Assembly (NCBI GenBank): GCA_965235115.1
Contig: OZ249441.1
Span: 9,858,001 to 9,922,000 of the forward strand
Direction of reading: 5' to 3'
From: Laetmonice hystrix
Lineage: Eukaryota
Length of the DNA stretch: 64,000 nucleotides
The position numbers were made by a program, and so were the translations under genes. The notes under the pieces were generated by a model, which did not search any database, had not been told where the DNA came from, and saw only the letters and a program-made list of their open reading frames with translations. This document shows positions 1-64,000 of the stretch, one piece after another (position 1 is the first letter of the stretch; each line of letters opens with the position of its first letter).

Positions 1-3000
1 CCGAAATTGACCCAACTTCATTAGCCCACCATGACCCTTTAAAATAATTGCCAATCATTTTCCTCCTAGGCAGCGGTAGCCCAGGAGGAGGGGAGTCTGG
101 GGGTACCATTCATTAGTCCCCTTGCCCCGTAGGGGACTGTCAGTGACACTTCGGGTGGACCCCTTATACTACGAAATCGCCGAAATTGACCCAACTTCAT
201 TAGCCCACCATGACCCTTTAAAATAATTGCCAATCATTTTCCTCCTAGGCAGTGGTAGCCCAGGAGGAGGGGAGTCTGGGGGTACCATTCATTAGTCCCC
301 TTGCCCCGTAGGGGACTGTCAGTGACACTTCGGGTGGACCCCTTATACTACGAAATCGCCGAAATTCACCCGAATTCATTAGCCCACCATGACCCTTTAA
401 AATAATTGCCAATCATTTTCCTCCTAGGCAGCGGTAGCCCAGGAGGAGGGGAGTCTGGGAGTACCATTCATTAGTCCCCTTGCCCCGTAGGGGACTGTCA
501 GTGACACTTCGGGTGGACCCCTTATGCTATGAAATAGCCTAAATTCACCCAAATTTATTAGCCCACCATGACCCTTTAAAATAATTGCCAATCATTTTCC
601 TCCTAGGCAGCGGTAGCCCAGGAGGAGGGGAGTCTGGGAGTACCATTTATTAGTCCCCTTGCCCCGTAGGGGACTGTGAGTAAAACTTCGGGTGGACCCC
701 CTTATGCTATGAAATAGCCTAAATTCACCCAAATTCATTAGCCCACCATGACCCTTTAAAATAATTGCCAATCATTTTCCTCCTAGGCAGCGGTAGCCCA
801 GGAGGAGGGGAGTCTGGGAGTACCATTCATTAGTCCCCTTGCCCCGTAGGGGACTGTCAGTGACACTTCGGGTGGACCCCTTATACTACGAAATCGCCGA
901 AATTGACCCAACTTCATTAGCCCACCATGACCCTTTAAAATAATTGCCAATCATTTTCTTCCTAGGCAGTGGTAGCCCAGGAGGAGGGGAGTCTGGGGGT
1001 ACCATTCATTAGTCCCCTTGCCCCGTAGGGGACTGTCAGTGACACATCGGGTGGACCCCTTATACTACGAAATCGCCGAAATTGACCCAACTTCATTAGC
1101 CCACCATGACCCTTTAAAATAATTGCCAATCATTTTCCTCCTAGGCAGTGGTAGCCCAGGAGGAGGGGAGTGTGGGGGTACCATTCATTAGTCCCCTTGC
1201 CCCGTAGGGGACTGTCAGTGACACTTCGGGTGGACCCCTTATACTACGAAATCGCCGAAATTGACCCAACTTCATTAGCCCACCATGACCCTTTAAAATA
1301 ATTGCCAATCATTTTCCTCCTAGGCAGTTGTAGCCCAGGAGGAGGGGAGTCTGGGGGTACCATTCATTAGTCCCCTTGCCCCGTAGGGGACTGTCAGTGA
1401 CACATCGGGTGGACCCTTTATACTACGAAATCGCCGAAATTGACCCAACTTCATTAGCCCACCATGACCCTTTAAAATATTTGCCAATCATTTTCCTCCT
1501 AGGCAGTGGTAGCCCAGGAGGAGGGGAGTCTGGGGGTACCATTCATTAGTCCCCTTGCCCCGTAGGGGACTGTCAGTGACACTTCGGGTGGACCCCTTAT
1601 ACTACGAAATCGCCGAAATTGACCCAACTTCATTAGCCCACCATGACCCTTTAAAATAATTGCCAATCATTTTCCTCCTAGGCAGCGGTAGCCCAGGAGG
1701 AGGGGAGTCTGGGAGTACCATTCATTAGTCCCCTTGCCCCGTAGGGGACTGTGAGTAAAACTTCGGGTGGACCCCTTATGCTATGAAATAGCCTAAATTG
1801 ACCCAACTTCATTAGCCCACCATGACCCTTTAAAATAATTGCCAATCATTTTCCTCCTAGGCAGTGGTAGCCCAGGAGGAGGGGAGTGTGGGGGTACCAT
1901 TCATTAGTCCCCTTGCCCCGTAGGGGACTGTTAGTGACACATCGGGTGGACCCCTTATACTACGAAATCGCCGAAATTGACCCAACTTCATTAGCCCACC
2001 ATGACCCTTTAAAATAATTGCCAATCATTTTCCTCCTAGGCAGTGGTAGCCCAGGAGGAGGGGAGTCTGGGGGTACCATTCATTAGTCCCCTTGCCCCGT
2101 AGGGGACTGTCAGTGACACTTCGGGTGGACCCCTTATACTACGAAATCGCCGAAATTGACCCAACTTCATTAGCCCACCATGACCCTTTAAAATAATTGC
2201 CAATCATTTTCCTCCCAGGCAGCGGTAGCCCAGGAGGAGGGGAGTCTGGGAGTACCATTTATTAGTCCCCTTGCCCCGTAGGGGACTGTGAGTAAAACTT
2301 CGGGTGGACCCCCTTATGCTATGAAATAGCCTAAATTCACCCAAATTCATTAGCCCACCATGACCCTTTAAAATAATTGCCAATCATTTTCCTCCTAGGC
2401 AGCGGTAGCCCAGGAGGAGGGGAGTCTGGGAGTACCATTCATTAGTCCCCTTGCCCCGTAGGGGACTGTCAGTGACACTTCGGGTGGACCCCTTATACTA
2501 CGAAATCGCCGAAATTGACCCAACTTCATTAGCCCACCATGACCCTTTAAAATAATTGCCAATCATTTTCCTCCTAGGCAGTGGTAGCCCAGGAGGAGGG
2601 GAGTGTGGGGGTACCATTCATTAGTCCCCTTGCCCCGTAGGGGACTGTCAGTGACACTTCGGGTGGACCCCTTATACTACGAAATCGCCGAAATTGACCC
2701 AACTTCATTAGCCCACCATGACCCTTTAAAATAATTGCCAATCATTTTCCTCCTAGGCAGTTGTAGCCCAGGAGGAGGGGAGTCTGGGGGTACCATTCAT
2801 TAGTCCCCTTGCCCCGTAGGGGACTGTCAGTGACACATCGGGTGGACCCTTTATACTACGAAATCGCCGAAATTGACCCAACTTCATTAGCCCACCATGA
2901 CCCTTTAAAATAATTGCCAATCATTTTCCTCCTAGGCAGTGGTAGCCCAGGAGGAGGGGAGTCTGGGGGTACCATTCATTAGTCCCCTTGCCCCGTAGGG

Positions 3001-4250
3001 GACTGTCAGTGACACTTCGGGTGGACCCCTTATACTACGAAATCGCCGAAATTGACCCAACTTCATTAGCCCACCATGACCCTTTAAAATAATTGCCAAT
3101 CATTTTCCTCCTAGGCAGCGGTAGCCCAGGAGGAGGGGAGTCTGGGAGTACCATTCATTAGTCCCCTTGCCCCGTAGGGGACTGTGAGTAAAACTTCGGG
3201 TGGACCCCCTTATGCTATGAAATAGCCTAAATTCACCCAAATTCATTAGCCCACCATGACCCTTTAAAATAATTGCCAATCATTTTCCTCCTAGGCAGCG
3301 GTAGCCCAGGCGGAGGGGAGTCTGGGAGTACCATTCATTAGTCCCCTTGCCCCGTAGGGGACTGTGAGTAAAACTTCGGGTGGACCCCTTATGCTATGAA
3401 ATAGCCTAAATTCACCCAAATTCATTAGCCCACCATGACCCTTTAAAATAATTGCCAATCATTTTCCTCCTAGGCAGTGGTAGCCCAGGAGGAGGGGAGT
3501 CTGGGGGTACCATTCATTAGTCCCCTTGCCCCGTAGGGGACTGTCAGTGACACTTCGGGTGGACCCCTTATACTACGAAATTGCCGAAATTGACCCAACT
3601 TCATTAGCCCACCATGACCCTTTAGAATAATTGCCAATCATTTTCCTCCTAGGCAGCGGTAGCCCAGGAGGAGGGGAGTCTGGGAGTACCATTCATTAGT
3701 CCCCTTGCCCCGTAGGGGACTGTGAGTAAAACTTCGGGTGGACCCCCTTATGCTATGAAATAGCCTAAATTCACCCAAATTCATTAGCCCACCATGACCC
3801 TTTAAAATAATTGCCAATCATTTTACTCCTAGGCAGCGGTAGCCCAGGAGGAGGGGAGTCTGGGAGTACCATTCATTAGTCCCCTTGCCCCGTAGGGGAC
3901 TGTGAGTAAAACTTCGGGTGGACCCCTTATGCTATGAAATAGCCTAAATTCACCCAAATTCATTAGCCCACCATGACCCTTTAAAATAATTGCCAATCAT
4001 TTTCCTCCTAGGCAGCGGTAGCCCAGGAGGAGGGGAGTCTGGGAGTACCATTCATTAGTCCCCTTGCCCCGTAGGGGACTGTCAGTGACACTTCGGGTGG
4101 ACCCCTTATTACGAAATCGCCGAAATTGACCCAACTTCATTAGCCCACCATGACCCTTTAAAATAATTGCCAATCATTTTCCTCCTAGGCAGCGGTAGCC
4201 CAGGAGGAGGGGAGTCTGGGGGTACCATTCATTAGTCCCCTTGCCCCGTA
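1..4250. repeat. Satellite array, 179-180-bp monomer, ~24 copies, continues beyond window start
   Basis: CCGAAATTGACCCAACTTCATTAGCCCACC recurs at 1, 180, 359...; two variant classes (TGTCAGTGACAC...ATACTACG vs TGTGAGTAAAAC...ATGCTATG); ends abruptly at 4250. Confidence 0.97.
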
Positions 4251-5453
4251 ATTGCGAATCGTATCCTAGGTGGCGAATCAGATCCTGCGTTCGCGAATCG
4301 TGAACCGTGTACCGTGAACCAGATCCTAACTTCACACTGCTATACATACATACGTAAATCATTGTAGAACTCCACCGACTGCCGATCGTGGCACAACCTT
4401 GGCCAGCTCCCAGACAGACTTGTGGCGAGGTGTCGTGGAATATGTATGTAATTTCATACTAGCGCCGGCGTGGGATTGCATTTTCAATATTTCCTTATCT
4501 GAACGTGTCTCTGGGTAAAACGCCCGCATCATACAGGCAGATCTTATCATCGCATTGTGGTTTACAATTCGTAGGTACATCTTTAACAAAAACCGATTAG
4601 TCTCATCAGCAACAACAGCACAGTCTTCAGAGAAAGAAAACTTTAGCAAAAGCAGCTCTTGTCCTTACATAAAAAGGCTAAGGGAGATTAAATAATGGAC
4701 GATGGATTAAATAGGGATAATGGTGGGATGGCTGGGGATTTAGGCCGAATGATAAAGGAGTGTGCACGTGTATTAATTGATCTCCAGTGAGAGAGTTATG
4801 TGCTGGGCACCAGGTCCATCGATGAGCACCGGAAACTGCCGAGGTGGCCCCCGGACATGAATACTGTATGAAGCCACTCTCCAGCAGCGATGTCTCCATA
4901 CAGATGACGTATGGAGATACTAGCGGCCCGACTACAGCACACCTCCGGCAGTCGGAGCTGTAATCGTGATTAATATACTCCTATTAACAGGGGTCGTACA
5001 ATAAAGGGCCGATTCATACTGTATCAACGGACAGCGTGGTGTTGTAGCCGAGAAGTGATCAGTAAGAATAAGATTCTCTATGATTGCTGGATAAAAGAGC
5101 CTTCACCTTCCGTGAGATGTTCCTTGCAGTCTCCAGAACCATTTCATTTTGAGTTTAAAGACGGGATCCTCGCTATACACGCCTTATTCTGATGATGGAT
5201 TCTATCCTTTAAAGGCGAAATCGGAATGAGTCAAACCATGAGGCAGAAAACGGGGATTAAGACAGATTTTGAAATATTTCATTTCCTGTATGAACGCACA
5301 AAGTATCCGTAGAATGTTCCCATGTCATAAACAACATTGAATATCAAAGGCAACGTGGATATTGACGTCAGCATTTCTGTTATCATCGGTGCAGCAAAGT
5401 CCTGTCAGGCAAAATGTCAGGCATTCAACTAATACAAACCAGCGACTATCCTC

Positions 5454-5859
5454 GTGTTAGGACCGCCTGACTGTGTGTTAGGACCGCCTGACTGTGTTAG
5501 GACCGCCTGATTGTGTTAGGACCGCCTGACTGTGTGTTAGGACCGCCTGACTGTGTGTTAGGGCCGCCTGACTGTGTGTTAGGACCGCCTGACTGTGTGT
5601 TAGGGCCGCCTGACTGTGTGTTAGGACCGCCTGACTGTGTGTTAGGGCCGCCTGACTGTTAGGACCGCCTGATTGTGTTAGGACCGCCTGACTGTGTGTT
5701 AGGACCGCCTGACTGTGTGTTAGGACCGCCTGACTGTGTGTTAGGACCGCCTGACTGTGTGTTAGGGCCGCCTGACTGTGTTAGGACCGCCTGACGTGTT
5801 AGGACCGCCTGACTGTGTTAGGACCGCCTGACTGTGTGTCAGGACTACCTGACTGTGTG
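5454..5859. repeat. Minisatellite, 19-21-bp unit TAGGACCGCCTGACTG(TG)nT
   Basis: Direct tandem copies visible. Confidence 0.93.
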
Positions 5860-6070
5860 TAGATCCTTTAACGATGGATGATACGGCAAACTCAAACCTG
5901 AGGTCTGGGTCATTTGTCGCTGCTAATTCTATACTGCATATCGCTGGGCGCCAGTACAACAGTAGCAGTGGCAGCGATGATGGTGTGGGGGGCGGGCTAG
6001 GGGTGGGGCTGGACGGCGCGACCATTGTACCGGCCGTCCCCATCGATCACGGCCGTCTCATCGCCATGTC

Positions 6071-6662
6071 ACACAGTTATAGACCACCCCGGGCAACTCG
6101 TAATTCTGTCACACCGTCATAGACCACCCGGGCCTCGTAATTCTGTCACACCGTCATAGACCACCCCGGGCAACTCGTAATTCTGTCACACCGTCATAGA
6201 CCACCCCGGGCAACTCGTAATTCTGTCACACCGTCATAGACCACCCCGGGCCTCGTAATTCTGTCACACCGTCATAGACCACCCCGGGCAACTCGTAATT
6301 CTGTCACACCGTCATAGACCGCCCCGGGCCCCGTAATTCTGTCACACAGTCAGAGACCGACCCGGCCCCCCGTAATTCTGTCACACAGTCAGAGACCGCC
6401 CCGGGCAACTCGTAATTCTGTCACACCGTCATAGACCACCCGGGCCTCGTGATTCTGTCACACCGTCATGACCGCCCCGGGCCCCGTAATTCTGTCACAC
6501 CGTCATAGACCGCCCCGGGCCCCGTAATTCTGTCACACCGTCATAGACCGCCCCGGGCCCCGTAATTCTGTCACACAGTCATAGACCGCCCCGGGCCCCG
6601 TAATTCTGTCACACCGTCATAGACCACCCCGGCCCCGTAATTCTGTCACAACGTCATAGACT
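6071..6662. repeat. Minisatellite, 37-40-bp unit GTAATTCTGTCACACCGTCATAGACCACCCCGGGCAACTC, followed by GC-rich CCCCGG run to ~6785
   Basis: About 15 tandem copies visible. Confidence 0.92.
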
Positions 6663-6789
6663 TCTCCGGCCCCCGGGTCTCCGGGCCCCCGGCCCCCGGC
6701 CCCCGGTCCCCGGTCCCCGGCCCCCAGCCCCCGGCCCCCGGCCCTCTGGACCACCGGACACCCAGACCCCCGGGCCCCGGGCTCCCTCC

Positions 6790-7340
6790 TTGGGCGCCCC
6801 ACTCCCGCCATTTATCCAACACCATTTCTGTATCTTCGTTATAAACGCGTGCCTCAGTATGCGCGGGCGGGGAATGGAGTAACCACCAGGGGCTGGCCCA
6901 GGTGACGACTGATCGAGCACGTGGGACAACACCACTTGGGTCTAAACATGTGAGTGGGTTGACTTCCGAGTTGGTCAGCGTGGCACGTGGAGGGCCGGTG
7001 TGCGGTACGGTAGGGACATAAATCGGGTGTACATAAACGAGTCTGGCACCCAATTCACGGGAGAAAAGGCTGGCACCAGGCGAGTCCCGGGGGCACGTCA
7101 CATAGTTCACCAGGCAGTCATATATCAGGTGGGATTCACGAGATGCCAACCGACCTCCTGATCTGTGACTCCGTCTCCAGTCATTACGGACCGGCTGTAC
7201 ATTCCAGGACTCTACGTTCCCGGGATGGCATGTGGAGAGTTGGCGGTCAGCATTCCTCCTGGTTGATATTGTGGAGCAATGTGGACAATAAATGGACGCT
7301 CAAATTGTGTTACCGTGTACGGGTGACCGTGGGTCGGCAT
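6790..7340 (-). pseudogene. Possible decayed coding relic with a C2H2-like zinc finger (probably transposon-derived)
   Basis: Minus strand reads MPTHGHPYTVTQFERPF-(1-nt frameshift)-YCPHCSTISTRRNADRQLSTCH, then continues open ~150 codons (...HLIYDCLVNYVTCP...ARVYNEDTEMVLDKWREWG). Family not recognised. Confidence 0.3.
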
Positions 7341-7365
7341 GGCTGTAATACTGTGGCGGGATATA

Positions 7366-9517
7366 ATATGTACAGTAACAACTTGTCCCTGCCCGCTCGT
7401 CCATTGGTTGACACCAGGCAGTCAGTAGTATACGGAAAGTTGACTTTGGGATACTGGTATGTACAGTAACAACTTGTCCCGGCCTACCCGTCCATTGGTT
7501 GACACCAGGCAGGCAGTAGTATACGGAATGTTGACTTTGGGATACTGGTATGTACAGTAACAACTTGTCCCGGCCTACCCGTCCATTGGTTGACACCAGG
7601 CAGGCAGTAGTATACGGAAAGTTGACTTTGGGATACTGGTATGTACAGTAACAACTTGTCCCGGCCTACCCGTCCATTGGTTGACACCAGGCAGGCAGTA
7701 GTATACGGAAAGTTGACTTTGGGATACTGGTATGTACAGTAACAACTTGTCCCGGCCCACCCGTCCATTGGTTGACACCAGGCAGTCAGTAGTATACGGA
7801 AAGTTGACTTTGGGATACTGGTATGTACAGTAACAACTTGTCCCGGCCTACCCGTCCATTGGTTGACACCAGGCAGGCAGTAGTATACGGAATGTTGACT
7901 TTGGGATACTGGTATGTACAGTAACAACTTGTCCCTGCCCACTCGTCCATTGGTTGACACCAGGCAGTCAGTAGTATACGGAAAGTTGACTTTGGGATAC
8001 TGGTATGTACAGTAACAACTTGTCCCGGCCTACCCGTCCATTGGTTGACACCAGGCAGGCAGTAGTATACGGAAAGTTGACTTTGGGATACTGGTATGTA
8101 CAGTAACAACTTGTCCCGGCCCACTCGTCCATTGGTTGACACCAGGCAGTCAGTAGTATACGGAAAGTTGACGTTGGGTCGGTATGACCAGGCAGTCAGT
8201 AGTATACGGAAAGTTGACTTTGGGATACTGGTATGTACAGTAACAACTTGTCCCGGCCCACTCGTCCATTGGTTGACACCAGGCAGTCAGTAGTATACGG
8301 AAAGTTGACGTTGGGTCGGTATGACCAGGCAGTCAGTAGTATACGGAAAGTTGACTTTGGGATACTGGTATGTACAGTAACAACTTGTCCCTGCCCACTC
8401 GTCCATTGGTTGACACCAGGCAGTCAGTAGTATACGGAAAGTTGACTTTGGGCCGGTATGACCAGGCAGTCAGTAGTATACGGAAAGTTGACTTTGGGCC
8501 GGTATGACCAGGCAGTCAGTAGTATACGGAAAGTTGACTTTGGGATACTGGTATGTACAGTAACAACTTGTCCCTGCCCACTCGTCCATTGGTTGACACC
8601 AGGCAGTCAGTAGTATACGGAAAGTTGACTTTGGGCCGGTATGACCAGGCAGTCAGTAGTATACGGAAAGTTGACTTTGGGCCGGTATGACCAGGCAGTC
8701 AGTAGTATACGGAAAGTTGACTTTGGGATACTGGTATGTACAGTAACAACTTGTCCCTGCCCACTCGTCCATTGGTTGACACCAGGCAGTCAGTAGTATA
8801 CGGAAAGTTGACTTTGGGCCGGTATGACCAGGCAGTCAGTAGTATACGGAAAGTTGACTTTGGGCCGGTATGACCAGGCAGTCAGTAGTATACGGAAAGT
8901 TGACTTTGGGATACTGGTATGTACAGTAACAACTTGTCCCTGCCCACTCGTCCATTGGTTGACACCAGGCAGTCAGTAGTATACGGAAAGTTGACTTTGG
9001 GCCGGTATGACCAGGCAGTCAGTAGTATACGGAAAGTTGACTTTGGGCCGGTATGACCAGGCAGTCAGTAGTATACGGAAAGTTGACTTTGGGATACTGG
9101 TATGTACAGTAACAACTTGTCCCTGCCTACCCGTCCATTGGTTGACACACTGGTATGTACAGTAACAACTTGTCCCTGCCTACCCGTCCATTGGTTGACA
9201 CACTGGTATGTACAGTAACAACTTGTCCCTGCCCACTCGTCCATTGGTTGACACCAGGCAGTCAGTAGTATACGGAAAGTTGACTTTGGGCCGGTATGAC
9301 CAGGCAGTCAGTAGTATACGGAAAGTTAACTTTGGGCCGGTATGACCAGGCAGTCAGTAGTATACGGAAAGTTGACTTTGGGCCGGTATGACCAGGCAGT
9401 CAGTAGTATACGGAAAGTTAACTTTGGGCCGGTATGACCAGGCAGTCAGTAGTATACGGAAAGTTGACTTTGGGCCGGTATGACCAGGCAGTCAGTAGTA
9501 TACGGAAAGTTGACTTT
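7366..9517. repeat. Composite minisatellite: 91-bp unit plus 46-bp sub-unit forming 137- and 183-bp higher-order units
   Basis: ATGTACAGTAACAACTTGTCC recurs every 91 bp from 7368; the 46-bp GACCAGGCAGTCAGTAGTATACGGAAAGTTGACTTTGGGCCGGTAT unit appears from ~8185. Confidence 0.95.
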
Positions 9518-10077
9518 GCTGCACCCTGTGCTGTACTGCCACTGACCGACACGGACACTCTCAGATTATCGAGCAGCAGACCGGCCGGCCGGGCAGTGAG
9601 AGGATGGACATGGATTACCAGGTCTATAGATGCTACTACAGTATACAGGTCAGTGTTATTGTAGATATGATGTGTTCCAGTCTTTGTTCAGACGTAACGA
9701 TTATTGTAATACAGTGTCAGAAATGTTTTCTTCTAAATGAGATCCTAATCTGGAGCGTATTGCAGGAGTGACGCATACGGTCAACTTTTAACACTGAGAC
9801 TAAATCTGTTTATCTGAAGAGAGGATATTTGGATAAAAGAGGGGAGACATTTTCAAAATGCGCCAGAAAAGTCGGAAAGACATGTTAAAAAAGGACTGTC
9901 TCGAATCGGCGAGGAAATTGGAACGTAATTAATCCATTAGGAAATGTTTACTGAAGTCTGTGACAGTTTAAGATGAGGAAACCTTGTTAAAATACTAACC
10001 ACCTTCATGGTTTTATTGTTGCTGACATTCGCTCGTCAGACTGTGAAATGGCAATAGGGATGGGTCTACCAGCGTGT

Positions 10078-10125
10078 CGTGCGTGCGTGCGTGCGTGCGT
10101 GCGTGCCGTGCGTGCCGTACGTGCG
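10078..10125. repeat. (TGCG)n microsatellite
   Basis: GTGCGTGCGTGCG... run. Confidence 0.85.
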
Positions 10126-10247
10126 TCCTGTGTGCGTGCAGTGTTTTATGCCTACCGTCAAGGGACGGCAAGACAACTTTTGTAGCCAGAGTTTTCTGAG
10201 ACTATTATGAGATGTGATAACGGCGCTATACAAGTGGGCATCAATGG

Positions 10248-10878
10248 GCTCTGTTCACACACGTTCACTCTGTTCACACACGTTCACTCTGTTCACACAC
10301 GTTCACTCTGTTCACACACGTTCACTCTGTTCACACACGTTCACTCTGTATACACACGTTCACTCTGTTTACACACGTTCACTCTGTTTATACACGTTCA
10401 CTCTGTTCACTCATGTTCACTGTGTTCACACACGTTCACTCTGTTTACACACGTTCACTCTGTTCACACACGTTCACTCTGTTTACACACGTTCACTCTG
10501 TTCACACACGTTCACTCTGTACACTCACGTTCACTCTGTTTACACACGTTCACTCTGTTCACACACGTTCACTCTGTTTACACACGTTCACTCTGTTCAC
10601 TCATGTTCACTGTGTTCACACACGTTCACTCTGTTCACACATGTTCACTGTGTTTACACACGTTCACTCTGTTCACACACGTTCACTCTGTTCACACACG
10701 TTCACTCTGTACACTCATGTTCACTCTGTTCACACACGTTCACTACACACGTTCACTCTGTTCACTCATGTTCACTGTGTTCACACACGTTCACTCTTCA
10801 CACACGTTTACCCTGTTTACACACGTTCACTCTGTTCACACACGTTCACTTTGTTTACACACGTTCACTCTGTTCACA
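10248..10878. repeat. Minisatellite, 19-bp unit CTCTGTTCACACACGTTCA
   Basis: Over 30 copies; source of spurious ORFs 10207, 10214, 10413. Confidence 0.95.
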
Positions 10879-11699
10879 TACCTGGACGCCCCTGCACCAC
10901 CCCCTCAGTTTGTTCACTACAATGAACCCGTTCACTCACGTCGAGTATCTGTTCACCGATCCGAACTAACAGCAGCCATGAAAATGTCAGACACGGTCTG
11001 GGTACAGTGTGTGTCGGAGTGTGGTGTTAAACCATGTAACAAGTACATATCAACACTAGTCGTCAGCACCACCACCCCACCCACCCCCGGCTGGCTGTCA
11101 AACAGAGCTTGATAAACCGGTACGTTCGAGAGGTGGTACTCATAGCGTCATCAACATAACGACTCACCCTTCACGGAGCGCTAATCATAGCGTCATCAAC
11201 ATAACGGCTCACCCTTCACGGAGCGCTTGGTTCGTTCTGAGATCTGGTGTCATGGTGGCGGGTTGGGAACTACTCGCCTGGTATTATCTCACGGTTATCG
11301 GTGAGAGAGGCGGGGTGGTGAGTACTGGGAGAACTTGCTCCATGTACGTGAGTCAGAACGCACCCAAACCCGAACCTCGTGCCGAGACGGGGCGGGTCGT
11401 CACCTAGAACTACCCATGCACTAACTCATGGACTTTAATCGTTGGAGATCAATGCGAAAGTAGCGGAGGCAATTTGTTACATCGTTAATTGGCTCCGGTA
11501 ATGACTGACGGGCATTACATCATGGTTGGGTGGTCATCGGTACTGGAGGAGATCTGAGGGTGGAGATATGAACCGGATCTAAACACGCGACAAGACGCTG
11601 GAGGAGGTCGGTGGGGCGGAAAACGAGGGTCTCTCTGACGGCACGAGTCGGGTCAGACCTGGCCTAGAGGGGGAGGGGGGGGGGGGGCTCAGGGGGCCG

Positions 11700-11942
11700 G
11701 GGATGGCTTCAGGGGGCAGGGGGATCCGACTCAGGGAGCCGAGGGATCCGACTCAGGGGGGCCGGGGATGGCTTCAGGGGGCAGGGGGATCCGACTCAGG
11801 GAGCCGAGCGATCCGACTCAGGGAGCCGAGGGATCCGACTCAGGGAGCCGAGCGATCCGACTCAGGGAGCCGAGGGATCCGACTCAGGGAGCCGAGGGAT
11901 CCGACTCAAGGAGCCGAGGGATCCGACTCAGGGGGGCCGGGG
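11700..11942. repeat. GC-rich minisatellite, ~21-bp unit GGATCCGACTCAGGGAGCCGA
   Basis: Tandem copies visible. Confidence 0.88.
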
Positions 11943-13177
11943 ATGGGGGCAGGAGGGGGGAGTGGTGATACAGGTATGTAGGGACAATAAGACCTGTTTA
12001 ACTGGTCGGGGTACCCTGGGGAGTGGGTGGGTGCTAGGGTGAGTGGTGTCCGGGGGGATGGGGTGGGGGGTATCCGGAGGGTTTGAGGATGGGGTTGAAG
12101 GGGGTAAGGACGATCACAGGACTCCGATTAGTTGAAGTGACAGCCCCGGGGGCTACTGGAGCGCCCCTTGTGGCAGGTATTGTAAGCAGTCAAGGTGTAG
12201 CCATGGCGACCACCGACCACGGACACCGAGCAACACTTAAACCGATTTTCACAACTCGGGTCTGTATTGATTTTGTATTATGTGCGAAGTCAGAATTTCG
12301 CCACCCCCATGGGGATGGCCACTTAGGTTTCTCTTCTCTTTGTACACGGGGAAGGGTGTAAACTTTATTCAATAACTCTTCCATGCTGTTGTCATACACT
12401 TTGCGGTTGGAGGAATGTAAAATATCGACTTTTCCAACGTGTCTAAAGGAGGCTTTGATGATTGACAGGCTGGAACCTGTAGGCTGAGGGCTGAAACTAG
12501 CTGATGACTGGGCCGAGACTGGGCGATGACTGGGCTGAGACAGGGGTGTGAATGGTTCGTAACTTGGGGGGGGGGGGGGGTTACTGGGCCGAGACTTGGG
12601 GGGCCGGTTACTGGGCCGTGTCCGGGTGGTGACTGGGCCGAGACTGGGTGATGACTACATACCGAGATCAGGGTCTCTTATACTTTCAAAGACATTTTTA
12701 CTCCAAGGAGAGACACAACCATCAAATCACATCGACAGGTCTGTTCTTAGTGAGAATCTGTAAGAATGATAGGTTTTTCATTTTTTAAACTGAACACTGG
12801 GTTACACGGATTGTCAACTCACATCTCTATAGACGTGGTATAGAAATAAAAGTCCATTTGTACGAATTTTCCTGGAAGAAAATACAAACATGCAAACGGT
12901 CCTTGAATATAAGAGTACGTAAAAGGAATTAACACGCAATTGGTACAGCGTTACAAGTAATTTGAGCGTCCCTCTGGCAAACGGTAATTAGTGGAGTCAC
13001 AAAGTTAATTGCGTTAATTAAAGTCCTGGAACCAGAGGCAGGTGTTTCCCACGATAACTGGCGTCCCTCGGAGGTGGGCAGCGTCTCAGTTACCACGAGG
13101 TTAAAGGTGAAATCATGACAAGGAGGAAAAGGGAATGATCAGCAGTAAGCATGACTGCGTCAACGTCCTCACGCCAG

Positions 13178-13357
13178 TGACGTCACAATCCCAACCAGTG
13201 ACGTCACAGTCAGAGAATCAGCAATGGCGCCCACGGGGCCAATGATTTCTTTACTTTTGTTGTCGCGTACTCCGGTTAACCCATAGCTACGGTAGCTGTA
13301 GAGGAGTGGGGATTTCATCGTATTACTGTTTAGAAACGAGTGTGTAGCTCTATAAAT
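13178..13357 (+). promoter_or_regulatory. Promoter/enhancer-like module: two CRE palindromes, CCAAT, TATA-like
   Basis: TGACGTCA at 13178 and 13199 (21 bp apart), GGCCAAT at ~13237, TATAAAT at 13351. Motif match only. Confidence 0.3.
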
Positions 13358-14241
13358 CCGTTTGTTTATTAGGCTAGCTGATCGTGTGATTTCAGAAAAT
13401 GTGTGTAGATTAGTGTAAGACGACCACCGTGAACCTGATTGCTTTCATACACGATCAGAGACTGGTATAGATAGACTTTCATGACGTTTAGTCGGGTCGG
13501 GCTGTGAGCCTATCGGATCAGACATACGTATGTCGGAGGTTTCCAGCATTGCAGGTTGATGTCTTCATGTAGCGGGTGTAACCAAAGGTGGCATCATGCA
13601 TGCGTCACCCGAGACAGTGGCATGCAAACCCCGCATCTATCAAACCAGCCCCGAACTGTGCCACGGGCACAGAGCTCAGGTACAGGGCGCAGGGTTAGGT
13701 AAAGTTACCTCTAATTGTGATCTCGAAAAGTCTCGTCTAAATCAGGGTACCCCGAGATGGTTAGCGGATCATACCAAGATTCATGTATGATCTTTTGACG
13801 ACTACTGCAGTCGGATACACAGCCACCTGGCGGTGGGGGAGGCGCAGGTGTTACCCTAAACCATGCAGTCGCTCCGTTATGTCGCCCAGCGGTACCACCA
13901 GTAACGTGGTAAACGAATCGCCCCAGGGAATACCTAATTGCATGAGAGCTTCCGTCTCACGATGACATTATTCTATCGTGTTTCCCGGAAATCTGCCAGA
14001 AATATCTCCACACATTCTTGATTTCATGACCTGTGAATTCGCAGCCCTGTATTAAATGAAAATAGACACTTCTACGAAATGGATTCTTGCATAGGTCCGA
14101 TTACAATTTGTTTGACCAAGAAGCTGGGGTGTAGTTTCTGTGTGTGGAAGCCTTATGTAACGGGGAGTGGGCTGGGGGGGGGGAGGCCAGGGAGGGGTTG
14201 TAACTGTAGTATCTCACGTGTAGCATCTCGGATCGTGCCAA

Positions 14242-15128
14242 ACCTGCCTGCCGTCACAATCATTACACGCCCTGCTGTCTGCACGTATAGACACCATGGG
14301 CTCCTGGTATAGGATCGACATGGACGGTGGCGGGTAGACCTGCCTGCCGTCACAATCCTCAGTATTACACGCCCTGCTGTCTGCACGTAGAGACACCATG
14401 GGCTCCTGGTATAGGATCGACATGGACGGTGGCGGGTAGACCTGCCTGCCGTCACAATCCTCAGTATTACACGCCCTGCTGTCTGCACGTAGAGACACCA
14501 TGGGCTCCTGGTATAGGATCGACATGGACGGTGGCGGGTAGACCTGCCTGCCGTCACAATCCTCAGTATTACACGCCCTGCTGTCTGCACGTATAGACAC
14601 CAAGAGCTCCTGGTATAGGATCGACATGGACGGTGGCGGGTAGACCTGCCTGCCGTCACAATCCTCAGTATTACACGCCCTGCTGTCTGCACGTAGAGAC
14701 ACCATGGGCTCCTGGTATAGGATCGACATGGACGGTGGCGGGTAGACCTGCCTGCCGTCACAATCATTACACGCCCTGCTGTCTGCACGTATAGACACCA
14801 AGGGCTCCTGGTATAGGATCGACATGGACGGTGGCGGGTAGACCTGCCTGCCGTGACAATCATTACACGCCCTGCTGTCTGCACGTATAGACACCAAGGG
14901 CTCCTGGTATAGGATCGACATGGACGGTGGCGGGTAGACCTGCCTGCCGTCACAATCCTCAGTATTACACGCCCTGCTGTCTGCACGTATAGACACCAAG
15001 GGCTCCTGGTATAGGATCGACATGGACGGTGGCGGGTAGACCTGCCTGCCGTCACAATCATTACACGCCCTGCTGTCTGCACGTATAGACACCAAGGGCT
15101 CCTGGTATAGGATCGACATGGACGTTGG
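14242..15128. repeat. Minisatellite, 96/102-bp unit, ~9 copies
   Basis: ACCTGCCTGCCGTCACAATC at 14242, 14338, 14440...; the 6-bp indel keeps frames open, giving spurious ORFs. Confidence 0.95.
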
Positions 15129-15739
15129 CGGGGAAGGATGGAAGCGAGGGAAGGGGAGACAGTCAAACAAAACATATCTCCTTCATAGCTTCCTCATTGC
15201 TATGGAGACGGGCGTCAGAAGGAGGCGTGTAGGAGAGACAAGATGATAAGAGGCGGGGTGGGGTGGGGAGGGGGTGTAGTGGGGGTGGGGTGGGAGAGGG
15301 GAGGTAGCGACGCCTTGTCATCGATCAGATAGTAAGGACGTGTCAGACCGTGATCCCAGCCCTACACTGACTGATCACCGCCTGTCCAATCTCTGCCAGC
15401 CATCACACAATATGTCATGAATATTCATGAGGTAACAAGCTTTCAAACACTTAGCATCTCCTTTAATTCAATAATCTGCCTGTCCTATAGTACGCCGTCC
15501 TCTAGTGGTGATGTGTTTTGTCCTCCTTCAATATATTTCACATACTCGACATCAGGCTTCTGCTCAGATTGAAATATATGTTCTCTAATGCTCCTTAACG
15601 CTGCTGGAGATCATAGTGTATGCTATCGGTTGTTGGGGAAACGTTTCAGATTTAAATGATTTACGATTGTTAATGGTATAAGCGAGAAGAAAGCACAGTA
15701 GAGTGTATATTATGTATGCCACAGTTTAAGGTTTGTTCA

Positions 15740-16056
15740 CACTGACACTGGGGACCTGCATCTGAAGGCGTGAGGGACACACCATGAAGGAGACAGGGGA
15801 GGAGGTTCTGTGAGCCGAACGATGCCAGTGTGCTGTAAAAATAGTGCACCCGTTAAATTTGGCATGGGTGTATTTGTTAGATACCTAATTCTACAGTGCA
15901 CCAGCTGAGTTAACCGGAGAGCATTGTCGGTGTCCGTATGGGGGTTCCTTGTGCCATCTGCCGATACCAGCACCCATCCTTCACCGTAGGCTAAATGTGG
16001 GATTCGAACCCCAGAGCATGCAGAGGTTACACTCTACCACTGCGCCATCCATGCGC
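15740..16056 (-). mobile_element. tRNA-derived SINE-like element (Pol III A and B boxes); 3' boundary approximate
   Basis: Minus strand GGATGGCGCAGTGGTAGAGTG (A box, ~16034-16048)...GGGGTTCGAATCCCAC (B box, ~15997-16012); no complete cloverleaf or acceptor stem. Confidence 0.5.
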
Positions 16057-17874
16057 ACATATATTTTTTAGAGTCAATGTTTGATGTTTCTTAAAACTTA
16101 TTATCTTATTGCGCATCTCTCTACACAAGACTTGTATAGATATTGTGCACTGGTGATATATCCCACAAACGGTTTATGTGTGAAAGGTTTGTCAGACAGT
16201 TGGTCAACCACTGTCCCCCTCTCTTACAACTTTACTATTTTGTGTGTGTTGTGTGTGTAATATACTCCCACATAACATCCCACCCCTACCTTACCCCACG
16301 TTGTCCTCGGGCGCACTTCCTTGGCTGACTGTAGACATTCACAAAGGTCAGCACATGTTGGTAATCTTCTCTCCCAGCCATGGTTTAATTACCAGGAAAA
16401 TATAGGCTATACTTCATGGTAACATTGGCACGGAACCGGCTGTAGGGATTCGGTGCAGGGGCAGGGATAGGGATAGTGTTTGGGATTCGGTGCAGGGGCA
16501 GGGATAGGGATAGTGTTTGGGAGAGATCTGGGGACTGACGTTCGGGGTTAGGATTAGGTGCAGGGATTAGGGATAGGGGGTTTACCATGGGGAATCTACC
16601 GTAAAACATCGTTAAAACACCAAGTCCCGAAAGAGTAATAAATATAAAATCCTGAACTGAATGACCTCCGACGTGGAAGCGTCTGTGTAGGGAGCGTCCC
16701 AAACCTCCTAAATTGATTCATTAGTAAACGATGGAGTGGCGTGAAGATAATGATGTGCTGCGGTGAGTGTGCTCGCTGCTGTCACTGATGACGTGTAATG
16801 TCCACCGACCATGTTGTCCTAATGACCACAGGTCATTGTGCGATGTTATGGTGATCAGTGCGGTTCCTGCCTACAGCCACCAGGCGGCGTGAAGGAGGGT
16901 TACCGTGGTACGTCTTTTGTACGAGAGGTGGCGCCACTGTGACGGGCCGGTCAGGGCAAGGCGTTGGTAACGGCCGTGGCGCCGTCTGGTGTTTGTTCTG
17001 CACAGTGTGCTTGCTCTGTGGCAGGAGTGGCTCAATGTGCTGTGAGTAGGGTGCACCGAACCCACAGATCGGACTTTACTTAGTGCATTGTGATGTCATC
17101 AAACGTGCTCCGACACGCCACAGACTGTCGGCAAGCTTCATATTATGTACTATGTCTGAACATATTCTATGTACTAAATGTCTGAACATACGAACGAGCA
17201 GTCCTTTACCCCCGAGTCCTTCCCCAGCCAAGACGTGACGAGAGTTTATTTCCATGCATCCTGTTATTTCCACCAGAGGGCCGTGTGGTATTGGGTAGTA
17301 TGGTTAGATACCGGTAGGTGGGGGTGTGGGGCCGTTTGCTCCGTTTCCATGGTGACCGTTCCTCTCTCAGTCGGCGTACATAATGAGACTGATCGTACCG
17401 ACACCTCACGACACACCAACCATATGGTGGTTTATATTTTGTGACCGGTATGAGATACTGACAAACGGTAGAAAACCGGATTCCGTCTCCCTTACAGAAA
17501 CTACGGGTTGGTTGGAGGGATGAGTTAGGAGGGACACACAGCGGACCGGTGGGATTCTTGAACACACCATCTGGTTAGAGATGGCGGGGATGAAGGCAGC
17601 TGTAATGGAGAAAACATGTTGTGGCCACTGGCCTCAGTATGTGAGAGATGTGGGCTACCTTTGATGTTAGTTAGAGTGGCAGTAGGAACTGACCGGCTGT
17701 GTCGGCGCCGTGCTAATGGGGGCAAGTATCTGTCTCGGCTGTGTCGGGTCTACAGACTGTCCGTCCCATGGAGACACCTGGTCGGCGCCGGGTCGTTCAG
17801 TATAATGTGATAATCTAAATCATGCCAGTCGATTACATCTTATAAAACTGGGTGTGCTGATCAGGGATCTAAGT

Positions 17875-18332
17875 AGGATATCAACCCTTTGTTTTCCTCT
17901 CTATAGAGGCACATAGCAATTGCCAATTCTGTCTATAGAAGCCTATAGCAATAGGATATCAAACCGTTGTTCTGTCTATAAAAGGCTATAGCTATAAGAT
18001 ATCAAACATTTGTTCTGTCTATAGATTAGAGGCACATAACAATAGGAGATAAAACCTTTGAAGCCTATAGCTATAGGATATTAAACCTTTGTTCTTTCTA
18101 TCGAGGCACATAGCTATATCAAACTTTTGTTCTTTCTATAGAGGAACATAGCAGTAGGCCCTATAATACCAAACCTTTGTTCTGTCTATAGATGTACATA
18201 ACAATAGGATATCAAACCTTTGTTCTGTCTATAGAGGTACATAGCAATAGGATATCAAACCTTTGTTGTGTCTATAGAGGTATACATAGCATCAAACCTT
18301 TGTTCTGCATAGAGACACATAGTTATAGGATA
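17875..18332. repeat. Degenerate ~40-45-bp minisatellite (TCTATAGAGGCACATAGCAATAGGATATCAAACCTTTGTTC)
   Basis: About 10 diverged copies. Confidence 0.8.
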
Positions 18333-21075
18333 TCAGTTCTTTCTTTGCCGGTCGATAGAGGCAAACACGGGCCTGTCATTATGATCTCATCCGTCGGCAT
18401 AGATCCTAACTATCACAGGGTCAGGCTAGACACCGCCACATCAATGATGTTGTTGTCAGCCGTTAGAGCCGTCCTTCTTACAGACTAATGGCAATAATTA
18501 TTACGTTCTTGGATAGAGAACTCTCACAATGATTATCTCACTCCGAGTGCCGTAAGTTAGGCGATAATACTCTGTAAGATCGTGGATCAGTATTAGTAAG
18601 AGCCGACTTGACAATAGTGGAAGTTGTATTGAGGAGGCACTCTGACAGCAATTACAGCAATTAGATCTCATCAACAGTCTTCCATTTGACGCCCGTGTAA
18701 CGTCTATTGTGTGAGAGACGTCGGGTACACATCACTAACGACTCGAGGTGGGGATGGCAGACGATGACAGGCATACAGAGACAGAAACCGCCGGGGTGTT
18801 AGTAGTAGATGACAGCTGGCGTGTGGATCAGGCGATTACAATCTGCTGCAGCCATAGCAAGTGCAGTTTTCTGATACGAAGCATGCATTAATAGCCTACT
18901 TCTAACAAATATTTTTAACTGTCTACCATACAGAAAGGGCTTCTTTGGAGTAAAAGTTGGAAGACTAGAGAATCGTGATCGAGCACTCTAAATTAACTGC
19001 GAGAATAAATAAGGTGAAGCCGGTAGTGTTTGCCGGTTTCTATGGTTTCTTGAAGACATCTCTCCCCCCTCGGAGCGGTAAACGGAGCCGATGAGTGTGA
19101 TGAAGATGATTATCCTGGTGTCGACTAGTTCTGAGATCTGTGAGGTTATGGGCTGAGACTGACGTCACTACATATGGAGACGGTCTCAGCGGGAAATGCT
19201 GGGAGGTACACAATAAATGGATGTATGGCTTGAGGTGGTACTGGCGGTTGGCAGAGATAGAGTTACTCCTTCCGACTAAAGGTTGTTTGGAGATTACCTT
19301 GTATTAAACATGTATACGTCTCAACCTAGCTGGCAGAGCGTCAACCTTCACCGGGAGCGAAGGACATAGGGATTGAAGGAGAAAGGGTTTAATGTAATAG
19401 CATAGACCTGACGGTCTATGGTAAGAGGGAGTGAAAGTAACGTCAGAGTCAAGTTGGATTTTGCCAGTTCCGGGGGATATGCCGATTGGCGGCAATGGTT
19501 AAAGCAATGGGTCAAACTTTACGACATCCCCCACCAAACCGCTTGGCGGCAATGATTAAAGCAATGGGTCAAACTTTACGACATCCCCCACCAAGCCGAT
19601 TGCAATGATTAATTTCCAACTTTGCACAGGTTATTCCTTGTACTGAATGATAAGTCTAAATCCAGCCTCAAAATATTATAACTCTGCTTATTACAAAATT
19701 ATGGCTTTAGGCTCCTCAGCCCTTGACGGGCGGTAGTCACGACTACAGGGCCCCGAGCTGGGGGGTCTGGGTATGCAGACTCGAGTTGATAGTCCTCATA
19801 GTAGTGGGTGAGAGCGTCAGTGTGTGGTGCAAGTATTACACTACCTGGACGTGGGGGGCGGGGGCGGTCCGGGGCTGTTCCATTATATCTCGGAAATCGG
19901 TCGTCTCCTGGGTGCAACATAGCACAATAGCTGTATTTTAGAGAAAGAAATTATACGCTTGCCCCCACCTTAAAATACCGAGGCAGTACCACCCTATGAC
20001 GTTCCCCCGGGATGCTATGATGGGTATAGAGGTATCCACTGTATGGGAACGGTCGGGATGGGGTGGAGGGGGGGGGGGTCCCAGTCCAGTCTGGCTGAGG
20101 TTAGACTGATACATGCCGACAGTAAGTGAAGGACAGACGTTACGGGCCTGTCTAACACTAAGACTGATTGTTTACAGTACGAGACCAGGCGTCCCATGTT
20201 CACCCTCGTGGATTTATTATCTAGTTGGCAGTCATATTTTCCTTCCACATATTGGACCGTTTATATTATCTTTGGGATCGATATGGTGTGGTGGCCTGCG
20301 GTCTGTGGACAATCGACCAACCGGAGGCCTGACATTCTGATGTCTTTGTGTGGTGGAATACTTTGTTCATCCATGCTAAAACAAGGAGTAAGCTTAGTCC
20401 CATTCAGGCCCAAACAGGTGTAACCCTGCCCACCGGACAAGTCCCATTTTTCAATGTTCATCGACTTCAGATGCTGTGGTCAACTAAGTCTACAGACCGG
20501 ACAAGTAGAAATGATCATCTGGTTGTCCATGGGACTTGTAGGGATTTGAGCCCCCCTAATTACAGACTGGACCCCGTCTGTTCCCATTGACAGATTAATG
20601 CTGGAGTTTTCGTATCTATGGTTAAATGTACTGAAGTTGTTATCTGTTTATTCCAGTATTTTCAAAACCATACATGAAGACTAAAACTGAATTGACGTAC
20701 AATAAAAGTCAGACATGAATGCAAGCCAAGTTAAAATCCAATAAACCTTCAAAAACCCGGAATACTGTCGTGAACGGTTATAGAGACGACGATAGTGGCG
20801 GTTATCTTGAAGGCAACATAAGAAATGTGTAGGACTGGTTTCAACATGTCTCCCGAGTCTCCGCCAGCCACCAGCTTCTCAAACATGACTATTTTAAGAA
20901 CTTAATAACCTGATGCTAACCTCAATAGATAAGCTGGAAGGCTGGACTCTCAAGATTGCCTCCTCCTGTAGTGAGAGAAAAAAGGGAGAAATATGTGGCT
21001 TTATCGGAGTGTGCTGCTTAAGGTTCGGCGTGGGACGGTGATCGACCTCACGGTAGTATATCCACGAAATCTGGT

Positions 21076-21745
21076 AGTACCCGGTACAATCGGCATAGGT
21101 CCTAATAACACATGGTACCCGGTACAATCGGCATAGGTCCTAATAACACTGGTACCCGGTACAATCGGCATAGGTCCTAATAACACTGGTACCCGGTACA
21201 GTCGGCATAGGTCCTAATAACACTGGTACCCGGTACAGTCGGCATAAGTCCTAATAACACTGGTACCCGGTACAGTCGGCATAAGTCCTAATAACACTGG
21301 TACCCGGTACAGTCGGCATAAGTCCTAATAACACTGGTACCCGGTACAATCGGCATAGGTCCTAATAACACTGGTACCCGGTACAGTCGGCATAGGTCCT
21401 AATAACACTGGTACCCGGTACAATCGGCATGGATTCTAATAACACTGGTACCCGGTACAGTCGGCATAGGTCCTAATGACACTGGTACCCGGTACAGTCG
21501 GCATAGGTCCTAATAACACTGGTACCCGGTACAGTCGGCATGGGTCCTAATGTCGTGGCGACCCGGTACAGTCGGCATAGGTCCTAATGTCGTGGCGACC
21601 CGGTACAGTCGGCATAGGTCCTAATAACACTGGTACCCGGTACAATCGGCATAGGTCCTAATGTCGTGGCGACCCGGTACAGTCGGCATAGGTCCTAATA
21701 ACACATGGTACCCGGTGCAGTCGGCATAGGTCCTAATAACACTGC
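21076..21745. repeat. Minisatellite, 37-bp unit GGTACCCGGTACAGTCGGCATAGGTCCTAATAACACT
   Basis: Spacing 21151 to 21188 = 37 bp; ~18 copies. Confidence 0.95.
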
Positions 21746-21761
21746 TACAAAGTAAATTCGG

Positions 21762-22138
21762 GATAGGGTCCTAATATCGCTGCTACTCGGTATAACAGGC
21801 ATGTGTAGTCGGTATAGGGTCCCAATATCGCTGCTACCCAGTGTAGTCGGTATAGGGTCCTAATATCGCAGCTACCCAGTGTAGTCGGTATAGGGTCCTA
21901 ATATCGCTGCTACCCAGTGTATTCGGTATAGGGTCCTAATATCGCTGCTACCCAGTGTAGTCGGTATAGGGTCCTAATATCGCAGCTACCCAGTGTAGTC
22001 GGTATAGGGTCCTAATATCGCAGCTACCCAGTGTAGTCGGTATAGGGTCCTAATATCGCTGCTACCCAGTGTAGTCGGTATAGGGTCCTAATATCGCAGC
22101 TACCCAGTGTAGTCGGTATAAGGTCCTAATATCGCTGC
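21762..22138. repeat. Minisatellite, 38-bp unit CCCAGTGTAGTCGGTATAGGGTCCTAATATCGCTGCTA
   Basis: Spacing 21837 to 21875 = 38 bp; shares the GTCGGYATA-GGTCCTAAT core with the preceding array. Confidence 0.93.
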
Positions 22139-23065
22139 TCTAACAAACAAGTGTTATACCATTGTATCATTGTTGCCCCATACATAATAGCGTGACGTTT
22201 CCTGATCTAATGATGTCCCCCCTATCTAATATTACAGTGTCGGTGCCGTGAGGTGATTTATAAACTTCACGACCACAGACTAATCCATACCGGAGTGTTT
22301 GAATAATTTACGATTACACTCCAGCCCTGACACACCTCTCGCGGTATGGACTCTATTACAGCTCGGCCAGCACAAAGGAGCACAGAAAACTGACAATGGC
22401 CGGCGTTAGTAGATAGTGGGCTAGGTCTCTGTGGCTAAACGTGTATTTACAGGCTGGCTATAGTAGATAGTGGGTTGGGTCTTTGTGGCCAATGGCTAAA
22501 CGTTTATTGACGACCAGTCAGTGTTTATGGATGGCCTGAACAAAGTCTCGATCTGATCAGCTGGGAACCTCGTTGTCGTTATTCGCGCGAGGGTTCCTAA
22601 GGAATGTAAGGTATCTAAGCGAGACGAGAAATCCCTTCCACTTCTCAGTTAGTCCGGAACACAGAACACTTCCAATTGAAAGACTTCCATACCTATTACC
22701 TCATACCATGTCGAGCGGTCTCCTTGCCTTGTTCCATCTCCCCCTCCCCCAACCCCCGGCAGCAGCCCGTGTCTGTCTATCGCTCGCAGAGCTAGCCCAG
22801 CCTCCACCGAACGTGGCAACTATAGCAGGACCCTCCGTGTATCTGTTGCCATGGATTCCTTTGGTCCACAAAGCTATGTCATTAGAGTACATCTTTACGC
22901 CTAGACTTTGAATAAATAGCAGGTGGACGAGGAGAAAATGGTGCTCCTCACTCACCTCTTGACAAAGGAGGACAGGGTAGGGAGGAAATTTGCCGACTCA
23001 TCAGGTTTTATGAGGGTTTTTTCGTCGCCGTTTGTCGGGACCTATCGGCAACGGCAACCGGTCTC

Positions 23066-23094
23066 ACTTCCGGTCTGTACTGAGAGCCAATCAG
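23066..23094 (+). promoter_or_regulatory. ETS (ACTTCCGG) + NF-Y (AGCCAATCAG) motif pair
   Basis: Exact consensus matches at 23066-23073 and 23085-23094; the same pair recurs at 25930-25990. Confidence 0.3.
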
Positions 23095-23981
23095 CGCCCA
23101 GATGAGAACTATATCAAATAATTGGTGTTATCAATCAACGGATTTCTGGTTCAGATTGTTCATCAGTAAAAGATCAAATAAATAGCGTTATTGTCTGAGA
23201 TAAGGTTGTCAAATGATAAATAATTATTGTTGGTTTGATTCATGTGGTTCCCCTCAAGGGTAGACAGCAAGGTTTAGCAGCAGGAGGATTCTGTCTGTAC
23301 AGAGACACTGCTACCTTCAACCTTCCGAACCAACAGTCAGAATACCAGCCTGGTATCAGAAGGAACCTAAGAATTACACAGAAACCGTCACAACCCAAAG
23401 GAAAGCTAACACAAGGATAGAGTGCTGCGGTTTTATGTAGTGACTGTCAATTTGTGCGCTGACCTTTCTGCCGCCTGCCGTACCTCCTCCTGTCCACATC
23501 ACACGGAGTCCGCCGGGAGGCTGCCCGGAGGCTGCCCGGAGGAGGTCGCGCCAGGTGCCAGGACCGCTTCTTTTGATGAAATGATCTTACAGGTAGGTGG
23601 TGGGTCACGTGTCTGTCACGTGACTACAGTCACACCAATCGGATTGGGCCGTCGCTGTCGATTAGTTTACACGTACCCGGGCCCACCTGAAGCAGACGGT
23701 CCTTATTAAAGACTGTAGCAATGGGAGCAGATGACAAGGTCATGACATTGTCTGACCTTCAGCTGCTCCTGCTGCCTCTACTGCAGCTGCTGCTACTCTC
23801 AGCCAGTGCCTGCCGCTGGCCTCAGCTAAGGACGGACTTCGTCTCCAGCACAATTTGTTAAGAGGGGACACGACCGCCTGTCAGAACCACCTGGTGGTAA
23901 TTATTGTCGAGAAAAGTCTGTAAAAACAGCGAGGAACCCAACCGTAGGAGACAGGAGGGTATCACTACAATACTAGTGACT

Positions 23982-24800
23982 ACGGTACTACCCGGTCTAA
24001 ACTATATCGGAATACGGTACTACCCGGTCTAAACTATACCTCGACGACATCCAGCCAAGATGTAGACTCCCCACGGAACCCTACCCTAGTAGACAGGAGA
24101 CTGTCACTACACTACTCTAACGGTACTACCCGGTCTAAACTATACCTCGACAACATCCAGCCAAGATGTAGACTCCCCACGGAACCCGCCAACCCTAGTA
24201 GACAGGAGACTGTCACTACACTACTCTAACGGTACTACCCGGTCTAAACTATACCTCGACAACATCCAGCCAAGATGTAGACTCCCCACGGAACCCATCC
24301 CTAGTAGACAGGAGACTGTCACTACACTACTCTAACGGTACTACCCGGTCTAAACTATACCTCGACGACATCCAGCCAAGATGTAGACTCCCCACGGAAC
24401 CCTACCCTAGTAGACAGGAGACTGTCACTACACTACTCTAACGGTACTACCCGGTCTAAACTATACCTCGACGACATCCAGCCAAGATGTAGACTCCCCA
24501 CGGAACCCGCCAACCCTAGTAGACAGGAGACTGTCACTACACTACTCTAACGGTACTACCCGGTCTAAACTATACCTCGACGACATCCAGCCAAGATGTA
24601 GACTCCCCACGGAACCCTACCCTAGTAGACAGGAGACTGTCACTACACTACTCTAACGGTACTACCCGGTCTAAACTATACCTCGACGACATCCAGCCAA
24701 GATGTAGACTCCCCACGGAACCCAACCCTAGTAGACAGGAGACTGTCACTACACTACTCTAACGGTACTACCCGGTCTAAACTATACCTACACAACATCC
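23982..24800. repeat. Minisatellite, ~105-109-bp unit, ~7.5 copies
   Basis: GGTACTACCCGGTCTAAACTATACC at 24122, 24231, 24337... Confidence 0.95.
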
Positions 24801-25084
24801 AGCCCATATGTAAACTCCCTACGGTAACATCCTCACGATATTTGGGGGTTGAGAACTAAACATTATCACTGTTCCTAGCCCCTGAACGGTACCCTAACCA
24901 TTTCATTATTTTCAGCAAATCGCTCCAGACATTTTGGTAGACGACGCTTTCACACTTTCTGGTTCATTTTTCTAAATCTATCCTTTTTTGGATACACCCT
25001 ATATTTAGGCAATGAGCGTACTCCATGGCCTGTGTTTGTGGTCGATGTTTTACTGCATACAGTAATTATTGAGTACAATGTATT

Positions 25085-25114
25085 AATTATATGTCTTGTG
25101 TTTTACAGGTGAGT
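25085..25114 (+). other. Candidate recursive splice site 1 (3' splice site fused to 5' splice site)
   Basis: ATGTCTTGTGTTTTACAG|GTGAGT: pyrimidine tract + CAG (25106-25108) immediately followed by consensus donor GTGAGT (25109-25114); TATTAAT branch-like motif upstream. Confidence 0.55.
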
Positions 25115-25227
25115 TCAACTGGGGATGAATGTCGTGAGACCTAGCTTCGGAAGGTAACAGTGTCTCTTCGTTTCTTTATTTAGAGCCATGTGGTTGAGTA
25201 TTAGGTCTATATTCAAATACCCCCTAA

Positions 25228-25360
25228 TCATTCAGGAACCTGTGGAATTATATCCAATCTCGCCTGATCATTCAGGAACCTGTGGAATTATATCCAATCT
25301 CGCCTGATCATTCAGGAACCTGCGGAATTATATCCAATCTCTCCCTATTATTCAGGTCCT
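25228..25360. repeat. 40-bp unit x3 (TCATTCAGGAACCTGTGGAATTATATCCAATCTCGCCTGA)
   Basis: Direct copies visible. Confidence 0.85.
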
Positions 25361-26186
25361 TGCATTATTTTATCCAGCAGTCGTGATACCAGTTCCATTA
25401 AATCCATGCCTCCCACTACTTGAGACCGATTCCGCCAGTTGGATGTGGGCGATAATCGGGGTAGAGAGAGCCATATATGTTTTCACGCTATCTCTGCTGA
25501 GTCAGGGGATGTTCTCACTCAGCACACCGTCGACCGACTTCGTCATGTCTCGGCTGTACGACGGAGGTCGCCATGTTGGGGGTGGGGTGGGTGGCTAGGT
25601 CGGGATCAGTGGCCCGGATGTAGACAACATCAAACTGAAACTCCCACGGTGCCGTAGTGCCGAAAAGGGAAAACTCTCCTCTTAATTAGCCTGTGTCGGA
25701 CTTTACACAGTTAGAATATCTGGTTTGCTCGCAGGTGAAGAAGAGACTGCTTTGCCTCTACGATAGAAAATAGATTTGTACTATGTGCGTGTGCGTAGGG
25801 GAAAATTCGACTATTTACTGCTCATCTCTTCATGCGCGATGCCGCTTTACACGGCTTTGCGCAAATCCTGGGGAAATGGCCGCTTCATACATACGAGGCC
25901 TGGTTCGCCTCCGGATATGACCAAGGAACAGCCAATCAGAAGCAGTGTCGGTGTTCCGGGTGGGGATGTTCTGTGTCCCGTCACTTCCGGAGACCCAGCT
26001 CCAAGCAGAGGTGGTGCCCGTTTTGTGATATCTTTCTCATTCCATGTGTGAGGTTTCGCTCGCAGATCGACATGGCCCAGGCCGTGCCGGTATCTGATCC
26101 TCCAGGAGTCTTTCCCCCCAAAGACGTAACTGATCCCGTCATGATGTAGATTAGAGAGTCAACACATCAGAACCACCTGGGTCTTA

Positions 26187-26354
26187 AGTGCTGAACCCAC
26201 CAAGGCGATTCCCCTTGCGACGCCCATGCGATTTTGACGTCACCCTTTTATTTTACTGTAATTTTGAGATTAAAGGATGGAACCCATTTCCTGAAACCAA
26301 AATCAAAAACCGCATGCCCGTCGCAAGGGGAATCGCCTTGGTGGGTTTAGCACT
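26187..26354. mobile_element. 168-bp MITE, PIF/Harbinger (Tourist)-type, ~50-bp TIRs, TTA target-site duplication
   Basis: Left AGTGCTGAACCCACCAAGGCGATTCCCCTTGCGACGCCCATGCG; right end reverse complement AGTGCTAAACCCACCAAGGCGATTCCCCTTGCGACGGGCATGCG; TTA at 26184-26186 and 26355-26357. TWA TSDs are characteristic of PIF/Harbinger. Confidence 0.8.
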
Positions 26355-26487
26355 TTAGAAGGCGCAGGCATGGGTGTATCTGCATGGTTACAGAATGGAT
26401 TGTTGAAACCAACTTTAATAATTATTATCAGACGTAGGAACAAATATTACATCATCAGTAAATTAGTGAAAGGAGTAGCCGTCCGGG

Positions 26488-27402
26488 CCGGCGCTCTTGA
26501 CCCGGCGCTCTGCCCGTCCTGGCCGGCGCTCTGCCCGTCCGGACCGGCGCTCTGCCCGTCCGGACCGGCGCTCTGTCCGTCCGGACCGGCGCTCTGCCCG
26601 TCCGGACCGGCGCTCTGCCCGTCCGGACCGGCGCTCTGCCCGTCCGGACCGGCGCTCTGCCCGTCTTGACCGGGCGCTCTGCCCGTCTTGACCCGGCGCT
26701 CTGCCCGTCCTGGCCGGCGCTCTGCCCGTCCGGACCGGCGCTCTGCCCGTCCGGACCGGCGCTCTGCCCGTCTTGACCGGGCGCTCTGCCCGTCTTGACC
26801 CGGCGCTCTGCCCGTCCGGACCCAGCGCTCTGCCCGTCCGGACCGGCGCTCTGCCCGTCTTGACCCGGCGCTCTGCCCGTCTTGACCCGGCGCTCTGTCC
26901 GTCCCGACCCGGCGCTCTGCCCGTCTTGACCGGGTGCTCTCCCCGTCCGGACCCGGCGCTCTGCCCGACTTGACCCGGCGCTCTGCCCGTCCCGACCCGG
27001 CGCTCTGCCCGTCTTGACCCGGCGCTCTGCCCGTCCCGACCCGGCGCTCTGCCCGTCTTGACCCGGCGCTCTGCCCGTCTTGACCCGGCGCTCTGCCCGT
27101 CTTGACCCGGCGCTCTGCCCGTCCCGACCCGGCGCTCTGCCCGACTTGACCCGGCGCTCTGCCCGTCTTGACCCGGCGCTCTGCCCGTCCCGACCCGGCG
27201 CTCTGCCCGTCCGGACCCGGCGCTCTGCCCGTCTTGACCCGGCGCTCTGCCCGTCTTGACCCGGCGCTCTGCCCGACTTGACCCGGCGCTCTGCCCGTCT
27301 TGACCCGGCGCTCTGCCCGTCTTGACCCGGCGCTCTGCCCGTCCCGACCCGGCGCTCTGCCCGTCCCGACCCGGCGCTCTGCCCGTCCCGACCCGGCGCT
27401 CT
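26488..27402. repeat. GC-rich minisatellite, 21-22-bp unit GACCCGGCGCTCTGCCCGTCTT
   Basis: About 42 copies; explains ORFs 26447 and 26463. Confidence 0.95.
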
Positions 27403-27857
27403 CCACTTCCGGACCGTCCCCGTTCGGATTGTGAGGTCATATTTTATTGATATCTCCCCGAGATATCTGGGCCCACGTTATGGACACGTATATTATATGG
27501 CGAAACTGTTGACAGTAGGCCCGGCCCATTGTGTCGGAACATAAAATATCTGACATTTTGAGCAGTCTGACCACAGTAATCATCATATAATTATGGGAAC
27601 ATTTCTATCAAGGGAGATGTGACCTTTTGCGCGGTGTGTCGTGGGGTTTGAGCAGCCGTCCCCCGTCCCTCTCTCCTTCCGGTGGTTGGACCCGAGGCCG
27701 GCTGCCCCCTGCCCTCCCCCCGTACCCCCGGTCCCCGGTCCCGGACTCGGTCCCAGACCCCGGCCCCCTCAGCTGACGGATTTCCTCCTCGGTTAACATC
27801 CCAACAGTTGCACATTCATCTAGTGGACCAGGTGCTCCACTGACTCCGAGGGTCAGC

Positions 27858-28342
27858 AGAGAATGCCGAGGTTAGCAGAGAATGCTGAGATCAGCAGAGA
27901 ATGCCGCGGTCCGCAGAGAATGCCGAGGTCAGCAGAGAATGCCGAGGTCAGCAGAGAATGCCGAGGTCAGCAAAGAATGCCACGGTCCGCAGAGAATGCC
28001 GAGGTCAGCAGAGAATGCCGAGGTCAGCAGAGAATGCCAAGGTCAGCAGTGAATGCCGCTCGAGGTCAGCAGAGAATGCCGAGGTCAGCAGAGAATGCCG
28101 CTCGAGGTCAGCAAAGAATGCCGAGGTCAGCAGAGAATGCCGCTCGAGGTCAGCAGAGAATGCCGAGGTCAGCAGAGAATGCCGAGGTCAGCAGAGAATG
28201 CCGAGGTCAGCAGATAATGCCAAGGTCAGCAGAGAATGCCGCTCGAGGTCAGCAGAGAATGCCGAGGTCAGCAGAGAATGATGAGGTCAGCACAGAATGC
28301 TGAGGTCAGCAGTGCCGGGGTCAGCAGAAAATGTTGAGGTCA
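27858..28342. repeat. Minisatellite, 19/23-bp unit GAATGCCGAGGTCAGCAGA
   Basis: Tandem copies visible. Confidence 0.93.
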
Positions 28343-28893
28343 GCAGAGAATGCCAAGATCAGCCAGTCACCCAGTAAAACTCGATTAACTGTAAGAGAGA
28401 GAAATCCAGCCACATTCTCTTCGTGGGGAGATACAAACGATGTCATACACGGAGAAATGAGACAATTAAATCAAGGTACCTTATTAGAAAAAAAGAATAA
28501 TTATTATTGCAGGCAAACAGGAATAAAAGTATGATCAGGCTAGTGTGCTCTGCTCGATATTGGTTGGATAACACTCCCGACTGTTACAGTAAATCAACGT
28601 ATAACAAAATTATCAGATCCTGCCGAGTTCCCGAGTGGGGGGGGGGGTGTGTTCTCCACTGTTCTCGATTAGTGGTGACTATCGTCGTATAGGAAGATAA
28701 AACAAAACCGTATGTTCATTAGAATACGCCATAATAAGGCCATGTTTGCTGGCAGTTGTGTTTTCAGATTCTGTTTGAGACTCCGTAATGAGTCGTTGAC
28801 AGAGGGTTCGCAGCAGGTTGTTGTCACAGCTCTCACACTGTTAGTGAGGGTGGACGGGAATAAATACATGCACTTGGTGATTACTGCTGCTTG

Positions 28894-29854
28894 CAGTACA
28901 CGTACTGTCAGGGTGGCACTGGCGGAGACTGACAGCTGGGATTGAGGGATGTTCAGTACACGTACTGTCAGGGTGGCACTGACGGAGACTGACAGCTGGG
29001 ATTGAGGGATGTTCAGTACACGTACTGTCAGGGTGGCACTGACGGAGACTGACAGCTGGGATTGAGGGATGTTCAGTACACGTACTGTCAGGGTGGCACT
29101 GACAGAGACTGACAGCTGAGATTGAGGGATGTTCAGTACACGTACTGTCAGGGTGGCACTGACGGAGACTGACAGCTAGGATTGAGGGATGTTCAGTACA
29201 CGTACTGTCAGGGTGGCACTGACGGAGACTGACAGCTGGGATTGAGGGATGTTCAGTACACGTACTGTCAGGGTGGCACTGACGGAGACTGACAGCTGGG
29301 ATTGAGGGATGTTCAGTACACGTACTGTCAGGGTGGCACTGACGGAGACTGACAGCTAGGATTGAGGGATGTTCAGTACACGTACTGTCAGGGTGGCACT
29401 GACGGAGACTGACAGCTGGGATTGAGGGATGTTCAGTACACGTACTGTCAGGGTGGCACTGACGGAGACTGACAGCTGGGGTTGAGGGATGTTCAGTACA
29501 CGTACTGTCAGGGTGGCACTGACGGAGACTGACAGCTGGGATTGAGGGATGTTCAGTACACGTACTGTCAGGGTGGCACTGACGGAGACTGACAGCTGGG
29601 ATTGAGGGATGTTCAGTACACGTACTGTCAGAGTGGCACGGACGGAGACTGACAGCTGGGGTTGAGGGATGTTCAGTACACGTACTGTCAGGGTGGCACT
29701 GACGGAGACTGACAGCTGGGGTTGAGGGATGTTCAGTACACGTACTGTCAGGGTGGCACTGACGGAGACTGACAGCTGGGATTGAGGGATGTTCAGTACA
29801 CGTACTGTCAGGGTGGCACTGACGGAGACTGACAGCGGGGATTGAGGGATGTTC
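28894..29854. repeat. Minisatellite, 60-bp unit x16, highly homogeneous
   Basis: Successive 60-nt lines 28981-29820 are near identical. Confidence 0.97.
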
Positions 29855-30385
29855 GCCCTCACTTCTTCATCTTCTTCATCATCTCCTTAAACTCCTTCTT
29901 CTTCATCTTCTTATCTGGACGCAGCCAGATATTATGACAGAGAAGTCGAACCATCTCGCTCTGTCCTTCTCTGTCACTATCTGTCTGTCTGTCTCCCTCT
30001 CTCTCCCTCCCTCCCGCTCTCTCCCTCGCTCCCCCTCTCTCTCTGTGTCTCTCTCTAGTAGTAGGAGCGTGAGATGGACCCAGATTACCATAGTAACCCA
30101 GGAATGACCGTTCATTATCTCTCTGACAGAAACATGCCGTTAAAGTGGCCAGTCCGAGCCGAGACAACACATTGTACACTGCGGGAGTTCATACCTCAGG
30201 GGTAAATCTACATCTACAACATACCAAGGAAGAGGTTATAACTAAGGCACGATCTGACAGGTCTATATGCTTATATGATAGGTAGGCCGATATCTGGAGT
30301 TGGTGTGTCAGTATGACAGTATCCCCCTAACCTCTAACTGGAATCTAAAGTCGGCACCTTCCGGACATATAGGAAGGTCAACCGG

Positions 30386-31024
30386 TGACGTCAAGGTCAG
30401 AAAGTGTCACTGTCAGGTGAGATTGGCCGCGTTTAGGCCTACTGCGGGCAACCAAACAAATATAATTTAGTATATCGAGTGAATAAAAGTTTAAGGTCTC
30501 TGAACTCTGGCATTTGGCCACAGTAAAAACTGGTCAAACGTTTAGGGGCTGACGTTACACTGACGTGACAGGACCGTGACGTATTACCGCTGAGTGATGT
30601 CATAACTTGGGATCTCTTACACGATGTGTGCATGAGGTGAAGGAGCTCACAACCCTTTACTGTCTGAGGTTAAGTACACTCTCACAACAAGGAGAGGACT
30701 TGACACGTTTTAGTTTGCTATTAAAGACAACATTTAAATCATTCAGTCAGTCAGCCACTCGAGAACCGGGCAAGATTTGAGAGGACGTATTGACGTCACG
30801 GTGTCGTTTGTGACGTCAGATATAATTGGGCAGACCCATGTCAAGCCTTGATGGGGGTGACGGGTTCGGAGAGAGGGAATCTTTGCTGACAGAGATAGTG
30901 GGTCAGACGGAGGGGCAGCTCCAGAGAGACGGGGTGAATGGGGTGATTGGTGGGGGTCAGCAGGGTCAGACAGGGGGTGTGCGAGGTGTCGGGGGTGGTA
31001 CCCCAGCCCGGGGTGATCACAGAC

Positions 31025-31085
<61 letters not shown>

Positions 31086-31143
31086 ACGTGTATGGCAGCA
31101 GTCAGCAAGACTGGAGGGGGGGGGGAGAGGGTATCCTTATAAA
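30386..31143 (+). promoter_or_regulatory. Putative internal promoter region: three CRE palindromes, (GA)n tract, TATAAA
   Basis: TGACGTCA at 30386, 30791, 30811; (GA)~27 at 31028-31082; TATAAA at 31138. Lies upstream of the GC-rich candidate first exon. Confidence 0.3.
31028..31082. repeat. (GA)n microsatellite
   Basis: Pure GA run. Confidence 0.97.
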
Positions 31144-31268
31144 CTAACAGTATTGATTGGGAGTCGGGAAGGTTTGCTCCCCCCTTTTTCTTTTTTTTGA
31201 AAAGAACACCATCATGGTGATATTGAAAGGCAGAATTTATAGTATACTCTAGCCTCGTGGGTTGAGGA

Positions 31269-31470
31269 GGAGCGATGGTTTGAGGAGGGGCCGTGGTTTG
31301 ATGAGAGCCGTGGTTTGATGAGACCCGTGTTTTGAGGAGGGGCCGTGGTTTGATGAGAGCCGTGGTTTGATGAGACCCGTGGTTTGAGGAGGGGCCGTGG
31401 TTTGAGGAGGGGCCGTGGTTTGATAAGAGCCGTGGTTTGATGAGACCTGTGGTTTGATGAGAGCCGTGGT
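31269..31470. repeat. 17-18-bp minisatellite CGTGGTTTGATGAGAGC
   Basis: Tandem copies visible. Confidence 0.88.
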
Positions 31471-32303
31471 TTCAGAGATGATCACTTGCCGTTCGGTAGA
31501 GATAATGCGTGGAGTGACGGGTAGGTGTCGCTGTAATCAGGACCGGTTGATGTGGTGAGGTTCAGACAGGTCGATGGCCGGTGGGGGCAGCACCTGCCTG
31601 GCTGGCTGGCTGGGTGCAGGCCGGCCGGTGACGGCGGACGACCGCCTCCTGTAGCTGTGATCACCGGCAGCAGGCAGGCAGGAAGGCGGGCGGGCGGAGG
31701 GTTCGGGTAGGACCGACCAGCACTGCGAGGGGCGGACGAGGCGGCGGGTGAACGGCTGGTTGATCAGGGTGGACCGGCGACCGTGGCCGATTGTACGGCT
31801 GCAGCAACCAGCAACTGGGGACGGGCAGAGTGAACGGCTGGGGACGGTTGTAAGGACAGACAGCGGCCGTGGCTAGCGCCAGGAACAGGAGGAGCAGCAG
31901 GAGGGACAGCAGCTGTTACAGGCCCGGAGTCTGACGGTAACGGCGCCTGTACTGGGAGGCCAGGCTGTGACGGTAACGGCGCCTGTACTGAGAGGCCAGG
32001 CTGTGACGGTAACGGCGCCTGTACTGGTAGGCCAGGCCGCCGTACAGGCTTGTCCTACAACTGCCGGTATTAAGGCTTACCAACACGCTGGATCCAGGAG
32101 GGCGGACCGTGGGAACGATCAGGCCACAGCACGCCTCCAATCCACCTCCAGTTCCCCCCGCAGTGCCATGCGGCCACCTCGGTGCTAACAGCTGTGTTCT
32201 CCGTGTGTTGTGTCCTTCACGCGGGTTGCCATATTGCGCGGACCAGGCAAGCACACATGTTGGCCAGTACCACGCCGCTGTCTTTTTTACCCGGCCGCCA
32301 TCA

Positions 32304-32316
32304 ACATCATCATCAT

Positions 32317-32374
<58 letters not shown>

Positions 32375-32397
32375 AGCAGCAGCAGCAGCAGCAACAG
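32304..32397 (+). repeat. (CAT)n-(CAG)17-GAGAAG-(CAG)5 trinucleotide tract
   Basis: CAG x17 at 32320-32370 and x5 at 32377-32391. Confidence 0.95.
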
Positions 32398-32557
32398 TGT
32401 CATCCACACAAGATGAGGTCTGCAGCTTAATGGCAGGATTACCATTCTTTCTTTACCAGCCTGGATTTACCTTGGAGTTAATTGGGCTCTTCCCGGATTG
32501 GATTATCCCGGATTGGTTGTGCCGGTGAAGTGTGCTGTAAGGGAGGATGGCCGGAGG

Positions 32558-32712
32558 CTGACCGTGTTCACATTACCGGGTTCAGGTACCAGCCCTGACC
32601 GTGTTCACATTACTGGGTTCAGGTACCAGCCCTGACCGTGTTCACATTACTGGGTTCAGGTACCAGCCCTGACCGTGTTCACATTACCGGGTTCATGTTC
32701 CAGCCCTGACCG
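32558..32712. repeat. 37-bp unit x4 (CTGACCGTGTTCACATTACTGGGTTCAGGTACCAGCC)
   Basis: Spacing 32559 to 32596. Confidence 0.9.
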
Positions 32713-32986
32713 CTCACACTACCTGGACTGCAACCGGTCACAACCTACAACCTCACTTACCAACAGCACCAACAACAACGAAAACGGCAGCAGCAACAAC
32801 AACCCCACAGCAGCAGTGTCTGGAGGTGGGAGGCGTGGCATGGGCGCCGATAGTTCCACCAGCAGTTCCCCCTTTACGGCCCCCCTAGCAGTTTCCCCTA
32901 GCGCGGAATGTCCATAGACAGGTGGCACCGTGGCCCGCCCCCCAGGTGCCCCCCGGACTCTGCCCCCGGTCGAGTGTTCGGTCGAG

Positions 32987-33037
32987 ATGATTGGACTCAA
33001 CATCAGTCTACAGGATCTCCTGGAGAGTTTTGAGGAG
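32987..33037 (+). CDS. Candidate coding end of an alternative first exon (MIGLNISLQDLLESFEE) for a short Dp116/G-utrophin-like isoform
   Basis: ATG at 32987, 17 codons, then GAG|GTGTGT donor in phase 0, matching the phase-0 acceptor at 62462. Lies at the end of a GC/CpG-rich, CAG-containing block typical of first exons. Inference; no transcript evidence. Confidence 0.5.
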
Positions 33038-34169
33038 GTGTGTATCTCTCTGTCTTTCTCTGTCTCTCTCCTGGTGCAAGCACCACCTATCTCTCTCCCT
33101 GTCTCTCCTGGTGCAAACACCACCTATCTCTCTCCCTGTCTCTCTCCTGGTGCCAGACACCTGGCTTCAATCACCTCACAGGGAACTTAACTTCCCAATG
33201 TCTCTGCCCACAGCGCTGTTTTCATTCACAAATTTGAACAGGCATGGTGAAATGTCTTTAGATGAATAGCTCCCTCATAGGACCTTCTTACCAATCACAA
33301 GACCTTCGTACCAATCCCAAGGCAAGCTCCTGGTAACTCGGACCAAAGTATAACTTTATTAACTCACCTAAAATCGGACCTCTACTATTGTCCGGTGAAA
33401 TGGTTATTCAGGTTTCTGATCACACAGACGTGCAGGTATGTTGGGGCGACCTCCCGCCGAGTGTGAGTACACGAGTCACTTTACCGGGTGTTCATTCCTC
33501 CATGATAACTTTCTCGCGAAATTGGGACCAGGGTTAGGTCTGAGGGTAAGGGATAGTGATAGTGTAAGGGATAGGGTAAGGGACAGCGTTGGGGACAGGG
33601 AGAGTGTAAGGGGCGGCGACAGGGATAGTGAGGGTGGGGAGGAGGTAGGGTGGGTGGGGTGGGGTGAGAGCAGGGTGGGGGTTTTGATGGTAGGTCCTGT
33701 CAGTGGACACCTGGGTCACATATATACACACACTGAGGGAGAATGTGTAGATTGAACTGGGCGGCCGCTAACCGGTCGGTTCTACCCGACCCCTCACAAT
33801 GCTATTCTCTCAAGACATCGGAACATTCCTCAGTTGTGGGCGTAGGTCGAGGCTTAATACGGGGTCGGGTTACCAATAACGGCCGCACATTGAAGGCTCC
33901 ATATCATTGATTTGTGTGTGTCTCCAACAAAATCCTGTGTGAGAGCCTGGAAATATCTGCTCGGACAGGGAGCCGGAGAATGTCTGATAGCCTTGTCCGG
34001 GCGGGTCAGAGTGTTTACCTACGATTAGTCCCACTGTCATTTGTTTGAGCAATCTGTCTCCACCGAAATGGATCATGATTGCTAGTGGCAACATTTATCT
34101 GGTCATTTCTCGGTGGTATTCTGGGCTCAGACATCATTAGAAAATACCTCTTCCCGTCAGACACACACA

Positions 34170-34522
34170 CCCTCCCCTGACTGGTGCCGACCGACCCCTT
34201 ACATCAGACCCCTCCCCTGACTGGTGCCGACCGACCCTCACATCAGACCCCCTCCCACGGACCAGCTCCCAGTCTGAGTCCAACCTGAGCTCACCCTACA
34301 CGGACCAGCTCCCAGTCTGAGTCCAGCCTGAGCTCACCCTACACGGACCAGCTCCCAGTCTGATCCAACCTGAGCTCACCCTACACGGACCAGCTCCCAG
34401 TCTGAGTCCAACCTGAGCTCACCCTACACGGACCAGCTCCCAGTCTGAGTCCAACCTGAGCTCACACTACACGGACCAGCTCCCAGTCTGAGTCCAGTCT
34501 GATTCCAGTCTGAGCTCACCCT
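34170..34522. repeat. Abutting ~44-bp x2 and 43-bp x6 arrays
   Basis: CACGGACCAGCTCCCAGTCTGAGTCCAACCTGAGCTCACCCTA repeats. Confidence 0.9.
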
Positions 34523-35035
34523 CCGTCCACAAGACCAGACCAACCAATGACAGGTAAATACACTTGGCCGACAGGTGGACTAATCTTCGGGTCACTGTCA
34601 CCCTGGGGCACCTGGTGATGAGGGCCAGGTTAGTGGATATGCACCTCACCTGAAGCCGAACTCATCTAACTCACCTGTACATAGGACGATTATTGATTGG
34701 TTCTAGTCAATAACACGATCGATTACCGCCAGATGGGGGTCTACCTGAGGGGCGGTGGTGGTGGTGGTGGTAGTGGTGGTGGGAGATGGAGGGGGGGGGG
34801 GGCTAGGACTCGTCAGGTGTATGGTCACTGTACGTGTACACCTAAATTTGGGCTCACCATGCACCGCCACATGGTGAGCCCACCTCCACTTTAGCCGTAA
34901 GCTACCACTTTAGTGGAGGACCATGGTCAGCTGCAAGCTACCACTTTAGTGGAGGATCATGACCAGCTGCCTAATACCGCTATCTCATGAGAAGGCCACT
35001 TTTCAGGTACATGTATATTTGAGGTAATGATAACG

Positions 35036-35712
35036 TCCACCTGTCAGGTGGTATATTAGCAGTGACCCACCGCCTGTCAGGTAGTATATTAGCAGTGTCC
35101 CACCGCCTGTCAGGTAGTATATTAGCAGTGACCCACTACCTGTCAGGTAGTATATTACAAGTGACCCACCACCTGTCAGGTAGTATATTAGCAGTGTCGC
35201 ACCGCCTGTCAGGTAGTATATTAGCAGTGACCCACTACCTGTCAGGTAGTATATTACAAGTGACCCACCACCTGTCAGGTAGTATATTAGCAGTGACCCA
35301 CTACCTGTCAGGTAGTATATTACAAGTGACCCACCACCTGTCAGGTAGTATATTAGCAGTGTCGCACCGCCTGTCAGGTAGTATATTAGCAGTGACCCAC
35401 TACCTGTCAGGTAGTATATTAGCAGTGACCCACTACCTGTCAGGTAGTATATTAGCAGTGGTCCAGTACCTGTCAGGTGGTATATTAGCAGTGACCCACC
35501 GCCTGTCAGGTAGTATATTAGCAGTGTCCCACCGCCTGTCAGGTAGTATATTAGCAGTGTCCCACCGCCTGTCAGGTAGTATATTAGCAGTGACCCACTA
35601 CCTGTCAGGTAGTATATTAGCAGTGACCCACTACCTGTCAGGTAGTATATTACAAGTGACCCACCACCTGTCAGGTAGTATATTAGCAGTGGTCCAATAC
35701 CTGTCAGGTGGT
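35036..35712. repeat. Minisatellite, 33-bp unit ACCTGTCAGGTAGTATATTAGCAGTGACCCACT, ~20 copies
   Basis: Source of spurious 242-aa ORF 35062. Confidence 0.95.
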
Positions 35713-35904
35713 ATCATTATGGCCGGCTACTCTCTCACGAACTGGAAGGATCAACATAGAGGAGAGAAAAACATCGCTGCTGATCTATGAATATTTGATC
35801 GTGTGTCTGTGGGGGGATGGCAGGGGGTAGTCACTAGGAGATCGAGGATCCCCACGGAGGATCCCAACGCTTCTCAGTCCCAGTCCGACTCTGTCTGTTA
35901 GTCC

Positions 35905-36302
35905 CACCCAGTCTCAGTCAGCCTCACCCAGTCTCAGTCAGCCTCACCCAGTCTCAGTCAGCCTCACCCAGTCTCAGTCAGCCCCACCCAGTCTCAGTCA
36001 GTCCCACTCAGTCTTAGTCAGCCTCACCCAGTCTCCGTCAGCCCCACCCAGTCTCGGTCCCAGTCAGCCTCACCCAGTCACACCCAGTCCCAGTCAGCCT
36101 CGCCCAGTCACACCCAGTCTCAGTCAGCCTCACCCAGTCACACCCAGTCTCAGTCAGCCTCACCCAGTCTCAGTCAGCCCCACCCAGTCTCAGCCTCACC
36201 CAGCCCCACCCAGTCTCGGTCCCAGTCAGCCTCACCCAGTCACACCCAGTCTCAGTCAGCCTCACCCAGTCACACCCAGTCTCCATCACCTCACCCAGTC
36301 CC
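35905..36302. repeat. 10/20-bp minisatellite CAGTCTCAGTCAGCCTCACC
   Basis: Tandem copies visible. Confidence 0.9.
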
Positions 36303-36618
36303 AGCTCCAGTGTGGAGATAGATACACAGCAAGCAGCTTGCCCCGATCGTATTGTTTTCGTGTTCCCTCGTTTCTTTTGATATTTTAACATTTTAATGGA
36401 AATAGTAATCTTCAATAAGTAGTCACCTTAACTAAGGTTATGTTGACATTTAAAGGTTACATGTGGTGGAGGATCACTCTGAACCTGTCAAAACAAGATG
36501 TAAGAATTAAAACGGTCTCTTAGCAACCAGTCTGATCCTTGTGGGATATATTGAAGTGGGTGTGAGTATTAACGAAATCATTTCCAAGTGGTTATCTGCC
36601 GAGTAATTGATATGTCAT

Positions 36619-36891
36619 CATAGGACGTCACGCCGGCCCCAGTCACCCAGTGACAGAGTTAGGTGTTGGTGGTGGGAGGGGCACACACCGACATGATCAT
36701 GACGGTAGATAGGACGTCACGCCGGCCCCAGTCACCCAGTGACAGAGTGACAGAGTTAGGTGTTGGTGGTGGGAGGGGCACACACCGACATGATCATGAC
36801 GGTAGATAGGACGTCACGCCGGCCCCAGTCACCCAGTGACAGAGTTAGGTGTTGGTGGTGGGAGGGGCACACACCGACATGATCATGACGG
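36619..36891. repeat. ~90-98-bp unit x3
   Basis: ATAGGACGTCACGCCGGCCCCAGTCACCCAGTGACAGAG repeats three times. Confidence 0.9.
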
Positions 36892-37001
36892 GAGATATCC
36901 TATCACGTTTCTCTCCTCTGATCTTCACGTGAAATCAAACCGCAGTCTGATCTGTTGATGTTAGAAAGGTGAGCGAGAGATCAGAGAGTTTAATTAAAGC
37001 C

Positions 37002-37822
37002 TGGGATGTTTGTCACATTGACAGCCGATAGAGAACGAGGGATGTTTGTCACGTTGACAGCCGATAGAGAACGAGGGATGTTTGTCACGTTGACAGCCGA
37101 TAGAGAACGAGGGATGTTTGTCACGTTGACAGCCGATAGAGAACGAGGGATGTTTGTCACGTTGACAGCCGATAGAGAACGAGGGATGTTTGTCACGTTG
37201 ACAGCCGATAGAGAACGAGGGATGTTTGTCACGTTGACAGCCGATAGAGAACGAGGGATGTTTGTCACATTGACAGCCGATAGAGAACGAGGGATGTTTG
37301 TCACGTTGATAGCCGATAGAGAACGAGGGATGTTTGTCACATTGACAGCCGATAGAGAACGAGGGATGTTTGTCACGTTGACAGCCGGGTCCCATTCATA
37401 CCAAGCAGAGCAAACCCATACCCGGGTCACACCCATACCCGGGTCACACCCATACCCGGGTCCCATTCATACCAAGCAGATCACGCCCATACCCGGGTCA
37501 CGCCCATACCCGGGTCACACCCATACCTGGGTCACACCTATACCCGGGTCCCATTCATACCAAGCAGATCACACCCATACCCGGGTCACACCCATACCCG
37601 GGTCCCATTCATACCAAGCAGATCACGCCCATACCCGGGTCACGCCCATACCCGGGTCACACCCATACCTGGGTCCCATTCATACCCAGCAGAGCCCACC
37701 CATACCCGGGTCCCATTCATACCCAGCAGAACCCATTCATACCCGGGTCACACTGATACCCAGCAGATCCCACCCATACCCGGGTCCCATTCATACCCAG
37801 CAGAGCCCACCCATACCCAGGG
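37002..37822. repeat. 36-bp array (~11 copies) abutting a CATACCCGGGTC-based composite array
   Basis: GGGATGTTTGTCACGTTGACAGCCGATAGAGAACGA to 37386, then CATACCCGGGTCACACC/CCCATTCATACC units. Confidence 0.93.
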
Positions 37823-38598
37823 TCCAGCTGACGTGACATGTTGGTGTTTGACAGTTCAGACCGGCGTGATCAGCTACAGCCCAGGATCAAAGGTCATGTC
37901 AATCATGTTACAATCGCAGCCAGGCCACACGTCAAGGTGTCTGAACACGTGACCGGAGGCCTGTCCCCCGTGGGTCCCTGATTCCATAAAAACTACGTGG
38001 TGGTTCCAAGCCCCGGGCGCCCGCCCCCCAACCACTCACAGCGTGTGAAAACCAGGGAATTGGGCCCCACGGCAGCCAGAGGGACCCCCGGGCGCTCTGG
38101 ATGTCCCGGGATATTTGGCAGTGATCCAGTCTTGATCACCAGTATGAATACACAAATTGGTTGCTCCTGGGGTCCGCCCGTATCGAAGTGAAGATCAAAT
38201 GGTCGATCAAACGGTGGCGGCAGTTTCATCCCCGCTGGTGCTGATTTATGTATGGGAAGGGACGGGGGCCGAGAGGAGAGGGACATACTTTCCGGTCACC
38301 GTCCGCCTGGACACCGGTCACCGTCCGCCTGGACACCGGTCACCCGTCCGTGGTCGGGCGGTGTCCAGTACCCCCGCGGTCTGTACAGGTCAGGATCCCC
38401 GTCAGGTGTTAACGACCTATGACCGCTGGCCGCTGGCCGGACGGAGGGCGGCGAGGGAGGGAGGGAGGGAGGGAGGGAGGGGGGAGGTCAGAATATCTGG
38501 AGAGTGGACACTGAGTGGTGGTAGTCTGGGATCCAGTGTTTGGTCGTAAATCTGTGATTTATAGCACTGAGCGTGGCAGAGTGGGCCACTTCAGATTG

Positions 38599-39288
38599 TT
38601 GGTTCTCTGCTCCCGTCCCCATGGTTAGAGATACACGCTCCGTGTAGGTAACTGGTTCTCTGCTCCCGTCCCCATGGTTAGAGATACACGCTCCGTGTAG
38701 GTAACTGGTTCTCTGCTCCCGTCCCCATGGTTAGAGATACACGCTCCGTGTAGGTAACTGGTTCTCTGCTCCCGTCCCCATGGTTAGAGATACACGCTCC
38801 GTGTAGGTAACTGGTTCTCTGCTCCCGTCCCCATGGTTAGAGATACACGCTCCGTGTAGGTAACTGGTTCTCTGCTCCCGTCCCCATGGTTAGAGATACA
38901 CGCTCCGTGTAGGTAACTGGTTCTCTGCTCCCGTCCCCATGGTTAGAGATACACGCTCCGTGTAGGTAACTGGTTCTCTGCTCCCGTCCCCATGGTTAGA
39001 GATACACGCTCCGTGTAGGTAACTGGTTCTCTGCTCCCGTCCCCATGGTTAGAGATACACGCTCCGTGTAGGTAACTGGTTCTCTGCTCCCGTCCCCATG
39101 GTTAGAGATACACGCTCCGTGTAGGTAACTGGTTCTCTGCTCCCGTCCTCATGGTTAGAGATACACGCTCCGTGTAGGTAACTGGTTCTCTGCTCCCGTC
39201 CCCATGGTTAGAGATACACGCTCCGTGTAGGTAACTGGTTCTCTGCTCCCATCCCCATGGTTAGAGATACACGCTCCGTGTAGGTAAC
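38599..39288. repeat. Minisatellite, 53-bp unit x13, nearly invariant
   Basis: Spacing 38601 to 38654. Confidence 0.97.
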
Positions 39289-40789
39289 AACACTCTGATT
39301 TCATGGCCCAACAGTATGAGATAACAGACACCCAACCAGGTCTAATTAAAACTCTAATCTAGCAAAGATCGTTGTATTAAGACAATCCTTACAAGTGGAT
39401 TTAAAAAAATGTAAATTGGGCTGCATTCCTTCAGAAGTTTTACCATAATTTACCAATGGTATGTAGTTCACGCGGGCTGGGCTGGCCCAGCAGAGTCTGT
39501 TGACCCTCCCTGACCTCATAGAGGTGAGCCCCTTCAGTCGAGTCAGACTGCAGCACAGCTGTGTGTCAGTCAAGTACCACCAGTACCTTCTGCTGGTGTA
39601 GCGCTCAGCCCGTCTGTGAGTGAGTTCCAGGGGGGGGGGGGGTCTCTGCGAGGGGGGGGGGGGGGCAGTCTGCGGGCAATCACGGCAAGTAAACGGAAAG
39701 TGAAAGCTTGGAAACTGCAATTAAGAAAAAAAGTCACGTTTTTTAAAAAGATAACACTGGCAGGATAGGCATTCCGGGTGGGTGGGGTGGGGGACTGGGT
39801 TGGGGGGGGGGGTTATTAATTTAACTCTCCAATATTTCGTACTCAGTAGTTCTCCAGTTCTCCCAACTTAGACACATACCTGACCTTCGACCTGACCTTT
39901 GACCTCAGCTGACCTGACAGTAGCCTTGCTTACTCTGTCATCTGATACCTCTTGGACTGGCTCGAGGTGTTCGCTATGACAACAGACACGACTGGGCACC
40001 GTGGCGACCTCTATCGGTGAACTCAGGTATTGGAAGCAGTCTGGTAGGAGGTCTAAGAAGGGAGTGTTTGACATGATCTTCACGGGAACTACTTGGATAT
40101 ATATACTGGCCACACACACGGTCAGTAGTTTAGGACCACCAAAGTATCATATATTGTGACGTAGTCTTCCTGTATTTTAATTGTGACGTGTTATCTGTTC
40201 GGACGTCACCCTTGTGGATGTCGACCTCCAGATGGCGCTCCACTTGGTGGGATAAATATAACGTCGTCATGGTGACAAGACTGACAACTGAAAAAGTTTC
40301 CACTCGTGGCATGGCGTGACGTTCTAATGGAGAGAATGTTCCGGGGGCAGATATTACAGAGGCACAGCAATAAAACCAATCACGTCCTCTCAAATGTCAG
40401 CCAAAAAAACGTGAGCTTTCTGGTTGGAATTTTACCCTGAATAGATTTGTACTCATCTGTCTTTTCGTTTGACGGGCAAGGGTGGGTGACGATGGCGTGT
40501 TTGGTTTTCAGTCGGAAGTTTAAACTGAATTCATGCAGACAGTGTAGAACAATAGCAGAGCTTTGTCTGATGTCGTTTCGGTTGGTTAATCAAGTTCTTG
40601 TTTTAATTTCCTCGCTGTCTGAGAGTATTGATCGGCAGGGGTCGGAGAGGCCGGGCTTTCCGTCCAGGGGTAGGGTGGGGTAGGGGGTGTCTCCCTCTCG
40701 CCGGCCATTTGTAATAGGCACACGTAGGGTTGGACTGTGGAACTCAACTACTGCTAGACCCAGTGGTCCGGCAGGTGGGCTGGAACCAG

Positions 40790-41000
40790 GGATCTGACTG
40801 AGGGCACCGACTGAGGGCACTGAGTGAGGGCACCGACTGAGGGGCCAGTCTGAGGGCACCGACTAAGGGCAACAGCTGAGGGCACTGACTGAGGGTACCG
40901 ACTGAGGGGCCAGTCTGAGGGCATTGACTGAGGGTACCGACTGAGGGTACCGACTGAGGGCACTAGCTGAGGGCACCGACTGAGGGGCCAGTCTGAGAGA
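40790..41000. repeat. ACTGAGGGCACCG-based short-unit array
   Basis: Tandem variants visible. Confidence 0.85.
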
Positions 41001-41245
41001 GGAAAAAACGTCGCGTGTTGGTTGAGATTTCCATGGACACGATTGAGATTGTCAGAGATAGTTTTAGAATCATAATCAGTCATACCCGTCCGTTGACGTT
41101 TGTTTTTCTGAAATCATCAGAAACCGGAAGTAGGTGTGGATGTGACCTTGGCGATAGATTACCAAGGTCAACATTGGCCGGGGTCACGAGGACAGAAAGG
41201 AAATTACAGGATTCGGTCAATATATGAAGAAACGGGGACTGGGTC

Positions 41246-41366
41246 CATGGGGGTGGTTGGGAGGGGGTGGTTGGGAGGGGGTGGTTGGGAGGGGGTGGTT
41301 GTGAGGGGGTGGTTGTGAGGGGGTGGTTGGGAGAGGGTGGTTGGGAGGGGGTGGTTGGGAGGGGGT
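41246..41366 (+). repeat. G-rich 14-bp array GGGAGGGGGTGGTT (G-quadruplex potential)
   Basis: About 8 copies with G3-G5 tracts. Confidence 0.88.
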
Positions 41367-42285
41367 TACTACCCTGACAACACCATGAATCAGGAGTATG
41401 AGATGGATGTCCACAGAGAGCAACCGTCTGACGATGATAACGTTCTCCGTTACATCACGAGCGCCACACTCCTTGCATTAAAATTCCTGAATAATAATTT
41501 GCGGGAAGAGAAATTTATCATTCAGAAGTAAAGAAAACTGTTTAAAGGTTTGAGTAAATACGGATAGGATTACTAAAGAAGTCAGTTTGTACAGACTGTG
41601 CCTGTTGCATACAATTGCCTCAGTCTATGCACAGACCCGACATGTTTGGACGGACGGGAAGCGGGTAGAAACTCGTGTCACCAGCACGGATTGATTGTGT
41701 GAATAATGATTGACAGATCCGATGGTACCACAGCCGGCGGCGGATCAGAATCCGGAATGGATCAGTAAACCGGCAGTTTGTCCCATTCACCATCCGTCCC
41801 TACCAATTCTCCGGGTAATGTGGCTACTATTATAGGACGTCAATCGGACAGCCTTCAGCTACGAGAAGCCATTAGACGTAACGTTTGGTCGATTGAAGCA
41901 GTAATCCAGCCGTCACAATGACATTGCAATAAAGTAATGGCACGCGGCATCCATGCAGACAGTGCCAGGCATTTAAAATTAGCATTTCATATTTACACTA
42001 CAAAGTAAATGGTCGCCTTTTGCAACAGGAGAGAAGCAAATAAAAAATGTTGAGATGAGTGATTACCTGTCAGCGGCCCGAGACGAGAGAACAGGGGAAC
42101 CTTCCATTTCATGCAGGTGTAAAGCCCTGTCTCTGCATGTGTGCGGCCAGTTCAGCTCTCCTATATTACGTGGCCTATGTTACTCCCACCCTGATCCAGT
42201 GTATTCGGCTACAGCCACAACCGTCGCCTGACTTCTGATTGTTCTGACGCAAGGATAATTGAGGGTGAAGGGAAACTAAGATGGA

Positions 42286-42530
42286 AAAGGGAATAATCTG
42301 GCATTGTTCAAAGTACCGAGAAGGGAATAATCTGGTGTTGTTCAAAGTACCGAGAAGGGAATAATCTGGTGTTGTTCAAAGTACCGAGAAGGGAATAATC
42401 TGGTATTGTTTAAAGTACCGAGAAGGGAATAATGTGGTATTGTTCAAAGTACCGAGAAGGGAATAATCTGGGATTGTTCAAAGTGTCCAAAAGGGAATGA
42501 TCTTAATATTGTTCAAAGTACCGACAGGGG
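42286..42530. repeat. 34-bp unit x~7 (AAGGGAATAATCTGGTGTTGTTCAAAGTACCGAG)
   Basis: Spacing 42321 to 42355. Confidence 0.9.
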
Positions 42531-45007
42531 AATGCCTACCTATAGACCTGACCTATGTATAAGGTGGGGTCGGGTAGTGCTTAACTTGACTTGTGCTGTG
42601 GGAGGGGTGGGAGGGTGTAACCCCTTTTTATCATTTCATTGAGTGTGCCTAGGTGGAGGTCACCAGAACACCAGATCAAGGATCCTAGCATCTGATTTCA
42701 GAAGGGTGTTTGAAGAGGGTCAGCCAGACAGGTGGAGGGGTGGGGGTGGTTACTGCACCTCTTGCCCTCATTTCTCCACCCCCGCTATACACATGAAAAT
42801 AAGTGACAACAATACTATAAAAGGATAAAACGACGTATGATTGACGCATGATCGGTATAAATTTAGGAAAATAATATGTTGACACACTTACGCAGGCGAA
42901 GGGCAATGGAAAGAAATAGCGATGAGTTATTGGCGGAGGTGTTGGGGCGCGGGATGAGTGTTATAGTTCGGGGCTGGTAATGATACGTCGTCCGTGATAA
43001 CTTAAAATTTGGTCGAAAGTACAGCTTCGTAGCCCTGACCTTATCCCTAACCCCGATCCCTACACCTCCCAAAAACATATCCCTATCCTGTCCCTATCCC
43101 TATCCCTATCCCACGGAGGCAGGCCATAAACATGACCTGTTGACAGGGTCTAGGAATTGGTATGGAGGGCACGCAGGGATCGAAGTATTCCAGTGGGTCT
43201 GGTATTGGGATCGAAATAATCAACTGAGCCTGGGATTGGCCTATTCATGTCATGTGTCCGCCTATGTTTTACGCCTTTAATTGGTGGGATACGACAAAGG
43301 AGATTACCATTCGTGTCACAGGACCCAGGTGATTTGGGATGGAGTGGGAGGGGTCAGAGTGCCCCTCCCCGGCCCCCGGCCGACGCCCACTGTCTTACCA
43401 CACCTGTGTCTGGATGATACCGGCACGACGACGCGCTGCTTGCAAACATAAATTGATTGCAGTTTTTGAAAGCGTCAGTAGAACGCTAGGTCAGAACGCC
43501 AGCTGGGGCCAAGGCCACAAAAAAACGAGCAAAAAGTCGACATCCTACTGAACGCGTCTGGTTGCTAGGATACGCTCTCCCCCTCCCTGCAGGTCCCGAC
43601 ACCTCTGTAATATTACGTCTGAAAAAATGCGCCACGATTTACACAATACAATTCAGGGGATAAAAGGCAAAGAAATAAATGGTAGCATCATCCGAGGGAG
43701 GTTGGCTTATTGAAAGGTTTTTATTATTGTATAGGTGTTAGACCTGGGGCGTTAGCTCACTATCTATTGTACATTATAGTACACCGTCCATGGTACAGGA
43801 CCATGTAAGGGGTAAGGCAAGGCAAGGGTTATCGTCCTGTCACAATGCACACACTGTCGGCGTGACGTCAGACGGTACGTCAGTCCGTCAGATGGCATAC
43901 TCGATGGTAAAACCCGGAATAAGGATGACACCGAAACGGAGCAAATTATGGGGTCAGAGTGGCCCATTAAAGGTGAGAATGATAAGAGTGTAGACGAAAC
44001 GGAATGGACGTGTATCCGTGAGACCGGAATCAATGGGAAGGCTGTCCTATTTGATCTTTTCTCACCCCCTGCTGGTTCCAGCACGTTCCTTGAGAAAGTC
44101 TGGCAAGACACGTGAACATATTTCTGTTGTAAATGTAGCTGTGTTCACCAGACGGTTGGGACTAACAGACGGAAACAAGGAGTGAATTCTGGGAGAGACT
44201 CAGAGCACGCATGTCCATTGGCCCACACGGTACACGTGACATGTCACATGTTATACGGCTCTCACACATGATGAACATGTAGAACTAATGATGAATAATG
44301 TCTCTGCCGTCTGTCCCATTGTTGCGCGTACAGCGCCATAAATTAAGTAATGTCAATTAAGAAAACCCATTGGCGGCGTGTCGTGTGCCATATAAAGGTT
44401 CAGTTGTTTAGGACCTGTAGTACGGCCAGGCAGACTGAGCCCCAACCTAGAGGTAAACACGTGGGATATGAACTCACTCAGTTTAATACAATAAATGTCT
44501 GCTTGGCAGCCAATAGGAACAGTGGAACCAGCGGGCGGCCGATAGAGTGGGGGCTAATTGTGCTGAGGTGGGCAGTAATTGGTGTTGGACGATACGAGAT
44601 ACTGGCCGGTTGTACGAGTTGTAATTAAAGGAGAGACGGCGCGGAGTCTGCCTATAAAATACACGCTATTATTCTCCAAACGAGAGAATCTTGTGCAGGT
44701 ATTTTTTCAGGGTTGTCAGGAACCGGTTGAGTGATGGCCCATAAACTGGGAGTGAAATAATGTCGATATTAATAATGAATGCTGTTAGGAGTCCAGCTGA
44801 CACCCCAATCATTAATTGGATTCCTATTTAATGAGGCGTGTTTTAGTCTACCAAGGGACGTAATGGCCGCGTGTTATCCGGCGAGAGCTGTCAATAATTA
44901 TAAAACCCCTACCCGACTAACTCATGCTGGTCCTATCGGTGGCTAATACTCGGCCAATAGCGCCAATTTGTTTACAAACATTCATACCTGATTTATCGAC
45001 GATAGTA

Positions 45008-45250
45008 CAGGCACCAAGACATGCACCAAGACATGCACCAAGACAGGCACTAAGACAGGCACCAAGACAGGCACCAAGATAGGCACCAAGACAGGCACCG
45101 AGACCTGCACAAAGACCTGCACTAAGAGAGGCACCAAGACATGCACAAAGACATGCACCAAGGCAGGCACCAAGACAGGCACAGGGACAGGCACCAAGAC
45201 ATGCACAAAGACATCCACTAAGACAGGCACCAAAGCACCAAGACAGGCAT
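45008..45250. repeat. 12-bp array CAAGACAGGCAC
   Basis: About 20 copies. Confidence 0.9.
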
Positions 45251-45596
45251 GCCCTGCCTGCAGGCGGCTCCAAATGGTGAAACCAACACCATAGATAGCC
45301 TTGCACGTAGTCTAAGTGAAAACTGGAAATCTAATTCACACACGCATACCGGAAGCATGGCGTGTCTATGTAGCTGTTCATGTTCAGGGAAGTAATGGAA
45401 TAGATTGTGAAATGTGTAATGTCAAGTACCACATGTAAGAGGTAGCACTTCGGTATACCTTAATTAATACCATAGCATTTTCTGTTTTTATGCTTAGATT
45501 TGCTGCAAATCGAATTGCTGTCAGGCTCCATACTAGTGTATTAGGCTACTCTAGCCTGCAGCGGTTTATAGCGTTCGGCCAATAACCATGAACGAC

Positions 45597-46066
45597 TAAG
45601 CAATAACCGCAATAACAGCTCAGCAGTACCTGCAAACAGCTCAGCAATAACTGCAAACAGCTCAGCAATAAACGGGAACAGCTCCGAGCTCGGCAGTAAC
45701 CGAGAACAGCTTAGCAGTAACCGAGAACAGCTCAGCAATAACTGAAAACAGCTCAGAAATGTCCGAAAACAACTCAGCAATAACCGAGAACAGCTCAGCA
45801 CTAACCGAGAATAACTCAGCAGTAACCGAGAACAGCTCAGCAGTAACTGAGAACAGCTCAACAACATGTTGTCAGTTGAATAGCTCAGCAGTAACCGAGA
45901 ACAGCTCAGCACTAACCGGGAACAGTTTAGCAGTAACCTGGAACAGCTCAGCACTAACCGGGAACAGCTCAGCAGTAACCAAGAACAGCTCAGCACTAAC
46001 CGAGAATGGCTCAGCAGTAACCGGGAACAGCTCAGCACTAACCGAGAACAGCTCAGCAGTAACCGT
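45597..46066. repeat. 21-bp array AACCGAGAACAGCTCAGCAGT
   Basis: About 20 degenerate copies; gives ENSSAVT-repeat ORF. Confidence 0.9.
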
Positions 46067-46532
46067 GACAAGGTCAGCTGTAAGGTTGACCAGCTATAAA
46101 AGTACTGAAGCCATGGGAGAACGGTAACACGTTTACAGTATGATGAGTGGGTCTCACCAACCGTGAAGACAACAATCGTTTCCTGTTTCACGAACCAATC
46201 AAAACGCCGGAACTCCACAGAGTGGATATAGGATGTGAGAGCCATAGTAAATCATCAATTTACGGATTGTTACACCTTGTGTGTGAGGATTGAGTGATGA
46301 CAGTAGACGGGTCAATATTAGGTTCCCATGAAGGGGGGGGGGGCTGACACTGAGATTGTCTCGGCTAGCTGTCATCGCTTCACCTGTCATTTTACCGTAA
46401 CATAAGTTACCTGACACTGTCGGACTCAGTATGACATCGATTGTCATTTTTCCCACAAGTTGAGATCACGTTACTTTGCTGTCAAGTATACCTGGCTGTT
46501 ATTGTACTCAGGTAATACGCAGCTGTCGTGTC

Positions 46533-46685
46533 TAATAACCGATGTAATAACCGATCGTGTAATATGTGTAATACAGGTGTAATAACCGAGCGTGTAATCT
46601 GTGTAGTACAGGTGTAATAACCGATCGTGTAATATGTGTAATACAGGTGTAATAACCGATCGTGTAATCAGTGTAATACAGGTGT
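46533..46685. repeat. 35-bp unit x4 (TAATAACCGATCGTGTAATATGTGTAATACAGGTG)
   Basis: Direct copies. Confidence 0.85.
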
Positions 46686-46874
46686 AAGGAGTGATTACAG
46701 GTAGGATGTCTGTCGGTACAGCGTCACCACGTTACCTTCATAGTTTAGGGTTAGGGTCAAGAATAGTCTACCTGTGGCAAGCAATAGCATTGGTTACAGT
46801 TGTACCACCCATTGATTTAGTGTTCTCTTGCAGTTAAAATGTATGAAAGTTAAAATCGAAAATCGCATTAAAAT

Positions 46875-46903
46875 CTATAACCTTTATCTCTTTTCAGGTG
46901 AGT
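46875..46903 (+). other. Candidate recursive splice site 2
   Basis: CTATAACCTTTATCTCTTTTCAG|GTGAGT: strong pyrimidine tract, CAG at 46895-46897, consensus donor GTGAGT at 46898-46903. Confidence 0.6.
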
Positions 46904-47166
46904 CGATTTATCTCGAGGGAAATCGTTCGGGGTAAATAGAAATGTCATCCATCAACAGGTAGGACGTATAATTATATTTGAAAGATCGAATGTTTGGTAC
47001 ATTGAGACGGAAATAATGTCAGAGAGTATCGCACAAGTCTGGCGGTCACTCAGTCCATGCCTGGCCAGGTTGGTCAGTCTGTGTAAAGTGTTGGTCTGAA
47101 AGCAGTCACTGCCCCACCCCCGAGGCGGTGGGCCATGGGCCGGGACGGGCAATAGGTTGTGGGCCG

Positions 47167-47905
47167 GGCCGGGAGGTGGGCCAGTAGGCCGGGGTTGGCG
47201 GCCGGGGCGGGCTGTCCCCTCCCGGTGGTAGGCCGGGGCGGGCCGTCCCCTCCCGGTGGTAGGCCGGGGTTGGCGGCCGGGGCGGGCCGTCCCCTCCCGG
47301 TGGTAGGCCGGGGTTGGCGGCCGGGGCGGGCCGTCCCCTCCCGGTGGTAGGCCGGGGTTGGCGGCCGGGACGGGCCGTCCCATCCCGGTGGTAGGCCGGG
47401 GTTGGCGGCCGGGGCGGGCTGTCCCCTCCCGGTGGTAGGCCGGGACGGGCCGTCCCATCCCGGTGGAAGGCCGGGGTTGGCGGTCTGGGGCGGGCCGCCC
47501 CCTCCCGGTGGTAGGCTGGGGCGGGCAGTCCCCTCCCGGTGGTAGGCCGGGGTTGGCGGCCGGGACGGGCCGTCCCCTCCCGGTGGTAGGCCGGGGTTGG
47601 CGGCCGGGGCGGGCCGTACCCTCCCGGTGGTAGGCCGGGGTTGGCGGGGGGGGGGGGGGCGTCCCCTCCCGGTGGTAGGCCAGGGTTGGCGGCCGGGACG
47701 GGCCGTCCCCTCCCGGTGGTAGGCCGGGGTTGGCGGCCGGGGCGGGCCGTACCCTCACGGTGGTAGGCCGGGGTTGGCGGCCAGGACGGGCCGTCCCCTC
47801 CCGGTGGTAGGCCGGGGTTGGCGGCCGGGGCGGGCTGTCCCCTCCCGGTGGTAGGCCAGGGTTGGCGGCCGGGATGGGCCGTCCCCTCCCGGTGGTAGGC
47901 CGGGC
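47167..47905. repeat. Very GC-rich 31/44-bp minisatellite
   Basis: CCGTCCCCTCCCGGTGGTAGGCCGGGGTTGGCGGCCGGGGCGGG units. Confidence 0.93.
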
Positions 47906-48624
47906 CTCTATTCTGTTATTATCGGGCGGTGGCGGCCGCAGGGACCGCAACCAGTCAGGTCAGTTTGTCCGTTGATCCATCTCCCGTTCACCCACATTTA
48001 GCGAGGGATCCGTCTCGGCCGGGCGGTCCACAATGATTACAACCAGGGGTCAGCAGCCACTTCAGCCAGCCATGCTCAATTTCTGCCCTGACATCCCTCA
48101 CACCTACACGGCTTCATTGCTGTAATTCCTAGCTCTACCCAAGTCCAACGATTTATGCGGTTGTATTGCTGTAACGCCAAGCTCTCCAGGGCTGAGTCGT
48201 TTAGCCTAGCTCGGAATGTCCATGAAATATTAGAAATAAAACTCTATTACTGTGCCTAGCCCCAGACCTAATCCCAACACCTATCCTTGGTCCGCAAACA
48301 CCCCCTCCCCCCTAAAAAAGGAATTTGATGGGAAGTTACCCAGAGTTAGTAACCCTTAGCTCTGTATATTGCTGGTTTGCCTTGCTCTGCGCGGCTGAAT
48401 GTTGTAATGCTCTGCACGGCTGTATTGCTGTATCTGAAAATTCTCTGACAGGAATAATCAGGTTAGAAGGAGTGAACTTTCAGATTGCTGGCTGGAGATG
48501 ACAGACTTGAGGAGCCACCAGACAGGTCGCTGTCAGCCTGAGTTAGTGATCTGGGAGATAATTGGCAGACTCGAAAAGCTGTCAGGGTTAGAGCTGTCAG
48601 GGTTCGACCTGCTGTAAATGTGAG

Positions 48625-49447
48625 ATATCTGTCAGAGTGAGTTAGCTGTCAGAGTATGAGAGTTGTGTGAGGTATCTGTCAGAGTGAGGTATCTGTCAGA
48701 GTGAGGTAGCTGTTGAGTGAGGTAGCTGTCAGTGCTATATCTGTCAGAGTGAGGTATCTGTCAGAGTGAGGTAGCTGTCAGGGTGAGGTAGGTGTTAGAG
48801 TGAGGTAGCTGTCAGTGCTATATCTGTCAGAGTGAGGTAGCTGTCAGAGTGAGGTAGGTGTTAGAGTGAGGTAGCTGTCAGTGCTATATCTGTCAGAGTG
48901 AGGTAGCTGCCAGAGTAAGGTAGCTGTCACAGTGAGGTAGGTGTTAGAGTGAGGTAGCTGTCAGTGCTATATCTGTCAGAGTGAGGTATCTGTCAGAGTA
49001 TGAGAGTTGTGTGAGGTATCTGTCAGAGTGAGGTATCTGTCAGAGTGAGGTAGCTGTTGAGTGAGGTAGCTGTCAGTGCTATATCTGTCAGAGTGAGGTA
49101 TCTGTCAGAGTGAGGTAGCTGTCAGTGCTATATCTGTCAGAGTGAGGTAGCTGTCAGAGTGAGGTAGTTGTCACAGTGAGGTAGCTGTCAGTGCTATATC
49201 TGTCAGAGTGAGGTAGCTGTCAGAGTGAGGTAGCTGTCAGAGTGAGGTAGCTGTCAGAGTGAGGTAGCAGTCAGAGTGAGGTAGCAGTCAGAGAGAGGTA
49301 GCTGTCAGTGCTATCTGTCAGAGTGAGGTAGCAGTCAGAGAGAGGTAGCTGTCAGTGCTATATCTGTCAGAGTGAGGTAGCTGTCAGTGCTATATCTGTC
49401 AGAGTGAGGTAGCTGTCAGAGTGAGGTATCTGTCAGAGAGAGATGTC
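48625..49447. repeat. Composite 15/17-bp array (CTGTCAGAGTGAGGTAG / CTGTCAGTGCTATAT)
   Basis: Tandem copies visible. Confidence 0.93.
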
Positions 49448-52070
49448 AGATTGAGAGAGCAGTGAGTCAGTAGCAGGAATGGCAGGTCACACCAAACTGC
49501 CACACCCCACGTAAATGGGGCGCCGGTTCCTCATTGCTCCAACCTTAGCCGAACATTTCCAAAAGCCCTAAGTGGAAGACGTTGTCGAGGCCGGCGGCCG
49601 GTAGTAACGGCTATGATTAGGTGGAATGTCAGCAGTCGGCTGATTGAAGGGTAAGTCAAGGTCACCAGCAGGGGGCGTTCCCGACAGGTCACGAGTCATC
49701 TTCCGTCAAAATGGTAAGAAGTCTACAACCAGCTCAACCAGTACCGGGGTAGAGAAGAGGGTGTACGTCCTCAGTGGAGTACTTGATCTAAGATTGACAC
49801 GGAAACATCCAAGGAAGGTCATCCTCATTATTTCATTTCCTATGGATTTTGAATTTTTCATAACGAGGGACAAATAACCAGTACATATCACAAAGTAAAA
49901 TTCCACCATTTGAATGAGTAATGGCAAAGAGAGTGGCGTTGGTGGGTGTGACCCATGGCTGTTGGTCAGATAGTCCCACGTGGCGGCCAGCTGGAAGGGC
50001 CTCCACCAGTCGACGGCCCCACCACGTGCACGCTGTTTGTTAAAGTTTCCGGGCCCAGTTTTCTTCCAAAGGTCAGTCTAGATCCACTGGAGTTGTCACA
50101 TCAAAGTCGTCACATCAGCTTATGTATAAAAAAGGAAGAAACGGAAAATAAGATTGTCACATCAGTATATAAAAGGGGGAAACGGAAAATAAGATTGTCA
50201 CATCAGCTTATGTTTACATAAAAAGAAGATGGGCCTGAAACGTTCAAGCTGAATGCTGCGAAACTGCTGTTGGTATTCTGCGAGTCACTTGTCATGTTTC
50301 TTGTCAGCTCTTCTCATTCAGTGACCTCCAGTCGGGACAAACCCAGAATAATATCCTGAAATCGACAAAAATATATAGAAAAACTACTTGTTATGACCTC
50401 TGGTGTGGTTAATTATACTTTCTGTGACGGTCTTTACCCCAGACCCGATCACAGAATCTCATGACATGGTCCCTCACCCCCCCCGTACTCACCCCGCCCC
50501 CCTCATCCCGTTGCCCTCTTCAATAGAACATCAGTCATTGAATTTTATCTGCACATTTCGGAGGCAGTTTGGCGTGATAATGAGCGCCCGTTTTCTCCCC
50601 GTAATATGCATGACGGTATTTTTGTCGCCACCCTTACAGAGATCAGAGAGAATTTTTATCTCCGCTGACTGAGAGAAGATGTCGGCAGGGCAAACTACCC
50701 CCTCCTCTCTCACCCCTCGACATCACACGACGCGCACGCCCTCTATCGACACGACCCTCAACTAAAGTCCTTTTTTCCGTTTTGGGTTTAAAGAAAGGTT
50801 CTTTAATGGCAACCGGGGTGTTTGAAAGTCGACCCTGTGTTTAATGGCAACCGGGGTGTTTAAAAGTTGGCCCTGTGTTTTATGAATAACGTCGGAATTG
50901 TTAAAGTTTGGATTCAACCAAAAAGTTCAGGACGGTTTGGTATTAATCGGCCGCGCTCCAAGGCATTTTAACTGGCAGTAACAGTCTCCATGGAATGAAT
51001 TATTCATGGGTGACTCCTCGGCAAGATTAAAAACATATAAAGTTTTTGTTAAAAATCGAAGGAATCGATGTGTAAGGAGGGGCAGGTTGGCTTTGTTTAG
51101 TCCAGACATCCCAGAGACAAATCACCAAATGTCTGGAGTTTAAAATATCTTTTTGGTTAGCATGGAGGAAAAGGTGGTCTACCTTCACACGAGGAGGAGG
51201 GAGGAAGTTAAAATAGCGAGTATCCGAGAAATATACAGAATATGTATACATATGTACCGGTTTTATCGTGAAGAGTTTAAGTGATGGTCTATACGACTGA
51301 CCTTACTGGGGGAGTAACGGTGTCACGTTGTCTTCTGTAATGATTAATGTGAGCACGTTTGTCCACCGAATCAGGAACCATTTACCGTAGATAACATGAT
51401 GTTGTTATTGAGACGGCAGTCTCCTTTATAATACCAGTATTGCCATTGATCTAATTTCTCCCCTCAGTTTGACGGTTGAAGGCAGTGTGTGAACGTTAGA
51501 GGGGGTTCAGGGGGTGTGTCCGGGGGTGTGTCCGGGGGTCTCAGTGGGTTGTAACACTTTGTTACTGCATCATGACACGACATTTTGTTTGACACATTTG
51601 TTTGGATGCTAAAATACCAACTAGAAAGGTCAGAACTTTGCCGTGACCTTCACCCTGGCACGGTTTGTGAGTGCCCCATCAGGCGTGGAGGTCGATACTT
51701 GGTGGCAGCGATCCGATCAAAGAGTCAATCAAAGCGGGTCCATTGATCACAAACACTGGGGTCGTGTGCACCAGAAGGAATCAACCAATCAAAGCCCACC
51801 ATCATGTCGTCATGCCGACCTGAAATAATGAGATTTGACACGTGGCGAGGACCCGCCGAGAGACTCACTGACTCTCACGTGGGGCATGCAGGTCTGGGGT
51901 TGGTACATGAGGAGGAGGGGGGGGGGGGGGGTCGATCTAGTCAAGGAACATGTGAAACGTGACTGAAGGCAGAGTTGTCAAGTGACCCTTGCACTGCCAA
52001 CATCCCGGCTTTGTTTGCAGTGACTAAACGTTAGAGTTTATAGAGAGAATGATCGAAATATTTTATTTGC

Positions 52071-52607
52071 AGTGCTTATGATCAGTGCAGCACTCCTGCA
52101 CTGGCGTTGACCGAGTGTTCGCAGTGATCATGGCCGGAATGTTCGTAGTGCCTATGATCAGTGCAGCACTCCTGCACTGGCGTTGACCGAGTGTTCGCAG
52201 TGATCGTGGCCGGAATGTTCGTAGTGCCTATGATCAGTGCAGCACTCCTGCACTGGCGTTGACCGAGTGTTCGCAGTGATCGTGGCCGGAATGTTCGTAG
52301 TGCCTATGATCAGTGCAGCACTCCTGTACTGGCGTTGACCGAGTGTTCGCAGTGATCGTGGCCAGAAGGTTCGTAGTGCCTACATATGATCAGTGCAGCA
52401 CTCCTGCACTGGCGTTGACCGAGTGTTCGCAGTGATCCTGGCCGGAATGTTCGTAGTGCCTATGATCAGTGCAGCACTCCTGTACTGGCGTTGACCGAGT
52501 GTTCGCATGCAGTGATCCTGGCCGGAATGTTTGTAGTGCCTATGATCAGTGCAGCACTCCTGTACTGGCGTTGACCGAGTGTTTGCTATGATCCTGGCCG
52601 GAATGTT
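52071..52607. repeat. 76-bp unit x7
   Basis: TGATCAGTGCAGCACTCC at 52079, 52155... Confidence 0.95.
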
Positions 52608-53725
52608 GGCCCTGTTTGGGTCTCTCCAACACTAGCTCTCCCACCCCAGAGATCAGGAGAGAGAAACCACTGTCCTGTACCCGGCCCCAATGTTTACCGT
52701 TTAAGAAGCGACCCTGGTCAGGAAGTCACTGAGTCCGCGATAACAGCAGGGACTTGAACCGACAGGCCCCAATTTTCCAGGGGGCCTACGAACGGCTCCG
52801 GTCTACCCCCAATAAATAAGCCGGTATTTGACAACAGATCCCGGTGGTTACAAGCCAGGAAATGACTGATGGCCTACACGATCAATATTGGCACAAATGG
52901 CTGTTATTGGCGATGTGGTCAATATTGGTGAGATGGCTTTTTGACCATCTGTGGCAATCTGAAGAGTAGAGCCAAGCGGGCGGGTCGGACCGACTATCCC
53001 CACCGACCGCCGGCCGTTCAGGCGGCCCGGACCGGGCCTGTATCAAGATACGCTCACCCCGGCCCAGATAGGCACACTCCCACTCTCCGGTCGATTTCCT
53101 GAAAGTCAGAAATCGATGGTATCCGAGCCAGTTGAGTGGCAGTAGTTTGAAATGGTTGAGGTTCACACTGCCCAGTGAAGGCCCACATCGTCCGCGCCAT
53201 CACACTGCGTGGACAAATTGAAATGAGTCTCCCTGCGTGAATTCTCATCTCGGCACCTCGGAGGTGAAAGGTGGCGATATCTGGGCACCATTCCATCAGT
53301 TGATGTGGCTACCCGGCCAGACGTGACAGGCAATGGTCGATATTCTGTCCCGATCACCGCGTAACTGTGATTACCAAGGCTGTACGGTACATTCACACAC
53401 TCTAACCTCCGCTTAACGTGTGGCACCCTGGCCGGGGTGGGTGGTGGGGGTGGGGTAGCTACTGTTGGAGAGACCCAAACACGGCCATTATTCCAGTAAA
53501 GATCAATGTTCAGGGCGTTTCCACAGGTAATTTCTGTCCCCGAACCAGGTGTTAAAATGTATTACTAGATTAGCAGTTCTAATCCTTCCCATATAATACA
53601 AAGGTAACACCTGATGCTTGGAGCAGCTGAATGGGCAGGCTGCCGTGGTGTTGATACGCGTGGTGCGAGCGCAATCAGAGTTGAGAGGACAGTTTGTTTC
53701 GGTTCTCTGCTGTGCCCAACTGAAC

Positions 53726-54027
53726 CACCAAACTGGTTCACATTGACTGGTTCACCTAAACTGGTTCACCTTGACTGGTTCACCTTGACTGGTTCACCTT
53801 GACTGGTTCACCTAAACTGGTTCACCTTGACTGGTTCACCTTGACTGGTTCACATTGACTGGTTCACCTAAACTGGTTCACATTGACTGGTTCGCATTGA
53901 CTGGTTCACCTTGACTGGTTCACATTGACTGGTTCACATTGACTGGTTCACATTGACTGGTTCACATTGACTGGTTCACATTGACTGGTTCACCTAAACT
54001 GGTTCACATTGACTGGTTCACATTGAG
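53726..54027. repeat. 14-15-bp array ACTGGTTCACATTG/ACTGGTTCACCTAA
   Basis: About 20 copies. Confidence 0.92.
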
Positions 54028-54292
54028 TGGTAGTTTGAAGGCAGAGCGGCTTTCAGTAGGTGTGAAAGTCAGATAGTGACGGTCGCTCCCTGACCAGGCT
54101 TCGAAGGACATGTTCTTCTGATGATGGACCTACAGACGGAGGGTGTTGGGGTGGGGTGGGGTGGAATACCCCCCTCCCCCTCCAACCTCACTGATCAGTC
54201 GGTGTAGCAGCCGGCGGCAGGCCTATCTTCCCGGTCTAGCCATTCATCACTGTCCAACACCAGACGGATAACTCCACGCCATCGCAGGCCCA

Positions 54293-54617
54293 GACTGTAG
54301 GATTACCCTGTCTAACCTGGGCCAGATTCAGGACTACCCTGTCTAAATAGGGGCGGATCCAAGACTACGCTGTCTAATCTGGGGCGGGTCCAGACTACCC
54401 TGTCTAATTGGGGGCGGATCCAAGATTACCCTGTCTAATCTTTAGAAAATAAGCTCGGTACGGCCATGCTGTATACAATAGATCAGTGATTCCCATCCTT
54501 TAGAAAACAAGCTCGGTACGGCCATGCTGTATACAATAGATCAGTGATTCCCAACCTTTAGAAAACAAGCTCGGTACGACCATGCTGTATACAATAGATC
54601 AGTGATTCTCAACCTTT
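54293..54617. repeat. Abutting ~39-bp x4 and 58-bp x3 arrays
   Basis: ACTACCCTGTCTAAT units then CTTTAGAAAAYAAGCTCGGTACG units. Confidence 0.88.
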
Positions 54618-54699
54618 GTATGGACCCCCCCCCCCCCGACCTTATTCCCATCGCGTCATCGCTCCCTCCTTTCGGAATCACGAGTCAAAGAATTCACGA

Positions 54700-56232
54700 C
54701 GACGGTGAACACATGACGACGACTCCCCTCCCCAGCCAGCCGACGGTGTACACATGACGACGACTCCCCTCCCCAGCCAGCCGACGGTGTGCACATGACG
54801 ACTCCTACCCCTCCCCAGCCAGCCGACGGTGAACACATGACGACTCCTCCCCTCCCCAGCCAGCCGGCGGTGAACACATGACGACTCCCCCAGCCCCTCC
54901 CCAGCCAGCCGACGGTGAACACATGACGACTCCCCCAGCCCCTCCCCAGCCAGCCGACGGTGAACACATGACGACTCCTCCCCTCCCCAGCCAGCCGGCG
55001 GTGAACACATGACGACTCCCCCAGCCCCTCCCCAGCCAGCCGACGGTGAACACATGACGACTCCTCCCCTCCCCAGCCAGCCGACGGTGAACACATGACG
55101 ACTCCTCCCCTCCCCAGCCAGCCGACGGTGAACACATGACGACTCCTCCCCTCCCCAGCCAGCCGACGGTGAACACATGACGACTCCCCCAGCCCCTCCC
55201 CAGCCAGCCGACGGTGAACACATGACGACTCCCCCAGCCCCTCCCCAGCCAGCCGACGGTGAACACATGACGACTCCTCCCCTCCCCAGCCAGCCGACGG
55301 TGAACACATGACGACTCCTCCCCTCCCCAGCCAGCCGACGGTGAACACATGACGACTCCCCCAGCCCCTCCCCAGCCAGCCGACGGTGAACACATGACGA
55401 CTCCTCCCCCTCCCCAGCCAGCCGACGGTGTACACATGACGACTCCTCCCCTCCCCAGCCAGCCGACGGTGTACACATGATGACTCCTCCCCTCCCCAGC
55501 CAGCCGACGGTGAACACATGACGACTCCCCCAGCCCTCCCCAGCCAGCCGACGGTGTACACATGACGACTCCCCCAGCCCCTCCCCAGCCAGCCGACGGT
55601 GTACACATGACGACTCCCCCAGCCCCTCCCCAGCCAGCCGACGGTGTACACATGACGACTCCCCCAGCCCCTCCCCAGCCAGCCGACGGTGTACACATGA
55701 CGACTCCTCTCCTCCCCAGCCAGCCGACGGTGAACACATGACGACTCCCCCAGCCCCTCCCCAGCCAGCCGACGGTGTACACATGACGACTCCCCCAGCC
55801 CCTCCCCAGCCAGCCGACGGTGTACACATGATGACTCCCCCAGCCCCTCCCCAGCCAGCCGACGGTGTACACATGAGGACTCCCCCAACCCCTCCCCAGC
55901 CAGCCGACGGTGAACACATGACGACTCCTACCCCTCCCCAGCCAGCCGACGGTGAACACATGACGACTCCCCCAGCCCCTCCCCAGCCAGCCGACGGTGT
56001 ACACATGACGACTCCCCCAGCCCCTCCCCATCCAGCCGACGGTGAACACATAACGACGACTCCCCCTCCCCAGCCAGCCGACGGTGTACACATGACGACT
56101 CCAACCCCTCCCCAGCCAGCCGACGGTGTACACATGACGACTCCCCCAGCCCCTCCCCAGCCAGCCGACGGTGTACACATGACGACTCCCCCAGCCCCTC
56201 CCCAGCCAGCCGACGGTGAACACATGACGACT
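54700..56232. repeat. 40/45-bp minisatellite, ~36 copies
   Basis: CCCTCCCCAGCCAGCCGACGGTGAACACATGACGACT units; source of 400-540-aa spurious ORFs. Confidence 0.97.
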
Positions 56233-56559
56233 TCAGGACCGTGCTCATCACACGAACCTGGTTGACGATGAGAGTGCTTAGATATAACGTCCATAGGCGC
56301 TGTGATTTGATGAATTTATGTACTGCAGTGGCTTTTATGTTGCTCGGGTCACGAGTGCCATCGGTCTCGTCATTAACGGAAAATCGCAAGGAATCAGCAT
56401 TGCAAAGCCTTGAATATGTTGTGACCGAACCCACGGAGGCCCTGTATAAGAGGTGGAATCTGTTGTGACCGAACCCACGGATCTGTTGTGACCGAACCCA
56501 CGGATCTGTTGTGACCGAACCCACGGAGGCTCTGTATAAGAGGTGGCTTGTTTTGTTCA

Positions 56560-57090
56560 CTTCACTTCTCCAGAATTAACGTCGTCTTGGTACAATTCCA
56601 GATGCAGTGCGCCTCGTAAACGTGCCAAGAATAACCATTCCAGGAGCCATTTCTTAAATTGCCCAAGGAGTGTCGACACCGTTGTGAACGATACATGGGG
56701 AGGATTTTACGCTAACTGAAACCCTCGCCAGTTGGTCAATATATCAGTTTGCCCAAGGACAGCCAGTCTTTGTGACGATTCTGATCCTTTACATTGATGA
56801 TTGTAGTGCCCAGGTCTTTATGACTTGAATCTCTAATCATCACTGTATCCAGGAACGGTTACTCTCAGTGAATGAAGATTCCATTCATTCTGTGACCAAA
56901 CGGACACTAGAAACCCCCAAACCGTCAGGTATGTGCGGCTGACACGGTCGCTCGGGCTAGTCCATATTAACACTGCAGTTGTGGATATAGACATCAAGGC
57001 ATCACTCCCTGACATTGTAATGGCATCATTGACGTGATTACAGAATGCTGATAAAATGTCGGTCATAATTGTGTCGGTGTGGGCGGCGTG
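56560..57090 (-). pseudogene. Possible decayed coding relic of unknown family
   Basis: Minus strand gives protein-like segments in shifting frames (IMTDILSAFCNHVNDAITMSGSDALMSISTTAVL...; RDSSHKDLGTTIINVKDQNRHKDWLSLGKLIY; STLLGQFKKWLLEWLFLARLRGALHLELYQDD). Not recognised. Confidence 0.25.
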
Positions 57091-57092
57091 TA

Positions 57093-57663
57093 CTGACTGC
57101 TCCAGGCTTAATAAAGTCAGTGTGAAGGCGACCCTTTCTGACTGCCCCAGGCTTAATAAAGTCAGTGTGAAGGCGACGTTTTCTGACTGCCCCAGGCTTA
57201 ATAAAGTCAGTGTGAACACGCCGCTTTCTGACTGCCCAGGCTTAATAAAGTCAGTGTGAACGCGATGTTTTCTGACTGCCCCGAGCTTAATAAAGTCAGT
57301 GTGAACACGCCGCTTTCTGGCTGCCCCAGGCTTAATAAAGTCAGTGTGAACGCAATGTTTTCTGACTGCCCCAGGCTTAATAAAGTCAGTGTGAACGCGA
57401 TGTTTTCTGACTGCTCCAGGCTTAATAAAGTCAGTGTGAACGCGATGTTTTCTGACTGCTCCAGAATTAATAAAGTCAGTGTGAACGCGATGTTTTCTGA
57501 CTGCTCCAGAATTAATAAAGTCAGTGTGAACGCAATGTTTTCTGACTGCTCCAGGCTTAATAAAGTCAGTGTGAACGCGATGTTTTCTGACTGCTCCAGG
57601 CTTAATAAAGTTAGTGTAAACGTGATGTTTTCTGACTGCTCAAGGATTAATAAAGTCAGTGTG
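57093..57663 (+). repeat. 45-bp unit x13, each containing AATAAA on the gene-sense strand
   Basis: CTGACTGCTCCAGGCTTAATAAAGTCAGTGTGAACGCGATGTTTT; 13 AATAAA hexamers counted from 57110. Confidence 0.95.
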
Positions 57664-58417
57664 AGCATACATATTGGGTGTGACAACCGTTATAACGGAG
57701 GAGGTCGTAAGGTGAAGTCCTCCATCCCGGGGACGGGGGGGGGGGGGGGGGGGGGGTCGGGGTCGGTGACTGGGAAGGGGGGGGGGGGGGTCGGCTGTAC
57801 GCAGACAGTGGGTGTAATTACACTGACATTCACACCCACCACACATCTCACGGCTAATCAGCTCGACACTGGAAACACACTGAAAGAACCTGGCGGTGCA
57901 ATTGACATTTTGACTGTCGCTGACATCGTAAACTGAAATTATTGTCAGTAAACTCAATTAGGGTCCATTGTGTTGTAGGAGTGCTATTAATAAACATGCC
58001 GGGAAAGGAATGAGAACTGGGATGATCGGAAATGTCAGTCGTTTTATTAGGATAATTTATACCCCCCCCCCCCGACCTCTACAGAAACATCCGGAAACAA
58101 GCTTATAGATAAACAGAGCTATGTTGTTCATTTTAAAGGAGCTGTGTTCATTTAACTGACAATTAATACATTTCATAGGTCACGTGATGGGAGCGGGATA
58201 TCACCTATACATCCGCTGCACTTTGCCCTACAGTTCCTCTTTGACAGGTTCATCGGGTTCAGGGGTGTGCTGCTCTGAATGAATATATAAGGAGATCTAG
58301 GGGACTCCAGAGAGTGAGATATATCGAAGGTATACCGTTCGTCGCCCGGTTTCTGTCAACAGGTGGAACTTCAGTTAGTGTCGGAGGTATGAGTGGCTGT
58401 AAGCCGGAGGGGCGGGA

Positions 58418-58995
58418 GAGGGGCGGTCCGCACCCACAGCCGGGGGAGGGGCGAGGTGGGGGAGGGGCGGTCCGCACCCACAGCCGGGGGACAGGCGAGG
58501 TGGGGGAGGGGCGGTCCGCACCCACAGCCGGGGGACGGGCGAGGTGGGGGAGGGGCGGTCCGCACCCACAGCCGGGGGACGGGCGAGGGGCGGTCCGCAC
58601 CCACAGCCGGGGGACGGGCTAGTAACGGCGGAGGGAGTGGGGAGGGGCGGTCCGCACCCACAGCCGGGGGACGGGCGAGGTGGGGGAGGGGCGGTCCGCA
58701 CCCACAGCCGGGGGACGGGGGAGGTGGGGGAGGGGCGGTCCGCACCCACAGCCAGGGGACGGGCGAGGTGGGGGAGGGGCGGTCCGCACCCACAGCCGGG
58801 GGACGGGCCGGTAGGACCGGGCGAGGGGGGCGGCCCGCACCCGCAGCCGGTGGGACGGGCTAGTAACGCCGGGGGGGGGGGGGAGGGCGGCCCGTACCCA
58901 CAGCCGGGGGACGTGCTATTAACGCCGGGAGCGGGGGGAGTGGGGGAGGGCGGCCCGTACCCACAGCCGGTGGACGGGCCGGTAGGACCGGGCGA
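58418..58995. repeat. G-rich ~44-bp minisatellite
   Basis: GGGCGGTCCGCACCCACAGCCGGGGGACGGGCGAGGTGGGGGAG units. Confidence 0.92.
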
Positions 58996-59360
58996 GGGGG
59001 GTGACGATGGTGCTGATTGATTGCCTTTCGATACGGCACTCGATGACTTCCGTGTTGTAAGTGGTGCACACAGGTACGGTGGTCCCGCTTCTGCTGGCTC
59101 CCTCCAGCGGGCGGTGGTGGCACTAGGTGAGAGTGGTGTTTGGCACCAGCACCACCACCATTAGGTGAATCCACTGAGAATCCACAATGTTGGACCTGGG
59201 ACCGACTGTTATCACACCGACCCACACCTGTTAACCGGCCGAGATTCATTGTAGCCACCACCATACAAACTGTATGGTTCACTATCCTATTACCAACACA
59301 ATCACAGCGTCTCGGCTACAGGTAATTAGATGGTGTTACCTGTGAGATGAAATAGGTTCA

Positions 59361-59658
59361 TTGGCAGGTGGGAATCCACCAAGGATATCAATGGGCAGAT
59401 GGGAATCCACCAGGGATATCAATGGGCATATGGGAATCCACCAGGGATATCAATGGGCAGGTGGGAATCCACCAGAGATATCAATGGGCAGATGGGAATC
59501 CGACAGGGATTTCAGTGGGCAGATGGGAATCCGCCAGGGATATCAATGGGCAGATGGGAATCCGCCAGGGATATCAATGGGCATATGGGAATCCGCCAGG
59601 GATATCAATGGGCAGTTGGGAATCCACCAGAGATATCAGTGGGCATATCTGAATCCGC
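59361..59658. repeat. 31-bp array ATCAATGGGCAGATGGGAATCCACCAGGGAT
   Basis: Spacing 59369 to 59400; ~9 copies. Confidence 0.92.
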
Positions 59659-59662
59659 CAGG

Positions 59663-60587
59663 GACCTCAGACATTAGGAATCATTGATCTCAGGGTGGGA
59701 CCTCAGACATTAGAAATCAGTGACCTCAGGGTGGGACCTCTGACATTAGGAACCAGTGACCTCAGGATGGGACCTCTGACATTAGGAACCAGTGACCTCA
59801 GGGTGGGACCTCAGACATTAGGAACCAGTGACCTCAGGGTGGAACTTCTGACATTAGGAACCAGTGACCTCAGGGTGGGACCTCTGACATTAGGAACCAG
59901 TGACCTCAGGGTGGGACCTCTGACATTAGGAACCAGTGACCTCAGGATGGGACCTCTGACATTAGGAACCAGTGACCTCAGGGTGGGACTTCTGACATTA
60001 GGAACCAGTGACCTCAGGGTGGAACTTCTGACATTAGGAACCAGTGACCTCAGGGTGGGACCTCTGACATTAGGAACCAGTGACCTCAGGGTGGGACCTC
60101 TGACATTAGGAACCAGTGACCTTAGGGTGGGACCTCTGACATTAGGAACCAGTGACCTCAGGGTGGGGCCTCTGACATTAGGCACCAGTGACCTCAGGGT
60201 GGGACCTCTGACATTAGGAACCAGTGACCTCAGGGTGGGACCTCTGACATTAGGAACCAGTGACCTCAGGGTGGGACCTCTGACATTAGGAACCAGTGAC
60301 CTCAGGGTGGGACCTCTGACATTAGGAACCAGTGACCTCAGGGTGGGACCTCTGACATTAGGAACCAGTGACCTCAGGGTGGGGCCTCTGACATTAGGCA
60401 CCAGTGACCTCAGGGTGGGACCTCTGACATTAGGAACCAGTGACCTCAGGGTGGGACCTCTGACATTAGGAACCAGTGACCTCAGGGTGGGACCTCGGAC
60501 ATTAGGAACCAGTGACCTCAGGGTGGGACCTCGGACATTAGGAATCAGTGACCTCAGGGTGGGACCTCAGACATTAGGAATCAGTGA
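59663..60587. repeat. 36-bp array x~25 GACATTAGGAACCAGTGACCTCAGGGTGGGACCTCT
   Basis: Spacer-less tandem copies; source of 306-aa ORF 59695. Confidence 0.97.
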
Positions 60588-61999
60588 ACTTGTGGGTCGT
60601 AACTGGGCCAGATAAGCCGCCTCAGCCAGATACCGTGCCGCGGCTATGAACCAGCCAGTCCCGTCGTGCATTGACCACGGGAGTAATCACGTCACGTGAG
60701 TGGCCGACCTCTGGCTGGTCCCCTGTCCCATTCCTCTCTATTTCCAATGGCCGAGCTTAGGACAACGTGATTCCAGCGGGAGGAGGGGAGGGGGTCCGGT
60801 GTCCTTAGGTTCTAATACCCCAATCAATACCCCCACCACCAGGGGTCAGTGGTGACGGGGACTTTTATCTCGGCAGAGGTCGCCACCTGACAGACCAGTA
60901 ATCCGGTAACAGTGGACCAGCTATGTCAGCCACTGCCAGCGGGCAGCCAGGGATGAAACAAGCGATGTCAGTTTGAAATCGGTGAGATAATTCCCTCTCT
61001 TGATTTACCGTCTCTGGTTTAGCAGTACAACTATAGACCGCCCGGCACCCGGCGCCCGCCACTCACCGCCCGCCCCCCCCCCCCCGGGTGCCCGTATCCT
61101 CGGTGGGTTAACGTCCCGGCCCCCATCCCCCGGGATCCCCGGATGACGTGAATCCTATTAGCGGCTCGTAGAGCCGTCCGTGTCCGTGCATGTAATGATA
61201 TCTGCGGATTACAGTTGGTGACAGTAATTAACAGCTCTCGACAGCCGTGGATTTTCTCCCCTAGGTGGCGTGCAAATCGTATTGAGCTTTCCATGATCAC
61301 TGCGGCATCCGTCACGTGTCCGTCACGTGTCCGTCATGTTATTGGATAGGTCGTGTGATAGGATGATATATGATAGCTGTAGTGACGGTTCTATCTCCAT
61401 ACCGTGAAGTGGCCTCCAGGGAGCCCCAAGGCCGCCAGCCCCGACACCCGGTGTAGGTACTCCAAGGCCGCCCAGACAGTGTATAATGTACGACCAGACA
61501 TGGTGATGTTATTATTGTCATTCAGCCATCAGCCTCCGGCTTTATTGGGGGTCCTCCGGCGCTGCGGGGGGTCTGAACGCAGTATCAAGGCGGTGGGGCC
61601 ACAGCTCAGGCCACTGTCCGATTGGACGCGGCGCGCTTTGATGTATACCTGAAGTATTCAGGTGTGAAAATGTGATTTCTGGGGGGAAAACTGGTGGGAA
61701 ACTCATGAAGAATTTCTAGGGAAAACTGATGGAAAATGCGTGAAGAATTTCTGAGGACAAACTGATGAAAAACTCAGGAAGAATTTCTGGGGAGAGACTG
61801 ATAGGAGACCCATTTCTGGGGAGAGACTGATGGGAGACCCATGAAGAATTTCTGGGGACAGACAGATGGAAAACTTAAGAAATAGTGGGGGGGGGGGGGG
61901 GGGGGCGAGTGGTATGGCAGTCCAACAGGTGACGTGTCATGGTGAACAATGAGAAGTTTGTCTCAGACGTCTGACGGACAGAAAGAACAGTAAGAGATC

Positions 62000-62491
62000 G
62001 TGTTTGAATGTCGGATTGAGTGATCCTAACGCTGGGATTGTTTGGTTACAGGACCTGCAAGCAGAGATCGAGACCCACCAGGTGTTTGAATGTCGGATTG
62101 AGTGATCCTAACGCTGGGATTGTTTGGTTACAGGACCTGCAAGCAGAGATCGAGACCCACCAGGTGTTTGAATGTCGGATTGAGTGATCCTAACGCTGGG
62201 ATTGTTTGGTTACAGGACCTGCAAGCAGAGATCGAGACCCACCAGGTGTTTGAATGTCGGATTGAGTGATCCTAACGCTGGGATTGTTTGGTTACAGTAC
62301 CTGCAAGCAGAGATCGAGACCCACCAGGTGTTTGAATGTCGGATTGAGTGATCCTAACGCTGGGATTGTTTGGTTACAGGACCTGCAATCAGAGATCGAG
62401 ACCCACCGGGTGTTTGAATGTCGGATTGAGTGATCCTAACGCTGGGATTGTTTGGTTACAGGACCTGCAAGCAGAAATCGAGACCCACCAG
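62000..62491 (+). repeat. 82-bp unit x6 containing branch point, 3' splice site and first 30 nt of the dystrophin exon
   Basis: TTACAG| acceptors precede 62052, 62134, 62216, 62298, 62380 and 62462, each with CCTAAC about 25 nt upstream. Confidence 0.95.
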
Positions 62492-62697
62492 CATGTGTTT
62501 GACTCCCTCCAGTCTCAAGGCAGACAGATCGCAAGGTCCCCCGAACCTGGCGGTACGACAGCCGAGTCCAAGCCGCCCGCGGTATCAGCGCCCGGGACAG
62601 CGGCGACGGCGGCCACCGACTCGTCCAGCCTACAGCGCCGCCTGGAGGAGATGAACCAGCGCTGGGTCCGCCTCAAGACGAAATCCATGGAAATAAG
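62462..62697 (+). CDS. DMD: Internal coding exon of a dystrophin/utrophin-family gene (spectrin repeat; equivalent of vertebrate DMD exon 56), phase 0 to phase 2
   Basis: Translates DLQAEIETHQHVFDSLQSQGRQIARS(30 aa)LQRRLEEMNQRWVRLKTKSMEI-R. This aligns with human dystrophin DLQGEIEAHTDVYHNLDENSQKILRS...LQRRLDNMNFKWSELRKKSLNIR and utrophin DIQAEIDAHND...[23 protein letters not shown] (recalled). Acceptor is CCTAAC branch point ...TTGGTTACAG|GAC. Donor is ATAAG|GCGAGT at the position where the human exon ends (I-R, phase 2). Confidence 0.9.
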
Positions 62698-62700
62698 GCG

Positions 62701-63165
62701 AGTCACTGTCTGTTCGTATACTAGCGTAAGATAATGATACACTGTCCATACAAGTCACTCTCTGTCCGTGTACCCGTGTAGATAATGAGACAATGTCCAT
62801 ACAAGTCACTGTCTGTCCGGGTACCAGTGTAAGATAATGAGACAATGTCCATACAAGTCACTGTCTGTCCGTGTACCAGCGTAAGATAATGAGACAATGT
62901 CCATATAAGTCACTGTCTGTCCGTGTACTAGCGTAAGATAATGAGACAATGTCCATACAAGTCACTGTCTGCCCGTGTACCAGTGTAAGATAATGAGACA
63001 ATGTCCATACAAGTCACTGTCTGTCCGTGTACCCGTGTAGATAATGAGACAATGTCCATACAAGTCACTGTCTGTCCGTGTACCCGTGTAGATAATGAGA
63101 CAATGTCCATACAAGTCACTGTCTGTCCGTGTACCCGTGTAAGATAATGAGACAATGTCCATACA
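62701..63165. repeat. 51-52-bp unit x~9 starting immediately after the exon donor
   Basis: GTAAGATAATGAGACAATGTCCATACAAGTCACTGTCTGTCCGTGTACCAGT units. Confidence 0.93.
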
Positions 63166-63454
63166 GACTGACTGTAATATTATCTTTATCGGCTGCTACC
63201 TACCATATGAATGTCCCCCTCAGCTAGCCCGAAACCTGTACTCCCCACATTGTCGTGTCTCGCGAGTCAGGAGCTAATAAAGTCAAGTGCTGACACCTGG
63301 TGTCAGATATACATTACTACACGTCCGAACCGTTACAAGGAATACGGGCACCCACAAAATTAATCAGGATCAGGTCTTGTATTGCAAGTATTGGAACTTT
63401 TTAGAAACTTAATGCAAGACCCGAGAAGGATACGGTCTCGTTGTAGTAATAGAC

Positions 63455-64000
63455 GCAGCAGTGCCTACACGTGACCTTGACGTGTTTCCCTGGGCGTGCG
63501 TGCTAGCAGTGCCTACACGTGACCTTGACGTGTTTCCCTGGGCGTGGATGCTAGCAGTGCCTACACGTGACCTTGACGTGTTTCCCTGGGCGTGCGTGCT
63601 AGCAGTGCCTACACGTGACCTTGACGTGTTTCCCTGGGCGTGCGTGCTAGCAGTGCCTACACGTGACCTTGACGTGTTTCCCTGGGCGTGCGTGCTAGCA
63701 GTGCCTACACGTGACCTTGACGTGTTTCCCTGGGCGTGGGTGCTAGCAGTGCCTACACGTGACCTTGACGTGTTTCCCTGGGCGTGCGTGCTAGCAGTGC
63801 CTACACGTGACCTTGACGTGTTTCCCTGGGCGTGCGTGCTAGCAGTGCCTACACGTGACCTTGACGTGTTTCCCTGGGCGTGCTTGCTAGCAGTGCCTAC
63901 ACGTGACCTTGACGTGTTTCCCTGGGCGTGCGTGCTAGCAGTGCCTACACGTGGCCTTCACGTGTTTCCCTGGGCGTGCGTGCTAGCAGTGCCTACACGT
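63455..64000. repeat. 48-bp unit x11+, runs off window end
   Basis: GCAGTGCCTACACGTGACCTTGACGTGTTTCCCTGGGCGTGCGTGCTA; spacing 63458 to 63506. Confidence 0.96.

Follow-up and report, generated by a model that had tools for sequence, protein, structure and literature searches.

The window, a stretch of 64,000 nt of Laetmonice hystrix DNA, corresponds to the 3'-most 60% of one 103.6-kb dystrophin intron. That the locus is the dystrophin gene (DMD/Dys orthologue) follows from the order of its domains, with spectrin matches upstream on the same contig (C6) and matches to PF09068, the dystrophin EF-hand, located 22 kb downstream on the same strand (C6:9943979-9944774), as well as from its colinearity with dystrophins of 3,273-3,914 aa in tblastn searches. 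In addition, the C-terminal exons showed 77% identity to a Ridgeia piscesae protein. The intron and its bounding exons are the following:

Window -41181 to 62461 (genome G000, C6:9816819-9920461), plus strand: intron-55 equivalent of dystrophin, 103,643 nt, located by exon mapping
1..62461, plus strand: 3' 62,461 nt of the intron-55 equivalent, from tblastn and the exon map
C6:9816629-9816818, plus strand: exon-55 equivalent, 190 nt, ending in phase 0 with donor AAG/GTAGGA, from dystrophin matches
62462..62697, plus strand: exon-56 equivalent, 236 nt, starting in phase 0, from translation, tblastn and the orthologous ORFs P0160-P0162

The exon-55 equivalent lies 41 kb upstream of the window. 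Residues 2854-2922 of dystrophin P0129 corresponded to exon C6:9816612-9816818, which was detected directly by dystrophins P0112 and P0007, and residues 2923-2981 to 62462-62697. The translation of the latter exon is an open frame, DLQAEIETHQ...LQRRLEEMNQRWVRLKTKSMEI, aligned by tblastn to the exon-56 region in seven of the ten full-length dystrophins used; it includes a 21-codon insertion rich in Pro, Ala and Thr with respect to the human exon and ends in a GC-type donor (ATAAG/GCGAGT). Exon 55 of human DMD is also 190 nt long. With no residues unaccounted for between the two exons and with matching phases, the intron is the orthologue of human DMD intron 55, which likewise exceeds 100 kb, is placed between the 190-nt exon 55 and the exon starting with DLQxEIE, and hosts the Dp116 promoter and its exon S1, the same intron of UTRN being that of G-utrophin.

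A first-pass annotation of this DNA had described a giant intron, with no recognisable dystrophin exon before the exon-56 equivalent. The tblastn search for hidden exons, which would make the introns shorter, was run with ten full-length dystrophins and detected no further dystrophin exon in 1-62461, and the giant intron was not only upheld but enlarged to 103.6 kb. A match of dystrophin P0036 at 35731-36309 was discarded as spurious, as it is of low complexity and falls inside a 20/30-nt minisatellite. No Pfam match was obtained for the ten longest non-repeat ORFs of the window, with no nested genes or transposons there, and a search of the window against Rfam gave no RNA family.

Within this intron, two sense-strand sites show the organization of a ratchet point of long introns, in which a polypyrimidine tract and YAG are directly followed by GTRAGT:

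25094..25114, plus strand: candidate ratchet point RS1, tcttgtgttttacag/GTGAGT, junction 25108/25109, from motif and statistics
46883..46903, plus strand: candidate ratchet point RS2, tttatctcttttcag/GTGAGT, junction 46897/46898, from motif and statistics

Both junctions, reported in the first-pass annotation as YAG/GTGAGT, are exact CAG/GTGAGT sequences on the plus strand, with a pyrimidine at -3 and 9/11 (RS1) and 10/11 (RS2) pyrimidines at -15 to -5. RS1 is placed 66.3 kb into the intron, with single-copy flanks and a MITE-like repeat ending about 100 nt upstream, and RS2 is found 88.1 kb into the intron, in a region present only once in the genome. No joint site of this kind occurs in the initial 66 kb of the intron. 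The pieces of ~25, ~22 and ~16 kb into which the two junctions had been said to divide the region are in fact of 66, 22 and 16 kb; the 25-kb piece was a consequence of the window edge, as 41,181 nt of the intron precede the window and the first piece is thus 66.3 kb long.

The bare 9-mer YAGGTRAGT was present on the plus strand of the intron as often as expected by chance (2 observed, 1.79 expected), with 4 observed and 1.86 expected on both strands of the window. The chance reading suggested by this count alone was revised once acceptor and donor quality were tested jointly. The 9-mer preceded by a strong pyrimidine tract was observed twice against 0.045 expected, with two or more instances in 0/1500 local-composition shuffles, and a looser threshold of at least 8/11 pyrimidines gave P = 0.01, the pyrimidine thresholds having been chosen after the sites were seen. 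The intron contains 530 sense-strand AGGT sequences, 10 of them with a strong acceptor context and two continuing as RAGT, both of the latter being included in those 10 (expected 0.038, P ~0.0007). On the antisense strand of the intron, no joint acceptor-donor site was found, against two on the sense strand. The whole genome contains 269 instances of TTTT(N)CAGGTRAGT, compared to 162 of the reversed control, and 115 of the GTGAGT form, compared to 52, counts taken irrespective of host-gene orientation at the other sites. As this amounts to no more than a 1.7-2.2-fold excess of the strict motif, many of these instances are background. A hand count along contigs C1-C12 gave seven same-strand neighbour pairs within 50 kb and one opposite-strand pair, where about 1.5 are expected for each strand arrangement; RS1 and RS2 are the sole strict-motif matches in C6:9.5-10.0 Mb.

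The ratchet points of Drosophila (Ubx, kuz and others) follow the consensus (y)n ncag/gtaagt on the sense strand of introns longer than 100 kb, as here (PMC2773006, PMC6110457, PMC8605326); the 5' splice site is regenerated there, as it would be here, and the density of around 2 sites per 100 kb is that of the fly. In introns longer than 50 kb of insects and sea urchin, the published density per 100 kb is 0.5-2.2 sites for the sense strand and ~0.1 for the complement (PMC2773006). In contrast, the donor of the candidate Laetmonice sites is GTGAGT instead of GTAAGT, and, unlike Drosophila ratchet points, they are unevenly placed, towards the last third of the intron. Our literature search found no published ratchet case for this animal group. 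In human DMD, the same gene, long introns are removed in several steps, although the recursive cases validated in the human muscle cells examined do not include intron 55 (PMC4829307), and most of the human recursive events lack a strictly juxtaposed motif. In the contigs of a relative (ENA ERZ25767047), reached through exon-56 and EF-hand ORFs, the 10 kb upstream of exon 56 showed neither AG/GTRAGT nor any alignable island, exons alone being alignable; the neighbouring gene calls there read through TGA. A search with the exon-55 peptide gave no homologous ORF.

It is possible, though we consider it doubtful, that both AG/GTGAGT sites are chance or cryptic sequences without any role, the intron being removed in one step or in several unrelated ones and only the internal exon described below being real. 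The 9-mer count, equal to its expectation, would fit such an explanation, as would the similar numbers of AG/GTRAGT on the sense and antisense strands over 264 kb, the modest genome-wide enrichment, the uneven placement with a first segment of 66 kb, and our own estimate that ~1-3 same-strand pairs per genome are expected at the observed density. However, both sites combine an acceptor context of the top 2% with a perfect donor, both share the sense strand of a single giant intron, same-strand pairing of such sites is seen across the genome, and large invertebrate introns are known to be enriched in them (PMC2773006). Recursive splicing at RS1 and RS2, as put forward in the first-pass annotation, is plausible, favoured by the joint-motif statistics and the same-strand pairing genome-wide, whereas the idea of an evenly ratcheted intron fails on the siteless first 66 kb. 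Stepwise removal of the intron is, in our opinion, the somewhat likelier course.

Between both candidate ratchet points lies a third feature:

32987..33037, plus strand: candidate alternative first coding exon of a Dp116/Dp205-like short isoform, from homology, profile and phase

An in-phase candidate first exon had already been proposed between the two junctions, and it could be confirmed as a 17-codon frame, MIGLNISLQDLLESFEE, that starts with the ATG at 32987, the first after an in-frame TAG (32915-32917) and with G at -3, and ends in the phase-0 donor GAG/GTGTGT at 33037/33038, fitting the phase-0 start of the exon at 62462. Exon 55 lies 74.2 kb upstream of it, and exon 56 follows after 29.4 kb. 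Annotated short isoforms from several phyla begin with a brief peptide of their own, whose junction falls precisely on the DLQxE with which exon 56 starts, and in those of gastropods, spiders, termites and a butterfly, this N-terminal peptide, spliced directly onto exon 56, matches that of the candidate exon. Ungapped alignment with the pre-exon-56 peptides of Bulinus, Candidula, Trichonephila, Araneus, Zootermopsis, Cryptotermes and Leptosia, taken from reference proteins that are mostly automatic gene models, several of them unreviewed, gave the consensus xIxLxxVLxxLLxxFEx for the seven short isoforms and the candidate exon, with 29-41% identity and F15 and E16 invariant. In the termite, butterfly, spider and gastropod models, as here, the unique N-terminus ends in ...LLxxFEx directly before exon 56; in the termites, the motif is preceded by 200-490 unique low-complexity residues, whereas here and in two gastropods, with the same peptide length of 17 residues, the frame starts at the motif.

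Four of those species were used to build a profile, without the peptide of the window itself, and this was scanned over the six frames of the 103.6-kb intron. The top site was 32987, with a score of 28.0, followed by 14.5 for the next best one in the intron, and the best-site score of shuffled sequences (n = 60) was 14.2 +/- 1.8, with a maximum of 21.5. ATG, right phase and GT donor coincide at this match. Pairwise tblastn of single peptides against the exon gave E values of ~1-3, which are not significant. CpG observed/expected values near the candidate exon are ordinary (0.6-0.8), with no promoter signal in them. A possible acceptor, ccccag, was also seen at around 32945, so that the candidate exon might be an internal one within a more extended 5' region.

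The similarity is limited to protostome forms, as the vertebrate Dp116 exon S1 peptide MQQDQCCSPRFKLKMLHRKTYHVK gave only noise against the intron; human S1 encodes MLHRKTYHVK, with no visible similarity to the peptide found here, and lies 755 bp before exon 56, compared to 29.4 kb in our case. No counterpart in the intron was found either for the N-termini of Batillaria, Elysia, Bradybaena, Tubulanus, Pediculus, Cherax and vertebrate Dp116 or for the long unique N-termini of insects. In the relative mentioned above, a search of the 10 kb that precede exon 56 gave no match to the 17-residue peptide.

That the 17 codons are a chance look-alike or a disused relic, with no active internal promoter, seems unlikely. 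The shortness of the peptide, the pairwise E values, the lack of a CpG island and of a match in those 10 kb of the relative point in that direction; against them stand a profile score far outside the null distribution, the coincidence of ATG, correct phase and GT donor, the 17 residues shared with two gastropods, and the literature, from which a promoter in intron 55 is expected (PMC1790709). Such a promoter is thought to be ancient on the basis of sea urchin SuDp98 and Drosophila Dp205, and an association of intragenic promoters with introns of large size has been described (PMC1790709). In addition, the human exon S1 is found in DMD intron 55 (PMC5664101), and insect Dp205-like forms, spider "isoform D" models and SuDp98 are said to arise in the orthologous intron (PMC1790709). 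The elements of an in-intron exon of the Dp116/G-utrophin/Dp205 type, namely the ATG, the phase-0 GT donor and the conserved peptide, are present, and we consider it quite probable that the intron carries an alternative first coding exon spliced in frame onto exon 56. This exon may well be transcribed from its own promoter. Of the internal promoters that the first-pass annotation had proposed in the plural, one such exon, not several, was found; for that one, the claim is supported because its 17-residue peptide is homologous across phyla, in agreement with PMC1790709.

Immediately downstream of both candidate ratchet points, the sequence offers a second donor-like GT:

25109..25153, plus strand: putative 45-nt cryptic exon after RS1, ending in AAG/GTAACA, with a phase-0 TAG at codon 12, from sequence and translation
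46898..46958, plus strand: putative 61-nt cryptic exon after RS2, ending in CAG/GTAGGA, with a phase-0 TAG at codon 14, from sequence and translation

The GTAGGA after RS2 is also the hexamer of the native exon-55 donor, and donor-like GTs so close downstream (+45 and +61 nt) are often expected by chance. A cryptic exon following the site and delimited by a 5' splice site further on would be the mark of vertebrate-type recursion (RS-exon). That RS1 and RS2 are not way-stations but the acceptors of stop-containing cassette exons of 45 and 61 nt, included at times and lowering dystrophin output through unproductive splicing, is very improbable: both GTs and both in-frame stops would allow it, and pseudoexons are well known in human DMD (PMC7175933), but a cassette exon does not need a consensus donor at its acceptor, which is the defining mark of a ratchet point, and GTAACA and GTAGGA are weaker donors than the regenerated GTGAGT.

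Taken as a whole, an intron with an alternative first coding exon and removal in steps at two sites is the reading to which we lean slightly. In this scheme, exon 55 would first be joined at 25109, regenerating AAG/GTGAGT, a better donor than the native AAG/GTAGGA, and the second and last joins would take place at 46898 and 62462, respectively. A transcript started inside the intron would have its 17-codon exon spliced in frame onto exon 56 and would use 46898 only, the midpoint of its 29-kb intron (RS2 is located at 47% of the 29.4 kb). A short dystrophin is the predicted product; with about two spectrin repeats and the WW/EF/ZZ end, it would share the architecture of vertebrate Dp116, G-utrophin and insect Dp205-like forms; in Dp116 and G-utrophin, a short alternative first exon is likewise in frame with exon 56, giving proteins of ~950-1000 residues (PMC5664101, PMC1790709). 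More tentatively, a pan-protostome first exon (annelid, mollusc, chelicerate, insect) could derive from the same ancient promoter as Dp116 and G-utrophin, with recursion at 46898 tuned not just to the full-length transcript but also to the one from the internal promoter.

With a first exon common to annelids, molluscs, spiders and insects in the Dp116 intron, the "ancient promoter" idea (PMC1790709) would become an orthology open to testing. If true, such a shared exon would provide simple invertebrate models for a Dp116-like isoform, and, if the two sites are used, fly-type recursive splicing would be extended to a lophotrochozoan and to the largest conserved intron of dystrophin. Both mechanisms were already known, the gain being one of breadth and not of principle. 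To our knowledge, little is understood of the short isoforms of dystrophin, and no specific function is known for Dp116.

Finally, the first-pass annotation had estimated that minisatellites make up ~40% of the intron, close to what was measured, as tandem repeats (minisatellite arrays) amount to 45% in the window and to 44.8% when the intron is taken in full. The proposal, also made there, that recursive splicing would preserve accuracy over this repeat load is speculative. One of the arrays reaches into the coding sequence:

62000..62491, plus strand: 82-nt tandem array, 6 copies, 98% matching, from sequence

Its 82-nt unit joins the terminal 52 nt of the intron, acceptor included, to the first 30 nt of the exon-56 equivalent. 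The array is absent from the relative (contigs ENA ERZ25767047). The sequencing runs found for Laetmonice are three DNA runs of one sample, with even coverage by DNA contigs. In short-read contigs, the depth of the unit was 272-375, compared to ~50 for single-copy sequence.

Full-length dystrophins (3,273-3,914 residues; sources limpet, bug, wasp, horseshoe crab and crinoid) were retrieved with a conserved EF-hand exon, and a tblastn search of ten full-length dystrophins against 264 kb around the window (G000:C6:9858001-9922000, plus strand; G000 is the 627 Mb, 35-contig assembly and C6 the contig carrying the window) revealed exons colinear with dystrophin. Spectrin-repeat exons lie upstream on C6, and dystrophin-type EF-hand exons lie on the same strand, 22 kb downstream; for the C-terminal exons, the nearest match was the annelid Ridgeia piscesae (77% identity), which makes the source organism a probable annelid. 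The features of the locus are the following.

C6:9816612-9816818 (match): exon-55 equivalent, the counterpart of human DMD exon 55, detected by the horseshoe-crab and scorpion proteins.
Window 25108|25109 and 46897|46898, plus strand: CAG|GTGAGT junctions in the sequence, the candidate ratchet points RS1 and RS2.
Window 32987 (ATG) to 33037|33038 (donor GAG|GTGTGT), plus strand: internal exon, a candidate alternative first coding exon encoding MIGLNISLQDLLESFEE.
Window 62000-62491: six copies (98% identity) of an 82-nt unit made up of the terminal 52 nt of the intron (acceptor included) and the opening 30 nt of exon 56 (DLQAEIETHQ).
Window 62462-62697, plus strand: exon-56 equivalent, a 78-codon open stretch beginning DLQAEIETHQ and finishing RWVRLKTKSMEI.

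The exon-55 equivalent has the acceptor ttgttacag|G and the donor TATAAG|GTAGGA, ends in phase 0 and measures 190 nt, as does human exon 55. In the crinoid protein, 69 residues separate the stretches 2807-2853 and 2923-2981, so that no residue is left unaccounted for. Because this exon was located upstream of the window, the intron between the two exons could be bounded at C6:9816819-9920461, 103,643 nt, of which the window contains the final 62,461 nt. The giant intron lacking recognisable exons that the first-pass annotation had proposed is, therefore, real and larger than claimed, and the tblastn search found no dystrophin exon in the window other than 62462-62697. The even partition into pieces of 25, 22 and 16 kb, in contrast, is not supported, since the intron extends upstream of the window. 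Human intron 55 also exceeds 100 kb (PMC5664101). Tandem repeats make up 44.8% of the whole intron (45% within the window), and a link between recursive splicing and this minisatellite load is not supported. A second dystrophin match, at window 35731-36309, fell inside a minisatellite and was discarded as spurious; no Pfam domain was found in ten long non-repeat ORFs, and no Rfam family was detected. In addition, at window 60650-61900, some 20 single-base differences and 5 small insertions in 1.2 kb set the short-read contigs apart from the assembly, which points to very high heterozygosity in the intron.

For the internal exon, the last 939 residues of the limpet protein served as the query for proteins of Dp116-like length, and the residues preceding the start of exon 56 were inspected. 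Two gastropod short forms open with 17 residues (MIQLTANIWKLLRHFEN and MIELTFVIKNLLRHFEH), and the same kind of motif closes the unique N-termini of two spiders, two termites and one butterfly, with an ungapped consensus xIxLxxVLxxLLxxFEx in which F15 and E16 are invariant. Four of these species, without the window's own peptide, supplied a position matrix that was scanned over the whole intron in six frames; its top match was position 32987 on the plus strand, scoring 28.0 against 14.5 for the second best. In 60 shuffled introns, the top scores had a mean of 14.2 +/- 1.8 and peaked at 21.5. The match starts with an ATG, which is the first after an in-frame stop, and closes on a GT whose phase suits exon 56. 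These coincidences are the grounds on which we read the internal exon as truly orthologous to the one that short isoforms of other protostomes use; the evidence for this is good, and homology makes the exon highly probable.

The in-phase first exon predicted between the two junctions was thus recovered, and of the internal promoters proposed for the intron, one candidate first exon with a homologous peptide stood, but no second alternative exon was found in the intron with the N-terminal peptides of other short isoforms. CpG observed/expected is ordinary near the internal exon, and, given a possible acceptor near 32945, another exon could lie upstream. Within window 32182-32917, also upstream, there are a (CAG)26 tract encoding His/Gln runs and a Ser/Thr/Asn-rich ORF (32675-32917) in the frame of the internal exon, with one TAG between them. 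Both recall the unique, low-complexity N-termini seen in the short isoforms of termites, and the region could be coding, 5' UTR or nothing.

The proposed orthology fits published statements that a promoter in the intron 55 counterpart is older than the vertebrate paralogues, that the orthologous intron is where fly Dp205 and sea urchin SuDp98 originate, and that large introns correlate with intragenic promoters (PMC1790709, citing Wang 1998 and Neuman 2005). A unique N-terminus and two spectrin repeats are found in Dp205 (PMC2840664), and vertebrate Dp116 forms start MLHRKTYHVK|DLQ, matching the publication (PMC5664101). Giant intron, internal exon and recursive splicing are each already a known kind of thing.

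Regarding recursive splicing, the two near-perfect YAG|GTGAGT junctions were present at RS1 and RS2, each in a single-copy island between arrays. The count of the bare 9-mer is chance: four on both window strands (1.86 expected) and two on the intron's sense strand (1.79 expected), with AG|GTRAGT about as common on either strand of the 264-kb region when genuine exon donors are left out of the count. The joint quality of acceptor and donor at the two sites, in contrast, is not chance. A strong acceptor context (Y at -3 plus at least 9/11 pyrimidines at -15..-5) was found in 10 of the 530 AGGT on the sense strand, and RAGT follows in 2 of the 530, both within those ten. The expectation for such joint sites is 0.038 (Poisson P ~0.0007). 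The thresholds were picked with the sites already in view; a hand-worked, rank-based combination of counts still gives ~0.001. Shuffles preserving composition in 200-nt blocks gave 0.045 expected sites and two in 0 of 1500 trials, with P = 0.01 at the looser threshold of 8/11; no joint site occurs on the intron's antisense strand.

RS1 lies at 64% of the full intron and RS2 at 47% of the 29.4-kb intron downstream of the internal exon; fly recursive sites are found in most introns >40 kb and tend toward midpoints (PMC6110457). A first splicing step would replace the native donor AAG|GTAGGA by the stronger AAG|GTGAGT. The stop-containing "RS-exons" of 45 and 61 nt described earlier are present and on their own constitute weak evidence. 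About 100 nt upstream of RS1, and not including it, window 24901-25007 holds a MITE-like dispersed element with inverted halves and at least 48 copies genome-wide (79-94% identity).

The strict motif TTTT(N)CAGGTRAGT was counted at 269 places in the genome and its reversed control at 162 (GTGAGT form, 115 against 52; GTAAGT form, 154 against 110); for the strict motif, the genome-wide excess is put at 1.7-2.2-fold. Within C6:9.5-10.0 Mb, only RS1 and RS2 carry it. Neighbour pairs within 50 kb, counted by hand on contigs C1-C12, listed completely, were seven same-strand against one opposite-strand, where by our estimate about 1.5 of each are expected. In insects and sea urchin, large introns hold 0.5-2.2 ratchet-type sites per 100 kb, against ~0.1 on the complement (PMC2773006). 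Recursive splicing here, judged from sequence and unproven, seems somewhat the likelier outcome: the joint motif beyond chance and the same-strand pairing speak for it, whereas the bare 9-mer and the uneven partition do not. Further same-strand series of the strict motif, spaced 18-38 kb, were seen at five loci elsewhere in the genome.

G000:C2:3226043-3299212, minus strand: same-strand series.
G000:C1:15934599-15962332, minus strand: same-strand series.
G000:C13:21096115-21114188, plus strand: same-strand series.
G000:C19:1361926-1394744, plus strand: same-strand series.
G000:C5:17163491-17192922, plus strand: same-strand series.

In a related genome (ENA ERZ25767047), the exon-56 orthologue sits on contig ctg38640_41x_l at about 715,917-716,120, reverse strand. 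Likeness at the locus is confined to exons (70-88% nucleotide identity), and both the internal exon and AG|GTRAGT are absent from the 10 kb that precede exon 56 there, the upstream stretch covered. Called genes neighbouring that locus read through TGA. Outside the window, two short islands between the WW/EF-hand exons, C6:9943593-9943667 (L030:7903-7977) and C6:9945629-9945661 (L030:11261-11293), are kept in the relative at 76-88% identity; unmatched in the protein searches, each may represent a small exon or a regulatory element.

Arrays abut both splice sites of the exon-56 equivalent, which is, therefore, an island. At window 62695-63165, the exon shows a GC donor (ATAAG|GCGAGT), GT in the relative, and a 52-nt minisatellite of nine units starts at +4 of that donor. 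On the acceptor side, every 82-nt unit finishes CAG|GTGTTT, so that five decoy acceptors or 30-nt in-frame mini-exons would precede the true acceptor. In short-read DNA contigs of one sample, the unit has a depth of 272-375 against ~50 for single-copy sequence, supporting about six copies; the relative, in contrast, has a single acceptor at exon 56.

What the first reader, a model, noticed from the sequence alone, without database searches (positions are those of the whole stretch)
31480..33043. Candidate invertebrate Dp116/G-utrophin-like first exon
A 1.5-kb GC/CpG-rich block ends in ATG-IGLNISLQDLLESFEE-GAG|GTGTGT, in phase 0 with the exon-56 equivalent. The product would begin MIGLNISLQDLLESFEE-DLQAEIETHQ..., which looks like a continuous amphipathic helix. 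Vertebrate Dp116 and G-utrophin join their unique first exons at exactly this acceptor. An equivalent here would support deep conservation or convergence of the internal promoter position.
Basis: partly seen in the sequence, partly recalled or inferred. Interest (0 to 1): 0.7.

Follow-up and report, generated by a model that had tools for sequence, protein, structure and literature searches.

The report
Likely short-dystrophin alternative 5' exon
A 51-base start-codon-to-splice-donor segment, deep inside a 104-kb intron of an annelid-like dystrophin gene, closely matches an alternative 5' exon that arthropods splice onto the same downstream exon, so it is probably a real exon for a short, Dp116-like dystrophin, though its use in RNA could not be tested.

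Summary
The sequence observation is correct. ATG 32987 to GAG 33037 is followed by GTGTGT, in phase 0 with the exon-56 equivalent at 62462, and there is an in-frame stop 23 codons upstream.

On those features alone it is not special. The intron holds 17 comparable ATG-to-donor open frames. The upstream block is GC-rich (60.6%) but not CpG-enriched (o/e 0.66; regional mean 0.67), and about a fifth of it is minisatellite or CAG repeat.

I found the true exon-55 equivalent 41 kb upstream of the window. The candidate therefore lies inside a 103.6-kb intron orthologous to vertebrate intron 55.

The decisive evidence is comparative. Insects, a springtail, a horseshoe crab and a spider carry a conserved alternative 5' exon (...FIHINFxLLAELxxFEK|DLQSEIE) spliced at the same acceptor. 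A profile built only from those sequences ranks the candidate first of 267,900 windows across 134 kb, in exact register with its donor. The candidate also scores above two held-out arthropod members.

No RNA data exist for this organism in the tools, and no second annelid could be checked beyond 10 kb. No significant similarity to vertebrate Dp116 or G-utrophin first exons was found.

Verdict: the exon is probably real (about 0.65). The promoter is unproven. The idea of an ancient promoter in this intron is already published.

The parts
32987..33037 (+). Coding part of the candidate alternative 5' exon: ATG + 16 codons, MIGLNISLQDLLESFEE
   Evidence: sequence. Arthropod-only profile ranks this window 1 of 267,900, at 16.1 bits against 9.5 for the next. 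No non-homologous 17-mer among 76,057 from arthropod dystrophins reaches it.
33038..33043 (+). Splice-donor-like site GAG|GTGTGT, phase 0
   Evidence: Donor PWM 4.43 bits, similar to the real exon-55-equivalent donor at 4.32. Only 54 sites this good on the + strand of the 103.6-kb intron.
32915..32917 (+). In-frame TAG that closes the frame upstream, so ATG 32987 is the only possible start within this exon
32946..32986 (+). Possible 5' UTR. An acceptor-like cccccccag|G ends at 32945. Weak gag| acceptors in phase 0 end at 32974 and 32986.
   Evidence: Inference only.
31480..32945 (+). Unique GC-rich block with minisatellites (31932-32037, 32558-32712) and (CAG)26 (32320-32397). Proposed promoter or 5' UTR region, unverified.
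62462..62697 (+). Exon-56 equivalent: 236 nt, phase-0 start, phase-2 end. This is the inferred splice target.
62698..62703 (+). GC-type donor (AAG|GCGAGT) of the exon-56 equivalent
   Evidence: The phase is confirmed by the exon-57-equivalent acceptor acag|G AGT CGC.
62000..62461 (+). Five tandem 82-nt copies of the acceptor plus the first ten codons of the exon-56 equivalent. These are decoy acceptors lying between the candidate exon and its target.

Best explanation
The ATG...GAG|GT segment at 32987-33037 is the coding end of a genuine alternative 5' exon of this annelid-like dystrophin gene. It lies 74 kb into the 103.6-kb intron that corresponds to vertebrate intron 55.

Inferred mechanism: transcription starts somewhere upstream within that intron. 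The exon supplies the initiator Met and a 17-residue amphipathic helix. Its donor at 33037|33038 is joined to the exon-56-equivalent acceptor at 62462, 29.4 kb downstream. The product is MIGLNISLQDLLESFEE-DLQAEIETHQ..., an N-terminally truncated dystrophin. It keeps the last two and a half spectrin repeats and the WW/EF/ZZ/coiled-coil end but lacks the actin-binding domain and most of the rod. That is the same architecture as Dp116, G-utrophin and DRP2.

The exon is the counterpart of a conserved arthropod alternative 5' exon, called 'type 2' here.

Shown: position, phase, open frame and the cross-phylum peptide match.
Inferred: splicing, the promoter and the protein.
For: (1) Orthologous intron. 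The exon-55 equivalent (190 nt, phase-0 end...EELRRQQQQYK|GTAGGA) is at C6:9816629-9816818. The exon-56 equivalent is at window 62462.

(2) Arthropod gene models from independent annotations carry ...(EDAR)F[IV]H[IL]NFxLLAELxxFE[KQ]|DLQSEIE. They include Trichomalopsis, Manduca, Timema, Laodelphax, Papilio, Parnassius, Leptosia, Melitaea, Parthenolecanium and a Logan genomic contig. The spider Trichonephila has MMAATPDSRNLKLVNVVLQQILHKFEG|DLQREIE.

(3) A 17-column profile was built from those sequences without the candidate. Scanned over all 267,900 six-frame windows of C6:9798001-9932000, it puts the candidate first (16.1 against 9.5 bits), with the window ending exactly at the GT donor. It is also rank 1 with insects only, rank 3 with the spider alone, and reached by 0-1 of 100,000 composition-preserving permutations.

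(4) HMMER emission scores, applied ungapped and full-length, also rank it first under three training sets.

(5) Among 76,057 distinct 17-mers from about 120 helix-rich arthropod dystrophins, only training members beat it. The next are two held-out true members in register, Tachypleus at 14.3 and Orchesella at 11.4. Everything else scores 8.8 or less.

(6) In 263 kb of unrelated DNA the maximum is 13.5 bits.

(7) It shares N(-13), L(-10), L(-6), F(-3) and E(-2) with the arthropod family.

(8) The spider exon has the same anatomy: ATG, in-frame stop upstream, GT donor, located in the intron before the exon-56 equivalent.

(9) An AlphaFold model of the spider N-terminus gives one helix running through the junction, with pLDDT 79-85.

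(10) The phase-0 acceptors upstream are weak gag| sites, which argues against cassette use.
Against: - No RNA evidence of any kind. The only runs are DNA contigs of one sample and show no joints. No same-species proteins or transcripts are in the databases.
- The match is short: 17 residues, with 5-7 identities per pair.
- In a blind scan the tail-fitted expectation for 16.1 bits or more is 0.1-0.25 per 268,000 windows. The strength therefore rests on the window being pre-specified and in register with a donor.
- hmmsearch in local mode does not rank it first: 7.8 bits for the 17-mer, 3.6 within its 90-aa open frame, and 10.5 for another segment.
- The arthropod 'EDAR' and 'TWPG' motifs are absent.
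- No homologue lies within 10 kb upstream of the exon-56 equivalent in relatives, including Paralvinella palmiformis.
- There is no CpG-island or core-promoter signature.
- Five decoy acceptors lie before the target exon.
Confidence: 0.65

Rival explanations
1. A chance open frame and donor-like site in a repeat-rich giant intron. On this reading the resemblance to the arthropod exon is coincidence among short, helix-like, Leu/Glu-rich peptides.
For: 17 comparable ATG-to-donor frames occur in the intron by chance. The blind-scan expectation for the profile score is 0.1-0.25. Local hmmsearch does not single it out. No conservation is seen in the 10 kb available from relatives. There is no CpG island and no RNA data.
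Against: The window was chosen beforehand without arthropod data. For a pre-specified window the chance of 16.1 bits or more is about 6e-7 under the genomic null, below 1.3e-5 under the helical null and at most 1e-5 under permutation. The best-scoring window of 134 kb is on the right strand, in the right intron and ends exactly at a good donor. It outscores two held-out true members.
Confidence: 0.2
2. An in-frame cassette exon of 51 or 63 nt between the exon-55 and exon-56 equivalents of the full-length transcript, rather than a 5' exon. It would insert (CSVE)MIGLNISLQDLLESFEE into spectrin repeat 22.
For: AG dinucleotides end at 32974 and 32986, both in phase 0. That is compatible with the phase-0 end of the exon-55 equivalent.
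Against: Both acceptors are gag|, the least favoured -3 base, with mediocre pyrimidine tracts. In arthropods the homologous exon is used as an alternative 5' exon, never between the canonical exons, in the models seen. A 17-residue insert would shift the heptad register: the hydrophobic residue sits at -3 here, but at -2 in the canonical exon (Y in this gene).
Confidence: 0.07
3. A relic of an ancestral alternative exon. It is still recognisable and intact by chance but no longer transcribed or spliced in this lineage.
For: No promoter signature. The exon lies 29 kb from its target, with five decoy acceptors in between. The upstream arthropod motifs are missing.
Against: ATG, open frame, donor and all five family-conserved positions are intact, although the surrounding intron is unalignable even between annelids. 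An unconstrained 51-nt relic should have decayed.
Confidence: 0.08

Closest known systems
Arthropod 'type 2' alternative 5' exon of dystrophin (predicted isoforms). Examples: Trichonephila clavata 'dystrophin, isoform D' (P0184), Papilio machaon dystrophin (P0130), Parthenolecanium corni (P0133), Tachypleus tridentatus isoform X3 (P0187), Orchesella cincta 'isoform D' (P0146).
   Same: It lies in the intron before the exon-56 equivalent and splices in phase 0 onto DLQxEIE. It shares positions N(-13), L(-10), L(-6), F(-3) and E(-2). In the spider and horseshoe crab it is a short ATG-bearing first coding exon. The spider has an in-frame stop upstream, as here.
   Different: Insects and the springtail have a longer unique N-terminal region (60-290 residues) with EDAR and TWPG motifs that are absent here. 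The exon is 0.1-1 kb from its target in the two arthropod loci examined, against 29.4 kb here.
Vertebrate Dp116 and G-utrophin first exons, and DRP2
   Same: The unique first exon lies in intron 55 and is spliced to exon 56. The product keeps the end of repeat 22, repeats 23-24 and the C-terminal domains. The G-utrophin exon also encodes a strongly helical peptide (PMC1790709).
   Different: No significant sequence similarity was found. The best pair, human Dp116 against Tachypleus (CSARF...TY), has p=0.007 before correction for 32 tests. Expression is documented for the vertebrate isoforms but not here.
Sea urchin SuDp98 and Drosophila Dp205
   Same: Both are reported to arise within the orthologous intron, which led Jin et al. 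2007 to call the promoter ancient.
   Different: SuDp98 is reported to use an internal initiation site. Dp205-type insect isoforms end their large unique domain with a different exon (...RNGFxxLDDKxxLFxDILDxQExFxQ|DLQ). The candidate does not match that one: rank 31, 2.4 bits.

Membership tests
Dp116/G-utrophin-type short isoform (alternative first exon in the intron-55 equivalent) | Lies in the intron orthologous to vertebrate intron 55 | tested here: met
   The exon-55 equivalent is at C6:9816629-9816818 and the exon-56 equivalent at window 62462. The candidate lies between them.
Dp116/G-utrophin-type short isoform (alternative first exon in the intron-55 equivalent) | Donor phase compatible with the exon-56 acceptor, and its own ATG with the frame closed upstream | tested here: met
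   Phase-0 donor at 33037|33038, TAG at 32915-17, and a single in-frame ATG.
Dp116/G-utrophin-type short isoform (alternative first exon in the intron-55 equivalent) | A transcript with the first-exon-to-exon-56 junction and a transcription start inside the intron | not testable with these tools
   Only three DNA-like runs of one sample were found, with no joints. No same-species transcripts or proteins are in the databases.
Dp116/G-utrophin-type short isoform (alternative first exon in the intron-55 equivalent) | Peptide similarity to vertebrate Dp116 or G-utrophin exon 1 | tested here: not met
   Local alignments against shuffles give annelid p=0.24-0.90. The best pair of any kind has p=0.007, uncorrected for 32 tests.
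Arthropod type-2 alternative 5' exon | In-register match to the 17 residues before the junction, including N(-13), L(-10), L(-6), F(-3), E(-2) | tested here: met
   All five positions are present. The arthropod-only profile scores it 16.1 bits, rank 1 of 267,900, above the held-out Tachypleus (14.3) and Orchesella (11.4).
Arthropod type-2 alternative 5' exon | The upstream EDAR(F/Y) motif and, in insects, TWPG(R/S)R | tested here: not met
   The annelid has ...PPVECSVE before the Met, and no TWPG in the + frames of the intron. The spider keeps only D..R at these positions.
Insect type-3 (Dp205-like) exon ...LFxDILDxQExFxQ|DLQ | In-register profile match | tested here: not met
   2.4 bits, rank 31 of 267,900.
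CpG-island promoter | Local CpG observed/expected clearly above background | tested here: not met
   The block has o/e 0.66 against a regional mean of 0.674. The last 500 nt before the ATG have 0.57.
In-frame cassette exon of the full-length transcript | A usable phase-0 acceptor upstream of the open segment | tested here: inconclusive
   Only gag| sites, at 32974 and 32986. The better cag|G at 32945 is out of phase with the exon-55 equivalent.

The most novel reading that the evidence does not exclude
The exon descends from a single ancestral bilaterian first exon of the Dp116/G-utrophin/DRP2-type isoform. On this reading the vertebrate Dp116 first exon, the arthropod type-2 exon and this annelid exon are all homologous, and the internal promoter of intron 55 predates the protostome-deuterostome split with recognisable coding sequence. 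Hints: CSARF-x8-TY is shared in register by human Dp116 and horseshoe-crab exon 1, and the springtail has CC.EDARF.
Probability: 0.12. Interest if true: 0.8.

Novelty: new member of a known kind. Interest (0 to 1): 0.55.

Why it matters
Short dystrophins made from internal promoters (Dp116, G-utrophin, DRP2, fly Dp205, sea urchin SuDp98) were proposed to share an ancient promoter, on the evidence of intron position alone.

If this exon is real, an annelid and arthropods share more than the position. They share a recognisable first-exon peptide joined at the same acceptor. That would place this isoform in the protostome ancestor and give a sequence handle, a 17-residue motif ending FEx|DLQ. With it the exon can be found in other phyla and the N-terminal helix can be studied functionally. 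It would also be a concrete, cheap target for RT-PCR.

Tried and rejected
(1) 'The segment is the missing 3' part of the exon-55 equivalent.' Rejected: a complete 190-nt exon-55 equivalent, ending ...QQQQYK in phase 0, lies 41 kb upstream of the window.

(2) RNA test. The single run search returned only DNA-like contigs of one sample. Laying them showed contiguous genomic coverage, no joints at 33037 and no variants in the exon.

(3) Same-species or close transcripts in protein databases. None were found. All lophotrochozoan-like hits to the exon-56 equivalent are genomic open frames that read through the acceptor.

(4) Homologue in relatives. Nothing was found within 10 kb upstream of the exon-56 equivalent in L003/L004, L018, L019 or L020 (Paralvinella palmiformis), nor in the short contigs L013, L014 and L021. 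This is uninformative because the intron is probably far longer than 10 kb.

(5) Walking further upstream in the relative's contig. This was blocked. Its gene calls read TGA as sense, so no product could be passed by reference.

(6) hmmsearch in local mode with 24- and 17-column models did not rank the candidate first. I attribute this to local alignment and target-length effects. The same emissions scored ungapped and full-length rank it first, but the discrepancy stands.

(7) Searches for lophotrochozoan short isoforms, using an insect C-terminal query and the spider N-terminus, returned arthropods only.

(8) Interspersed repeat or transposon origin of the GC-rich block. Rejected: it is single-copy.

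(9) The long open frames in other GC-rich blocks of the window are tandem-repeat artefacts with no credible Pfam domain.

(10) P0051, a 1,871-aa hit, is a bacterial SdrD-like protein matched through low-complexity sequence.

Full report
**The observation.** ATG is at 32987, followed by sixteen sense codons (MIGLNISLQDLLESFEE) ending at 33037, and then GTGTGT. The frame is closed by a TAG at 32915-17, and there is no other in-frame ATG in between. The exon-56 equivalent starts at 62462 with GAC CTG CAA (DLQAEIETHQ...) in phase 0. That exon is one locus in the 627-Mb assembly. Its acceptor position is conserved in about 80 genomic open frames and gene models from other invertebrates. It ends at 62697 in phase 2 with a GC donor (AAG|GCGAGT). 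The phase is confirmed by the exon-57-equivalent acceptor acag|G AGT CGC.

**How special it is on its own.** It is not special.
- With a generic donor weight matrix the site scores 4.43 bits, close to the real exon-55-equivalent donor at 4.32.
- The intron contains 17 ATG-to-phase-0-donor frames that are at least as good.
- The 1.5-kb block is unique in the genome and GC-rich (60.6%).
- Its CpG observed/expected ratio is 0.66, against a regional mean of 0.674. It falls to 0.57 in the 500 nt before the ATG.
- At least a dozen other blocks in the region look more island-like.
- About a fifth of the block is minisatellite or (CAG)26 repeat.
- The open frames inside it are low-complexity.

**Where it sits in the gene.** My first suspicion was that the peptide was simply the end of the exon-55 equivalent. 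That is wrong.
- A search of the assembly with an insect dystrophin located rod exons upstream of the window.
- tblastn on the fetched 60 kb found the exon-55 equivalent at C6:9816629-9816818. It is 190 nt, begins after ...tgttacag| in phase 2 and ends ...EELRRQQQQYK|GTAGGA in phase 0.
- Intron 55-equivalent is therefore 103,643 nt. The window begins inside it. The candidate lies 74 kb into it and 29.4 kb before the exon-56 equivalent.

**Expression.** This is untestable here.
They show even depth and contigs running straight across 33037, broken only at repeats, with no joints.
- No variant letters fall in the exon, but at roughly one SNP per 100-150 bp that means little.
- The protein collections hold nothing from this species.

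**The comparative turn.** Several arthropod gene models that matched the exon-56 equivalent have an alternative peptide spliced directly onto DLQSEIE.
- One class, 'type 2' here, reads ...(EDAR)F[IV]H[IL]NFxLLAELxxFE[KQ]|DLQ. It occurs in a wasp, several Lepidoptera, a stick insect, a planthopper, a scale insect and a Logan genomic contig where it sits 110 nt before the exon.
- A spider model ('dystrophin, isoform D', Trichonephila clavata) starts MMAATPDSRNLKLVNVVLQQILHKFEG|DLQREIE.
- In the spider contig this is an 81-nt ATG exon with an in-frame stop 13 codons upstream, a GGT|GTAAGT donor, and a position 1.0 kb before the exon-56 equivalent.
- The annelid peptide shares N(-13), L(-10), L(-6), F(-3) and E(-2) with this family.

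**Statistics.** I built a 17-column, junction-anchored profile from the ten insect sequences plus the spider, without the candidate. I scored every 17-residue window in six frames of C6:9798001-9932000 (267,900 windows).
- The candidate is first, at 16.1 bits against 9.5 for the next. The window ends exactly at the GT donor.
- Insects alone also rank it first (13.3 against 9.2). Non-lepidopteran insects alone rank it first. The spider alone ranks it third. Between 0 and 1 of 100,000 permutations of the candidate reach its score.
- Among 76,057 distinct 17-mers from about 120 helix-rich arthropod dystrophins, only training members exceed it.
- The next two are held-out genuine members in register: horseshoe crab isoform X3 at 14.3 and the springtail Orchesella at 11.4. 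Everything else scores 8.8 or less.
- In 263 kb of unrelated DNA the maximum is 13.5. An exponential tail fit gives 0.1-0.25 windows at 16.1 bits or more per 268,000.
- The blind-scan significance is therefore modest. But the window was specified beforehand by a reader who did not know the arthropod sequences. For a pre-specified window the chance is about 6e-7 under the genomic null and at most 1e-5 under the helical and permutation nulls.
- Allowing for the roughly five exon classes and several scoring variants I looked at, it stays below about 1e-3.

**Caveat on the scoring.** hmmsearch in its normal local mode does not put the candidate first. It aligns only the last ten columns (7.8 bits) and penalises the 90-residue open frame. 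The same HMMER emissions, used ungapped over all 17 columns, rank it first under three training sets. With insects alone the margin is slim.

**What it does not match.**
- The second conserved insect exon class, the Dp205-like ...LFxDILDxQExFxQ|DLQ: rank 31, 2.4 bits.
- The vertebrate first exons taken from Jin et al.'s supplement. The annelid gives p=0.24-0.90. The best pair overall is human Dp116 against horseshoe crab (CSARF-x8-TY in register), at p=0.007 before correction for 32 comparisons. The chicken sequence lacks that motif. I record it as a lead only.
- The insect EDAR and TWPG motifs are absent.

**First exon or not.**
- The only phase-0 acceptor candidates upstream are gag| sites, which are weak.
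- A better cag|G at 32945 is out of phase with the exon-55 equivalent. It could serve only behind a non-coding upstream exon.
- Together with the spider anatomy this favours an ATG-bearing 5' exon over a cassette. Whether transcription starts directly upstream or further back is open.
- An AlphaFold model of the spider N-terminus, made from a ten-sequence alignment, predicts one helix from residue 8 through the junction, with pLDDT 79-85 there.

**Organism.**
- The mitochondrial contig reads TGA as sense. Its COX1 looks annelid-like, which is my recollection and not a tool result.
- One related exon-56 open frame comes from WGS project JAODUP01, which is Paralvinella palmiformis.
- Relatives could be read only 10 kb either side of the exon-56 equivalent, and nothing resembling the exon lies there. 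Further walking was blocked.

**Comparison with what is known.** Jin et al. [quoted passage not shown] They cited sea urchin SuDp98 and fly Dp205. Fly short isoforms with unique N-termini are well described. What is new here is an annelid instance and a recognisable shared peptide between an annelid and arthropods.

**Verdict.** This is probably a real alternative 5' exon (about 0.65). The remaining probability is split among chance (0.2), relic (0.08) and cassette use (0.07).

Noticed in passing
window 62698-62703: The exon-56 equivalent ends in a GC-AG type donor (AAG|GCGAGT), not GT. The phase is confirmed by the exon-57-equivalent acceptor at C6:9925990 (acag|G AGT CGC CTG).
   Followed up: partly
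window 62000-62461: There are five tandem 82-nt copies of the acceptor plus the first ten codons of the exon-56 equivalent. Each is followed by CACCAG|GTGTTT, so each copy is a potential in-frame 30-nt mini-exon or decoy acceptor. One copy reads tacag|TACCTG and one encodes DLQSEIETHR. The scan has already noted this as s1-344629.
   Followed up: partly
G000:C6:9816629-9816818 (41 kb upstream of the window): The exon-55 equivalent is 190 nt with a phase-2 start and a phase-0 end. By my recollection that is the same length and phases as human exon 55. Intron 55-equivalent is 103.6 kb.
   Followed up: yes
P0187, P0146 and the Dp116 peptides in the PMC1790709 supplement: Human Dp116 exon 1 (QCCSARFKLKMLHRKTYHVK) and horseshoe-crab isoform X3 exon 1 (LCSARFAWMNMICFTYRLR...) share CSARF-x8-TY in register. 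The springtail has CCREDARF. The shuffle p is 0.007 before correction and not significant after it. The chicken sequence lacks the motif.
   Followed up: partly
P0091, P0094, P0095, P0112, P0114, P0116, P0117, P0124: A second conserved insect exon (...PRNGFxxxDDKxxLFxDILDxQExFxQ) also splices onto the exon-56-equivalent acceptor. In Diptera, Hymenoptera and a mayfly it ends a roughly 500-700-residue unique N-terminal domain (shorter, about 210-350 residues, in a termite, a leafhopper and one Drosophila model), which looks Dp205-like. Arthropods therefore have at least two alternative 5' exons in this intron.
   Followed up: partly
L003, L004 (ENA ERZ25767047): The gene calls recorded for these eukaryotic host contigs of metagenome assemblies read TGA as sense, with 1-7 internal TGA per call. 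Their products therefore cannot be reproduced with table 11.
   Followed up: yes
G000:C35:4760-6100: C35 is a mitochondrial contig. Its COX1 has 12 in-frame TGA (=Trp) and ATA/AGR usage typical of the invertebrate mitochondrial code. By recollection the sequence looks annelid-like.
   Followed up: partly
window 26447-27440, 46952-47950, 54656-56294, 58259-59282: Long open frames of 300-540 aa in the other GC-rich blocks of the intron have no credible Pfam match. They appear to be products of tandem repeats.
   Followed up: partly
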